Shown here piece by piece: positions 1 to 64,000 of a stretch of DNA of 64,000 bases. The translations under genes were made by a program, and so were the position numbers. The notes under the pieces were generated by a model, which saw nothing but the letters and a program-made list of their open reading frames with translations, did no database searches and was not told where the DNA came from. Numbering within the stretch: the stretch's first letter is position 1; each line of letters opens with the position of its first letter. This DNA is from Tubiluchus corallicola (lineage: Eukaryota; Animalia; Priapulida): NCBI GenBank assembly GCA_030141605.1, contig JAQGDQ010000686.1, positions 33,852 to 97,851 of the forward strand. Reading direction: 5' to 3'.

Positions 1-313
1 ATTATTCCTTTATTTTTATGCAATGTTATGTAAACTTGTTTCAAATGACTTATTGCCAAAATGGCTCCATCTAACGATCATTGCGGGAGCTTAAATTTTG
101 AAGTTTTATGCAGCGTTAGTGCAAGCCCCGTGTGCAATAAGACAGCAAGTAAGTGGTACAAAATTTCAAGATGGATTATTTAAGCTTTACATAATTGAAA
201 GATTTCCTTGTGCTTTAGGTCAAACCACAAGACTGGCACACCCTCGACAAGCATACCAAACAAACTACAGTGCTCTATGATCAAACAATATATAGCTCGC
301 ACTTGCAGCACAC

Positions 314-433
314 TTAGTAATACACATTGTTCATATGGTATGTACATCTTGTTGTTGGCATCCTTCTGTCTCGGAAGACAATGGAATGTGCGCCAAGAGA
401 GTCAGTTTTCATTTCTGTCGTCATGAGTGCCCT
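314..433 (-). CDS. Candidate terminal exon (39-aa cytoplasmic tail + stop) of the PKD1-like gene
   Basis: A 54-nt gtatgc...ttcgcag intron (487-434) follows the TM1 exon. In frame this reads RALMTTEMKTDSLG...NNVYY*. No PLAT motif in any frame. The true next exon could instead lie left of the window. Confidence 0.35.
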   Translation of the reverse strand, partial: RALMTTEMKTDSLGAHSIVFRDRRMPTTRCTYHMNNVYY

Positions 434-487
434 CTGCGAAGATGTAAAAATGTAAGTTTTATTGCTATAATCACAGGACAAGCATAC

Positions 488-727
488 CCTTAATTTATCC
501 TGTAAATCTGTCCTCCTTGCCCAAACTGTCAACGCCAAGTACACCACCCAAGTGAAACTGATGAACAATACGATCACGGGATTCTTAAAAAACGTAGCAA
601 ATAGTACGACGTCTTTGATGGGGTTAATTTTGTTCGGTGCGGCTATGAGAAGTCTGACGGCACCTGCAAAACTGCTCATGTGATAACAGTGACAGTGAAG
701 TCTGCTCATAGACGTCTGTGGACCAAC
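488..727 (-). CDS. PKD1/polycystin-1-like exon: second half of GPS + TM1
   Basis: Acceptor ttacag, donor gtatgc, 240 nt, phase 0-0. Encodes VGPQTSMSRLHCHCYHMSSFAG...APNKINP...KNPVIVLFISFTWVVYLALTVWARRTD, matching the polycystin pattern CxCxH(L/M)(T/S)xF...PNxI...NP...Y...WARRxD. Confidence 0.88.
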
Positions 728-812
728 CTGTAACGATAAATATACGAAATAAGAGCAGGTTTAAAACCAATCAAAATATTTACAAGAACCACTTGTTTGC
801 GATGCTCAAGAG

Positions 813-1000
813 ATTCAAATTCAAATTCAGTTTATTTCACCAGCAAAGTACAATAACACAAATAGACATGTACAACGTTTTGTATAATTGGAAAAAAAAC
901 AAAAAAAAAATAATTTCAGACTCCCTAGAAATACTATATTAAGGAGTTGAAGTTTGCCACACGGTACCTAAGAAGGGGACCTTGTTAAGCCACCATGAAA
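813..1000 (-). mobile_element. Possible 3' end fragment of a LINE/SINE
   Basis: A (TTTGAA)n-type tail on the - strand (ttcaaattcaaattc) follows AATAAA and T-rich UTR-like sequence. The inner boundary is uncertain. Confidence 0.3.
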
Positions 1001-1995
1001 TGTGAAATAAAGAATGAAGAAGGTAGATGATGAGAAAAGAAGAGACTAAAGAAGAGCTATGTTACAGTTAGTAGAAAGAAAACAGAAGGAAAGAAGAAGT
1101 CAAAAGAAAACATAATAAGAAAACAATGGCCATGTTCAGGTGGCACACTGTCCCTTTTCCTAACTGTGAACTCAACTTGCCTGTTGACTTAAATAGGTCG
1201 AGCTAGGTCAGTTTCAGCTCGAAACACAGGTATTCTTATTGTAGAAGATCCTATTCTTTGTGGTGTAATTCTTTTGTAGAAATCTTATGATGATGAGAAA
1301 GATATACATATAATTATTTGTTCATAATTATGCTTAATTAATTTAGTGTCTGTATGTGTGTAAAGAATGCCGATTGTCTTTTTATATACTGAGCAAATTT
1401 TGTCGGCGTGACGGTGTCATTATTTATTAGTTTGAAAACACTCTAAATTTCCTTCGTAATTTAATTTCCCAGATTAAACGACGACATTTATGAAGCAGAT
1501 ATTGGATGCTGAATTATCATTTTGCGTACTTCAGGAGAGCAAATAAACAGCCTATGAACCTCGCTGGTATAATTACTTTTACTCAGTTCCTATTTATTTG
1601 AAAAAATGCAATTTCGCAGAATGCTTCGATCTTTATAATCGATCATCCTCAAGTTTTTCAATGCTTAGCATTGAACATGGTCAATCGTATAAAGTCGAAG
1701 CATTTAGTGAAGACGTGGGTGTCTTTTTAGCTAAAATTACTTACGCATATATAACAGACTTCACATGATTTATTTGTTAGTTGTCCACAAGGCAACGAAT
1801 GATGATTCAGTGCTATTAAAAAATTAAGAAAGTTGAGGCTTCAGTCACAGTTAAATAAGGGGGCGCGTAAAGAAATGGTTGCCCCCCCCCATACTGTACA
1901 AAAGAAACTTGAAAGAGTAGATAAAGCCCAACGAAACTATTAGAAAGACCATGTAATTGTGAGTAAAGAATATTTATCGTAATGTCTGGTAGACT

Positions 1996-2408
1996 CATAT
2001 CTCGATTTGCCAGACCTCACTTTTATGGATCTCTGAAAATTCGGACAAAATCTGGTCCGTAAGAAAGCCCCGCATCTACGGACAGGCCGTTGTTTCACGT
2101 ACTGACTGCTAGGTGGCAGTCTGTCATTTTGTTTGTATGACGTACATCAGTGTAACCACATGTATATCTCTATATGTAAAAATATAGAGTCAATTATGCT
2201 GAGTCATTTGAGTCAATTGCCGACAGTTTTTGTACGCTTTTGCTTAGGAGAGGCCTGTACTAGTTTTTGAGACAACTAGGTGATTGATTCTACATTACCT
2301 TGAGTCTAATACATGGTACCTACAGTATTAGTTTAGTATCGGAAAATACGGACATTCGGCAAATTCGTACCGACGCCTCCCCGTTTTTGGCCTGCAAACC
2401 GAGATATG
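1996..2408. mobile_element. MITE-like non-autonomous DNA transposon
   Basis: Imperfect ~20-bp terminal inverted repeats CATATCTCGATTTGCCAGACC / GGCCTGCAAACCGAGATATG, with ACT on both flanks (possible 3-bp TSD). Superfamily not assigned. Confidence 0.55.
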
Positions 2409-3209
2409 ACTGCGATGACTGCGTTGTCAATAAATAATGTTATGACAATAAATGGGAGCTCCGGGCACCATGAATAGACAAGGACATGACTCATGCTGAT
2501 TTCTCAAAGGGAATGGAGTCATGACATATTTCTTCTAAACATTGATTGATTTTTGATTTCTAACAATAAAAAATGGAAAAAATTAAAAAAAACACGTTAA
2601 ACGAGAAATATTTTAATGTCTACAATATTAAAATATACTACAGTTGTCTGCTTGTGATAACTTTTAAATGCAATTTTATGTTCAAATTTAAACTTAATCT
2701 CAATAGTTTACACACCTTATTCTGAAATCTTCGTCAAGATAATTGCGCATATTACTAATAGCAACATTACTTACAGGGTGGTTGACTTTGGTAACTTTTA
2801 GTTTTTTGCCACTCTTTCACCAATCACTTGATCATCATTAACTCAGATAATTTCTTCATTTAATAATCTTGTCACTTTGTATCATATTATCATTTCGTGC
2901 CCTGTGTTTTTCTTGTAAAAAAGGTGAAAAATAAAGATACTTACTTACTTACTTACAATGAAGCCATCGTTTCTGCACACCCTGTACAAGTGCATTTTAG
3001 TAATTGCATGAACCATGCATACAGAATGAAAATCAATCTTTTAAAACGATGGCACATTAGGGGATTACAGCCTTGCTTGAATGTTTTGCTGCTACGATGA
3101 AAGAAATTAACATTACCTACCGAGAACAAATCACTTGACTTAAATTCCATTAGTATTACATCAGGCCCGATTCATTTAGCTTTAGAATTTATAAAAGCAA
3201 TGCAACTAC

Positions 3210-3307
3210 CTGACAGCCGGCACTAGACCATTGTTCTGTTGATGTGTTCCAGTACAAACACTGAGCTCTGTAGACAGATAGGGTAAGATTCAGATGCACT
3301 CGGTCGG
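3210..3307 (-). CDS. PKD1-like exon: first half of GPS
   Basis: Acceptor ttttag, donor gtagtt, 98 nt, phase 1-0. Encodes DRVHLNLTLSVYRAQCLYWNTSTEQWSSAGCQ (CxYW...W...GC) and joins in frame to exon 488-727. Confidence 0.88.
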
Positions 3308-3625
3308 CTAAAAACACAGCAAACGTGATAGACAATCTTCAATTCAATGCAAAAATATGTTCTTTGATCTATAGCAAAAAGCACAGGGACTGTATTGAAA
3401 GTGTCAACACCACCTCTGCAAATACTGTGCAAATATGAATGGGTCTATCGTTGATGTTGAAGTTGTTTATTAGAAATTTCAACGTCCAACATGCGTGCCT
3501 TCATTAGTCTAGTGTCAGCAAAAAATTTAAGTAGATTCAATTAACGAAAAGCAACGAACCACAGATGCTATAATGCGTGCAGTGATGGTAAAACATTTGC
3601 ATTCTGGTGAATTAAATAACTCTAA

Positions 3626-4508
3626 CGGGGCGTTCAAACTGGCGAGTTTTCTCATCGAGTAACTCGTAAGCAGTTCAGACTAGACAGCAAAACTTGCTAC
3701 GAGTTACTCTCTGACAGCAAGTGCAAGCTACTCACTACGCACGACTTCCTATTCACAGCAAGAAGAGTTGAGAGTAACTCACCGAGGCATTCACACTAGG
3801 CAGGAAATCAACTCGCAGCAATTGTTGGAGAGTTTGCATTTCTTGTCGACAGTAACTCACTGAGGCGTTCACACTAGGCAGTAAGTCAACTCGCAGCAAC
3901 TGTTGGAAACTTTTCAATACTTGCCAACAGTAACTCACCGAGGCGTTCACACTAGCCAGTAAATCAATTCGTAGCAATTGTTGGAAACTTTTCAATACTT
4001 GCCAACAGTAACTCACCGAGACGTTCACACTAGGCAGTAAATCGACTTGCAGCAATTGTTGGAGAGTTTGCATTTCTTGTCGACAGTAACTCACCGAGAC
4101 GTTCACACTAGGCAATAAATCAACTTGCAGCAATTGTTGGAGAGTTTGCATTTCTTGTCGACAGTAACTCACCGAGACGTTCACACTAGGCAATAAATCA
4201 ACTTGCAGCAACTGTTGGAGACTTTTCAACACTTGCCAACAGTAACTCACTGAAGAGTTCACACTAGGCAGTAAATCAACTTGCAGCAATTGTTGGAGAG
4301 TTTGCATTTCTTGTCGACAGTAACTCACCGAGAGGTTCACACTAGGCAGGAAATCAACTCGCAGCAACTGTTGGAGACTTTTCACTACTTGCCAACAGTA
4401 ATTCACTGAGGCGTTCACACTAGGCAGTAAATCAAAGCAGTTCACACTTGCTAGTCTGCTGTCAGAGACAAAACTTGGGACAGAAAACTCGCTTATCTGA
4501 ATGCACCA
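3626..4508. mobile_element. PIF/Harbinger-like non-autonomous element with internal 78-bp tandem array
   Basis: Imperfect ~26-bp TIRs GGGGCGTTCAAACTGGCGAGTTTTCT / AGAAAACTCGCTTATCTGAATGCACC. TAA on both sides (3623-3625, 4509-4511). Subterminal inverted tctctgacagca motif. Confidence 0.7.
3773..4435. repeat. 78-bp tandem repeat, ~8.5 units, two unit variants
   Basis: The motif agtaactcac recurs at 3773, 3851, 3929, 4007, 4085 and onward. Each unit contains a ggcgttcacactag-like motif. Confidence 0.92.
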
Positions 4509-5054
4509 TAAGATCCTCTGCGTACCCATTCATGTTTGTTTAGTATTTGCTAAAAGTGAATATCAAGTCACTTAAAGGTAAAATGCACACAATTTGACAC
4601 TGTTGTTAGCAATGGTTGATAAAAGTAAGCATGACACTTGTTACGTATCAAAAGACTCCAGATTGTTTCCACAGACTTTATTTATTACAAGCAGGCGTAG
4701 ACTTACAACTTACAACTGTTTGGCCACAAGTTAATTAATTATAAAAAACTACTGACAACTCATACGTCTCTTAAACTTTTCTTAAACAGATTAGTTTTAA
4801 ATCTCCAATCTGCTTTGATGAATTTATTCGTAGATGCTGCCATACTAGAAAGTTTCCGCTGCTGTCAAACAAGGAAAAATTCCCATTCTAAAACAATGTC
4901 AGTATGGTCACAGTCAGAATCACGCCCAGCGTGTTTTGAAGTGTTTAAAAGATTTTTTTAGACATCACGAGACGAGATAAAACGCAGTGAAAATATGACA
5001 CAGACATTTACGCATGCAAATGCTCTACTTTTGCAAACCTTTCGAACGTTTTTC

Positions 5055-7900
5055 ATTTATCATGAAACTAAATCATATATATCCGAATATCTCAATATGG
5101 TATTCTGCAATCAATTCACACCCATTATAACACGACCAACTAGACTTACTCACACATCCAAAACACTTATAGATCACATCTACACAAATAACCTAAAAGA
5201 CTACATCATTCCAGGCATTATACTTTACCAAATCGCTGACCACTTGCCTATCTTTTGCATTGTCAAAAATTCAATTAGTAAACGTGCGAACTCAAAAGTA
5301 ACAATCCGTGACAAGAGTAAATTCAATCAAGACGCTTTCTTAAATGACTTAACTTATAAACTAAACAACGAATCTTTTGTGACAATGTCAACAAACGAAG
5401 CATTTGAAAAATTCATGAATATAATTACAGAAACTGTTAACTACCATGCCCCGTATAAAACCTTGTCGAGAAAACAAACTAAGACATTTTACAAACCCTG
5501 GTTAACTCAAGGTATCCTAACTTCTATCAGAAAAAAAAAGTCAATTATACAAAACTCATAAATTATCCGACAGTTTATACAAAAATGAATATTATCGTAC
5601 ATATTGTAATAAACTAAATCGAATAAAAGAACAGTCAAAACGTAACTATTACTCAAAAGTGCTCCAAGGAAATAAAAATAATATGCGACTAACATGGAAA
5701 ACCATAAATGAAATTACAAACTGTAAAGTGAAAAACCATTTTCAACCTAACAAGTTAACACAAAATGGTAATGAGTACAATAACCATAAGGATATAAGTG
5801 AAATACTAAACCAGTTTTTTAGTAACATAGGTAGCAATATGGCGAGAAAGATACCATACACTGAACTAAAATTTGATTCTTTTTTGAAGAACCCAGTAAA
5901 TAGCACATTTTTTATGTACCCTATATTAGAAAATGAAACATGTGTGGAAATCAATAAGTTAAACATTAATAAATCTGCAGGTCCAGAGAATATTCCAATT
6001 TATTTTTATAAACTAGCTGTCAGCATTATTACACCATACTTAACGACACTTTATAATAAATCGATTACTGATGGCATATTTCCTAACATTTTAAAACTAG
6101 CGAAAGTAATTCCAATTTATAAGTCTGAATCACCTGAAAATCCCACCAACTATAGACCTATATCTTTACTCTCACCGGTTGCCAAAATATTTGAAAAACT
6201 CATCTTTATCCGGCTTGACAAATTCATTTCAACAAACAAAATACTATCAGAACACCAATTTGGTTTCAGGAAAAATCATTCTACTGCCTTAGCTGTATCT
6301 GAACTAACCGATAGAATTCTTAATAATATTGACAAAAATGTATTTGTGTGTGGCATCTTCCTAGATCTGTCCAAGGCTTTTGACACTGTACAACATAATA
6401 TATTACTCCAAAAAATGAAACATTATGGTATTAGAGGACTATCCCAAAATTTCTTTGCATCTTACTTGCACAACAGACAACAGTACACTTCCATTGGAGA
6501 TACTAGCTCAAATCTAACTACTATAACATGTGGAGTACCACAAGGCTCTACTCTAGGCCCGATATTGTTTCTTTTGTACATAAATGATCTTGTAAACTGT
6601 TCAAACTTCCACACTAGAATGTTTGCAGATGACACTAATCTATTCTTAACAGATACAAAGATAATTAATTTACAAACTTCAGTTAACAGTGAATTGCATA
6701 AGATTAATCAGTGGATGAAAGCTAACAAACTGTCTATTAACTATAAAAAGACAAAATACATGCTGATTACGCCTGGCCGCAAAACAGACGCATATGAAAA
6801 TTTCCAGATTTCAATGAATAATCAAATATTAACTAGGTCTAAAGAAATTAAATACCTCGGTATGTTCATTGATGATAACTTAACATGGTCTACACAAACA
6901 AAACACATAACCTACAAAATTAGCAAAATCAAGGGCATAATTGCGAGGATAAGACACTACGTAAATACAGATGTAATAAAACTAATATACCATGCTTTGG
7001 TTTATTCTTATCTTCACTATGGGATTCTTTCCTGGGGCACTGCATCTTCAAATACTTTAAAACCGATACAAACTCATCAAAACATTATAGTTAAGCTGAT
7101 GACATTTTCTGGTAGACGGGAACATGCAACGCCATCCTACATTAAATTGGGCCTCTTAAAACTGAATGATATCTACAAACTCGAGCTTGCAAAATTTGTA
7201 TACAAATTTAAGAATAACTTACTACCAGAATTGTTTCTAAATTACTATACGCCAGCATCCGATATTCACAGTTACAACACTAGGTTTTCTACTAACAGTT
7301 CTTTCTTTATCGAACGATTTAATACATCTAAGGGTCAAACGTCGTTAAAATATCAGGGATCAGTATTATGGAACTCTCTACCTGCTCATATAACTTCTTT
7401 ACCTCTGCATTCGCTAAAAAAACAGTACGCTAAGGCACTTCTTGAAGCTTACAAATAAATCAGTTTTTTGTCTGTTAGATGTACATTCTTATGGTAACTT
7501 TTGCTTAAAAACATTTTTATGAGGTGCAAACTCACTTTTTCGCTGCTGTATTTTTGTTTTTGTATTTCTGTACGTTTGTGTATTTATTAGATGTATTTAT
7601 CAGAAACAATTGTAAGGTATTTTGCTTAGTAGTTCGTAAATTTGTCATGGTTTTTGATTTTTGTCTTTTGCTGTTGTATTTTTGTTTTTTGTATTTCTGC
7701 ACGTTTATGTATTTTTTAATATAGCTGTGTCTACTGTCCTTAGCGTCCTTTTGTTTACTGTCCTTTGAGAAGGGTGGTTGACTCGATAACCTTTGGTTTT
7801 TCGCCACCCTTTCTCCTATGTTTGTTTGTATTTTTGTGTATTTTATTGTCAAATTATTGTATATGGAGGAAAATAAATTACTATTACTATTACTATTACT
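5055..7900 (+). mobile_element. 5'-truncated CR1/L2-group LINE (APE endonuclease C-terminus + reverse transcriptase)
   Basis: Endonuclease end (TLIDHIYTN...ADHLPIF). RT motifs YRPISLL, QFGFR, FLDLSKAFD, GVPQGSTLGP, FADD, YLG in ORF 5659-7458, with frameshift(s) near 5530-5660. AATAAA plus (TTACTA)n tail. TSD GTTTTTC at 5048-5054 and 7901-7907; the empty site is visible in the paralogous GPCR upstream regions. Confidence 0.93.
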
Positions 7901-7926
7901 GTTTTTCGAAATGCGATGTTTTGGAC

Positions 7927-8826
7927 ATGAATACATCTTCATTACTGGTCGATTTTGCCACCATGAACACAACAGAAAGTGGGGTTACATTTTTAGCAAA
8001 GTCTGTAATTTCAATAAAAGTTCTGCTGCTAATACTATTAGGTATTACTATAATAGTTGGAAACTTATTAGTTCTGATTGCAGTTTGTAAGATTCCTCGT
8101 TTACAAACTAAAACAAATGTTCTTGTTGCATCTCTTGCTGTAACTGATTTACTTGTTGGTTTATCAATGCCTGCAGAAGTGACCTCATTATTGTATCCAG
8201 CTGTGTTGTCAAACCAAGTGTTTGTATTCGTGCTGTACATATTTGAAGTTGGAATGGTGAATGCAAGCATATTACACTTGTGTCTGATAGCAGTTGAAAG
8301 ACATGTGGCTGTTGTTCATCCATTCAAGTATCACACCAACGTGAGAAAAGAAACCATTGTTGCTGCACTTTCCATTACTTGGATTTTTGCTTTAACTGAG
8401 GCAGTTATTTATGTTATTTTCAAATACATTTTGAATGTACAAAGTCTATTAATCGTTGATGTTACTGTAGCATTTTATTTACCAGTGCTAACGATTCTTG
8501 TGCTCTATGCCCTAATTTGGAGAACTGCAAGAAGGCACATCTTACAGATACATAGTCAAATTCAAGGAAGCCAGGCAAATGTGATGGAGATGAAAGCAAC
8601 AAAAAGTTTAGCCATTGTTACCTTTGCTTTTCTGGTGTGTTGGGGTCCCTTTTCTCTGTATCAGACAGTTTGTTATATATTGTTTTACGAAGAGAATCAG
8701 GAAGTAACTCAGTTTTTATATGTATTTGGATTTATCAACAGTGCCATTAATCCAATCGTGTATGCACTGTCTAGCACTGATTTTAGATGGGCTGTCAAAA
8801 AAATGTTGCTTTCACGTGAATTGTAA
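7927..8826 (+). CDS. Class A orphan GPCR copy 1 (299 aa, single exon)
   Basis: Seven hydrophobic segments with motifs GN, LAVTD, ERH, HPFKY, FYLP, CWGP, NSAINPIVY. Start inferred from paralogs; the upstream part of the tracked ORF is LINE 3' UTR. Confidence 0.9.
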   Translation: MNTSSLLVDFATMNTTESGVTFLAKSVISIKVLLLILLGITIIVGNLLVLIAVCKIPRLQTKTNVLVASLAVTDLLVGLSMPAEVTSLLYPAVLSNQVFVFVLYIFEVGMVNASILHLCLIAVERHVAVVHPFKYHTNVRKETIVAALSITWIFALTEAVIYVIFKYILNVQSLLIVDVTVAFYLPVLTILVLYALIWRTARRHILQIHSQIQGSQANVMEMKATKSLAIVTFAFLVCWGPFSLYQTVCYILFYEENQEVTQFLYVFGFINSAINPIVYALSSTDFRWAVKKMLLSREL

Positions 8827-9164
8827 AACTTAATGCGAAAAACTTTCACGTGAATTGCTTTCCGTTAATTATAGCTGAGTTAATAGCACGAAACTGAGAA
8901 ACCGCACAAGTGAGCAAAATTCTTCAAATAGAGCACACAATTGACCACGTTTTTTGAAGCCAACATCCAAGTAATGTTCCAAAGATGTGCTAAAAAATTG
9001 AGCAACATTTTATGTGTAATAGATCGTCAGATTAATGAGCTTGATATAATGAAGCAGCCAAATAGTTTACACACACTTAGCAACATATTTAAGTTGAACA
9101 CACAGTGTCCATTTATAATAGTCTAAGGTTATAATGTTGTATGCATGTTATACAAATGTTATAT

Positions 9165-9745
9165 ATATTGCACCATTGTGAGAACGAATGACATTATGCT
9201 GCATCATTGTGAAAATGAATGACATTATAACGCATCATTGTGAAAATGAATGACATTATAACGCATCATTGTGAGAATGAATGACATTATATAGCATCAC
9301 TGTGAGAATGAATGACATTGTACTGCATCATTGTGAGAATAAATGACATTATACTGCATCATTGTGAGAATAAATGACATTATATTGCATCACTGTAAGA
9401 ATAAATGACATTATATTGCATCATTGTGAGAATGAATAACATCATACTGCATCATTGCAAGAATAAATGACATTATACTGCATCATTGTGAAAATGAATG
9501 ACATTATATTGCATCATTGTGAGAGTAAATGACATTATACTGCATCATTGTAAGAATGAATGACATTATATTGCATCATTGTGAGAATGAATGACATTAT
9601 ATAGCATCACTGTGAGAATGAATGACATTGTACTGCATCATTTTGAGAATGAATGACATTATACTGCATCACTGTGAGAATGAATGACATTATACTGTAT
9701 CATTGTGAAAATGAATGACATTATACTGTATCATGTGAAAATGAT
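9165..9745. repeat. 31-bp minisatellite (TGCATCATTGTGAGAATGAATGACATTATAC), ~18-19 units
   Basis: Direct tandem units ending ~150 bp upstream of GPCR copy 2. Confidence 0.93.
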
Positions 9746-9900
9746 CATACGTAGTTTGCTTGTATTTCAGACAGTGATTTCCTTGTAAATGTGTTTTCAG
9801 ATTTTCGATTGCAGTGAAAATACGACAAGGACATTTACGAATGCAAATGCTCTACTTTTGCAAACCTTTCGAACGTTTTTCCAAATGCGATGTTGTGAAC

Positions 9901-10800
9901 ATGAATACATCTTCGTTACTGGTCGATTTTGCCACAATGAACACAACAGAATGTGGGGTTACATTTTTAGCAAAGTCTGTGATTTCAATAAAAGTTCTGC
10001 TGCTAATACTATTAGGCATTGCTATAATAGCTGGAAACTTATTAGTTCTGATTGCAGTTTGTAAGATTCCTCGTTTACAAACTAAAACAAATGTTCTTGT
10101 TGCATCTCTTGCTGTAACTGATTTACTTGTTGGTTTATCAATGCCTGCAGAAGTGACCACAGTGTTGTATCCAGCTGTGTTGTCAAACCAAGTGTTTGTA
10201 TTGGTACTGTTCATAGTTGAAGATGGGATAGTGAATGCAAGTGCATTAAACTTGTGTCTGATAGCAGCTGAAAGATATGTGGTTGTTGTTCATCCATTCA
10301 AGTATCACAAAATCGTGAGAAAAGAAACCATAGTTGCTGCACTTTCCATTACTTGGATTTTTGCTTTAACTGTGGCAGCGGTTTGTGTTATTTTCTTTTT
10401 TGTTTTCAATAAACGTGGTCTGTTAGTCGTTGATGCCACTTTAACATTTTATTTACCGATGTTTGCGATTTTTGTACTGTATGTGCTAATTTGGAGAACT
10501 GCAAGAAGGCACGTCTTGCAGATACACAGCCAAGGTCTAGAAAGCCAGGCAAACATGATGCAAATGAAAGCAACAAAAACTTTAGCCATTGTTACCTTTA
10601 CTTTTCTGGTATGTTGGGGTCCCTTTTCTCTGTATCAGACAGTTTGTTATATATTGTCTTACGAACCTAAATATGATATAGTTCAGGCTTTATATATAAT
10701 TGGATTTATCAACAGTGCCATTAATCCAATCGTGTATGCACTGTCTAGCACTGATTTTAGATGGGCTTTCAAAAAAATGTTGCTTTCACGTGAATTGTAA
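9901..10800 (+). CDS. Class A orphan GPCR copy 2 (299 aa)
   Basis: Intact ORF with GN, LAVTD, ERY, FYLP, CWGP, NPIVY. Confidence 0.92.
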   Translation: MNTSSLLVDFATMNTTECGVTFLAKSVISIKVLLLILLGIAIIAGNLLVLIAVCKIPRLQTKTNVLVASLAVTDLLVGLSMPAEVTTVLYPAVLSNQVFVLVLFIVEDGIVNASALNLCLIAAERYVVVVHPFKYHKIVRKETIVAALSITWIFALTVAAVCVIFFFVFNKRGLLVVDATLTFYLPMFAIFVLYVLIWRTARRHVLQIHSQGLESQANMMQMKATKTLAIVTFTFLVCWGPFSLYQTVCYILSYEPKYDIVQALYIIGFINSAINPIVYALSSTDFRWAFKKMLLSREL

Positions 10801-11857
10801 AACTTAATGCGAAAAACTTTCACGTGAATTGCTTTCACTTAATGATAACTGCGTTAATAGCATGAAACTGAGAAACCGCACGAGTCAGCAAAATTCTTCA
10901 AATAGAGCACACAATTGACCAAGTTTTTTGAAGCGAACATCCAAGTAATGTTCCAAAGATGTGCTACAAAATTGAGTATCATTTTATGTGTAACAGATCG
11001 TCAGATTAATGAGCTTGATATAATGAAGCAGCCAAACAGTTTACACACACTTAGTAACACATTTAAGTTGATCAAACAATGTCTAATTATAATAGTCTCA
11101 GGTTATATTGTTGTATGCATGTTTACTAAAACATTATTCTGGCTCGGCATATCCACAGAACTAATCTTCCATGTTGCACAGTAGTTGCGTTACATCTTTC
11201 TGCGTGTGCACTTAGCGTTTATAAAGAGAAGGTTTGTTATCATAGCTATTATGCTTTTTAATGTATATAACATCATGCTGAATCAATACTGCGTGAGAAT
11301 GATAATTTTATCGTTTATATGTGTTGTGTTTGTTTCTAGCAACCTTGCAGATGGTACCATGCATGGCCATTTTTAGATTTGCCATAGCTGGCTTTGTAGT
11401 GAGACGTTACATAAACAGTCGCGGTTGGTAACTTGTTCTGTTTTCTTGTAGTAAAAATTTGTAGTTCTCTACACTTGCTTGAAGGTCTGACTTTTATTGA
11501 CGACACATAAAAACTTCTCTGATCATGAACTCGACTTCGTTTTTGGTTGCAGTAATTGTTTTGAATTAAATTCAAACTTAGTTTACATAGGTGTGGAATG
11601 TTTATTGTATACATTTATGAAGTACATACAGCCAGCCGGAAATCAGACGTCATACACTTGCAGTTTAAGCTAGAGCAAATTTATGGCTGCCGTCTAACAA
11701 TACACGCTGCACTTACCTAATTGCTGAAATGCTTTCGTGAATCAAAGTAAACTTGCATAGCAAACGGGTATTTGTTCTGCAAATGTACTTTGTGGTTATA
11801 AAATCCCTATGAATAGAAATGCAGCTAGGATGATCCTAGCTGTTGTGCTTTTTAATA

Positions 11858-12388
11858 TAAATGACATTATACTGCATCATTATGAGAATGAATCACTTAT
11901 ACTGCATCATTGTGAACATGAATGATATTATACTGCATCATTGTGAGAATGAATGACATTAGACTGCATCATTATGAGAATGAATGACATTATATTGCAT
12001 CATTATGAGAATGAGTGACATTATACTGCATCACTGTGAACATGAATGACATTATACTGCATCATTGTGAGAATGAATGACATTATATGGTATCATTGTG
12101 AGAGTAAATGACATTATACTGCATCATTGTGAGAATGAATGACATTATATTGCATCATTGTGAGAATAAATGACATTATATTGCATCATTGTGAGAACGA
12201 ATGACATTATACTGCATCATTGTGAGAATGAATGACATTATGATGCATCATTGTGAGAATGAATGACATTATATTGCATCATTGTGAGAATGAATGACAT
12301 TATACTGCATCATTGTGAAAATGAATGACATTATACTGTATCATTGTGAAAATGAATGACATTATACTGTATCTTTGTGAAAATGATC
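11858..12388. repeat. 31-bp minisatellite, same unit as 9165-9745, ~17 units
   Basis: Direct tandem units upstream of GPCR copy 3. Confidence 0.93.
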
Positions 12389-12542
12389 ATACATAGTTTG
12401 CTTGTATTTCTGACAGTGATTTCCTTGTAAATGCGTTTTCAGATTTTCGATTGCAGTGAAAATATGACACAGACATTTACGCATGCAAATGTTCTACTTT
12501 TGCAAACCTTTCGAACGTTTTTCGAAATGCAATGTTGTGAAC

Positions 12543-13442
12543 ATGAATAGATCTTCGTTACTGGGTGATTTTGCTACCATGAACACAACAGATAGTGGGG
12601 TTACATTTTTAGCAAAGTCTGTGATTTCAATAAAAGTTCTGCTGCTAATACTATTAGGTATTGCTATAATAGTTGGAAACTTATTAGTTCTGATTGCAGT
12701 TTGTAAGATTCCTCGTTTGCAAACTAAAACAAATGTTCTTGTTGCGTCTCTTGCTGTAACTGATTTACTTGTTGGTTTATCAACACCAGCAGAAGTGACC
12801 ACAGTGTTTTATCCAGCTGTGCTGTCAAACCAAGTGTTTGTATCGGTGCTGAACATTTTTGAAATAGGAATGGTGAATGCAAGTGCATTAAACTTGTGTC
12901 TGATAGCAGCTGAAAGATATGCGGCTGTTGTTCATCCTTTCAAGTATCACACCATCGTGAGAAAAGAAACCATTGTTGCTGCACTTTCCATTACTTGGAT
13001 TTTTGCTTTAACTGTGGCAGCACTTTGTGTTATTTTCACGTTCATTTTCAATAAACATGGACTGTTAATCGTCGATGCTACTTTAGCATTTTATTTACCG
13101 ATGTTTACGATTTTTGTACTGTATGTCCTAATTTGGAGAACTGCAAGAAGGCACGTCTTGCAGATACACAGTCAAGGTCTAGAAAGCCAGGCAAACGTGA
13201 TACAAATGAAAGCAACAAAAACTTTAGCCATTGTTACCTTTGCTTTTCTGGTATGTTGGGGTCCGTTTTCTCTGTATCAGACAGTTTGTCATATATTGTC
13301 TTATGAAGAGAATGATGAAATAAATAAGTTTTTATATGTATTTGGATTTATCAACAGTGCCATTAATCCAATCGTGTATGCACTGTCTAGCACTGATTTT
13401 AGATGGGCTTTCAAAAAAATGTTGCTTTCACGTGAATTGTAA
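12543..13442 (+). CDS. Class A orphan GPCR copy 3 (299 aa)
   Basis: Intact ORF and a close paralog of copy 2, including its flanks. Confidence 0.92.
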   Translation: MNRSSLLGDFATMNTTDSGVTFLAKSVISIKVLLLILLGIAIIVGNLLVLIAVCKIPRLQTKTNVLVASLAVTDLLVGLSTPAEVTTVFYPAVLSNQVFVSVLNIFEIGMVNASALNLCLIAAERYAAVVHPFKYHTIVRKETIVAALSITWIFALTVAALCVIFTFIFNKHGLLIVDATLAFYLPMFTIFVLYVLIWRTARRHVLQIHSQGLESQANVIQMKATKTLAIVTFAFLVCWGPFSLYQTVCHILSYEENDEINKFLYVFGFINSAINPIVYALSSTDFRWAFKKMLLSREL

Positions 13443-14187
13443 AACTTAATGCGAAAAACTTTCACGTGAATTGCTTTCATTTAATGATAACTGCGTTAAT
13501 AGCATGAAACTGAGAAACCCCACAAGTGAGCAAAATTCTTCAAATAGAGCACACATTGACCAAGTTTTTTGAAGCGGACATCCAAGTAATGTTCCAAAGA
13601 TGTGCTACAAAATTGAGTATCATTTTATGTGTAATAGATCGTCAGATTAATGAGCTTGATATAATGAAGCAGCCAAATAGTTTACACACACTTAGCAACA
13701 TATTTAAGTTGAGCAAACAATGTCCAATTATAATAGTCTAAGGTTATAGTGTTGTACGCATGTTTACTAAAACATTATTCTGGCTCGGCATATCAACAGA
13801 ACTAATCTTCCATGTTGCACAGTAGTTGCGTTACATCTTTCTGCATGTGCACTTAGCGTTTAGAAAGAGAAGGTTTGTTATCATAGCTATTATGCTTTTT
13901 AATGTATATAACATCATGCTGAATCAATACTGCGTGAGAATGATAATTTTATCATTTATACGTGTTGTGTTTGTTTCTAGCAACCTTGCAGATGGTACCA
14001 TGCATGGCCATTTTCAGATTTGCTATAGCTGGCTTTGTAGTGAGATGTAACATAAACAGTCGCAGTTGGTAACTTGTTCTGTTTTTGTAGTAAAAATTTG
14101 TAGTTCTCTAGACTTGCTTGAAGGTCTGACTTTTATTGATGACACATAAAAACTTCTCTGATCATGAACTCGACTTCGTTTTTGATT

Positions 14188-15006
14188 GATTTTACTGCAG
14201 TAAATTTAACGGAAGACGAGGCTTCGCGATTATGAGCATTGCTATAACTGTCGGAAACTTGTTAGTTCTGATGGCAGTTTGTAAGATTTCTCGTCTGCAA
14301 ACTAAAACAAATGCTCTCATTGCATCACTTGCAGTAACTGACTTGTTGGTTTATCAATGCCAGTAGAGATTACTGCAGTGTTGTATTTGGTTCTGAAATC
14401 AAATGCAGTATTTGTAGCGGTGCAGCAGGTATTTGAATTGGGATTGATATATGCAAGCATGTTTCACCTGTGTCTGATAGCAGCTGAAAGATACATAGCT
14501 GTTGTTCATCCATTCAAATATCACAGCATCATGAGAAAAGAAGCCATTGTTGCTGCACTTTGCATTACATGGATTGTTGCTTTCATTGAGGCAATTATTA
14601 ATGATATCATCAGAATCATCTTCAAAGCACAGAGTCTTTTGATTCTTGATGATATTTTAGCATTTTATTTACCATGTTCTCGATTGTTATACTGTATGTT
14701 CTAATTTGGAAAACTGCAAGAAGGCACGTTTTACAGATACACAGTCAGTATCAGGGAAGCCAGGCAAACGTGATGCAAATGAAAGCAACAAAAACTTTAG
14801 CCATTGTTACCTTTGCTTTTCTAGTATGTTGGGGACCTGAGTATGTGTATGAGACGTTTTGTTACATATTTTCTTATGAAGAGGAACATACTAGTACGAT
14901 ATCGATGCCATTTGCACTTGGATTAACCAACAGTGCCGTTAATCTAATCATATACGCATTTTCTAATACTGACTTCAAAATGGCTTTCAAGGAAATTTTG
15001 TTTTGA
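14188..15006 (+). pseudogene. GPCR copy 4, pseudogene
   Basis: The N-terminus is deleted and fused to the duplicated 3' flank of copy 3. Frameshifts in TM2 (~14345) and TM5 (~14675). NP changed to NL in TM7. Confidence 0.85.
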
Positions 15007-16692
15007 CAAACAGTGTCAGAAAATTGCATTAATCACATGCAACTAACATTCCTAACATAGAGCATACATGTAAACAGCATTTTTGAATAGGAATAGATGA
15101 TCAAACGCATTTTTCAGGCAAGTGGTTATTATATGTGCTTAGCAACCATTTAAGCAATGTTGAGACTGTCTCGATTAATGGTGACTAGTTGCAGTACTTT
15201 AGTTCTTAGCAGTTCCGTTTGGGGTTTGCAGTGTCCCGAATCATGTAATAAGCTACTGACAAGATAAATAGCAATGCCAAATTTTGTAACGATGTAAACT
15301 GACTTGTTAATAAATGCATTACAGATAAATAAATATTTAAATGATGTGAACTGTAGTAATGTCAAAATGCAGACACTAGATTTAACAATTTTTGTATATA
15401 ATGCCAAATAATGAGATTTTTCACCACCTACAATGAAGGTAGTGATCGTTTTTTGTTTAAACGTACTTATTTGTTTCCATTATCATCTGTAAAGCAGTTA
15501 TGCTACTTGACCAAAGATTTTTCTCAATGTATTGCAAACATAAACCAGTTTTGTACCCAACTAACTAGAGAAAAACTGTCTAAACAATTTGTTGATACAT
15601 TAAATAAGAGTCTGTTATTGTGTTTAAACTATATATTGTATGCACTGTTGTATCTATCTTTATTGTATTGATAGTGGTATAATATATTGATATTGAACAT
15701 GTTGTTACAATTGGTTTTTTATCGTGTTCAATGAAATGTTTGCAGTACGTAATGTTTTACCAGTCTATTCTGATCAGAAATGAAAAGAAATGAAAGGAAG
15801 TTTGCACAGGTGTGGTAATACGTACACATTTCAGACACCTAACTGTTGAAGCATTAAAGTAGTCTTTGGACAATAGTTTAACAGGTGGGATAATATGTAC
15901 ACATCACATGCATTAACTGTGGAAGTGCTCTTTCACATGGCACTTCGTTTTTATGATTGGACAGTTGTTTCCTAGGTGCTGTAGGACGTGTTATGACTCG
16001 TGTATTTCACAAATATCTCAGACTTAAATCTGCAGGCCTATGTGTAATCTTTACCTGTGTACATAATTTTTTAATCTATTAAGCTTATAATTGGTTTTAA
16101 CCACTAGCTCTCATTTATCTTTTATCATTTGCTGTGTCCAACTAACTTTATGGACATTTTCATGTGTGAAATAAAATTGAAATTTAATTCAAAACTTACG
16201 TAGGTGTGGTAATGTTTATTGTATGCATCTACGAAGTCATCCAGCCAGAAATCAGATGTCATACACCTACTGTCTAAGCTAGAGAAAATTTATTGCCACC
16301 GTCTAACAATACATATTGCTCTTGCCTAATAGCTGAAATGTTTTCGTGATCCAAAGTAAACTTACAAAGTAAAGAGCAATTGTTCTGCCGATGTGCTTTG
16401 TGTCTATAAAATTCTATGGCTAAAAACATTTTCATTGTGGCTTGTTAATATAAATGACATTATATTGGATCATTGTGAGAATGACTGTGTATAGTTTGAT
16501 TGTATTTCTGATAATGCTTTTCTTGTAAATGTATTTCCCATTTGCCATTGCAATGAAAATACAACACGGACATTTGCTAAAGTCAACTGAATGCTCGGCT
16601 ACCTGTTCATTCTGTCTTTCATGACAGGTGTGTTTATCAATGAAAATGCTCTGCTTTTGCAAACCTTTCTGACTTTTTTCGAATGCGATGCT

Positions 16693-17673
16693 ATGAACAT
16701 GAATACGTCTTCATTTTTGGTTGATTTTGCTACTATGAATACAACAGAAAACGGGGTTACATATTTAGCAAAGTCTGTGACATCAATAAAAGTTCTGCTG
16801 TTCCTCTTATTGGGTATTTCTATAATAGGTGGAAACTTTTTAGTACTGTTTGCAATTTGTAAGTTTCCTCGTTTACAAACTAAAACAAATGTTCTTGTTG
16901 CTTCACTTGCTGTAACTGATTTACTTGTTGGCTTATCTACGTCAGCAGAAGTGACCACAGTGTTGTATCCAGCTGTGGCATTAAACCAAGTGTTTGTATT
17001 GGTGCAGTACATATTTTTACTAGGAATGATGACTGCAAGTACACTAAACTTGTGTCTCATAGCAGCTGAAAGATATGTGGCTGTTGTTCATCCTTTCAAG
17101 TATCAAACCATCGTGAGAAAAGAAGCCATTGTTGCAGCACTTTGTATTTCTTGGACTTTTGCTTTAACTGAGACAGTTATTTATGTTATTTTCGTATACA
17201 TTTTGAATGCACAAAGTCTATTTTTCGTTGATGTTACTGTAACATTTTATTTACCAGTGCTAACAATTCTTGTGCTCTATGCCCTAATTTGGAAAACTGC
17301 AAGAAGGCATGTCTTACAGATACACAGTCAAGGTCTAGAAAGCCAGGCAAACGTGATACAAATGAAAGCAACAAAAACATTAGCCGTTGTTACATTTGCT
17401 TTTCTGGCATGTTGTGGTCCCATTTCTCTGTATCAGACAGTTTGTTATATATTGCCTTATGAAGAGAATCTTGAAGTAACTCATTTTTTACTTGCATTCG
17501 TATGCACCAATAGTGCCATTAATCCAATCGTGTATGCACTGTCTAGCACAGATTTTAGATGGGCTTTCAAAAAAATTTTGTTTTCGCATCAAATGTCTTG
17601 TAACTGCGTTAATAGCATAAAACTGAGAAACCGCACAAGTGAGCAAAATTCTTCAAATAGAGCACACAATTGA
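16693..17673 (+). CDS. Class A orphan GPCR copy 5 (~326 aa, extended C-tail)
   Basis: Intact ORF. CWGP is changed to CCGP and position 3.32 is Leu. C-tail SHQMSCNCVNS...RAHN. Confidence 0.85.
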   Translation: MNMNTSSFLVDFATMNTTENGVTYLAKSVTSIKVLLFLLLGISIIGGNFLVLFAICKFPRLQTKTNVLVASLAVTDLLVGLSTSAEVTTVLYPAVALNQVFVLVQYIFLLGMMTASTLNLCLIAAERYVAVVHPFKYQTIVRKEAIVAALCISWTFALTETVIYVIFVYILNAQSLFFVDVTVTFYLPVLTILVLYALIWKTARRHVLQIHSQGLESQANVIQMKATKTLAVVTFAFLACCGPISLYQTVCYILPYEENLEVTHFLLAFVCTNSAINPIVYALSSTDFRWAFKKILFSHQMSCNCVNSIKLRNRTSEQNSSNRAHN

Positions 17674-17819
17674 CCAAGTTCCTCAAAACGACCATTCCGG
17701 GAGCATAATGTTCCAGAAATGTGCTACACATCTAAGCAGCGCTTTCGTGTAGTAACCGATTGAAGATTAAAGAGCTGGAAATAAGTAACACAACTGAACA
17801 ACAATCATGAAATGGAGAA

Positions 17820-18895
17820 CAACCAAACAACAAGCCTGAAGCAGAGCACACAACTAAATAATAAGCCTGAAGCAGAGCACACAACTTAACAAGCCTGAAG
17901 CAGAGCACACAACTGAACAACAAGCCTGAAGCGGAGCACACAACTGAACAACAAGCCTGAAGCAGAGCACACAACTTAACAAGCCTGAAGCGGAGCACAC
18001 AACTGAACAACAAGCCTGAAGCGGAGCACACAACTGAACAACAAGCCTGAAGCAGAGCACACAACTGAACAACAAGCCTGGAGTGGAGCACACAACTGAA
18101 CAACAAGCCTGAAGCAGAGCACACAACTGAACAAGCCTGAAGCGGAGCACACAACTGAACAAGCCTGAAGCGGAGCACACAACCAAACAACAAGCCTGAA
18201 GCAGAGCACACAACTGAACAAGCCTGAAGCGGAGCACACAACTGAACAACAAGCCTGGAGTGGAGCACACAACTGAACAACAAGCCTGAAGCGGAGCACA
18301 CAACTGAACAATAAACCTGAAGCAGAGCACACAACTGAACAAGCCTGAAGCGGAGCACACAACTGAACAACAAGCCTGAAGCAGAGCACACAACTGAACA
18401 ATAAACCTGAAGCGGAGCAAACAACTGAACAATAAACCTGAAGCGGAGCACACAACTGAACAACAAGCCTGAAGCGGAGCACACAACTGAACAAGCCTGA
18501 AGCGGAGCACACAACTGAACAACAAGCCTGAAGCAGAGCACACAACTGAACAAGCCTGAAGCGGAGCACACAACCAAACAACAAGCCTGAAGTGGAGCAC
18601 ACAACTGAACAATAAACTAGAAGTGGAGCACACAACCAAACAACAAGCCTGAAGCGGAGCACACAACCAAACAACAAGCCTGAAGTGGAGCACACAACTG
18701 AACAACAAGCCTGGAGTGGAGCACACAACTGAACAACAAGCCTAGAAGCAGAGCACACAACTGAAGATCAAGCCTGAAGCGGAGCACACAACCAAACAAC
18801 AAGCCTGAAGCGGAGCACACAACTGAACAACAAGCCTGAAGCAGAGCACACAACTGAACAACAAGCATCTGAGGTGGAGCCCACAACGGAACAAC
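17820..18895. repeat. 31/28-bp minisatellite (AAGCCTGAAGCGGAGCACACAACTGAAC[AAC])
   Basis: About 35 tandem units downstream of GPCR copy 5. Confidence 0.95.
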
Positions 18896-18899
18896 ATTT

Positions 18900-19221
18900 T
18901 ATTTTTGGTGTGTATTCAACTGCCGAATAAATACACTATTTACTGTAAATGGTAATTTTTTATGATTTATAATTTTCTTTTAATGTTAGAATTAATATTT
19001 TTAATATATTTTTAAACATTTTGTGATTTTTGCCAAATTTATCAAATCTATACATTACTGTACAATATGTACTACGCATGTGCAAAAATGCTTTAGACGG
19101 AGTACCGCAAAACAGTGAAACAGCGAAAATACCTCGATAAATATTTTACATTAATATTTTTGAAAACCCGCAAAACAGCGAGTCCGCGATAAACGAACCG
19201 CGACGTAGCGAGGGAACATTG
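18900..19221. mobile_element. Right-end fragment of a Tc1/mariner (Tigger/pogo-like) element
   Basis: Ends ...GAACCGCGACGTAGCGAGGGAACATTG|TA, resembling pogo/Tigger TIRs with a TA target. The left end was not found. Confidence 0.45.
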
Positions 19222-19451
19222 TACAAAAAAAACATAAGTGTAGAGGTGCATCACTTGTTCACACGGGCCCGACTTGCAACCATTTTGTCTTACGGCCAAT
19301 TTGCTGGAACCGACCGTGGTCATAATTCAACGCCAACCTGTATACAAGCAGTTAAATAAAGCAAATCTTATATGCCAAACCAGGAATTTTTAATATAATA
19401 GATAAGGGGACAGAGAAAAAGAAACAAAAAGAAAAAGCTAAAATACCATAC

Positions 19452-19569
19452 TAGATGTTCTGAATGTAAAAGGGAAACAGGCAAGCGTCCGAGTGTCATT
19501 CGGCTGACCGCTGTTATACCATTCCATATATGGACAAGTGAACTGTTGGCTCGTGCTGAACACATCTAC
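19452..19569 (-). CDS. PKD1-like exon: PLAT domain part 3
   Basis: Acceptor cactag, donor gtatgg, 118 nt, phase 0-1. Encodes VDVFSTSQQFTCPYMEWYNSGQPNDTRTLACFPFTFRTS, resembling the PLAT C-terminus (VxV...FPCxxW...RxL). Phase matches exon 3210-3307. Confidence 0.68.
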
Positions 19570-20378
19570 CTAGTGATAGTGAAAAATAGTCAGTTACAAA
19601 AGCATCACATTACAAACCCATTTATAATAAGCAAATTAAAGGACAAGTAAACACTCATAAATATAATTTGAAATTTTGTGTTGCTTACATGTAGCCTTTC
19701 TACGCACAGAACTTGTATTAGCAACAACGCTGTATAAAACTTGTAAATTTAAATTCCCACAGCCATTTTGATGTTCACTCGTGCAAAACAAGTTTAGATA
19801 GTATTATGCGAAGTTTAAAAAAATAATTAGAGTAATACTAGGACACTCTTTGCTAACTAAGCAAAAGTATTCATTACTTTATACTGTCAATAAGATCAAC
19901 AATGCATTATTGTGAATCAGTGGTGCACACTGGGGTGGTAATACCGTGACATTTTACCAGGTGGCACGGACATATCAAAAATTTTCTTTTCCGATTAATT
20001 AGGTCTTTCAAACAGGTAAAGTAATGCTAAGTAATATAACCGTGCATGGAAAGTTTTTTGGGATATACATTAAAATTCCCGTTTCTTCCCTTTAAAAACA
20101 AAGAACAAAAACAGGTTTTGCTTGCAATTTTAACAACATCCTTATCACAAAACAGTCAAAAAAATCTACACCAACAAACTGCTGATAACTTAAATTTAAC
20201 TATTGAAATATCTTCGTGTCATCAGTTTGCTTTATAGGGAATAATACGGGTCAATTCTCTGTTGAACAGTGTCAAACTTCCACCATTCATATTGTGAGAA
20301 CCACTATTTTGCAGTTGCATTACTAAAGTTGGCAGATAAACAGTCACCAGCAGGGAGTCCTACAGAAAACGGAATTAC

Positions 20379-20481
20379 CTTTTTCACTATTGGCAAAGAA
20401 TCAGTTATCCCATTTCCATGCCATATGCTTACGCTCCGTACGAGTCCCAGGTATTTCAATTCAAATTTAAACTCGGCGACT
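20379..20481 (-). CDS. PKD1-like exon: PLAT domain part 2
   Basis: Acceptor ctgcag, donor gtaatt, 103 nt, phase 2-0. Encodes VAEFKFELKYLGLVRSVSIWHGNGITDSLPIVKK (F...LGxxxxxxIWHxN motif of PLAT/LH2). Confidence 0.75.
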
Positions 20482-21706
20482 CTGCAGCAGACAAACATAC
20501 ATTGAAATCACACACAAAGGAATTATATAGGAAAAGGAATGGTGGTGGGGAAAGTGAATTCTTAAAATAAAAATAACTGTCAGCACCCTCTTATGTATAA
20601 TGTAAGCATCTGTATGACGTGTATAATATGTATGAAAATTTGAGTCTTTAACCCTTTCACTACGTTGCTTTTTAACAAAGCCGCACTGGCTTTTGCACAT
20701 TTGACAATAACTTCTTGTGGTGTGTTACTAAAACAGAATCTTGTAAATAAATAAATGCGTGCATGCATGAGTGCATAAATGTGTGCACGGATGTATGTGC
20801 ATGTGTATAAATAACAAAATATTCAATATTAGTGTTTAATAACAAATGGCTATTAGTTTTATTTATACACATGCACACACATCTGTGCACACATATATGC
20901 ACTCATGCATGCACACACACGCACACCCAAACAAATAACCACATACTTAACATTTAGAAGCCAATTTTCACAAAAGTCATATTACTAATCCATAATACGC
21001 AATTATTTTATAAGAATGCAGAACAAGTGACTAAACATGTTTCACCAACTATCAACAAGCAATTTTGCATAAGAACACGCTATACAGTACAGTATATGGA
21101 ATGCACCTTGCTTCAGACACTGATTGGCCGGTTAGCGTTACTTGTTGCAAAGCAACCCCATCCCACGGCTGTTAAACTTTTCTACAATGTTTTACATGAC
21201 CATAGAAGTGAAATAAGCAGACCTGAGTGACTGCGCTTAGTGCTGATCTTGGGCGGCAGTCTACAGCCTTCCATCCGTTGCATTAAAACATAGGCGACAG
21301 TGTCCCACCTTCCGTAGTGGGTTAATAATAGGAATTGATCGTGTACTCAGCTGACAACGCGAACCAAGACGTACTTACAGACAAATGCACGAACGCAAAG
21401 AAATTAGAAAAAGACGGACAGAATTGAACAGAATTGTTAATATTAGGTTCAGGCAACAGACACTAATGAATTTTAAAATGCAAAAACTATTTGTGGTGCA
21501 CTTCATGTTCTTGTTTACGCATTTTTTGTTTAGAACGGATATTGCTTTAAATATGTTACTGTTTATACTTTAATGGTGTCACACAAGTTATGTCTAGCCT
21601 AGCTTATACTAACAATGTCATCGTAAATGACAATCATGCAGCAAAAAAAATTACGTCTAAAAAGCTTTAAACAGCCTAAATGTAAAGCTGTGCAAACTGT
21701 ACTTAC

Positions 21707-21848
21707 TCTCCAGGGACAAAACCTTGTCCATCGGGATTAAGCGTGAGCACGGAAGTGTTGCCATGGTAACCGTGTAACATCACGGAAATATTGGTGCTGT
21801 TACTGCTTTCGTTGAAGGTGTGGATTACAAGGCGATAAACAGCTGATG
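21707..21848 (-). CDS. PKD1-like exon: PLAT domain part 1
   Basis: Acceptor ttgtag, donor gtaagt, 142 nt, phase 1-2. Encodes SAVYRLVIHTFNESSNSTNISVMLHGYHGNTSVLTLNPDGQGFVPG (YxxxxxT...VxLxGxxGxT...L...FxxG). Confidence 0.78.
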
Positions 21849-22377
21849 CTACAAAATAAGAACTGCAGCTTGCAAAAATTTACTTGCTACATAATGATAT
21901 TTTTAATCTAACTAAACGTTGTGTAGAAAGTGTTTAGAATGATTCATGAAGGAGAAAATTAATTCTAAAAAGAAAACTGGATGATTGTGTAAACACGAGT
22001 TCAGAGTAAAGAATGCTCTAAAATACTGAAAACTACAATAGCTTTTTTTATATCAAAGCTTACACTAAATAATAATTACCTCGGATACTCAAATTTTGTT
22101 AAACTTTCAAAGCTACGCGCGGCTCAGTGAATCTACTAAGATTGGCAATGGGACTTTTTTTTCATGCGCGTGGCTGACAAATAGAAGGCGGTACCATGAT
22201 AAGCATGATCATGAACTACAGTGTTAGTTTCTGATGTCATATGATGTAGAGCGCATTTTCGTGACATCATGGGTTTAAACAGTAACACTTATGCAAATGT
22301 GCTTGACGCGTAAGGGAAGATGCCTGCTATTGCAAAAACTGTGGTTACTTTTTGATGCAAGCAATAGCTGTGTTCTG

Positions 22378-22463
22378 GAGAGGGAGAGAGAGGGAGAGAA
22401 GAAGAGAAAGGGAGGAAGAGAAAGAGAGGGGAGAGAGAAAGAGGAGAGAGTCGGGAGAGATAG

Positions 22464-22534
<71 letters not shown>

Positions 22535-22600
22535 GAGGGAGAGAGATAGAGAAAGAAGACAGAGAGAAAAAGTGAGAAAGAGTAAGAGTGAGAGAGTGAC
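22378..22600. repeat. (GA)n/(GATA)n microsatellite and purine-rich tract
   Basis: Seen directly in the sequence. Confidence 0.95.
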
Positions 22601-22699
22601 AAAGAACTTTTGTTGGTGTAGTGAAGGACGAGAAAAGCTATGAGAAGCCAAGCAGCTCAGTTAGTAAATAATAAAACTCTTATACAACTACTCATATAC

Positions 22700-23123
22700 C
22701 AGAATTGATCACATTAGAATTGTACAGTTTGGACACATCATCACAATCCACTGATCGGTTCTGGCAATGTTCCAGCCAGCGAGTATAGCAGGGCTGTCTC
22801 TGTATACACGAGTTGGCTCTACATCTGCTCGAATTTGAAAAACATGAAATGTCCGCACGGCTGTCACCACAGCGACTCTTGACTTTGACAAAGCACTTCT
22901 CAGCTTCCGCTCGGCATGACAACTGTGCCTTGTAACAGGAGGGAATAAGGTAACCGTTTTCATTAATCATCACACCCAAATGGTACATCGTCTGAGTGTC
23001 ATTATCATTGTGAATGGTAAGGATGTTCTCCAGTTCAGGACACTTCTGAAGATTTGGAATTTCGTGAATGTCATCTCCTTCTATTATATCATCTATAGAT
23101 GGTTTGAATTCTCTGATAACCAC
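22700..23123 (-). CDS. PKD1-like exon: GAIN-region beta strands + Cys-rich segment
   Basis: Acceptor ttttag, donor gtatat, 424 nt, phase 0-1. Encodes VVIREFKPSIDD...TMYHLGV...(10-Cys segment)...NSNVINS. Confidence 0.75.
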
Positions 23124-24370
23124 CTAAAAATAATATCAATGTTATAGGGAAAATAAGTGTGCACACCACTTGGCTTTGAGACTACAGTTTTACCATTGTT
23201 CCTACCACTGTTGTTTGGAAAACTGCTCTTGTTTGCTTACAAGTGCTTGTTCTTATATGTTATTTAATCGTAAATCGTTTCGCTTTTTATGCCAAAATTT
23301 TTGAATGTTTGAAGTTGTTGGACGAAGAATGTGAACAGCCTAACAAGTATAACAAGTATTTAAGGAAGCGTCAGTATGTCTTTATATTCTTTTCAGTATG
23401 AATGCTGATTGGACTACATGTAAAACTCAGATGTTCTTAGGCTAAAGATTAATGATTGTACCGAGTTGTAATCACCACAGGAAATGTGAAATCACTCTGA
23501 ACTCATGTCTAATGTCTCCTTAAACTGTGGATTTATGAAAGACCTATGTTTGCTGGTTGTTTTTTTTACACTAATTTTACTATTCAGTTTCTTTTATTAG
23601 TAAATCAGTAATTGTTAATAACAATAACACATTTATTGACGATTTACAAGCCATGCAATTGTCTATAGTATGGCTAGCATCTTGCCCAATTGGCCATGTA
23701 ATTAGCTAAAGTAGGCTTCTTTCATAGATGTATATATAACATAGTAATTTTTGTGTGGCAAAAGGCCTAGCTAGCCAGAAGCCACATGATGCTGACAATC
23801 GCTACGTTGCTCCTTTGCTTATTATCGAGGATGACCATGGGCACAGTATAATTAGGTATGTCTAAAGTCTTTCTGTATTAGAACTAACGTATACATTTAA
23901 AGTAATCATGTCGTAATTTAGTCATATTGTAATGTCTTTCCTATTTACTAAAATGTAGGTCTCATATAATAGACTTTTATTCCTAAACATGTACTAATTA
24001 CTCTTGTTTCATCATCATTGTAAATATCATCATTGTAAAAATGTAATATTCATCAATAATTATGCGAATATTTTAATTACTTGTTCTTTTTTTAGATATA
24101 AAAGTAAAAGTAAATACATTTTGCTACAAATTAAACTCAATTCAGTATTTGTTTGCATCGAAAATTGCGAACATAATTGAATTCGGGGCATTCAGTTGCC
24201 CAGGTTTTGCTCTCCCGCCTACTTGTACAGAAATTCAAACTTTTTACATTCAGTTGAAAAGTTAAAAACATTCAACTACATCGTTAAAATGAGATAAAAT
24301 ATATAAATTATTTCGAAGAATAAAAATCAACCATTCATCATAATCAAATCAAGCGTTTTTCACAACTTAC

Positions 24371-24489
24371 TTTTAGAGGAATGTCGCCAGCATGCAGCTT
24401 GAGAATGACATGAGCATGAGGATCTACTATTAAACTGTAAACTGAAAATTCGCTGATGTTTTCCGCAAATAATATATCAATATCTGCAC
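24371..24489 (-). CDS. PKD1-like exon (GAIN region)
   Basis: Acceptor ttttag, donor gtaagt, 119 nt, phase 1-0. Encodes ADIDILFAENISEFSVYSLIVDPHAHVILKLHAGDIPLK and is in phase with both neighbours. Confidence 0.72.
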
Positions 24490-24619
24490 CTAAAACAAGA
24501 TTTGAAAAATGAACACAAGCACAGCAAGTACCACACCTGATCTTATGAACGTATCAGAACAAGCAAATTTGTAAAAATTAGAAAAAAATGTTTAATGCAA
24601 TAAGACCTTTTTAAAATAC

Positions 24620-24776
24620 CTGATATGTGCAAAAAGTATTCCAAGGGGTCTGTTAATTGTATATTATCGGAGGCTTGTTGATTTTCATGTTCACTAATAG
24701 ATAGGCTGATTACAGGAGTGGTGACCAAACTTGAAGTGTTACCCCACACGTATGGATTCTCCTTCATATAGTATGT
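24620..24776 (-). CDS. PKD1-like exon (GAIN region, NPY/F-W motif)
   Basis: Acceptor tttcag, donor gtattt, 157 nt, phase 0-1. Encodes TYYMKENPYVWGNTSSLVTTPVISLSI...LTDPLEYFL, matching the NP(F/Y)xW...V.S.V.SL...L..PI.I pattern of polycystin GAIN regions. Confidence 0.8.
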
Positions 24777-24972
24777 CTGAAAAATAATTACTTGGTTTCA
24801 ACTGGAGGTACACAGATTAAGACACATAGATCCGCTAAGCACTGAAATAACGATGTCAGTAGTATCTGTTTGACACATTAAAGAGTTTTAAAGTTCACGC
24901 CATTCCAGTATCATATCAGTACACAAATAATCTCAAAGTACTAATTTAAATTCAGAAAATGTGTGAAATAAC

Positions 24973-25064
24973 CTTTAGAGAAAACACTTCATCGTGGTCA
25001 GTCACTAGTGCTTGTGCTGAAGGCAAGTTGAAGTGGTCCGTATCCGTCATCGGTATATCCGAAT
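24973..25064 (-). CDS. PKD1-like exon (GAIN region, FxLP motif)
   Basis: Acceptor ctttag, donor gttatt, 92 nt, phase 1-0. Encodes SDIPMTDTDHFNLPSAQALVTDHDEVFSLK. Confidence 0.62.
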
Positions 25065-25799
25065 CTAAAGTACAAACAATACATACAATACAATTCCTCC
25101 AAACTACTAAGTTACTACTAAGTGGACAATTGACTTATTTGCCTAGGTATCTTGACAATATTTACAGATTGTCCAGCTATGTCATTAATTTTTGTTTCTT
25201 TTGCCTTACATTTCCACATGTGTGTATATAATTAACCTGTTTATAAAGATATTGAATCTCTCATTTTAAAGCCTTATGCTGGGAGCATCTTTTGTCAACT
25301 GCGTTTCAGTGATAAAAGCAAATGTACCACGGGTCACATCTACTAAGCACGACTTAAACTCTTTCTGATATTCTGCCGTGATTTTGTGGAATAAAGTGCC
25401 ATACTTCATACGCAATCCTTCTAGTTATGGTATGTTTCAAAAGATGATAAACTAGTAGAAAGATGACGAATGTAAATGCATTGAATGTCACACAAGACCT
25501 TCGAAATGTGATCTTAACTCGATTAGTTATAGGCATCCATTATGTTGATGTTAGTATTTAAGTTAACATTGTGTATATGATTTTAATGTCTGCTAGAGTC
25601 AAAAGTGTTTCATTATAGTTGCAAAACTGTGGAATCTTTTTACCACTTAAGCACTATTTTGTATCAGTAGATTAGCTTTCTAATATGAGTCGGCTTAATA
25701 GCTCATGAAGTTAGATTTGATTTGATTTGAGTGAAAGAATCGTCCATTTCAGTTTCACAGTTCATCATTTGACGGCACTGGCTATCAGTATTAATTTAT

Positions 25800-26180
25800 T
25801 TACTGGATGTTGCTGAACAGCCACACAGATTTTTTTGCTCTTGGATTCACCAGCTGTGGCATTAATCCAATCATTAAGCCGACAGTAAAATAGCTTTCAA
25901 ATATTTTTTATTATTATTCTATAACAATGTTAACTGAGCACACAAGTGAGCAACATTTGTGAAGTGGAACACAACACTGAGCAACGAGATTGAAATAAAG
26001 CACGCAACAAAATAACATTCTTGAAGTGGAAACCACAAAAGACCGGCAATAGCAGAACATGCAATTTAGCAACATTTTCAAATGTGAGCAACGTTTTCAC
26101 CTAATGTCCAGCACAATTTTCTAATACAACTGAACTAGATACTTAGAATCAAGCACACAACTTAAGCAACGTACTCAAAC
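25800..26180 (+). pseudogene. Relic of GPCR TM7 and 3' flank
   Basis: cttggattcaccagctgtggcattaatccaatcatt reads LGFTSCGINPII, followed by the family's degenerate gagcacacaa 3' repeats. Confidence 0.6.
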
Positions 26181-26657
26181 AGAGAAACTGGATGCTTTGG
26201 ATGATTGGAAACTGGATCTGATTAACGACAAACCATGACTCCCATCAACTTTTAACGTCAAGTTTCTGAATAAAATCTAGCCTCATTAATATGCCTCAAT
26301 TCTCTCTGATTTTGCTGCCTTTGAAACAAACAATTAAGATGATAAAGACCCAGATTTATATTACCCGCAAATGACTCAGCCCTATCCTGTGACCACAAAA
26401 TTTTACGTTTCTTCACATCTAGATGTGTATGTCTACACAAATGATCTCATTAGTGCAATAAAAACAGGCATTATTAACTACAAAGTTGCAGACCATTTAC
26501 CTATATTTGCACTTACAAAGTACCTTAATCCATATAAAAGCTAGCATTTAGCTATCAAATGCTCTACTAAACATTTTAATCTTGACCTGGAACAGCAATT
26601 ACAGCATCGCATAGATTTCATCAATAATGACATTAATTCTCAGGTTTCCCAGTTTCA

Positions 26658-26659
<2 letters not shown>

Positions 26660-26697
<38 letters not shown>
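26660..26697. repeat. (TA)n microsatellite
   Basis: Seen directly in the sequence. Confidence 0.95.
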
Positions 26698-26699
<2 letters not shown>

Positions 26700-26937
26700 C
26701 AATACTGAACAAACAGGCTCCTCTAAAGAAACTATCCAGATAGGAAACCGATACCCTTTATAAGCCATGGATCACACCGGCAATTTTTAAATCCATAAAA
26801 ACAAGAAGCTGCATGTACAATTCATATAAACTTTCAAACTCAATATTAAAACAAACACAGTATAAGAAATTCGCTAATACACTAAACCACATCAAGGAAA
26901 AGTCCAAAAAAAGGATAACATAGAAAAATCTTTCTCA

Positions 26938-27543
26938 AAAATAAAAACAGTGCAAAAATACATGGAACTTAGTTAACAATAAAAACAGTGCAAAAATACA
27001 TGGAAGTTAGTTAACAATAAAAACAGTGCAAAAAATACATGGAACTTAGTTAACAATAAAAACAGTGCAAAAATACTGGAACTTAGTTAACAATAAAAAC
27101 AGGCAAAAAATGGAACTTAGAACAAAAAAACAGTGCAAAAATACGTGGAACTTAGTTAACAATAAAAACAGTGCAAAAATACATGGAACTTAGTTAACAA
27201 TAAAAACAGTGCAAAAAATACATGGAACTTAGTTAACAATAAAAACAGTGCAAAAATACGTGGAACTTAGTTAACAATAAAAACAGTGCAAAAATACATG
27301 GAACTTAGTTAACAATAAAAACAGTGCAAAAATACGTGGAACTTAGTTAACAATAAAAACAGTGCAAAAAATACGTGGAACTTAGTTAACAATAAAAACA
27401 GTGCAAAAATACGTGGAACTTAGTTAACAATAAAAACAGTGCAAAAATACGTGGAACTTAGTTAACAATAAAAACAGTGCAAAAATACATGGAACTTAGT
27501 TAACAATAAAAACAGTGCAAAAATACATGGAACTTAGTTAACA
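26938..27543. repeat. 38-bp minisatellite (AATAAAAACAGTGCAAAAATACATGGAACTTAGTTAAC), ~16 units, inside the LINE
   Basis: Direct tandem units with occasional A-run slippage. Confidence 0.93.
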
Positions 27544-29724
27544 GTCCAATAAACAATAAAACCACAAATCAAGTCAAACCAATAAACATAAAGCCTAAGT
27601 GCTCAATGATAACAAATCCAACTGAAACATCATCTATTATCAACAACTTCTATCAAGCAGAAGGCATAAACATGGGACGAAAAATAATCACCACAAATGT
27701 TACACCTTGTGGCTACTTGACTACTGAAAATGAAAAGTCTATTTTCTTAGACCCTATTAACGAACAAGAAGTGCCTGATTTACTCTCTCAACTAAAAACT
27801 GGTAAATCACCAGGATTCTATTGCAAAATTTCCTCTGGAATGATCTCTCCTCACTATAGCCTATTCAATAGACATTTATCACAAGGAGAATTCCCAAACA
27901 CATTAAACATTGCTAAACTAATCCCACTTTATAAAACACACTCACCATACAATCCATCTAACTATCTCCCTATATCAATATTACTTGCCCTAGCTAAACT
28001 TCTTGAAAACATTATTTATAAGTGACTTAACAAATTCGCATAAAATATTTTGTCTAAATTCCAGTTTGGATTCCAAACAACTTACTCGACAGCTATAGCT
28101 ACCACAGAAATAATAACTAACGCATCTTGATAAAAAATTGTGCACATGTGGCATATTTCTAGACTTGTCGAAGGCCATTGACACCGTCCAGCAAAGCATA
28201 CTAATAGATAAACTTGGACACTATGGTATCTGCACTATTGTCCTAAAACTATTCAATGATATTTAGCAGACCGACAACACTAAACACTTTTTAAGAACAC
28301 AACATTAAACTTAACTACAGTGATTTGTGGAATACTGCAAGGATCAACATTAGTCTCTCCACTATTTCTGTGATACATTAATGATTTACTACGTTCATAA
28401 TTTCAACAGCAGATTATTTGCGGATGATACTAACTTATTCCAAATTGACAATAATATTAAGAATTTACAAAACAATGCTAATATTAAGCTAAAGAAAGTA
28501 GAAAATTGGATGCAGGCTAGTTTATTGTCTATTAATTCTAAAACTAAATTTATGATCATAAGGCCAAACATAACTAACACACCAACTCTCTGAGCATCAT
28601 TATGGGTAATATCAAGTTACAAGAAACAAACTCTATAAAATGCATTGGGTAAAACATAGACTCAAAATTAACCTAGAAAACAACAATAACAATGATAAAT
28701 AGCAAAATATTCAAATATGTAGCAAACTTTTACAAAATGAGACATTACTTAAGCACAGAATTATTGATAATGACTTACTACACATTAGTATACCCATACT
28801 TATACTATTGCATAATTTCTTGGGGCACTGCTAATCAGAAAACTATAAAACCCCTAATAACCAGAGTAAACAAAATAATTAAATCGATTACCTTCCCCGA
28901 CTACAGAGATCATGTAATGCCATCATATGCTCAATTTCAACTATTAAAAATTCACGACATAAACAAACCAGAATTCCTTAAATTTATGTATACAGCTAGT
29001 AACCACCTGCTCCCCGAACTGTATGAAAATTACTTTAGTAAAATCAATACGTAAGCTACTAGAGCTGCAGATAGAGGAAAATCAAGAAAGATTCCACTCA
29101 AACAAGGGATTCGGAACAATCAAGCACTTAGGCACAAAATTTTGGAACTCTTTTTTTCCATGAGATTAGAATAGAACCGCCAAATCACTACGATCAATTG
29201 TTAGGCTATTTATCAACACGCATGTGCTAAGCTGATCCCTACGCCTTATTACTTTTATTATTGAAATATAATTTGATGATGAGTGTAAATAGGTAAGGTA
29301 AGGCTACTGTGTATGCCTAATTGTGAATGTGTTTGCTTGACCAAGGTAAACGTGCACAGCATGCATGCAGTCCTTCAGCTGTATTAAGTAATTGACCAGC
29401 AGGTAGCTAGGCATTTACACAATGTTTGCAGTAGGAATGTTGCTACAACACATCATGGTAATACTATTCTTTAATGCCAATAACATTTTAACAACCTCGC
29501 GTAATGAGAACGACTGTGGGAAGCAGATATAGCAGTGTTTGTGGTTCTGACTGAATTTCACTTTGCTAAATTGATTAGATTTGCCATAACTTGTCTTAGC
29601 TGTTGCTAAAATAGAAAGTCGGTGGTTTTTGTACCTTTATCTTCTGCGACTATAGCGTTTTAACCAATAGTGGCACCTCAGTTTGCATGAAGTTCTGACT
29701 TGATACACAGAACATAAACCTGAC

Positions 29725-30675
29725 ATGGATATGAATTCATCTTTGGGTGACTTTGTTGAAGTAACCTGGGACATTGTTTTGGCAAAGCCAGTAGCAATTG
29801 TGCTGCTGATGATGTTACTGGGCTCAGCTATAACTGCAGGAAATCTGTTAGTGCTGATTGCAATTTACAAAGTTCCTCGTTTGCAAACTAAAACAAATGC
29901 TCTTATAGCATCGCTTGCGGTGACTGATTTACTTGTTGGTTTATCTACACCGGCAGAAGTGGCAGCAGAGTTACATCCACCTATTAGATCAAACCAAGCA
30001 TTTGTAATCGTACAGTACACATTTGAAAATGGAATGATAAATGCAAGTATTTACCATCTATGCCTGATAGCTGCTGAAAGATACCTAGCTGTTGTTCATC
30101 CATTCAAGTATCACACCATCATGAGAAAAGAAACCATTGTTGCTGCACTTTCCATTACTTGGACATTAGCTATAATTGAGGCACCTATTTTTGTTTTGAG
30201 CATCATTTTCAAAATTCAGCTTCTGTCAACTGTTGAAGCAATTTTAACATTTTATGTACCAATGTTCACGATTCTTGTATTGTACATCTTTATTTGGAAA
30301 ACGGCACGAAGGCACGTTTTGCAGATACATGATCAAGATCACGGAAGACAGGCAAATGTGATGCAGATGAAAGCAACAAAAACTTTAGCCATTGTTACCT
30401 TTGCTTTTCTTTTATGCTGGGGTCCTTTTAATCTGTATTTTGTATCTTCTTATGAAAAGAAACATGAAGTGCTTCACGTTTTATATGGACTTGGATTAGT
30501 CAACAGTGCTCTTAATCCAATCATATATGCATTTTATAGCACTGACATTAAATTGGGCTTCAAGAAAATTTTGTTTCCACATAAATTGACTGAGAACCAT
30601 ATTAGCAGTGCACAAGTGAACAACATTCCGGAAACTGGTCACCACCCTACTATACAAAGTAATCAGATTTCTTGA
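29725..30675 (+). CDS. Class A orphan GPCR copy 6 (316 aa, most divergent)
   Basis: Intact ORF with GN, LAVTD, ERY, FYVP, CWGP, NSALNPIIY and a long C-tail. Confidence 0.92.
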   Translation: MDMNSSLGDFVEVTWDIVLAKPVAIVLLMMLLGSAITAGNLLVLIAIYKVPRLQTKTNALIASLAVTDLLVGLSTPAEVAAELHPPIRSNQAFVIVQYTFENGMINASIYHLCLIAAERYLAVVHPFKYHTIMRKETIVAALSITWTLAIIEAPIFVLSIIFKIQLLSTVEAILTFYVPMFTILVLYIFIWKTARRHVLQIHDQDHGRQANVMQMKATKTLAIVTFAFLLCWGPFNLYFVSSYEKKHEVLHVLYGLGLVNSALNPIIYAFYSTDIKLGFKKILFPHKLTENHISSAQVNNIPETGHHPTIQSNQIS

Positions 30676-31116
30676 AATTCAGCACACAAGCTAAAAACAG
30701 TTTGGAATGAACCAATCAACTATGCAACATGCTTCAAATGGAGCACACAACTGAGCAATATTTTTAAAATCAGGAAACTTTGGGACATGCTGGACTCAGG
30801 CACACTGTGACCAATGAAACAAAAGACCACAGTTGGTAGCAGTTGCATAGCATCCTGCTTCCAAAAAGACTGAAAATGATTTAACTATTAACGTAAATAG
30901 TAAGTATCTATTTACCCTAGATTTAACAGGTTTTGTCAATACAACATTTTCAAGTGCAATTTTCAAACAATAAATAGCGACTTTATGCTCATACTTATTT
31001 CTGGAATGAAACTTTCTTTTCCTGTATTTTCTTAAAGTTGTAGATTTTCTTAATCACATTTACTACATTGTTTCAGTAATAATGACTCTGCTATCATCAT
31101 CATTACAGTACTCATC

Positions 31117-31117
<1 letters not shown>

Positions 31118-31153
<36 letters not shown>
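31118..31153. repeat. (TA)n microsatellite
   Basis: Seen directly in the sequence. Confidence 0.95.
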
Positions 31154-31156
<3 letters not shown>

Positions 31157-31719
31157 CCCAAAGCACAACAACAGAAAGGCCTGCAAGACCTTAGTGTTAA
31201 ACTTAACAAAGCCTACTTAAACAATAATGAGGTAATCATCATTATTATTCAATAGAAATTATTATAATCAAAAATGCACAAACATTCCATGGAGCATAAA
31301 CTGAGTGTGCATGCATAATAATATACGTGTAGTGTGTGCCTAATTGCGAAATGTTTACACATTTGCATGTAGCACTTTAGTTGCGTCCTGTTATTGTTTA
31401 ACAAATGTGCTTGATATCTGCAAATTTTATAGGAACAAAAACATTGTGATAATCTATAGTGCACTTTAATGTAAACGGCATTATATTCCACTAAGGCAAG
31501 GTGAGAATGACCAATATCAGGTGCTTTTAACGCCGTTCTGCGATGTTGGCATGTTTAACGATCTAGCCCTCACAGAGAAAAGGTACCATAAACAGTCAAC
31601 AAAATAACAAGCATCAGTGTCATACTCTCTCTATCTCCTGTGAATGAGAGACAGTAGTGCATGTTTTCCACGCAGCTATGATGACCTTTTGCTCTTTGAA
31701 AAGTAAAAATATTGTAAAT

Positions 31720-32609
31720 ATGAATTCGACTACATTTTTGTTGGATTTTGCTGCAGCAAATACGACAGAAACTGACGATATACTTGTAATTGATTTTTCA
31801 TTGATCTTAATTATGGTGCTACTGCTCTCATTATCAGACTTGGCTATAATTACAGGAAACTTATTAGATTTGATTGCAATTTATAACATTCCTCGCTTAC
31901 ACACAAAAATGAATGTGTTCATAGCGTCGCTTGCAGTGACTGACTTACTTGTTGCCATACCTGTGTCAGCAGAAATCACTGTGATCTTCTACCCAGCTGT
32001 GAGATTAAACCACATATACACATTGATACTGTACGCATTTGAAAGTTCAATGACAAATGCAAGTATAAATCATTTATGTGTGATAGCTGGTGAAAGATAT
32101 GTGGCTGTTGTTCATCCATTCAAGTATCACAGCATAGTGAAGAAAAAGCCATTGTTGTAGCACTTTGTACTATTTGGACTGTTGCTTTAGTACAAGCACT
32201 TATTTTTTCTTTGAATAACATTTTTTCTGCACGCAGTTTATCAATTCTTTACCTTATTTCATCATTTTATTTACCTGTATTTGTGATTCTTGTACTGTAT
32301 GCCCTAATTTGGAGAACGGCAAGAAGACACGTCTTACAGATACACAGTCAAGGTCAAGAAAGCCGTCCAAATGTGATGCAAATGAAAGCAACAAAAACTT
32401 TAGCCATCGTTACCTTTGCTTTTCTGGCATGTTGGGGTCCTTTATCACTGTATGAGATGTTTTGCCATATATTATCTTATGAAACGAAATATGAAACATA
32501 CCAGATTTTATTTACCCTTGGAGTTATCAACAGTGCTGTTAATCCAATCGTGTACGCATTTTCTAGCACTGATTTTAGACTGGCTTTCAAGAACATTTTG
32601 TTTCCATAA
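31720..32609 (+). pseudogene. GPCR copy 7, single frameshift
   Basis: 1-nt deletion in an A-run at ~32143 (aagaaaaagcc versus aagaaaaaagcc in copy 14), plus V to D in TM1 (GNLLD). Confidence 0.75.
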
Positions 32610-33788
32610 TGTTCAGTTGTTGGGAATTCCTTTAATTGAGCACACAAATAAATAACATACTTAAAGTGAAGCATGCAGCTGAGTAACAAGTTAAAACAAA
32701 ACACACAAATGAACAGCATTCTTGAAATGGAGCACACAACTGAACAATGTACTTGAAATCATGCACAAAACTAAGTGACGTATCAAAATCAAACAGGTAA
32801 TAACAACTACTAAAACAAAGAAAATGGTAGTTATTATCACCTTTTAAAATTACTTACATGCGGGTTCAGAATGGCCTGGGGATTCCTTTCCCTTTTATTT
32901 TGGGCAAGCTTGCGTCTTTGCTGATACTTAAATGTTGATATATTATATTGGTTTGAACAGTGTTAAGTGCTTCTGCAGTTATATTTCTTTTATTGCAGAG
33001 TGTTTGCCTTGCACAATGCACTTTGAGCTTCGATAATTTTTCTGTCTAGCAAGTAGGGACTGATAGTTAAATTTATAATTACCAGTTTTTCGAATGTTTT
33101 TGCTTGATTTCTTGTCTTTTATGAAAACATATGCTAAATATATTGGAGGTTTTATATTCTAGCACCAACTTATCAAGAAAATGTTTGAAAAATACTAAAA
33201 ATCTAACTAGTACAGCAATTGTAAAAAAAAAATTATATTTTCAAACTCTGATAGTAGCTCATGGAAGCTGTTATTTTCCTTCGGATTTTTTCTGATGCCA
33301 AGCATAGATCTTCATCAGGAAAAGCCATCAACTGGATATAAACATAAGTTCAATGTGCTCTTTTAAAGTCCATAGCAACCACATTTTCGTACGGTTGCCA
33401 AGCATTTTTGTAGAAATGCGACAAAAACAACGGCAAACTTTAACAGCAATCTTCTCAAGATTATGTTTTTCAGGGCGCAGTGAGCATGTCAACATCAATG
33501 TGGATTAATGCATATAACATCATATTGCATTAAAGCAGTGGGGAGTTGAGCAGTACAAAGGTGCTTCTAACACCCTTTTAGCGCATCAGTGTGTTTTAAG
33601 AAGCAGCTATCACAGAGAAAAGAAACCATCAACATTTGTTAAAATAAAACAAGGCCTCGGCATCATGCTCGCTCTGTCTCCTGTGATTGGTGGCTTACAA
33701 TTTTGGCGGATTTTACCAAAGACAGTAGTGTGCTATACTTGTATGCAGCTCTGACTTTCGCTTTTCGAAAAATAAAAATACTGTGAAC

Positions 33789-34727
33789 ATGAATTCGACT
33801 TCATTTTCGGTGGATTTTGCTGCAGCAAATGCAACAGAAGCGGCCGATATTCTCGTAACTGATTTATCATTGATCGTAATTATGGTGCTGCTGCTCACAT
33901 TATCCGTCTTGGCTATAATTGCTGGAAACTTGTTAGTGTTGATTGCAATTTATAAGAATCCTCGCTTACAAACAAAAACAAATGTGTTTATAGCGTCGCT
34001 TGCAGTGACAGACTTACTTGCTGCCATATCTGTATCAACAGAAATTACCATGATGTTCAATCGCAGAGTAAGATTAAACCACGTCTCTGCATTGATACTG
34101 TACATACTTGAATTTTCAATGATGAATGCAAGTATTTACCACCTATGCCTGATAGCTGCTGAAAGATATATAGCTGTTGTTCATCCGTTCAAGTATCATA
34201 CCATAGTGAGAAAAGAAACCATTGTTGCAGCACTTTGCATAATTTGGACTTTAGCTTTAATTCAGGTACAGATTTTTGTTAATTTGAATTTGAGGAACAT
34301 TCTCAAAGGTTTTGCTACACGGAGCTCATCAATTATTTATAATATTTTAACATTTTATGTACCCGTATTTGTGATTCTTGTACTGTATGCCCTAATTTGG
34401 AAAACCGCAAGAAGACACGTCTTACAGATACACAGTCAAGGTCAAGAAAGCCGTCCAAATGTGATGCAAATGAAAGCAACAAAAACTATAGCCATTGTTA
34501 CCTTTGCTTTTCTGGCATGTTGGGGTCCTTTATCACTGTATGAGATGTTTTACCATATATTATCTTATGAAACGAAATACGAAACATACCAAATTTTATT
34601 TACCCTTGGAGTTATCAACAGTGCTGTTAATCCAATCGTGTATGCATTTTCTAGCACTGACTTTAGACAGGCATTCAAGAACATTTTGTTCCCACAATGT
34701 TCAGTTGTTGGGAATTCCTTTAATTGA
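33789..34727 (+). CDS. Class A orphan GPCR copy 8
   Basis: Intact ORF with all family motifs; long-ECL2 type. Confidence 0.92.
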   Translation: MNSTSFSVDFAAANATEAADILVTDLSLIVIMVLLLTLSVLAIIAGNLLVLIAIYKNPRLQTKTNVFIASLAVTDLLAAISVSTEITMMFNRRVRLNHVSALILYILEFSMMNASIYHLCLIAAERYIAVVHPFKYHTIVRKETIVAALCIIWTLALIQVQIFVNLNLRNILKGFATRSSSIIYNILTFYVPVFVILVLYALIWKTARRHVLQIHSQGQESRPNVMQMKATKTIAIVTFAFLACWGPLSLYEMFYHILSYETKYETYQILFTLGVINSAVNPIVYAFSSTDFRQAFKNILFPQCSVVGNSFN

Positions 34728-35030
34728 GCACACAAATAAATAACATACTTAAAGTGAAGCATGCAGCTGAGTAACAAGTTAAAACAAAACACACAAATGA
34801 ACAGCATTCTTGAAATGGAGCACACAACTGAACAATGTACTTAAAATCATGCACAAAACTAAGTGACGTATCAAAATCAAACAGGTAATAACAACTACTA
34901 AAACAAAGAAAATGGTAGTTATTATCACCTTTTAAAATTACTTACATGTGGGTTCAGAATGGCCTGGGGATTCCTTTCCCTTTTATTGTGGGCAAGCTTG
35001 CGTCTTTGCTGATACTTATATGTTGATATA

Positions 35031-35523
35031 CCGTATTTTCCCATGTATAAGAGACCCTTTTTTGCTCAGAATTTTCACTTTAAAAATAGGGGGTCTCTTA
35101 TACATGGGAGTAAGTCTTTTCAATAAGATGCATAAATTGTGACACTAATGGTTTTAAAGAAATAAGTGCTCTACAACTGTTTTATTTCGAATAATTATAG
35201 TTTCCTTTCAATAAATCTTCTCCATGGCTAAATTCTAATGATAAAATTAATGTACCGGGTAAGTTAATATTTTTTTAAATGTCTCTTTGGTATTGGAGAG
35301 AAATCGATTGTTCTGCAGCCAATCAACTCCTCTGATGATGAACTGGCTGGAATTGCTGAAGGTCTGACTCCAGTTGATATTTTTGATGAGAGTGATGAGG
35401 AATTTAATGATTCCTATGATGAATAAAGTTATTCATTACCAAAAAACTTTTTTCCAGAATTTTTGCCTAAAAATTGAAGGGGTCTCTTATACACAAGGGT
35501 CTCTTATACATGGGAAAATACGG
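35031..35523. mobile_element. Tc1/mariner-superfamily MITE
   Basis: 27-bp TIR CCGTATTTTCCCATGTATAAGAGACCC with TA duplication. The empty site is seen in the paralogous flank at ~32940. Confidence 0.9.
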
Positions 35524-36033
35524 TATTATATTGGTTTGAACAGTGTTAAGTGCTTCTGCAGTTATATTTCTTTTATTACAGAATGTTTGCTTTGCACAAT
35601 GCACTTTGAGCTTCGATAATTTTTCTGTCTAGCAAGTAGGGACTGATAGCTAAATTTATATTTACCAGTTTTTCGAATGTTGTTGCTTGAATTAATTTTC
35701 ACCTGAGTGTTTTGGAACTGGTTGTTGAAAATGGTAGGGAATACTAATCATGGCACTCATTTTCTACGCCTTTTAGGGTAAATTAAGGATGGCAACTGCG
35801 CTTGCCAAAATGCTTGTCAAATATACATAGCTGCTCGAGATTCAATAAATTTCATTTAAATCAACCATGATATCATATGTTTCCCTTGTGATATGGACAA
35901 GTCTATTGCTATTGACATAAAGTTCAGACGTCTTGCTTCAGAAAGGATCTTGTGAGTTTGAGAGGCTCTACAAACTACACAGTTAATATATGTAGCTTTG
36001 GTAATGGAAAACGAGAATGATTTCATTACATTT

Positions 36034-36230
36034 CAGTGTTGTAGTCAAGTCCTTCGGCTCAAGTGCCAAGTCCTTGTGGTTCATGTCCGAGTAGAGTCTC
36101 AAGTCACTGTGGCCCAAATCTGAGTCAAGTCTCGAGTCATTATGTCCAAGTCTGAGTCGGGTGTCAAGTCATCATGTCTACATGTGAGTCAAGTTGTAAG
36201 TCATGCTCATGTGGTCATGTTCAAGCCATC
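36034..36230. mobile_element. Old (AGTCAAGTC)n-rich transposon end, co-duplicated at ~49283, 55502, 56791, 60295
   Basis: Starts CAGTGTTGTAGTCAAGTC with repeated caagtc/gagtc motifs, as in hAT-like subterminal arrays. Confidence 0.35.
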
Positions 36231-36908
36231 CTAACCCAAGATTTAATCAATTCTTAATTTCTTGTTTAACATTAATAAACTAGGCATGTTAGTTTTGGGG
36301 TTATTTTTTTATTACTGCACTAAATTTATTGAGTAATATTGACATTCTAAATTTTGCTATCCATCAGACTGCCTGTGCAAGACAAATTATGTTTGCCGTG
36401 GTGGCATATTGAATATAATATTACATTACAACCAGTAGTACTAATTACAATCTACAAGAAGTTATTCAAATTACTTATTACACTTGGGAACACTATATCA
36501 AATACATTCTTACCTGACAAACCAAATTCTTTTATAGTCTTATTAACAAGGCACTTTAACTGAAGACCCAACTCAGTTAATAAGTGTTCAGTCGGTTAAT
36601 TGGGTCAACGGTCCCAAAGTGAGTCTATTAAGCTGTGCCTACTGTACTGAGTTTATATCAGACTATGTGCAACACAAATTATTTTACAAATGATTTTATA
36701 TTTTAAAAAACAGTTTTACAGTGGTGTTATATTGAGTATCCATAACAAAAAAGTGACATTACAACCAGTAGTACTAATTACAATCTACAAGAAGTTACTC
36801 AAATTACTTATTACACTTGGGAAGCACTATATCAAATAGGTTCTTAGCTGACAAAACCATTTTGTGGTCTTATTAACAAGGGATTTTAACTGAAGACCAC
36901 AATCCTGG

Positions 36909-37445
36909 TACAGATTACACAAAACAAGGCATCATTGATAAATCTTTAAAGCTGATGTCAACATAGCGCAATCTATTATCTTTCTTCCTACCATTTCCAC
37001 TAACACATCCTTTTACCCTTCCTGTGTGATCTAACCTTTCTCCCAGTTCTTTTTTAATTACTTAATTACGAAATTAATGGTACAGATTATGCAAAACAAG
37101 GCATCATTGATAAATCTTTAAAGCTGATGTCAACATAGCGCAATCTATGATCTTTCTTCCTACCATTTCCACTAACACATCCTTTTACCCTTCCTGTGTG
37201 ATCTAACCTTTCTCCCAGTTCTTTTTTTTGTTTACTCATCCATTCTTTTTTTATTGGGTTCATATGACAGTGGGCTTATACGAGCCTTTGCTTCTCTAGC
37301 CCACTGCAGTACAATTATTCTTTTATGATAAGGATAGTGTGTGAAACATAACAATTTAATACAGTAGATGTAATAATTTTGATGTCACTGTGTGCTTAAT
37401 GTCATTATATCGTACTGAATGTGATAATAATAATAAATAAAATAA
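36909..37445 (+). repeat. LINE 3'-end-like element, arm 1 of a ~540-bp inverted repeat
   Basis: Internal 171-bp duplication, stem-loop cagtgggct...agcccactg, (AAT)n/A-rich tail. Confidence 0.75.
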
Positions 37446-37889
37446 AATAATAAAAAAGACCCATCTCAGTTAATAGGTGCTCCAGTGAATGGGCAACTAA
37501 ATACTTGATTAACCAATGAAAAAAGCTGATTATGAAGCATTTTTAATATTTCTGACGCATTATCGAGTTTATATTTAATATTGTAATAACACAGAAAAGT
37601 GTGTAACGGAGTGTGGATGCAAACACAGCCGGTGAAGCTAGAGACAAAGAATTCCACGTTGGGCATGACGTATGCAAAAGTGGCTACAAACAATGGATAC
37701 AAACAGACTGTGGATCTGGAATGCTTTCATAAATAAGAAAGTAAAGATTACTTATAACACATGCAATTATTGATTTGTTTTACTGCCTCACAGTTCCAGC
37801 AACTAGTAAAGTCAGTGCTTCGTCACTTTGGGTCTGAGTCAAGTCGTCAGTCATTCATAACTAGTCCAAGGCAAGTCTCGGTCAATGAT

Positions 37890-38220
37890 ACATTTTCATT
37901 TCCACATAAATTGTGTGGAAACCGCACTAATAGTACACCGATGAGCAACATTTCAGAAACTGATCAGCAACCTGAATTGCTAAGTAATCAGCATTCTTGA
38001 AATGGAGCATACAAGTTACCAACAGTTCTGAATAAACCAATAAACTAAGCAACATGCTTGAAATGCACTACATAAGCGAGCAAAGGTTTTGTGAGAAAGC
38101 ACACAACTAGAAAACATGCTTCAAAAAGGCCAGAGCAATATTTTTAAGCAACTCAAGGACATATTCGAATCAAGCACCCTGCGAAAAAGTATACAGAAGA
38201 CTACAGTTGGTAGCTAGTTC
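37890..38220 (+). pseudogene. Relic of GPCR C-tail and 3' flank (copy 6-like)
   Basis: Reads FPHKLCGNRTNSTPMSNISETDQQPELLSNQHS*, homologous to the copy 6 tail FPHKLTENHISSAQVNNIPETGHHPTIQSNQIS*. Confidence 0.7.
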
Positions 38221-38294
38221 CATAAGGTCTTGATTTCAGTAAATGTTGCCTCATTAGAGATAAGCACATGCAGAAAGCTCTGAATAATGTTCTA

Positions 38295-38834
38295 AATTTT
38301 TTCATTTATTATTATTATCACATTCAGTACAATATGATGACATGAAGCACACAGTGACATCAAAATTATCACATCATGCTGTATTAAATTGTTATGTTTC
38401 ATACACTATCGTTATTGTAAGAGAATAATTGTACTGCAGTGGGCTAGAGAAGCAAAGGCTTGTATAAGCCCACTGTTATGTGAACCCGATAAAAAAAGAA
38501 TGGATGAGTGATAAAAAAAAGAATTGGGAGAAAGGTTAGATCACGCAGGAAGGGTAGAAGGATGTGTTAGTGGAAATGGTAGGAAGAAAGATAATAGATT
38601 GTGCAATATTGACATCAGCTCTAAAGATTTATCAATGATGCCTTGTTTTGCATAATCTGTACCAGTAATTTAGTAATTAAGTAATTAAAGAAGAACTGGG
38701 AGAAAGGTTGGATCCCACAGGAAGGGTAGAAGAATGTGTTAGTGGAAATGGTAGGAAGAAAGATAATAGATTGTGCTATGTTGACATCAGCTCTAAAGGT
38801 TTATCAGTGATGCCTTGTTTTGCGTAATCTGTAC
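38295..38834 (-). repeat. Inverted copy (arm 2) of 36909-37445
   Basis: Reverse complement with the same internal duplication. It sits at gttcta^cattgtat, which is empty in paralogous flanks (e.g. ~56075). Confidence 0.8.
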
Positions 38835-39616
38835 ATTGTATAAAGCATGGCGTTTAAATATTTTGTTTTTGTTGAAAAATTCTTAATTCTATGAAGGAAA
38901 AAAGAAAACGAAAGCAGTAATTTAAATCTGGGATGAGATTGACGATTGTCTGTGTTTCTAACAGCATTTACCATACACTTGTCTTAAAAGTCACAAAACC
39001 ATCTGCAGCATTTGTACCTCTCTCTCCGTCTATGTTTGTATCTCTGGCATTTGTATTTGTATTAGAGGGCAAAGCATGAAATTTAAATTTACTGAAACTG
39101 AGGTAAATGCTTTATGTAGCATAAATGACTTGCCGTAAATAGTAAGTATCTAATTACCCTAGATTTAACAGGTTTTGTCAATATATATAATATGGCGTGT
39201 GCCTAAATTCCGAAATGTTTTCATAGATCTCGCATGTAACACTTCAGTTGTATTTCAAAGCTGTTCGATACTTCTGTGTTTGATACCTATAAATTTTATA
39301 TGAGAAGCATTGTAATCATCTCTATGGTGCTCTTAATGTAAATAGCATCAATGTGCATTAAAGCAGTGGGAAGCTGAGCAATACTGAGGTGCTTCTAATA
39401 CCCTTTTAGCATAACAGTATGTTTTAAGAAGCAGCTATTACAGAGAAAAGATACCATCAACATTTGTTAAAATAAAACAAAGCCGTGGTGTGATGTTCAC
39501 CTTATTTCCTGTGACTGATGGTTTAGAATTTTGGTGGATTTTAGCAAAGATAGCAGTGTGCTACATTTGTATACAGCTCTGACTTTTGCTTTTTGAAAAG
39601 TAAAAATATTGTGAAT

Positions 39617-40534
39617 ATGAATTCGTCTTCATTTTCAGTGGATTTTGCTGGTGTAAATACAACAGAAGCTGCTGACATTCTTGTAGCTGATTTATCATTT
39701 ATCGTAATTATAATGCTGCTGCTCTCATTATCCGACTTGGCTATAATTGCTGGAAACTTATTAGTGTTGATTGCGATTTACAAGAATTCTCGCTTACAAA
39801 CAAAAACGAATGTATTTATAGCATCGCTTGCAGTGACTGACTTACTTGTTGCCATATCTGTACCAGCAAAAATTACCATGATGTTCTACCCCAGAGTAAG
39901 ATTAAACTATGTCTTTGTATTGATACTGCACACAATTAAATTTTCAGCAATGGATGCAAGTGTATATCATCTGTGCCTGATAGCTGCTGAAAGATATATA
40001 GCTGTTGTTCATCCATTCAGGTATCACACCATCGTGAGAAAAGAAACCATTGTTGTAGCACTTTGCATTACCTGGGCTTTTGCTTTGATTCAGGCACAGA
40101 TTTTTCTTAATCTGAATTTGAGTAACATTTTCAAAGGCTCTGCTACACTGAGCTCATCAATTATAATTAATATTTTAACGTTTTATTTACCAATATTTGC
40201 AATTCTTGTAATGTATGCCCTAATTTGGAGAATCGCAAGAAGACATGCCTTACAGATACACAATCAAGGTCAAGCAAACCATCCAAACATGATGCATATT
40301 AAAGCAACAAAAACTTTAGGCATTGTTACCTTTGCATTTCTGGTATGTTGGGGTCCTTTTAAACTGTATCAGACAGTTTGTTATATATTGTCACATGAAA
40401 AGAAATACGAAACAGCTCAGATTTTACTTACCCTTGGAATTGTCAACAGTGCTGTTAATCCAATCATATATGCATTTTCTAATACTGACTTTAAAATGGC
40501 TTTCAAGAACATTTGGTTCCCACAGCAAACATGA
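39617..40534 (+). CDS. Class A orphan GPCR copy 9
   Basis: Intact ORF, long-ECL2 type, with Lys at 2.60, 3.32 and 6.52. Confidence 0.92.
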   Translation: MNSSSFSVDFAGVNTTEAADILVADLSFIVIIMLLLSLSDLAIIAGNLLVLIAIYKNSRLQTKTNVFIASLAVTDLLVAISVPAKITMMFYPRVRLNYVFVLILHTIKFSAMDASVYHLCLIAAERYIAVVHPFRYHTIVRKETIVVALCITWAFALIQAQIFLNLNLSNIFKGSATLSSSIIINILTFYLPIFAILVMYALIWRIARRHALQIHNQGQANHPNMMHIKATKTLGIVTFAFLVCWGPFKLYQTVCYILSHEKKYETAQILLTLGIVNSAVNPIIYAFSNTDFKMAFKNIWFPQQT

Positions 40535-40919
40535 AATAAAGCCCATAAAAGAACAACATTCTCGAAGTGGAGCAAACAACGAAGCAGTGTACTTAATATC
40601 AGGCATAAAACTAAGCGATGTATCAAAATCAGACAGGTAACATCAACTATTAAAAAATAGAAAAAGGTTGTTACTGTCACCTGTTAATGTTACCAGTGGG
40701 CAGGTTCAGATTTCCTTCTCTTTTATTGTGACCAAGCTTGCACCTTGCTGACTACTTACACGGAGGCTGAATATATTTGTTTCTAAAATGCTAGGCCTAA
40801 GTGTTTCTCCAGTTTTATTTGTTTTCCATTTTATTACGAACTGTTTGTTCTGCAACATTTTTGTGGTTTGAAAATGTCTATCTCTGGCAGGCAGGGATTG
40901 ACATTTAAGTTTTATAATT

Positions 40920-41857
40920 CATACCTGTCAACTTATACGGTTTGGCCGTATTTTGTACGGGAAAAATGCATTTTTGGCCCAATACGGCTTACAAGAAAAT
41001 CCATACAGCGAAAAGAAAAATATACGGCAAAACCAAAATGTTGCTCAGCGAAAATAATCGCATCGAATATTCCCTTTTCGATCGGTACTTTCATGCAGAC
41101 GATCTTACTTCCATTCAAACGTTGTCATTGCGCACACTCAGCTAATAATTTTTAACATCTGGTTAACCACTTCCGCTATTTCATTCGCCATTTTCTCAAC
41201 ACGTGGACACAAGGAAAGTGTAGCGAAAACTAAAACTTTTCGGTCGATGGATGATCATTTCAAACCAGCGAAGGAACATGTTGTTAGCTCTAATGCCACA
41301 GCTGCAGAAATTTTATTTTGTCAGTTTGTGGCCGAACATGCCACCTTCCATTGCGGACCATTTCAGTGACTTGATGCATGCGATGTTTCCTGACAGCAAA
41401 GTTGCTGCCGAATTCGCGTGCAAACGAACGAAAACAACGATGATAATCAAGGAAAGCCAGTTTTGCAGTAAAGTAATTCAGTGACAGTATAACAGGATAT
41501 AAGGAAGAATGTAAGATTAACTTGAACCCTCTCTCGTTTTTATGTGTTTTGTCTTTTTTTTAATATATATGTATATATAAAGTTAAGTGTTTGTTACAAA
41601 ATTCCATCTGATATGCATACATAAATAATATCACACCATAACTAAATAGTTTTTTTTTCATGAAAACAAAACAATAAAATCATGTTCCAATGATTTTTTG
41701 TTGTTGTGTGGACTGATATGCGATCTCGTGACTGGTCTGTTTCTGTTGGCTCCCAGCAAATTAACATATTTTCAGATTCGGTAAGGTCCCGTGCTGTCTT
41801 ATAAGGTTTAGCAAGACCCTATATAAGGGCAACGCTAATAACAGGTTGACAGGTATG
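40920..41857 (+). mobile_element. Non-autonomous hAT-like element with transposase remnant and 6-bp TSD
   Basis: TIR CATACCTGTCAAC / GTTGACAGGTATG with ATAATT on both sides. Remnant AAEILFCQFVAEH..IADHFSDLMHAMFPDSKVAAEFACKRTKTT. Empty site at ~45930. Confidence 0.85.
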
Positions 41858-42480
41858 ATAATTATCTGTTTTTGGAATGTTGTTACCTGAATTATTTTTC
41901 AGTAGAGTGTTGTTTGCATTATTTGCTGTTTGTTATGGAACTGTTTATTGGAAATAGTAACATAACAACTGTTTGCCAAAACGTTTGTCAAATATTGTAT
42001 ACAGTAGCTTAGTTCAAGATACAATAAATCACATTTTGATCAATCATGACTGTCATGGCTGCTTTGTGAAATGCCATATACTTGTCTTAAAAGTCACAAA
42101 AAACATCTATGGGATTTGTATCTCTATCTTTGGTATTAAAGGGTAAAGCCTGCAATATAGGTGACCGAAACTGAGGACAAATGATCTAAGTTAACAAGTT
42201 TTGTCACAACAATGTTCTCAAGTATAATTTTCAAACAGTAAATAGAAACTTAATGCTCGTACTTATGTCTGAAACAAACTATCATCTCCTATATTTTTTC
42301 TGTATAGTTCACATTTACTATATTGTTTCACTAAAAACCACTTTGCCATCTTTATCATCAATATCAACATCAATGACATCACCATCATACTGTCCTCGTC
42401 ACTATATTAATCAGCAATAACGATGACAATAATCCCAAAAAGCAACAGCAAGGATCTGCAAAGTCTTAGTGCTAAACATT

Positions 42481-44205
42481 AGGTGTAACTCTATTCAGAC
42501 TGGTAGCAACGACCTGGAAGAACTAGTGGAGAAGTTTTGGAACCTAGAATCTTATACAGATGAGACTAAATTTTCGATTGAAGATAAAAAGCCCATAAAA
42601 ATTTGGGAAGGCTCTGCAGTTAGGGAATATCCCATTTAGGTCAGAGAATCCTCAACTGCCAGATAATTTAGTCATGGCTCAAACACGTCTTGAGAATTTG
42701 CGCAAAAGGCTTCAACGGGACAAAGTTCTTCATGAAAAGTATACACAGGAAATTACCACGCTGTTGGACAGTGGGCATGCTGAACCAGTCGAAGTTAATG
42801 ACATTGGAATACCCAGAAAGGTGTGGTATCTACCCCACTTTGCAGTTCACCAAGAATCTAGTCCAGAAAAAACCAGAGTTGTGTTTGATTGTCGAGCCAG
42901 TTTTGCAGAAACTACATTGAACAAGGTTGTTCTACAAGGTCCTGATCTTACAAATAAGCTGCTGGGTGTATTGTTAAGATTCAGAGAAAATCCAATTGCA
43001 GTCACAGTAGATATACAGAAGATGTTCTATCAGGTGAGGGTGCCTCCTGAAGATAGGAATGTCCTGAGATTCCTATGGTGGCCCGATGGGGATTTGGAAA
43101 AGACGCCTAAAGTTTACAGAATGACTGTACACGTATTTGGGGGTGTATGGTGCCCGAGCATAGCCACCTTCTCAGTCCAAAGAACCGCCAAGGAGAACCG
43201 CAGTTTGTATGAAGAATCGGTCATCCAGACAATTCTTAGAAACCTCTACACGAACGATTGTTTGTCCTCCTTTAAGATGAATGAGGAAGCTATTCATACT
43301 GTTCAGCAGTTATTGACAAAGTGGAGCAGCAATAGTAAACAGGTTATCCAGTCCATAGCCCCAGATGAAAGAGGAAAGCAGATCAAGGATCTAGATTTAG
43401 AATCCAGCTCTTTACCCACTGAAAACGTGCTTGGAATCTGCTGGAACATGGAAACTGACATGTTCACCATCCAGATTAAAGACAAGATCAAGCCAGCAAC
43501 CCGTCAAGGACTTCTGAGCTTACTGTCTTCAGTATATGATCCGCTTGGTATATTGAATCCAAATATTTTTCAAGCTAAGCTACTATTCCAAGAAGAATGC
43601 CGGCAAGGCAAAGGCTGGGATGATGAACATCAGCCTCAAGTAAGGAGACAGTGGACAAACTCGTTATCTGAGCTGCAGAATTTGCAAGCAGTTCAACTTG
43701 ACCGCTGTTGTGTTCTACTGTTATACTGTTTTTGTTATACTGTTTTTGTTATAGGCATTATAAACAACTATTGTAAATGTAGCAAAACACCATTTAAGGG
43801 GGGAGTGTTAAGGCCAGTGTGAACCTGACATAATAAATTTTAATTTTGTAGCCAAGGTGGCTCCATCTAGCTAGAAAGTTTAAAGTGTGGGCATTGACCT
43901 AGTTACGTTTTTCACTTATGCTGTGAACGTGTGAGTGAACATGTGTCTTGTACAAGCTAGTGAAATTTTCATTTAGATATATTCCGCAACATTGTAAGTT
44001 TACTTCTATTAATTTTTATTTTGATTTAATCACTGATATTTATGAATGGACTAAACTATGTAACAATCTAACTAAATTAGCCAATGTCAGTCACTTTTGC
44101 CTTTCTATTTTTTTTAAATATTGCAGAAATAAAGATCAGTGGTTTACATGAAAATTCAACTGAGACTTTAGAAGTTGTCATAAATGCCTCTCAGAGACAC
44201 TAACA
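42481..44205 (+). mobile_element. BEL/Pao LTR retrotransposon remnant (RT region + 3' LTR)
   Basis: ORF 42674-43822 contains WYLPHFAV, RVVFDC, GPDL..LLRFRE, DIQKMFYQV, LRFLWW, VFG, degenerate YTND, YDPLG. Polypurine tract aaggggggag precedes LTR 43806-44205 (TGTTA...TAACA). Integrase and 5' part are missing. Confidence 0.9.
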
Positions 44206-44648
44206 TATATTATTCTATATAATATGGTGTGCGCCTAAATTCTGAAATGTTTGCATAGATCTTGCATGTAACACTTCAGTTGTATTACAAAACTGTTCAA
44301 CACTTGTGTGTTTGATACATATAAATTTTATATGAGAAGCATTGTAATCATCTCTGTGCTGCTCTTAATGTAAATAACATCATATTGCATTAAAGCAGTG
44401 GGAAGCTGAGAAATACCGAGGTGCTTCTAACTCCCTCTTAGAGCATCAGTATGTTTTAAGAAGCAGCTATCGCAGAGAAAAGATACCAACAACATTTGTT
44501 AAAATAAAACAAAGCCATAGTATGATGTTCACCTTATTGCCTGTGACTGGTGGTTTAGAATTTTGGTGGATTTTAACAAAGATAGCAGTGTGCTAAATTT
44601 GCATACAGCTCTGAATTTTGCTTTTTGAAAAGTAAAAATATTGTGAAT

Positions 44649-45542
44649 ATGAATTCGACTTCATTTTGGTTGGACATTTTTGCAGCAAATACAACAGAAG
44701 CTACTGACATTCTTGTATCTGATTTATCATTTATCGTAATTATGATGCTGCTGCTCTCATTATCCGACTTGGTTATAATTGCTGGAAACTTGTTAGTGTT
44801 GACTGCAATTTATAAGAATCCTCGCTTACAAACAAAAACAAATGTGTTTATAGCATCGCTTGCAGTGACTGACTTACTTGTTGTCATACCTGTTCTAATA
44901 GAAATTATGGAGCTCATCTATCCAGCTGTGAGATTAAACCTCACATACACATTGATACCGTACACATTTGAATTTTCAATGGTAAATGCAAGTGTATATC
45001 ATCTGTGCCTGATAGCTGCTGAAAGATATATAGCTGTTGTTCATCCATTCAAGTATCACACCATAGTGAGAAAAGAAACCATTGTCGCGGCAGTTTGTAC
45101 TATTTGGACTTTTGCTTTAATACAAGCGGTTATTTTTTCTTTGAATAACATTTTTTCTGCACGAAGTTTATCAATTCTTTATCTTATTTCATCATTTTAT
45201 TTACCAGTATTTGTGATTCTTGTGCTGTATGTCCTAATTTGGAGAACCGCAAGAAAACATGTCTTACAGATACACAGTCAAGGTCAAGAAAGCCATCCAA
45301 ATGTGATGCAAATGAAAGCAACGAAAACTTTAGCCATCGTTACCTTTGCTTTTCTGGTATGCTGGGGTCCTTTATCACTGTATGAGATGTTTTACCATAT
45401 ATCATCTCAAGAAACGAAATATGAAACATCTCAGATATTACTTACTTTGGGAATTATCAATAGTGCTGTTAATCCAATCGTGTATGCATTTTCTAGCACT
45501 GACTTTAGACTGGCTTTCAAGAACATTTTGTTCCCACAGTAA
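44649..45542 (+). CDS. Class A orphan GPCR copy 10
   Basis: Intact ORF; short-ECL2 type. Confidence 0.92.
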   Translation: MNSTSFWLDIFAANTTEATDILVSDLSFIVIMMLLLSLSDLVIIAGNLLVLTAIYKNPRLQTKTNVFIASLAVTDLLVVIPVLIEIMELIYPAVRLNLTYTLIPYTFEFSMVNASVYHLCLIAAERYIAVVHPFKYHTIVRKETIVAAVCTIWTFALIQAVIFSLNNIFSARSLSILYLISSFYLPVFVILVLYVLIWRTARKHVLQIHSQGQESHPNVMQMKATKTLAIVTFAFLVCWGPLSLYEMFYHISSQETKYETSQILLTLGIINSAVNPIVYAFSSTDFRLAFKNILFPQ

Positions 45543-47279
45543 ACATGAAATAAAGCCCACAAATGAACAGCATTCTTGAAGTGGAGCAAACAACTAAGCA
45601 GTGTACTTAATATCAGGCATAAATCTTGTGATATATCAAAATCAGACAGTTAACATCAATTATTAAAACAAAGAAAAAGGCAGTTACTGTCACCTGTTAA
45701 TGTTATAAGTTTGCAGGTTCAGATTCCCTTCTCTTTTATTGTGACCAAGCTTGCACCTTGCTGACTACTTACACGGAGGCTGGCTATATTTGTTTCTAAA
45801 GTGCTAGGCCTAAGTGTTTCTCCAGTTTTATTTGTTTTCAATTTTATTTCAAACTGTTTGTTCTGCAACATTTTTTGTGGTTTGAAAATGTCTGTCTCTG
45901 GCAGGCAGGGTTTGACACTCAAGTTTTGTAATTATCTGTTTTTGGAATGTTGTTACCCGAATTATTTTTCAGCAGAGTGTTGTTTGCATTATTTGCTGTT
46001 TGTTGCGGAACTGGTTATTGGAAATAGTAATATAACAACTGTTTGGCAAAATTTTTGTCAAATATTGTATACAGTTAGCTTAGTTCAAGATACAATAAAT
46101 TACATTTTGATCAATCATGTTTGCCATGGCTGCTTTGTGAAATGCCATATACTTATATCTATGTGCAGTCAGTTTACACTTGAGTAAAATGTTTGTGCAT
46201 TATTAGTGTCTTAAAAGTCACAAAAACATCTGTAGGATTTGAATCTCTTTCCTTTGGTATTAAAGGGAAAAGCCTGCAATATAGATGACCGAAACTGACG
46301 AGAAATGATCTAAGTTAATAAGTTTTGTCACTACAATTTTGCCATTTTTATCATCAACGTCATCAACATTATCATCATCATCCTACTGTCATTGTCACTG
46401 TTATATTAATAGCAATAACAGTGAGAACAATCCCAAAAAACAACAGCAAGCGACCTACAAACTCTTAGTAGTAAACATTACAAAGTCTACTTTAACAAAA
46501 ATTGGACAATCATCATCATTATCATCGCTATCATCATTGCCACACTCATCATCATTATTATTATTATTATGATCAACATCATTATTTATTTCCATCATTG
46601 TCACCAAGATCATCATCGACGACAAAAACAACAATAACAGCAACAGAAACAACATGGATCCATTTCCAAAAAAAATGTTAAATCATTAAATTTGTATTTT
46701 AAAAAAATAAAAGTTACATAAAAACATTTTACATAGCATTCAGAATGAATTGAAATCATTATAACTAATGATGCACAAACATTTTACTCAGTGTAAACTG
46801 ACTGTACATAGATGTGATAATAATAAATATACATGTCATAATAATATATATTATTCCATATAATATGGCGTGTGCCTAAATTCCGAAATGTTTTCATAGA
46901 TCTTGCATGTAACACTTCAATTGTATTACAAAGCAGTTTGACACTTGTGTGTTTGATACCTATAAATTTTATATGAGATGCATTGTAATCATCCCTGTGG
47001 TGCTCTTAATGTAAATAACATCATATTGCATCAAAGCAGTGGGAAGCTTTGAAATACCGAGGTGCGTCTAATACCCTTTTAGGGCATCAGTATGTTTTAA
47101 GAACTAGCTATTACAGAGAAAAGATACTACCAACCTTTGTTAAAATAAAACAAAGCCATGGTGTGATGTTCCTGTGCCTGGTGGTTTAGAATTTTGATGG
47201 ATTTTAACAAAGACGGCAGTGTGCTACATTTGTATACAGCTCTGACTTTTGCTTTTTGAAAAGTAAAAATATTGCGAAT

Positions 47280-48147
47280 ATGAATTGCAATATAACAGAA
47301 GCTGCTGACATTCTTGTGTCAGATTTTCCATTCATTGTAATAATGGTGCTGCTGCTCACATTATCTGACTTGGCTATAACTGCAGGAAACTTATTAGTGT
47401 TGATTGCAAACAAAAACAAATGTGTTTATAGCGCCGCTTGCAGTGACTGACTTACTTGTTGCCATATCTGTACCAGCAGAAATTGCCATGATGCTCTATC
47501 CCAGAGTAAGATTAAACCGCGTCTCTGCATAGATATTGTACACATTTGAATTTTCAATGACGAATGCAAGTATTTACCACCTATGCCTGATAGGTGCTGA
47601 AAGATATATAGCTGTTGTTCATCCATTCAGGTATCATACCATCGCGAGAAAAGAAACCATTGTTGCAGCACTTTGCATTACTTGGGCTTTTGCTTTGATT
47701 CAGGCACAGATTTTTGTTAATTTGAATTTGAGTAACATTTTCAAAGGCATCGCTACACTGAGCTCATCAATTTTCTTCAATGTTCTAACAATTCATTTAC
47801 CAATATTCATGATTCTTATACTGTATGCCCTAATTTGGAGAACTGCAAAAAGACACATCTTGCAGATACACAGTCAAGGTCAAGAAGGTCAAGAAAGCCA
47901 TCCAAATGTGACACAAATGAAAGCAACAAAAACTTTAGACATTGTTACCTTTGCTTTTCTGGTATGCTGGGGTCCTTTGTCTCTGTAGGAGACGTTTTCT
48001 TATATATTATCTCATGAAAAGAAATATGAAACATACCAGATTTTATTCACCCTTGGAATTATCAACAGTGCTGTTAATCCAATTGTGTACGCATTTTCTA
48101 GCACTGACTGTAGACAGGCATTCAAGAACATTTTGCTTCCACATTAG
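47280..48147 (+). pseudogene. GPCR copy 11, pseudogene
   Basis: N-terminal and ICL1 deletions with frameshift, TAG stops at ~47530 and ~47986, and a 9-bp duplication in ICL3. Confidence 0.9.
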
Positions 48148-48534
48148 TGGGTTGGCGGGGAATTCCGTTAATTGAGCACACAAATAAATAGCATACTTGA
48201 AGCGGAGTATGCACTGAGTAATAGGCATGAAATACTGAACAATTGAACAATATTCATGAAATTGAGAACACAACTGAGGATCATGCACAAATGTGTTTTC
48301 CCAGTTTTATTATTTCTTTTTAATTTTATTGCAGTATATTTGCTTTGCTCCATGTATTTTGTGGTTTGAGAATTAGGTATTGACAGGTTTGAGAATTAGG
48401 TAAGAAGTAGGGATTGACATTTAAGATTTATAATTATATGTTTCTGGAATGTTGTTACCTGAATATTTTTCAGTTGAGTGTTCTGTGCATTACTTGTTGT
48501 TTGTTGTGGAACTGGTTATTGGAAATTGCAGGAC

Positions 48535-48975
48535 TGTACTGGAATCTTGCATTGGCATGCTTTGCGGCCTTCGCTTGTTGTTGGCTTTGGCCACCTTGTG
48601 GTGATTTTTGGCCTGGTCACGTGATCAATTTGATCGGTGTCACAGGCCTACTGTGAAGTGAGGACGTGTCATGGTGGGTTGATAAGATGTTGTCGTTATC
48701 TGTTGCAATTGCTTATGATTTGGGGTTAATAACGTACGTATACAATCTAATTACTTTACAATATTTAAATTTACTATTAGATAACAGCTATTTATTGATT
48801 AATGCGACTGTGCAGTGTGAAACTCTGAATTATGTAAAATTGACTTTTGGCTAGTGTTATTTTTTGTCATTTGTTTATGGTTTTGTTTAGATGGAATGAT
48901 ATGTTTTGGTAAATAAAGAGGGAAGAAAGAGCAAAATGTAATCTAGCTTCAAATTTGGTTTTGAAAGCCCAAACA
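48535..48975 (+). mobile_element. Solo LTR
   Basis: TG...CA termini, internal AATAAA, 5-bp TSD AGGAC. Empty site in the paralogous flank near 59610. Confidence 0.8.
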
Positions 48976-50850
48976 AGGACATACTAATTATGGTATTCAT
49001 TTACCACGTTTTTAGGCTACATTGACAATGGCAACTGAGTCTGCTGAAACGTTTGTCAAATATTATATATATTTGTTCAAGATTCCATAAATTTCAATCA
49101 ACCATGATGCCACGGCATTTTTGTGATATATTACCCTTGTGATATAGGCAAGCCTATTGCTATTAACATAAACTTCCGACCTCTTGCTTCACAAAAGGTC
49201 TTGTGAATCTAAGTGGAGCTACAAACTACATAGTTAATGTACAGTTTTGGTAATGAAAACAGAGAATGATTTCATTACATTTCAGCGTTGTAGTCAAATC
49301 TTTCAGCTCAAGTCCAGCTCGAGTCCCAAGTCCTTGGGGATCAGGTCTGAATAAAGTTTTAAGTCGCTGAGTCAAGTCTCAAGTTATTACGCCCAAAATC
49401 AAATCCGGAGTCATATTCCTGTGTTCAACTTCAAATTGAGTTTTGAGTAAAAGCAATCCAAGATTTAGTCAATTCCCAAGTTCGTGTTTAATGTTAATAA
49501 ACTATTCTTGTTAATTTAGGGTTATTCTGCAAACTACTGCACTAAATTTATGCGTAATATTGAGTATAAATCAGACTCTGTGCAACACAAATTGTTTTTC
49601 AAAAGGTTTTATACTTAATAACAGATTTGCAGTGGTGTAATATTAAGTATCCATCACAAAAAAGTGACATTACAACCAGTACATGTAGTACTATTTGCAA
49701 TCAATAGGAAGTTATTCAAATTACTTCTTACACTTGGGAAGCACTATGTCCAAGATTACAGAAGATCATGATTCCGTAACAGTTCCATAACATCTTGATT
49801 CCAAACAGAAATTTTGTCCCCCTAGAGATATGCATGTACAGAAAGCTCTGAATAATATTCTACATTGTATAATGTATGGCATTTTAATATTTTCTGTTCT
49901 GTTGAAAAATCCTTTATTTCGCGAAGGAAAAAAGAAAACAGAGGCAGTAATTTAAATCAGGTGTGAGACTGACAATTATCTGTGTTCCTAATTGCACTTG
50001 CCATATACTTGTCTTAAAAGTCACAAAAAACATCAATGAGATTGTATCTCTATCTAAATCTCTATCTGAATCTCTTTGGTATTAAAGGGTTAACCTGAAA
50101 TCTAAACAGACCAAAACTGATGACAAATGATTTCAGTTAACAAGTTTTGTCAACACAATGTTTTCAAGCACATTTTTCAAACAGTAAAAAAGAGACTTTA
50201 TGCTCCTGCTTATGTCAAAAAGAATGACAAAAACAACTACAACAGTACAAACACAAAATGGATCAATTTCGAAAAAAAACTGTTAAAACTGTAAACTACA
50301 TTTGATCTACATTTGAAAATGAAAGCAGTACAAAAACATTTTGTGTAGCACTCAGATTAAATTTAAAACGCTATAATAAAAAATGCACAAACATTTCACG
50401 CAGCATAAACTGAATCTATGCAGACATGATAACATACGTATACCGTGTGTCTAATTATAAAATGTTTTTATAGTCGCATGGAGCACTTTACTTGTACTAC
50501 ATTATTGTTGAACAAATGCGGCCAATATCTATCATATTTATATGAACAGAAACATTGTGATCATCTGTATAAGTGCCCTTAAATGTAAATAATAATATAC
50601 TGCATCAATGCAGGTCGAGAATGATCAATATAAGGAAGCTTTTAACATCATTCTGCAATGTCAGTGTGTTTGAAGAATTAGCCCTCACAAAGAAAAGGTA
50701 CATAAACACTCAACAAAATAAAACAAAGCCTCAGAGTCACAGTCAAACTCGCTCTATTTCCTGTGACCGGTGCATTTCACAAAAAGCAGTGGTGCACTTC
50801 TTGCACGCAGCTCTGACTTTTGCTTTTTGAAAAATAAAAATACTGTGAAC

Positions 50851-51768
50851 ATGAATTCGACTTCATTTCCGGTGGATTCTGCTGCAGCAAATACAACAGA
50901 AGCTGCAGACATTCTTGTAATTGATTTTTCATTGATCGTAATTATGGTGCTGCTGTTCACATTATCCGACTTGGCTATAATTACAGGAAACTTATTAGTG
51001 TTGATTGCAATTTATAAGATTCCTCGCTTACAAACAAAAACGAATGCTTTTGTAGCATCGCTTGCAGTGACTGACTTACTTGTCGCCATACCTGTTCTAA
51101 TAGAAATCATGGAGCTCATCTATCCAGCTGTGAGATTAAACCTCATATACACATTGATACTGTACACATATGAAAGTTCAATGATGAATGCAAGTATATA
51201 TCATCTGTGCCTGATTGCTGCTGAAAGATATGTGGCTGTTGTTCATCCATTCAAGTATCACATCATAGTGAAGAAAAACGCCATTGTTGCAGCACTTTGT
51301 ACTATTTGGACTTTTGCTTTGATACAGGCACTTATTTTTCCTTTGAATAACATTTTTTCTGCACGCAATTTATCAATTCTCATCCTTATTTCATCATTTT
51401 ACTTACCAGTATTTGTGATTCTTGTGCTGTATGTCCTAATTTGGAGAACGGCAAGAAGGCACGTCTTACAGATACACAGTCGTGGTCAAGAAAGCCATCC
51501 AAATGTGATGCAAATGAAAGCAACAAAAACTTTAGCCATTGTTACCTTTGCTTTTCTGGTATGTTGGGGTCCTTTATCACTGTATGAGATGTTTTGTTAT
51601 ATATCATCTCAAGAAACGAAATATGAAACATACCAGATTTTATTTACCCTTGGAATTATCAACAGTGCTGTTAATCCAATCGTGTATGCATTTTCTAGCA
51701 CTGACTTTAGATGGGCATTCAAGAATATTTTGTTCCCACAACGGTCAATTGTAAGGGAGATCCATTAA
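50851..51768 (+). CDS. Class A orphan GPCR copy 12
   Basis: Intact ORF; short-ECL2 type. Confidence 0.92.
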   Translation: MNSTSFPVDSAAANTTEAADILVIDFSLIVIMVLLFTLSDLAIITGNLLVLIAIYKIPRLQTKTNAFVASLAVTDLLVAIPVLIEIMELIYPAVRLNLIYTLILYTYESSMMNASIYHLCLIAAERYVAVVHPFKYHIIVKKNAIVAALCTIWTFALIQALIFPLNNIFSARNLSILILISSFYLPVFVILVLYVLIWRTARRHVLQIHSRGQESHPNVMQMKATKTLAIVTFAFLVCWGPLSLYEMFCYISSQETKYETYQILFTLGIINSAVNPIVYAFSSTDFRWAFKNILFPQRSIVREIH

Positions 51769-53488
51769 GTGAGCGCACACTCGAATAACATACTTGAGGC
51801 AAAGTATGCACCGAGTAATAAGCATGAAATGAACAGCATTCTTGATATGAAACACAGAATGAGGATTGAACATCATGCACAAATGTGTTTTTCCAGTTTT
51901 ATTATTTGTTTTCAATTTTATTGTGGAATGTTTGACTTGCACCGAAAAAGAGAATGATTTCATTACATTTTAGTTATGTATTTATGTCTTAGCAGACGCT
52001 AAACATTTAATCAATTGCCAAGCGGTTGACGCTCTCGTTGCAAATCATGTTGTCAAAGATGCAGGTACAGTAATCAGATGGTGTTCCTTGTTACTTACAA
52101 GACTAAATATCGTACAGCAAATAACAGCAATATAAGTCAACAGACGATTCAGAACAGATTTTCAACGTTTTTATAACTACGAGAACTTTGTTGGCCAACT
52201 TCTTCACGAGAAAATGAAGCAGCTGACCTTGAAGGAATTTCTGTAATTTTTTCAAATAAACAGACGTAGAAAAGTCTGTGATTTAGAAAAGTATACTTTT
52301 TAATTTATTGCTCATCCATTTATATAAGTTAATATTTTAAAATACTTTTTCTAATTTTAACTGCACAAAGGAATTTAGGGATTAGTTCGTTTCTAAAATT
52401 CATTAAAAACCGTTGCAGTGCATGGTAAGCTGATGATTCGTACCTCTATACCTGTAATACTACACCCATCGGTTAATAGGTTCAGTCGGTTAATTGGGTC
52501 AAAACACGTCGTGCCCAAATTGAGTCTATTAAGCGGGCACCTACTGTACCGAGTTTACATCAGACTATGTGCAACACAAATTATTTTACAAATGGTTTCA
52601 CATTTTAAAAAACAGTTTTGCAGTGGTGTTATATTGAGTTTGCATAACATAAAAGTGACATTACAACCAGTAGTACTAATTACAATCTACAAGAAGTTGT
52701 TCGATGTATTACACTGGGGAAGCACTATATCAAATAGGTTCTTACCTGACAAAACCAAGCTCGTTGTAGTCTTATTAACAAGGCACTTTAACTGAAGGCA
52801 TAATTATGTATAAATAAAGATGTATATATTATCGTGGTAGTTATCACTGTCCGATTATCATCATTATTATTATAGCCATCACCATTTACTTCCATTGTTG
52901 TCACTAACAGCTTCAACAATGACAAAACCAACAACAACGGTAACAGAAACAACACAGAACAATTTCCAAAAAACCGTTAAAACTTTAATCTACATATGAA
53001 AGTGAAAACACCACAAAATGAATTTTGTGAAACATTCAGATAAAATTGAAATCGCTATAATAAAAAATGCACAAACATTTCATGCAGCATAAGCTGAGTC
53101 TATGCATGCGATACTAATATATGTATAGTCTGTGCCTAATTGCAAAATGTCTTCACTGATGCATGCAGCACTTTAGCTGTATTACACTATTGTTCAATGA
53201 ATGCGGCTGATATCAATCATATTTATACAAACAAAAACATTGTGATCATCTCAATAAGTGCACTTTGACGTCAATCACATTATACTGCATTAATGAAGCA
53301 TGAGATCGGTGCTTTTAACATCGCTCTGGCAGACCAAACACTTGCCAGCATCAAAGCCTCGTTGCCGAACTCGCTCTGTGCTGTGACTGCTGATTTAAAA
53401 TTTTGGTGGATTTTCCCAAAGACAGGAGTGCATTATGTTTGTATGCAGCTCTGATTTTGGCTTTTTGAAAAGTAAAAATACTGTGAAC

Positions 53489-54397
53489 ATGAATTCGACT
53501 TCATCTTCAGTGGATATTGCTGCAGCAAGTACAACAGAAGCTGTTGACATTCTTGTAGCTGATTTATCATTGATTGTAATTACAGTGCTGTTGCTCACAT
53601 TATCCGACTTGGCTATAATTACTGGAAACTTATTAGTTTTGATTGCAATTTATAAGATTTCTCGCTTAAAAACAAAAACGAATGCTTTTGTAGCATCGCT
53701 TGCAGTGACTGACTTACTTGTTGCCATACCTGTTCTAATAGAAATCACGGTGATCTTTTATCCGGCAATGAGATTAAACCTCATATACACATTTATACTG
53801 TACACATTTGAATTTTCAATGATGAATGCAAGTATATATCATCTGTGCCTGATAGCTGCTGAAAGATATATAGCTGTTGTTCATCCATTCAGGTATCATA
53901 CCATCGTAAGAAAAGAAACCATTATCGCTGCACTTTGCATTACTTGGGCTTTTGCTTTGATTCAGGCACAGATTTTTGTTAATTTGAATTTGAGTAACAT
54001 TTTCAAAGGCATCGCTACACTGAGCTCATCAATTATTTATATTTTAACATTTTATTTACCAGTATTTGTGATTCTAGTGCTGTATGCCCTAATTTGGAGA
54101 ACCGCAAGAAGGCACGTCTTACAGATACACAGTCGTGGTCAAGAAAGCCATCCAAATGTGATGCAAATGAAAGCAACAAAAACTTTAGCCATTGTTACCT
54201 TTGCTTTTCTGGTATGCTGGGGTCCTTTGTCTCTGTATGAGACGTTTTCTTATATATCATCTCAAGAAATGAAATACGAAACAGCTCAGATTTTACTTAC
54301 CCTTGGAATTATCAACAGTGCTGTTAATCCAATCGTGTATGCATTTTCTAGCACTGACTTTAGACTGGCATTCAAGAACATTTTATTTCCACATTAG
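53489..54397 (+). CDS. Class A orphan GPCR copy 13
   Basis: Intact ORF; long-ECL2 type; appears mosaic. Confidence 0.92.
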   Translation: MNSTSSSVDIAAASTTEAVDILVADLSLIVITVLLLTLSDLAIITGNLLVLIAIYKISRLKTKTNAFVASLAVTDLLVAIPVLIEITVIFYPAMRLNLIYTFILYTFEFSMMNASIYHLCLIAAERYIAVVHPFRYHTIVRKETIIAALCITWAFALIQAQIFVNLNLSNIFKGIATLSSSIIYILTFYLPVFVILVLYALIWRTARRHVLQIHSRGQESHPNVMQMKATKTLAIVTFAFLVCWGPLSLYETFSYISSQEMKYETAQILLTLGIINSAVNPIVYAFSSTDFRLAFKNILFPH

Positions 54398-54761
54398 TTA
54401 GTTGGCGGGGAATTCCGTTAACTGAGCACACAAATAAATAGCATACTTGAAGCGGAGTATGCACTGAGTAATAGGCATGAAATACTGAACAACTGAACAA
54501 TGTTCATGAAATTGAGCACACAACTGAGGATCATGCACAAATGTGTTTTCCCAGTTTTATTATTTCTTTTTAATTTTATTGCAGTATATTTGCTTTGCTC
54601 CATGTATTTTGTGGTTTGAGAATTAGGTAAGAAGTAGGGATTGACATTTAAGATTTATAATTATCTGTTTCTGGAATGTTGTTACCTGGATATTTTTCAG
54701 TTGAGTGTTCTGTGCATTACTTGTTGTTTGTGGTGGAACTGGTTATTGGAAATTGCAGGAC

Positions 54762-55195
54762 TGTACTGGAATCTTGCATTGGCATGCTTTGCGGCCTTCG
54801 CTTGTTGTTGGCTTTGGCCACCTTGTGGTGATTTTTGGCCTGGTCACGTGATCAATTTGATCGGTGTCATAGGCCTACTGTGAAGTGAGGACGTGTCATG
54901 GTGGGTTGATAAGATGTTGTCGTTATCTGTTGCAATTGCTTATGATTTGGGGTAAATAACGTACGTATACAATCTAATTACTTTACAATATTTAAATTTA
55001 CTATTAGATAACAGCTATTTATTGATTAATGCGACTGTGCAGTGTGAAACTCTGAATTATGTAAAATTGACTTTTGGCTAGTGTTATTTTTTTGTCATTT
55101 GTTTATGGTTTTGTTTAGATAGAATGATATGTTTTGGTAAATAAAGGGGGAAGAAATGTAATCTAGCTTCAAATTTGGTTTTGAAAGCCCAAACA
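54762..55195 (+). mobile_element. Solo LTR, duplicate of 48535-48975
   Basis: Same termini, AGGAC TSD and flanks, so it was copied by segmental duplication. A partial third copy lies at 56327-56483. Confidence 0.8.
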
Positions 55196-57616
55196 AGGAC
55201 ATACTAATTATGGTATTCATTTACCACGTTTTTAGGCTACATTGACAATGGCAACTGAGTCTGCTGAAACGTTTGTCAAATATTATATATACTTGTTCAA
55301 GATTCAATAAATTTCAATCAACCATGATGCCACGGCATTTTTGTGATATATTTCCCTTGTGATATAGGCAAGCCTATTGCTATTAACATAAACTTCCGAC
55401 CTTTTGCTTCACAAAGGGTCTTGTGAATCTAAGTGGAGCTACAAACTACATAGTTAATGTACAGTTTTGGTAATGAAAACAGAGAATGATTTCATTACAT
55501 TTCAGCGTTGTAGTCAAATCTTTCAGCTCAAGTCCAGCTCGAGTCCCAAGTCCTTGGGGATCAGGTCTGAATAAAGTCTTAAGTTGCTGAGTCAAGTCTC
55601 AAGTTATTACGCCCAAAATCAAGTCCTGAGTCATATTCCTGTGTTCAACTTCAAATTGAATTTTGAGTAAAAGCAATCCAAGATTTAGTCAATTCCCAAG
55701 TTCGTGTTTAATGTTAATAAACTATTCTTGCTAATTCAGGGTTATTCTGCAAACTACTGCACTAAATTTATGCATAATATTGAGTTTAAATCAGACTCTG
55801 TGCAACACAAATTATTTTTCAAAAGGTTTTATACTTAATAACAGATTTGCAGTGGTGTAATATTAAGTATCCATCACAAAAAAGTGACATTACAACCAGT
55901 AGTACTATTTGCAATCAATAGGAAGTTATTCAAATCACTTCTTACACTTGGGAAGCACTATGTCCAAGATTACAGAAGATCATGATTCCGTAACAGTTCC
56001 ATAACATCTTGATTCCAAACAGAAATTTTGTCCCCCTAGAGATATGCATGTACAGAAAGCTCTGAATAATGTTCTACATTGTATAATCTATGGCATTTTA
56101 ATATTTTCTGTTCTGTTGAAAAATCCTTTATTTCGCGAAGGAAAAAAGAAAACTGAGGCAGTAATTTAAATCAGGTGTGAGACTGACAATTATCTGTGTT
56201 CCTAATTGCACTTGCCATATACTTGTCTTAAAAGTCACAAAAAACATCAATGAGATTGTATCTCTATCTAAATCTCTATCTGAATCTCTTTGGTATTAAA
56301 GGGTTAACCTGAAATCTAAATAGACCGAAACTCTGAATTATGTAAAATTGACTTTTGGCTAGTGTTATTTTTTGTCATTTGTTTATGGTTTTGTTTAGAT
56401 GGAATGATATGTTTTGGTAAATAAAGAGGGAAGAAAGAGCAAAATGTAATCTAGCTTCAAATTTGGTTTTGAAAGCCCAAACAAGGACATACTAATTATG
56501 GTATTCATTTACCACGTTTTTAGGCTACATTGACAATGGCAACTGAGTCTGCTGAAACGTTTGTCAAATATTATATATACTTGTTCAAGAATCAATAAAT
56601 TTCAATCAACCATGATGCCACGGCATTTTTGTGATATATTTCCCTTGTGATATAAGCAAGCCTATTGCTATTAACATAAACTTCCGAGCTCTTGCTTCAC
56701 AAAGGGTCTTGTGAATCTAAGTGGAGCTACAAACTACATAGTTAATGTACAGTTTTGGTAATGAAAACAGAGAATGATTTCATTACATTTCAGCGTTGTA
56801 GTCAAATCTTTCAGCTCAAGTCCAGCTCGAGTCCCAAGTCCTTGGGGATCAGGTCTGAATAAAGTCTTAAGTCGCTGAGTCAAGTCTCAAGTTATTACGC
56901 CCAAAATCAAGTCCTGAGTCATATTCCTGTGTTCAACTTCAAATTGAATTTTGAGTAAAAGCAATCCAAGATTTAGTCAATTCCCAAGTTCGTGTTTAAT
57001 GTTAATAAACTATTCTTGCTAATTCAGGGTTATTCTGCAAACTACTGCACTAAATTTATGCATAATATTGAGTTTAAATCAGACTCTGTGCAACACAAAT
57101 TATTTTTCAAAAGGTTTTATACTTAATAACAGATTTGCAGTGGTGTAATATTAAGTATCCATCACAAAAAAGTGACATTACAACCAGTAGTACTATTTGC
57201 AATCAATAGGAAGTCATTCAAATAACTTCTTACACTTGGGAAGCACTATGTCCAAGATTACAGAAGATCATGATTCCATAACAGTTCCATAACATCTTGA
57301 TTCCAAACAGAAATTTTGTCCCCCTAGAGATATGCATGTACAGAAAGCTCTGAATAATGTTCTACATTGTATAATGTATGGCATTTTAATATTTTCTGTT
57401 CTGTTGAAAAATCCTTTATTTCGCGAAGGAAAAAAGAAAACTGAGGCAGTAATTTAAATCAGGTGTGAGACTGACAATTATCTGTGTTCCTAATTGCACT
57501 TGCCATATACTTGTCTTAAAAGTCACAAAAAACATCAATGAGATTGTATCTGTATCTAAATCTCTATCTGAATCTCTTTGGTATTAAAGGGTTAACCTGA
57601 AATCTAAATAGACCAA
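55046..57616. repeat. Direct tandem duplication, ~1.28-kb unit
   Basis: 55046-56326 is repeated at 56327-~57616. The junction tagaccGAAACTctgaatt shows (G)AAACT microhomology. Confidence 0.88.
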
Positions 57617-58342
57617 AACTGATGACAAATGATTTCAGTTAACAAGTTTTGTCAACACAATGTTTTGAAGCACAATTTTCAAACAGTAAAAAAGAGACTT
57701 TATGCTCCTGCTTATGTCAAAAAGAATGACAAAAACAACTACAACAGTAGAGACACAAAATGGATCAATTTCGAAAAAAAACTGTGAAAACTGTAAACTA
57801 CATTTGATCTACATTTGAAAATGAAAGCAGTACAAAAACATTTTGTGTAGCACTCAGATTAAATTTAAAACGCTATAATAAAAAATGCACAAACATTTCA
57901 CGCAGCATAAACTGAATCTATGTAGACACGATAACATACGTATAGTGTGTGGCTAATTATAAAATGTTTTCATAGTCGCATGGAGCACTTTACTTGTACT
58001 ACATTATTGTTGAACAAATGCGGCCAATATCTATCATATTTATATGAACAGAAACATTGTGTTCATCTGTATAAGTGCACTTTAATGTAAATAATAATAT
58101 ACTGCATCAATGCAGGTCGAGAATGATCAATATGAGCTTTTAACATCATTCTGCAATGTCAGTGTGTTTGAAGAATTAGCCCTCACAAAGAAAATGTACA
58201 TAACCACTCAACAAAATAAAACAAAGCCTCAGAGTCACAGTCAAACTCGTTCTATTTCCTGTGACTGGTGCATTTCACAAAAGGCAGTAGTGCACTTCTT
58301 GCACGCAGCTCTGACTTTTGCTTTTTGAAAAATAAAAATACT

Positions 58343-59268
58343 ATGAATATGAATTCTACTTCATTTCCGGTGGATTCTGCTGCAGCAAATACAACAGAAG
58401 CTGCAGACATTCTTGTAGCTGATTTATCATTGATCGTAATTATGGTGCTGCTGCTCTCATTATCCGACTTGGCAATAATTACAGGAAACTTGTTTGTGTT
58501 GATTGCAATATATAAGATTCCTCGCTTACAAACAAAAACGAATGTGTTTATAGCATCGCTTGCAGTGACTGACTTACTTGTTGTCATACCTGTTCTAATA
58601 GAAATCACTGTGATCTTTTATCCAGCAGTGAGATTAAACCTCACATATACATCGATACTGTACACATCTGTAATTTCAATGCTAAATGCAAGTGTATATC
58701 ATCTGTGCCTGATAGCTGCTGAAAGATATGTGGCTGTTGTTCATCCATTCAAGTATCACACCATAGTGAAGAAAAAAGCCATTGTTGTAGCACTTTGTAC
58801 TATTTGGACTTTTGCTTTAATACAAGCATTTATTTTTTCTTTGAATAACATTTTTTCTGCATGCAGTTTATCAATTCTTTACCTTATTTTATCATTTTAT
58901 TTACCAGTATTTGTGATTCTTGTGCTTTATGTCCTAATTTGGAAAACCGCAAGAAGACACGTCTTACAGATACACAGCCAATGTCAAGCAAGCCATCCAA
59001 ACATGATGCAAATGAAAGCAACAAAAACTTTAGCCATTGTTACGCTTGCTTTTCTGGTATGCTGGGGTCCTTTGTCTCTGCATCAGACGTTTTGTTATAT
59101 ATCTCATCTCAAGAAATGAAATATCAAACATCTCAGATTTTACTTACCCTTGGAATTATCAATAGTGCTGTTAATCCAATCGTGTATGCATTTTCTAGCA
59201 CTGACTTTAGACTGGCATTCAAGAACATTTTGCTTCCACTAGAGTTAGTTGGCGGGGAATTGCGTTAA
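58343..59268 (+). pseudogene. GPCR copy 14, frameshift before TM7
   Basis: 2-nt insertion at ~59103 (atatctcatctcaa versus atatcatctcaa). TM7 with NPIVY continues in another frame. Confidence 0.78.
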
Positions 59269-59779
59269 TTGAGCACACAAATAAACACCATACTTGAAGC
59301 TGAGTATGCACTGAGTAATAGGCAAACTGAAATACTGAACAACTGAACAATGTTCATGAAATTGAGCACACAACTGAGGATCATGCGCAAATGGATTTTT
59401 CCAGTTTTATTATTTGTTTTTAATTTTATTGCAGAATATTAGCTTTGCACCATGTATTTTGAGGTTTGAGAATTTTTATCACTGGCAAGTAGGGATTTGT
59501 ATTTAAGATTTATAATTATCTGTTTTTGGAATGCTGTTACCTGAATTATTTTTCAGCTGAGTGTATGTGCACATTACTTGCTGTTTGCTGTGAAACTGGT
59601 TTTTGGAAATTGTAAGACGTACAATATGGTATTCATTTCCCACGTTTTTAGGCTACATTGACAATGGCAACTGAAATTGCTGAAACGTTTGTCAAATATT
59701 ATATATACTTGTTCAAGATTCAATAAATTTCGTTTTATCAACTATGATGCTATGGCACTTTGTGATATAAGATTACAAT

Positions 59780-60002
59780 AGGCTTACAATTTTGACAGAT
59801 TTTACCAAAGACAGTAGTGTGCTACACTAGTATGCAGCTCTGACTTTCACTTCTTGAAAAGAAAAAATACTGTGAACACGAATTCGACTTCATTTCCGGT
59901 GGGTTCTGCTGCAGCAAATACAACAGAAACTGGTAACATTCTTGTAACTGATTTTCCATTGATTGTAGTGATGGTGCTGCTACTCACATTATCTGACTTG
60001 CC
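59780..60002 (+). pseudogene. GPCR copy 15, 5' fragment
   Basis: Upstream region, N-terminus and start of TM1 only. The ATG is mutated to ACG at 59878. Confidence 0.8.
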
Positions 60003-61861
60003 ACGTATTCATTTCCCACGTTTTTAGGCTACATTGACAATGGCAACTGAGTTTGCTGAAACGTTTTTCAAATATTATATATACTTGTTCAAGATTCAAT
60101 AAATTTCAATCAACCATGACGCCACAGCATTTTTGTGATATATTTCCCTAGTGATATAGGCAAGCCTATTGCTATTAACATAAACTTCAGACCTCTTGCT
60201 TCACAAACAGTCTTGTGAATCCAAGTGGAGCTACAAACTACATAGTTAGTGTACAGTTTTGGTAATGAAAACCGAGAATGATTTCATTACCTTTCAGCGT
60301 TGTAGTCAAGTCTTTCGGCATAAGTCCAGCTCGAGTCCCAAGTCCTTGGGGATCAGGTCTTAGTAAAGTCTTAAGTCACAGAGGCACAAATCTGAGTCAA
60401 GTTTGAAATTATTATGCCCAAACTCAAGTCCTGAGTCATGTTCAACTTCAAATCGAGTTTTGAGTAAAAGCAATCCAAGAGCAAAAATCAATTCCCAAGT
60501 TCGTGTTTAATGTTAATAAACTATTCCTGTTAATTCAGGGGGGATTATTCTGCAAACTACTGCACTAAATTTATGAGTAATATTGAGTTTCAATCAGACT
60601 CTGTGCAACACAAATTATTTTTCAAAAGGTTTTATATTTTAAAAACAGATTTGCAGTGTTGTAATATTAAGTATCCATAACAAAAAAGTGACATTACAAC
60701 CAGTAGTACTATTTGCAAACAATAGGAAGTTATTCAAATAACTTCTTACACTTGGGAAGCACTATGTCCAAGATTACAGAAGATCACAGTTCCATAACAT
60801 CTTATTTCCAAAAAGAAATTTTGTCCCCCTAGAGATATGCATGTGCAGAAAGCTCTGAATAATGTTCTACATTGTATAACATATGGCATTTTAATATTTT
60901 CTGTTCTGTTGAAAAATTCTTTATTTTGCGAAGGAAAAAAGAAAACTGAGGCAGTAATTTAAATCAAGTGTGAGACTGACCATTGTTTGTTTTCCTAATA
61001 GCACTTGCCATATACTTGTCTTAAAAGTCACAAAAAACAACAATGAGATTTGTATCTCTATCTAAATCTCTACCTGAATCTCTATCTTTGGTATTAAAGG
61101 GTTAACCTGAAATTTAAATAGACCAAAAGTGACGAGAAATGATTTAAGTAAAGAAGTTTTGTCTACACAATGTCTTCAAGCACATTTTTCAAACAGTAAA
61201 AAAGAGACTTTATGCTCCTGCTTATGTCAAAAAGAATGACAAAAACAACTAAAACAGTAGAGACACAAAATGGATCAATTTCGAAAAAAACTGTTAAAAC
61301 TGTAAACTACATTTGATCTACATCTGAAAATGAAAGCACTAGAAAAACATTTTGTGTAGCACCCAGATCAAATTTAAATTGCTATAATAAAAAATGCACA
61401 AACATTTCACGCAGCATAAACTGAATCTATGTAGACATGATAACATACGTGTAGGGTGTGTCTAATTATAAAATGTTTTCATAGTCGCATGGAGCACTTT
61501 ACTTGAACTACATTATTGCTGAACAAATGCAGCCGATATCAATCATATTTATATGAACAGAAACATTGTGTTCATCTGTATAAGTGCACTTTAATGTAAA
61601 TAATAATATACTGCATCAATGCAGGTCGAGAATGATCAATATAAGGAAGCTTTTAACATCATTCTGCAATGTCAGTGTGTTTGAAGAATTAGCCCTCACA
61701 AAGAAAAGGTACATAAACACTCAACAAAATAAAACAAAGCCTCAGAGTCACAGTCAAACTCGCTCTATTTCCTGTGACCAGTGCATTTCACAAAAAGCAG
61801 TAGTGCACTTCTTGCACGCAGCTCTGACTTTTGCTTTTTGAAAAATAAAAATACTGTGAAC

Positions 61862-62067
61862 ATGAATTTGACTTCTCTTTTGCTGGATATGACTGCAGCA
61901 AATACAACAGAAGCTCCTGACACTCTTATAGCTGATTTTTCATTGATCGTAATTATAGTGCTGCTGCTCTCATTATCCGACTTGGCTATAATTACAGGAA
62001 ACTTGTTTGTGTTGATTGCAATATATAAGATTCCTCGCTTACAAACAAAAACGAATGTGTTTATAGC
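61862..62067 (+). pseudogene. GPCR copy 16, interrupted in TM2 by an insertion
   Basis: Reads MNLTSLL...TKTNVFIA, then switches abruptly to unrelated GC-rich sequence at 62068. Confidence 0.88.
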
Positions 62068-64000
62068 AGTAGTATAGATGTTTTGCCTCTGGCCGATTTC
62101 CCCGGGGGGGTGGGGATTTCCCCGGGGGGGTGGGGAAAAACACCCCTAAAAAAGTGCGAAAATCCGGAAACACCCCTAAAAAAGTGAAGTGGCTCTATTG
62201 TCGTGCTAGTTAAGTGACCAATTTAAGGATTAGGAGTGACGGTTGGTCGACGGGCCACGCCCCCCTCGGCTGCCGGGGGTGGGAACAAAAATCACCCCCT
62301 AAAAAAAGTGAAGTGGGTCTATTGTTGCGCTAGTTAAGTGCTCGATTTAAGGATTAGGAGTGACGGTTGGGACTCGCGCACGTTTTGGGGGGGGGGTGCG
62401 CCCGGCGAGAACACCCCCCTCCGCGGTAAATGCAGTCGTCCGTTCGACACGCGCTCGCGCACTTTGCTTGCTCCACCCTAATTGTGGCTAATCCGGTAAT
62501 CGACTCTCGCCGCCTAGCTAGCTAGATAATGGGGTAATTGACTTGCGCGCGCGCGTGGCTACGCTAAAAGATTTCTCTACCCACGTGCAGCAGTGCACAG
62601 TCTCGTCGTCGTCATCGTCGTCGTTAAATGGTTAGGATGTTCTTTTATGCGAGTCTAAATTGCCATGCAATTTTTTAAAATTTTACCCCACCCTCATCCG
62701 GGTTAGAATGTTCTTTTATGCGCGTCTAAGTTGCGATACAATTTTATCCTACCTTTATCCGAGATGGATGGATGGATGGATGGATGTCGTCGCCGAAAAG
62801 CCTCCTTCGCTCCATCCAATGCGGTCGCATCGTGCAACATACAGTCTACTCACACGCGCACACACCGCCGAGCACGATTGTTAGCACTGGCCGACCATTA
62901 GCACGAACGTTACCGCGTGTAACATACAGTCTACTCACGCGTCGCCGAGCATGATTAATTTCCGGGTTTCTTTATTTTTTTGTCAACTGTATCCAACGAT
63001 GATGATGATGATGATGATGACGACGATGATGACGCGGTATTACCTAAAGCAGAGTCTGATCTTTGGTCGTCATCCACTTTTTTATCCGACAGAACAATAA
63101 TAACTAATGTTAGTTAAAATTATCTTTTCATTTTGTAAAATCTTTCTATCTGTACTAACTCGCATGTTTAAACCCGCAACGAATGCACTCATCTGATCAG
63201 ACGCCAAGGCAGGCACGTGTCTATTTTGTAAAAATCTTTCTATCTGTACTAACTCGCATGTTTAAACCCGCAATTTTGTAAAATCTTTCTATCTGTACTA
63301 ACTCGCATGTTTAAACCCGCAACGAATGCACTCATCTGATCAGACGCCAAGGCAGGCACGTGTCTATTTTGTAAAAATCTTTCTATCTGTACTAACTCGC
63401 ATGTTTAAACCCGCAACGAATGCACTCATCTGATCAGACGCCAAGGCAGGCACGTGTCTATTGCTTAATCCGATAATTGGCACGACTACCTAGCTAATGA
63501 GGGCTTAATCCGTTAATTGTCTTGCTAGACATGACACCCGCGGCTATTTAAGTGCGTGTACCTGTTTTTTTAAAAGCCCGTTGGAATGTACAGCAAGCAG
63601 ACAGTAGGACAGCTGCCGTCTAGATAAAATTGAATGCCCGCAGCCTTCTAGTCTGCACGCATTTCAACGAGTCAGTATTTTTTAGGTGAGGATATATATA
63701 TATATAATCCCAAAAACTCACAAGTTGCATTAGCCACATTTTTATTGAAAGATTTCTTTTTTGACAATAGGGTATTTAAAATTTTACTTTTATCTAGACT
63801 AGATGTACAAAGAGAAAAAACTGAGGCGCTTTACTATTAGACTAAAATTGCCAGAGACTGAAGTGTATTTACTTTTTAAAATATTCATTTATCTTTATCC
63901 TGGTCGGATGCTTTCTTCCGGTTGACAAAAACGATGTTGGGTGGGGGACCCATGCTCGTTGATGACGCCGTTATTGTTGTTGTTGCTGACGATGTTGTTG
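62068..64000. mobile_element. Probable Polinton/Maverick terminal region (TIR), continuing beyond the window
   Basis: Begins AGTAGTATAG at the exact GPCR breakpoint. Contains GC/CpG-rich short direct repeats and G-runs, and ~93-bp tandem repeats at 63131-63462. No coding evidence inside the window. Confidence 0.55.
63131..63462. repeat. ~93-bp tandem repeat (3 full units + 1 partial)
   Basis: ttttgtaaaatctttctatctgtactaactcgcatgtttaaacccgcaa recurs at ~63131, 63224, 63274 and 63367. Confidence 0.9.

What the first reader, a model, noticed from the sequence alone, without database searches (positions are those of the whole stretch)
488..25064. Polycystin-1-like gene with a PLAT domain placed N-terminal of the GPS (predicted extracellular)
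Seen: nine - strand GT-AG exons (25064-24973, 24776-24620, 24489-24371, 23123-22700, 21848-21707, 20481-20379, 19569-19452, 3307-3210, 727-488) join without stops, with junction phases 0,1,0,1,2,0,1,0. The order is GAIN-type sequence, Cys-rich segment, PLAT/LH2, GPS (CLYW..W..GC..CHCYHM|SSF), TM1. The PLAT carries five N-glycosylation sequons (NES, NST, NIS, NTS, NDT). Established: in PKD1, PKD1L1-3, PKDREJ and LOV-1 the PLAT domain is cytoplasmic, directly after TM1. Inference: a PLAT module has been inserted into the GAIN region and faces outside the cell, where it could bind lipid or ligand on a fragment released by GPS autoproteolysis. I do not recognise this architecture from described polycystins.
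Basis: partly seen in the sequence, partly recalled or inferred. Interest (0 to 1): 0.88.

Follow-up and report, generated by a model that had tools for sequence, protein, structure and literature searches.

The report
PLAT domain nested inside polycystin GAIN
An unidentified animal's polycystin-1-like gene carries three extra exons for a PLAT domain, a module that normally lies inside the cell, placed within the self-cutting outer GAIN region, where it is predicted to face outward as a sugar-coated accessory module that has likely lost calcium and lipid binding; no RNA yet confirms the splicing.

Summary
The nine exons are AG/GT-bounded and join into a 497-aa open frame with the stated phases. 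Exons 5-7 match a PLAT profile almost end to end (39.1 bits; best of 2000 shuffles 6.7). Exons 1-4a and 8-9 are the two halves of one PKD1-like GAIN/GPS/TM1 unit (104.7 bits) and share intron positions with other PKD1-like genes. The Cys-rich segment and PLAT stretch one variable loop to 219 residues, against 15-75 in 23 homologues. In a homologue's model this loop is the last hairpin of the PKD1-specific extra beta-sandwich. The PLAT has 5 sequons (at most 3 in 1593 other PLATs) and lacks the canonical loop motifs, which argues against lipid binding. The PLAT exons form a phase 1-1 cassette that can be skipped in frame. No RNA holder was listed, so splicing is unconfirmed. No second example was found, but the searches were weak. 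Verdict: a real, apparently undescribed variant of a known receptor family.

The parts
24973..25064 (-). Exon 1 (aa 1-30): GAIN subdomain-B-type strand. The upstream intron is phase 1 and the preceding exon was not found in the window.
   Evidence: upstream search
24620..24776 (-). Exon 2 (aa 31-83): GAIN strands with the NP-Y-x-W motif. It starts at the same phase-0 position as the large GAIN exon of many homologous loci.
   Evidence: 20.8 bits on its own
24371..24489 (-). Exon 3 (aa 83-122): start of the PKD1-specific extra beta-sandwich
   Evidence: homologue model
22956..23123 (-). Exon 4, 5' part (aa 123-178): extra beta-sandwich up to its penultimate strand
22700..22955 (-). Exon 4, 3' part (aa 179-264): inserted segment with 10 Cys (aa 185-249) and no recognised family. 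Ends in phase 1.
   Evidence: no usable match
21707..21848 (-). Exon 5 (aa 264-311): PLAT N-terminal part, profile positions 3-50; sequons N276, N280, N283, N294; phases 1 to 2
20379..20481 (-). Exon 6 (aa 311-345): PLAT middle, profile positions 54-79; phases 2 to 0
   Evidence: present with 1 difference over 417 bases in run X1
19452..19569 (-). Exon 7 (aa 346-385): PLAT C-terminal strands; sequon N369; Cys357 and Cys376; phases 0 to 1. A competing GT donor lies 5 bases downstream (exon end 19447).
3308..19451 (-). 16,144-base phase-1 intron. It hosts five antisense single-exon class A GPCR copies and a LINE-type reverse transcriptase; none of 573 phase 1-1 exon candidates scored above 1.8 bits on GAIN, PLAT or full PKD1-like profiles.
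3210..3307 (-). Exon 8 (aa 385-417): last strand of the extra beta-sandwich running into GAIN strand S10 (C401-L-Y403-W404), then W..GC
   Evidence: (35.9 bits)
488..727 (-). Exon 9 (aa 418-497): GPS end with H433-M434|S435 (predicted cut between bases 677 and 676), stalk, TM1 (about aa 468-487, bases 577-518) and R-x-D. Both flanking introns are at positions conserved in PKD1-like loci.
   Evidence: (48.5 bits)

Best explanation
This is part of a polycystin-1-like receptor gene in which a 10-Cys segment and a three-exon PLAT cassette lie inside one variable loop of the GAIN region, so the PLAT is predicted to face outside the cell as a glycosylated accessory module that has likely lost calcium and lipid binding. 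Shown in the DNA: exon order, open frame, PLAT homology, GAIN homology on both sides, and one TM after the GPS. Inferred steps: (1) exons 5-7 entered a phase-1 intron as a symmetric 1-1 module and are spliced in, in at least some transcripts. (2) The module loops out of the last hairpin of the PKD1-specific extra beta-sandwich and leaves the GAIN core intact. (3) The GPS self-cleaves at H-M|S, since it has H-x-S and a Tyr at the S10.49 position. (4) The PLAT travels on the N-terminal fragment, which stays non-covalently docked on the membrane fragment. (5) It serves as a glycan-coated protein-binding or spacer module near the membrane. The strand after it runs straight into S10, so binding or pull on it would be passed to the GPS and tethered-agonist region.
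For: Open frame and canonical sites at all 8 junctions. PLAT profile positions 6-117 of 134 are collinear across exons 5-7 at 39.1 bits vs at most 6.7 in shuffles. The GAIN profile matches aa 9-178 and aa 385-495 around one insertion of about 205 residues; the N-terminal half alone scores 21.8 and 27.4 bits vs at most 7.0 in 1000 shuffles. No second GPS or GAIN part was found in the window. The loop is 219 residues vs 15-75 in 23 homologues. The homologue L104 model (pLDDT 82) places the loop between strands 398-407 and 416-432; it matches solved GAIN domains at Z 19.9, and the extra sandwich matches GOLD-type folds at Z about 9. PMC11697300 (passages) describes an extra beta-sandwich containing an extension of S10 in PKD1 GAINs. 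Sequons: 5 vs at most 3 in 1530 LOXHD1-type, 35 PKD1-like cytoplasmic and 28 bacterial PLATs; 50 of 20000 own-composition shuffles reach 5. Motifs GT[DTSN][AS], HD[NG] and the strand-6 Trp are absent here but present in 1147, 946 and 1495 of 1530 LOXHD1-type domains and in 33 of 35 PKD1-like ones. The domain is only about 25% identical to its nearest PLAT (branch 2.88) yet keeps its frame over three exons, which implies long selection (inference). Six loci (L066, L071, L086, L107, L114, L127) have a short phase-1 exon before the GPS exon, like exon 8.
Against: Skipping exons 5-7 keeps the frame (376 aa, no stop), so the DNA alone cannot show inclusion. The exon 7 donor matches the U1 consensus at only 5 of 9 positions, as does a competitor 5 bases on that would cause a stop at aa 391. 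Pfam recognised no PLAT in single exons; the PLAT call rests on my own profiles. The fold of the joined protein was not modelled. HMS occurs in 0 of 120 homologous loci (HLT 101, HLS 18, HMT 1), and H-x-S/T alone does not guarantee cleavage (PMC13062082, passages). That the lost motifs are the Ca/lipid-binding loops is recalled from lipoxygenase and PKD1 work and was not tested here; PMC7436259 (passages) notes Ca-independent membrane binding in C2-like domains. Step 5 has no direct evidence.
Confidence: 0.58

Rival explanations
1. The PLAT exons are a minor or silent cassette. The main transcript joins exon 4 directly to exon 8 and gives a PKD1-like GAIN with only the Cys-rich insert.
For: Exon 4 ends and exon 8 begins in phase 1. 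Skipping 5-7 gives 376 aa without a stop, and the other 6 skip combinations tested break the frame. The exon 7 donor is among the weakest of the nine by U1 match.
Against: All three exons keep canonical sites, compatible internal phases, raised GC (0.41-0.47 vs 0.35 for the window) and an open frame despite deep divergence. The sequon gain suggests exposure in the secretory pathway. The donor's intronic score (2.13) is above the median of 73 homologue donors (1.58).
Confidence: 0.17
2. The PLAT is extracellular and still binds Ca2+ and lipid, for example on a neighbouring membrane or vesicle, on a shed N-terminal fragment.
For: It is a full-length PLAT homologue. PLATs of PKD1 and lipoxygenases bind lipid (PMC9672506 and PMC7436259, passages). 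PLAT domains occur in Plasmodium LAP1 (PMC11285972, passages); extracellular PLATs in secreted lipases are recalled.
Against: The first loop has lost GT[DTSN][AS] and carries three sequons; HD[NG] and the conserved Trp are also lost. Glycans there would be expected to block membrane approach (inference).
Confidence: 0.12
3. The transcript ends at the PLAT. Exon 7 reads through or uses the donor at 19447, giving a secreted GAIN-half plus PLAT protein (or a decayed mRNA), and exons 8-9 are reached only by skipping.
For: Read-through stops 4 codons after the donor, with an AATAAA 548 bases downstream. The alternative donor gives a stop at aa 391. The next exon is 16 kb away behind an antisense GPCR array.
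Against: The extra beta-sandwich and GAIN core would lack their final strands. The 19452 donor scores above the alternative (2.13 vs -0.33) and gives the only in-frame join to exon 8. One AATAAA in 600 AT-rich bases is expected by chance (inference).
Confidence: 0.08
4. The arrangement is an assembly chimera of two paralogues, or a recent pseudogene in which a cytoplasmic PLAT landed by rearrangement.
For: No contig in run X1 spans the region (longest record 6714 bases), and the long intron is full of tandem duplicates.
Against: The window has no N. Exon 4 and exon 5 are only 851 bases apart. The PLAT is not a recent copy of a PKD1-like cytoplasmic PLAT: it scores 23.8 bits on that profile vs 38.2 on the LOXHD1-type profile, and its introns differ from those in the split cytoplasmic PLATs examined. 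Exons 6, 8 and most of 9 are present nearly unchanged in run X1, which may however be the source sample.
Confidence: 0.05

Closest known systems
Polycystin-1 family (PKD1, PKD1L1-3, PKDREJ, sea-urchin SpREJ, cnidarian and mollusc PKD1-like proteins)
   Same: PKD1-type GAIN with the extra beta-sandwich, GPS, stalk with Pro-Asn, TM1 and R-x-D. Intron positions are shared: AG 33 bases before the first GPS Cys codon in 111 of 118 loci, and a donor 21 bases after the Asp codon start is the commonest position (51 loci).
   Different: A PLAT and a 10-Cys segment lie before the GPS, inside the GAIN extension. Described members have the PLAT only after TM1, 'always found intracellularly' (PMC1934368, passages); 47 of 120 homologous loci showed a PLAT downstream and none a coding PLAT upstream. 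The stalk is 3 residues longer and the GPS reads HMS.
PLAT/LH2 domain (PF01477), LOXHD1-repeat type
   Same: Full-length profile match with the hydrophobic strand pattern kept
   Different: About 25% identity at best; conserved loop motifs and Trp lost; 5 sequons. The donor lineage is unresolved (long branch, no starred clade).
Adhesion GPCR GAIN domains (ADGRG6, ADGRL1/3, ADGRB2/3, CELSR1)
   Same: The homologue's model matches their GAIN folds at Z 17-20; the GPS chemistry is the same
   Different: They lack the extra beta-sandwich that hosts this insert. Their adhesion modules lie N-terminal of the GAIN rather than inside it (established knowledge).
PLAT-bearing secreted modular proteins such as Plasmodium LAP1
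   Same: Precedent for a PLAT as a module among adhesion-type domains (PMC11285972, passages; its secretory location is recalled)
   Different: No GAIN or GPS; the PLAT is not nested in another domain

Membership tests
Polycystin-1 / PKD1-like | GAIN domain with the PKD1-specific extra beta-sandwich | tested here: met
   104.7 bits to a profile of four intron-free PKD1-like ORFs, two of which were Pfam-typed as REJ-GPS-PLAT-Polycystin-channel; homologue fold. Only the part from aa 9 onward is in the window.
Polycystin-1 / PKD1-like | GPS motif with H-x-S/T, Cys and Trp just before TM1 | tested here: met
   C401, W404, W..GC, C-H-C-Y-H433-M-S435; Pfam GPS halves in exons 8 and 9, each below the cut-off alone
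Polycystin-1 / PKD1-like | TM1 after the GPS, with family intron positions | tested here: met
Polycystin-1 / PKD1-like | REJ module upstream of the GAIN | not testable with these tools
   No upstream exon was identified in 25065-64000; no genome is held
Polycystin-1 / PKD1-like | Cytoplasmic PLAT directly after TM1 | not testable with these tools
   The window ends 487 bases into the intron after exon 9
Polycystin-1 / PKD1-like | 11 TM helices with TOP and channel domain | not testable with these tools
   Outside the window
Polycystin-1 / PKD1-like | Autoproteolysis at the GPS | not testable with these tools
   Sequence is compatible (H-x-S, Tyr at S10.49; PMC13062082 and PMC11697300, passages); needs an experiment
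PLAT/LH2 domain | Profile similarity over the full domain | tested here: met
   39.1 bits over positions 6-117 of 134 on a profile seeded by 28 of 28 Pfam-confirmed PLATs; Pfam itself was run on single exons only, with no hit
PLAT/LH2 domain | Conserved loop motifs GT[DTSN][AS], HD[NG] and strand-6 Trp | tested here: not met
   All absent. They are common but not universal in the family (62-98% of LOXHD1-type domains), so this lowers the claim of canonical function more than that of homology.
PLAT/LH2 domain | Eight-stranded beta-sandwich fold | not testable with these tools
   The domain is split over three exons of 34-47 aa and was not folded
PLAT/LH2 domain | Ca2+/lipid or protein binding | not testable with these tools
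   Needs an assay
Adhesion GPCR | 7TM domain after the GPS | not testable with these tools
   Only TM1 is in the window; the extra beta-sandwich, stalk and intron positions point to PKD1-like instead

The most novel reading that the evidence does not exclude
A lineage of polycystin-1-like receptors has turned the normally cytoplasmic PLAT outward and nested it, with a new 10-Cys domain, in the hairpin that feeds GAIN strand S10. There it works as an alternatively spliced ligand or force handle that switches GPS cleavage or tethered-agonist exposure on and off.
Probability: 0.2. Interest if true: 0.75.

Novelty: new variant of a known kind. Interest (0 to 1): 0.5.

Why it matters
The PLAT of polycystin-1 proteins is described as always intracellular, and the GAIN region is usually treated as a compact unit with accessory domains attached in front of it. 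This gene suggests that the PKD1-specific beta-sandwich has a loop able to carry about 200 extra residues, including a whole foreign domain, right next to the strand that positions the catalytic His. That points to a natural site for testing how ligands or force reach the GPS in polycystins, and to a candidate site for tags or sensors. It would also be a case of a cytosolic membrane-binding domain re-used as a glycosylated extracellular module through a phase 1-1 exon cassette. The limits are that it is one gene in one unidentified animal, built from known parts, without transcript support.

Tried and rejected
RNA: no RNA holder was listed. X1 behaves as genomic DNA and X2 matched only repeats; no splice joint of the model was among the joints shown, 15 of 66 and 3. 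This is no evidence on expression.

Homologue searches: exon 4 (0 of 62 candidates) and exon 9 (0 of 277) gave nothing. The three hits of the representative search are unrelated repeat proteins and were rejected. The ESM Atlas was blank for exons 4 and 5. PDB sequence searches with exons 5 and 9 and the Cys segment were uninformative; exon 8 gave only weak adhesion-GPCR hits. Two viral loci and one were not followed.

Profiles and folds: the first PLAT profile held 9 non-PLAT rows among 45 and scored 9.5 bits. I kept 28 rows for A1, dropping those 9 and 8 near-duplicates. The single-sequence fold of exon 4 was unusable (pLDDT 44) and was not searched.

Origin of the PLAT: my idea that it shares introns with the cytoplasmic PKD1-like PLAT was not borne out. 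The PLAT tree was only the quick version and the clade test did not finish, so no donor is claimed.

Other examples: L066's upstream PLAT-like hit (12.4 bits) lies in an intronic degenerate repeat and was rejected. The metagenome screen is a weak test for other examples: it returned 120 of about 440 stretches, only 35 have 2 kb or more upstream, and the pattern's spacing would not match this gene's own longer stalk. The 111 of 118 intron count includes two intron-free ORFs whose codons give AG at that place.

Upstream exons: none found; the best of 687 candidates gained under 8 bits.

Literature: searches showed no paper describing a PLAT before the GPS in the listings or passages seen. Figures and supplements (for example the domain figures of PMC12980990 and PMC4890752, and the 2738 PKD1 GAIN models of PMC11697300) were not seen and may hold such cases.


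Full report
Observation. The window is 35% GC with no N, and no whole genome is held. The organism was not identified; long introns, retroelements and a class A GPCR array suggest an invertebrate animal (inference). All nine minus-strand exons are AG/GT-bounded and join into 497 codons without a stop, with phases 0,1,0,1,2,0,1,0. Pfam on single exons found only the two halves of the GPS.

Is it a PLAT? I collected 45 bacterial loci with a recalled motif and aligned 28; all 28 are Pfam PLAT. This alignment pulled 120 listed, mostly LOXHD1-named proteins, which gave 1530 domains and 230 representatives. The combined profile matches aa 265-373 over positions 6-117 of 134 at 39.1 bits; the best of 2000 shuffles reached 6.7. 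In an unjoined six-frame scan of the whole window, exon 5 (positions 3-50) and exon 6 (54-79) are the top two hits, though weak on their own (14.8 and 9.3 bits). The domain is divergent: at best 25% identical, on a branch of 2.88, with no resolved sister. It scores 38.2 bits on a LOXHD1-type profile and 23.8 on a profile of 35 cytoplasmic PKD1-like PLATs, and its introns differ from those in split cytoplasmic PLATs. A recent copy of the gene's own cytoplasmic PLAT is therefore unlikely, but the donor is unknown.

Where does it sit? A GPS motif scan of metagenome contigs gave 120 unnamed loci. Four have long intron-free frames, and two of these were typed by Pfam as REJ-GPS-PLAT-polycystin-channel. 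A profile of the four matches the joined protein from aa 9 to 495 at 104.7 bits with a single insertion of about 205 residues; shuffles reach 6.0. Exons 1-4a and 8-9 are thus complementary halves of one GAIN, and no other GAIN or GPS piece was found in the window. Gene structure agrees. The intron before exon 9 matches 111 of 118 loci, and the donor after TM1 matches the commonest position. Exon 2 starts where the large GAIN exon of many loci starts, and six loci have a short phase-1 exon like exon 8. The AlphaFold model of homologue L104 (pLDDT 82) matches solved GAIN domains (E 7e-10; Z 19.9). Its residues 302-429 form an extra sandwich resembling GOLD domains (Z about 9, a middling score). 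PMC11697300 (passages) reports such an extra beta-sandwich, containing an extension of S10, in PKD1 GAINs. The insertion maps to the hairpin between strands 398-407 and 416-432 of the model. That loop is 15-75 residues in 23 homologues and 219 here.

Which side of the membrane? The only hydrophobic segment is TM1 after the GPS, so the PLAT lies on the GAIN side, which is extracellular in this family (established knowledge; the signal peptide is outside the window). The PLAT has five sequons. None of 1530 LOXHD1-type (redundant), 35 PKD1-like cytoplasmic or 28 bacterial PLATs has more than three, 50 of 20000 composition shuffles reach five, and homologous GAIN exons average 3.0 per 117 aa. Three of the sequons replace the GT[DTSN][AS] loop, and HD[NG] and the conserved Trp are also lost. 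That these loops bind Ca2+ and lipid is recalled; PMC7436259 (passages) says only that Ca2+ binds at loops of the PLAT and that this is not universal.

Mechanism. My best reading is a PKD1-like receptor subunit whose GAIN folds around a looped-out module of 10-Cys segment plus PLAT and self-cleaves at H433-M434|S435. H-x-S/T and an aromatic at S10.49 (here Tyr403) are the described determinants, and they are not sufficient alone (PMC13062082, passages). The N-terminal fragment normally stays docked through the last strand (PMC9672506, passages), so the PLAT would be held near the membrane rather than simply released. I infer that it acts as a glycan-coated binding or spacer module. Its position just before the strand that becomes S10 would let binding or force reach the GPS. 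None of this functional part is shown.

Evidence against, and limits. Exons 5-7 total 363 bases between two phase-1 introns. Skipping them keeps the frame, and the other six skip combinations tested do not. This is the signature expected of a shuffled module, but it also means that inclusion needs RNA proof. The exon 7 donor has a competitor 5 bases on that would truncate the protein at aa 391. No RNA holder was listed. The REJ region, any cytoplasmic PLAT and the channel domain lie outside the window. The 10-Cys segment has no identified relatives.

Comparison and novelty. In described polycystin-1 proteins the PLAT follows TM1 and is intracellular (PMC1934368, PMC5318412, PMC9672506, PMC4890752 and PMC12980990; passages only, figures and supplements not seen). 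Among the 120 loci, 47 show a PLAT downstream of the GPS and none a coding PLAT upstream; the one upstream hit was intronic. In 39 loci (31 distinct) the loop is visibly short. This screen was biased against this gene's close kin. Nine paper searches showed no description. PMC12716839, PMC6294549, PMC8740744 and PMC4232524 (passages) added nothing on the point. Five look-ups of earlier scan notes found other PKD1-like variants but not this one. An unremarked occurrence in invertebrate proteome databases cannot be excluded.

Verdict. This is a new variant of a known kind; interest 0.5.

Noticed in passing
window 7816-17673 and 29704-62077, + strand: Array of 15 closely related single-exon rhodopsin-family GPCR copies (46-84% identity to the first), antisense to the PKD1-like gene. 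Five are nested in the 16-kb intron and ten lie upstream, perhaps in a further intron; several are frameshifted or truncated.
   Followed up: partly
window 4962-7458, + strand: LINE-type element with a 645-aa reverse transcriptase frame (RVT_1, E 6e-35) inside the long intron. Similar-looking broken frames at 27510-29054 were seen by eye only.
   Followed up: partly
window 42599-43822, + strand: Pao/BEL retrotransposon fragment (Peptidase_A17 and weak RVT_1)
   Followed up: partly
window 3773-4435: 78-base tandem repeat (8.5 copies) giving a 258-aa open frame on the minus strand about 460 bases before exon 8, with plausible splice sites. Probably a minisatellite, but it could be exonised.
   Followed up: no
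alignment A2, columns about 515-600 (e.g. L078, L126, L085): The loop that carries the PLAT here holds one or two furin-type R-x-K/R-R sites around a Cys pair in 16 of 23 homologues (counted by eye). This suggests a second, protease-mediated cut inside the GAIN extension of many invertebrate PKD1-like proteins.
   Followed up: no
L104 model residues 302-429: The PKD1-specific extra beta-sandwich matches GOLD-domain structures (p24, SEC14-like) at Z about 9. I did not see this likeness named in the passages read.
   Followed up: partly
L066, about 100-350 bases upstream of the GPS motif: Degenerate repeats resembling a piece of a cytoplasmic PLAT inside the intron before the GPS exon
   Followed up: partly
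window 9164-9744, 11860-12386, 17788-18896, 26940-27543: 31- and 38-base minisatellites; the two 31-base arrays at 9.2 and 11.9 kb were duplicated along with the GPCR units
   Followed up: no
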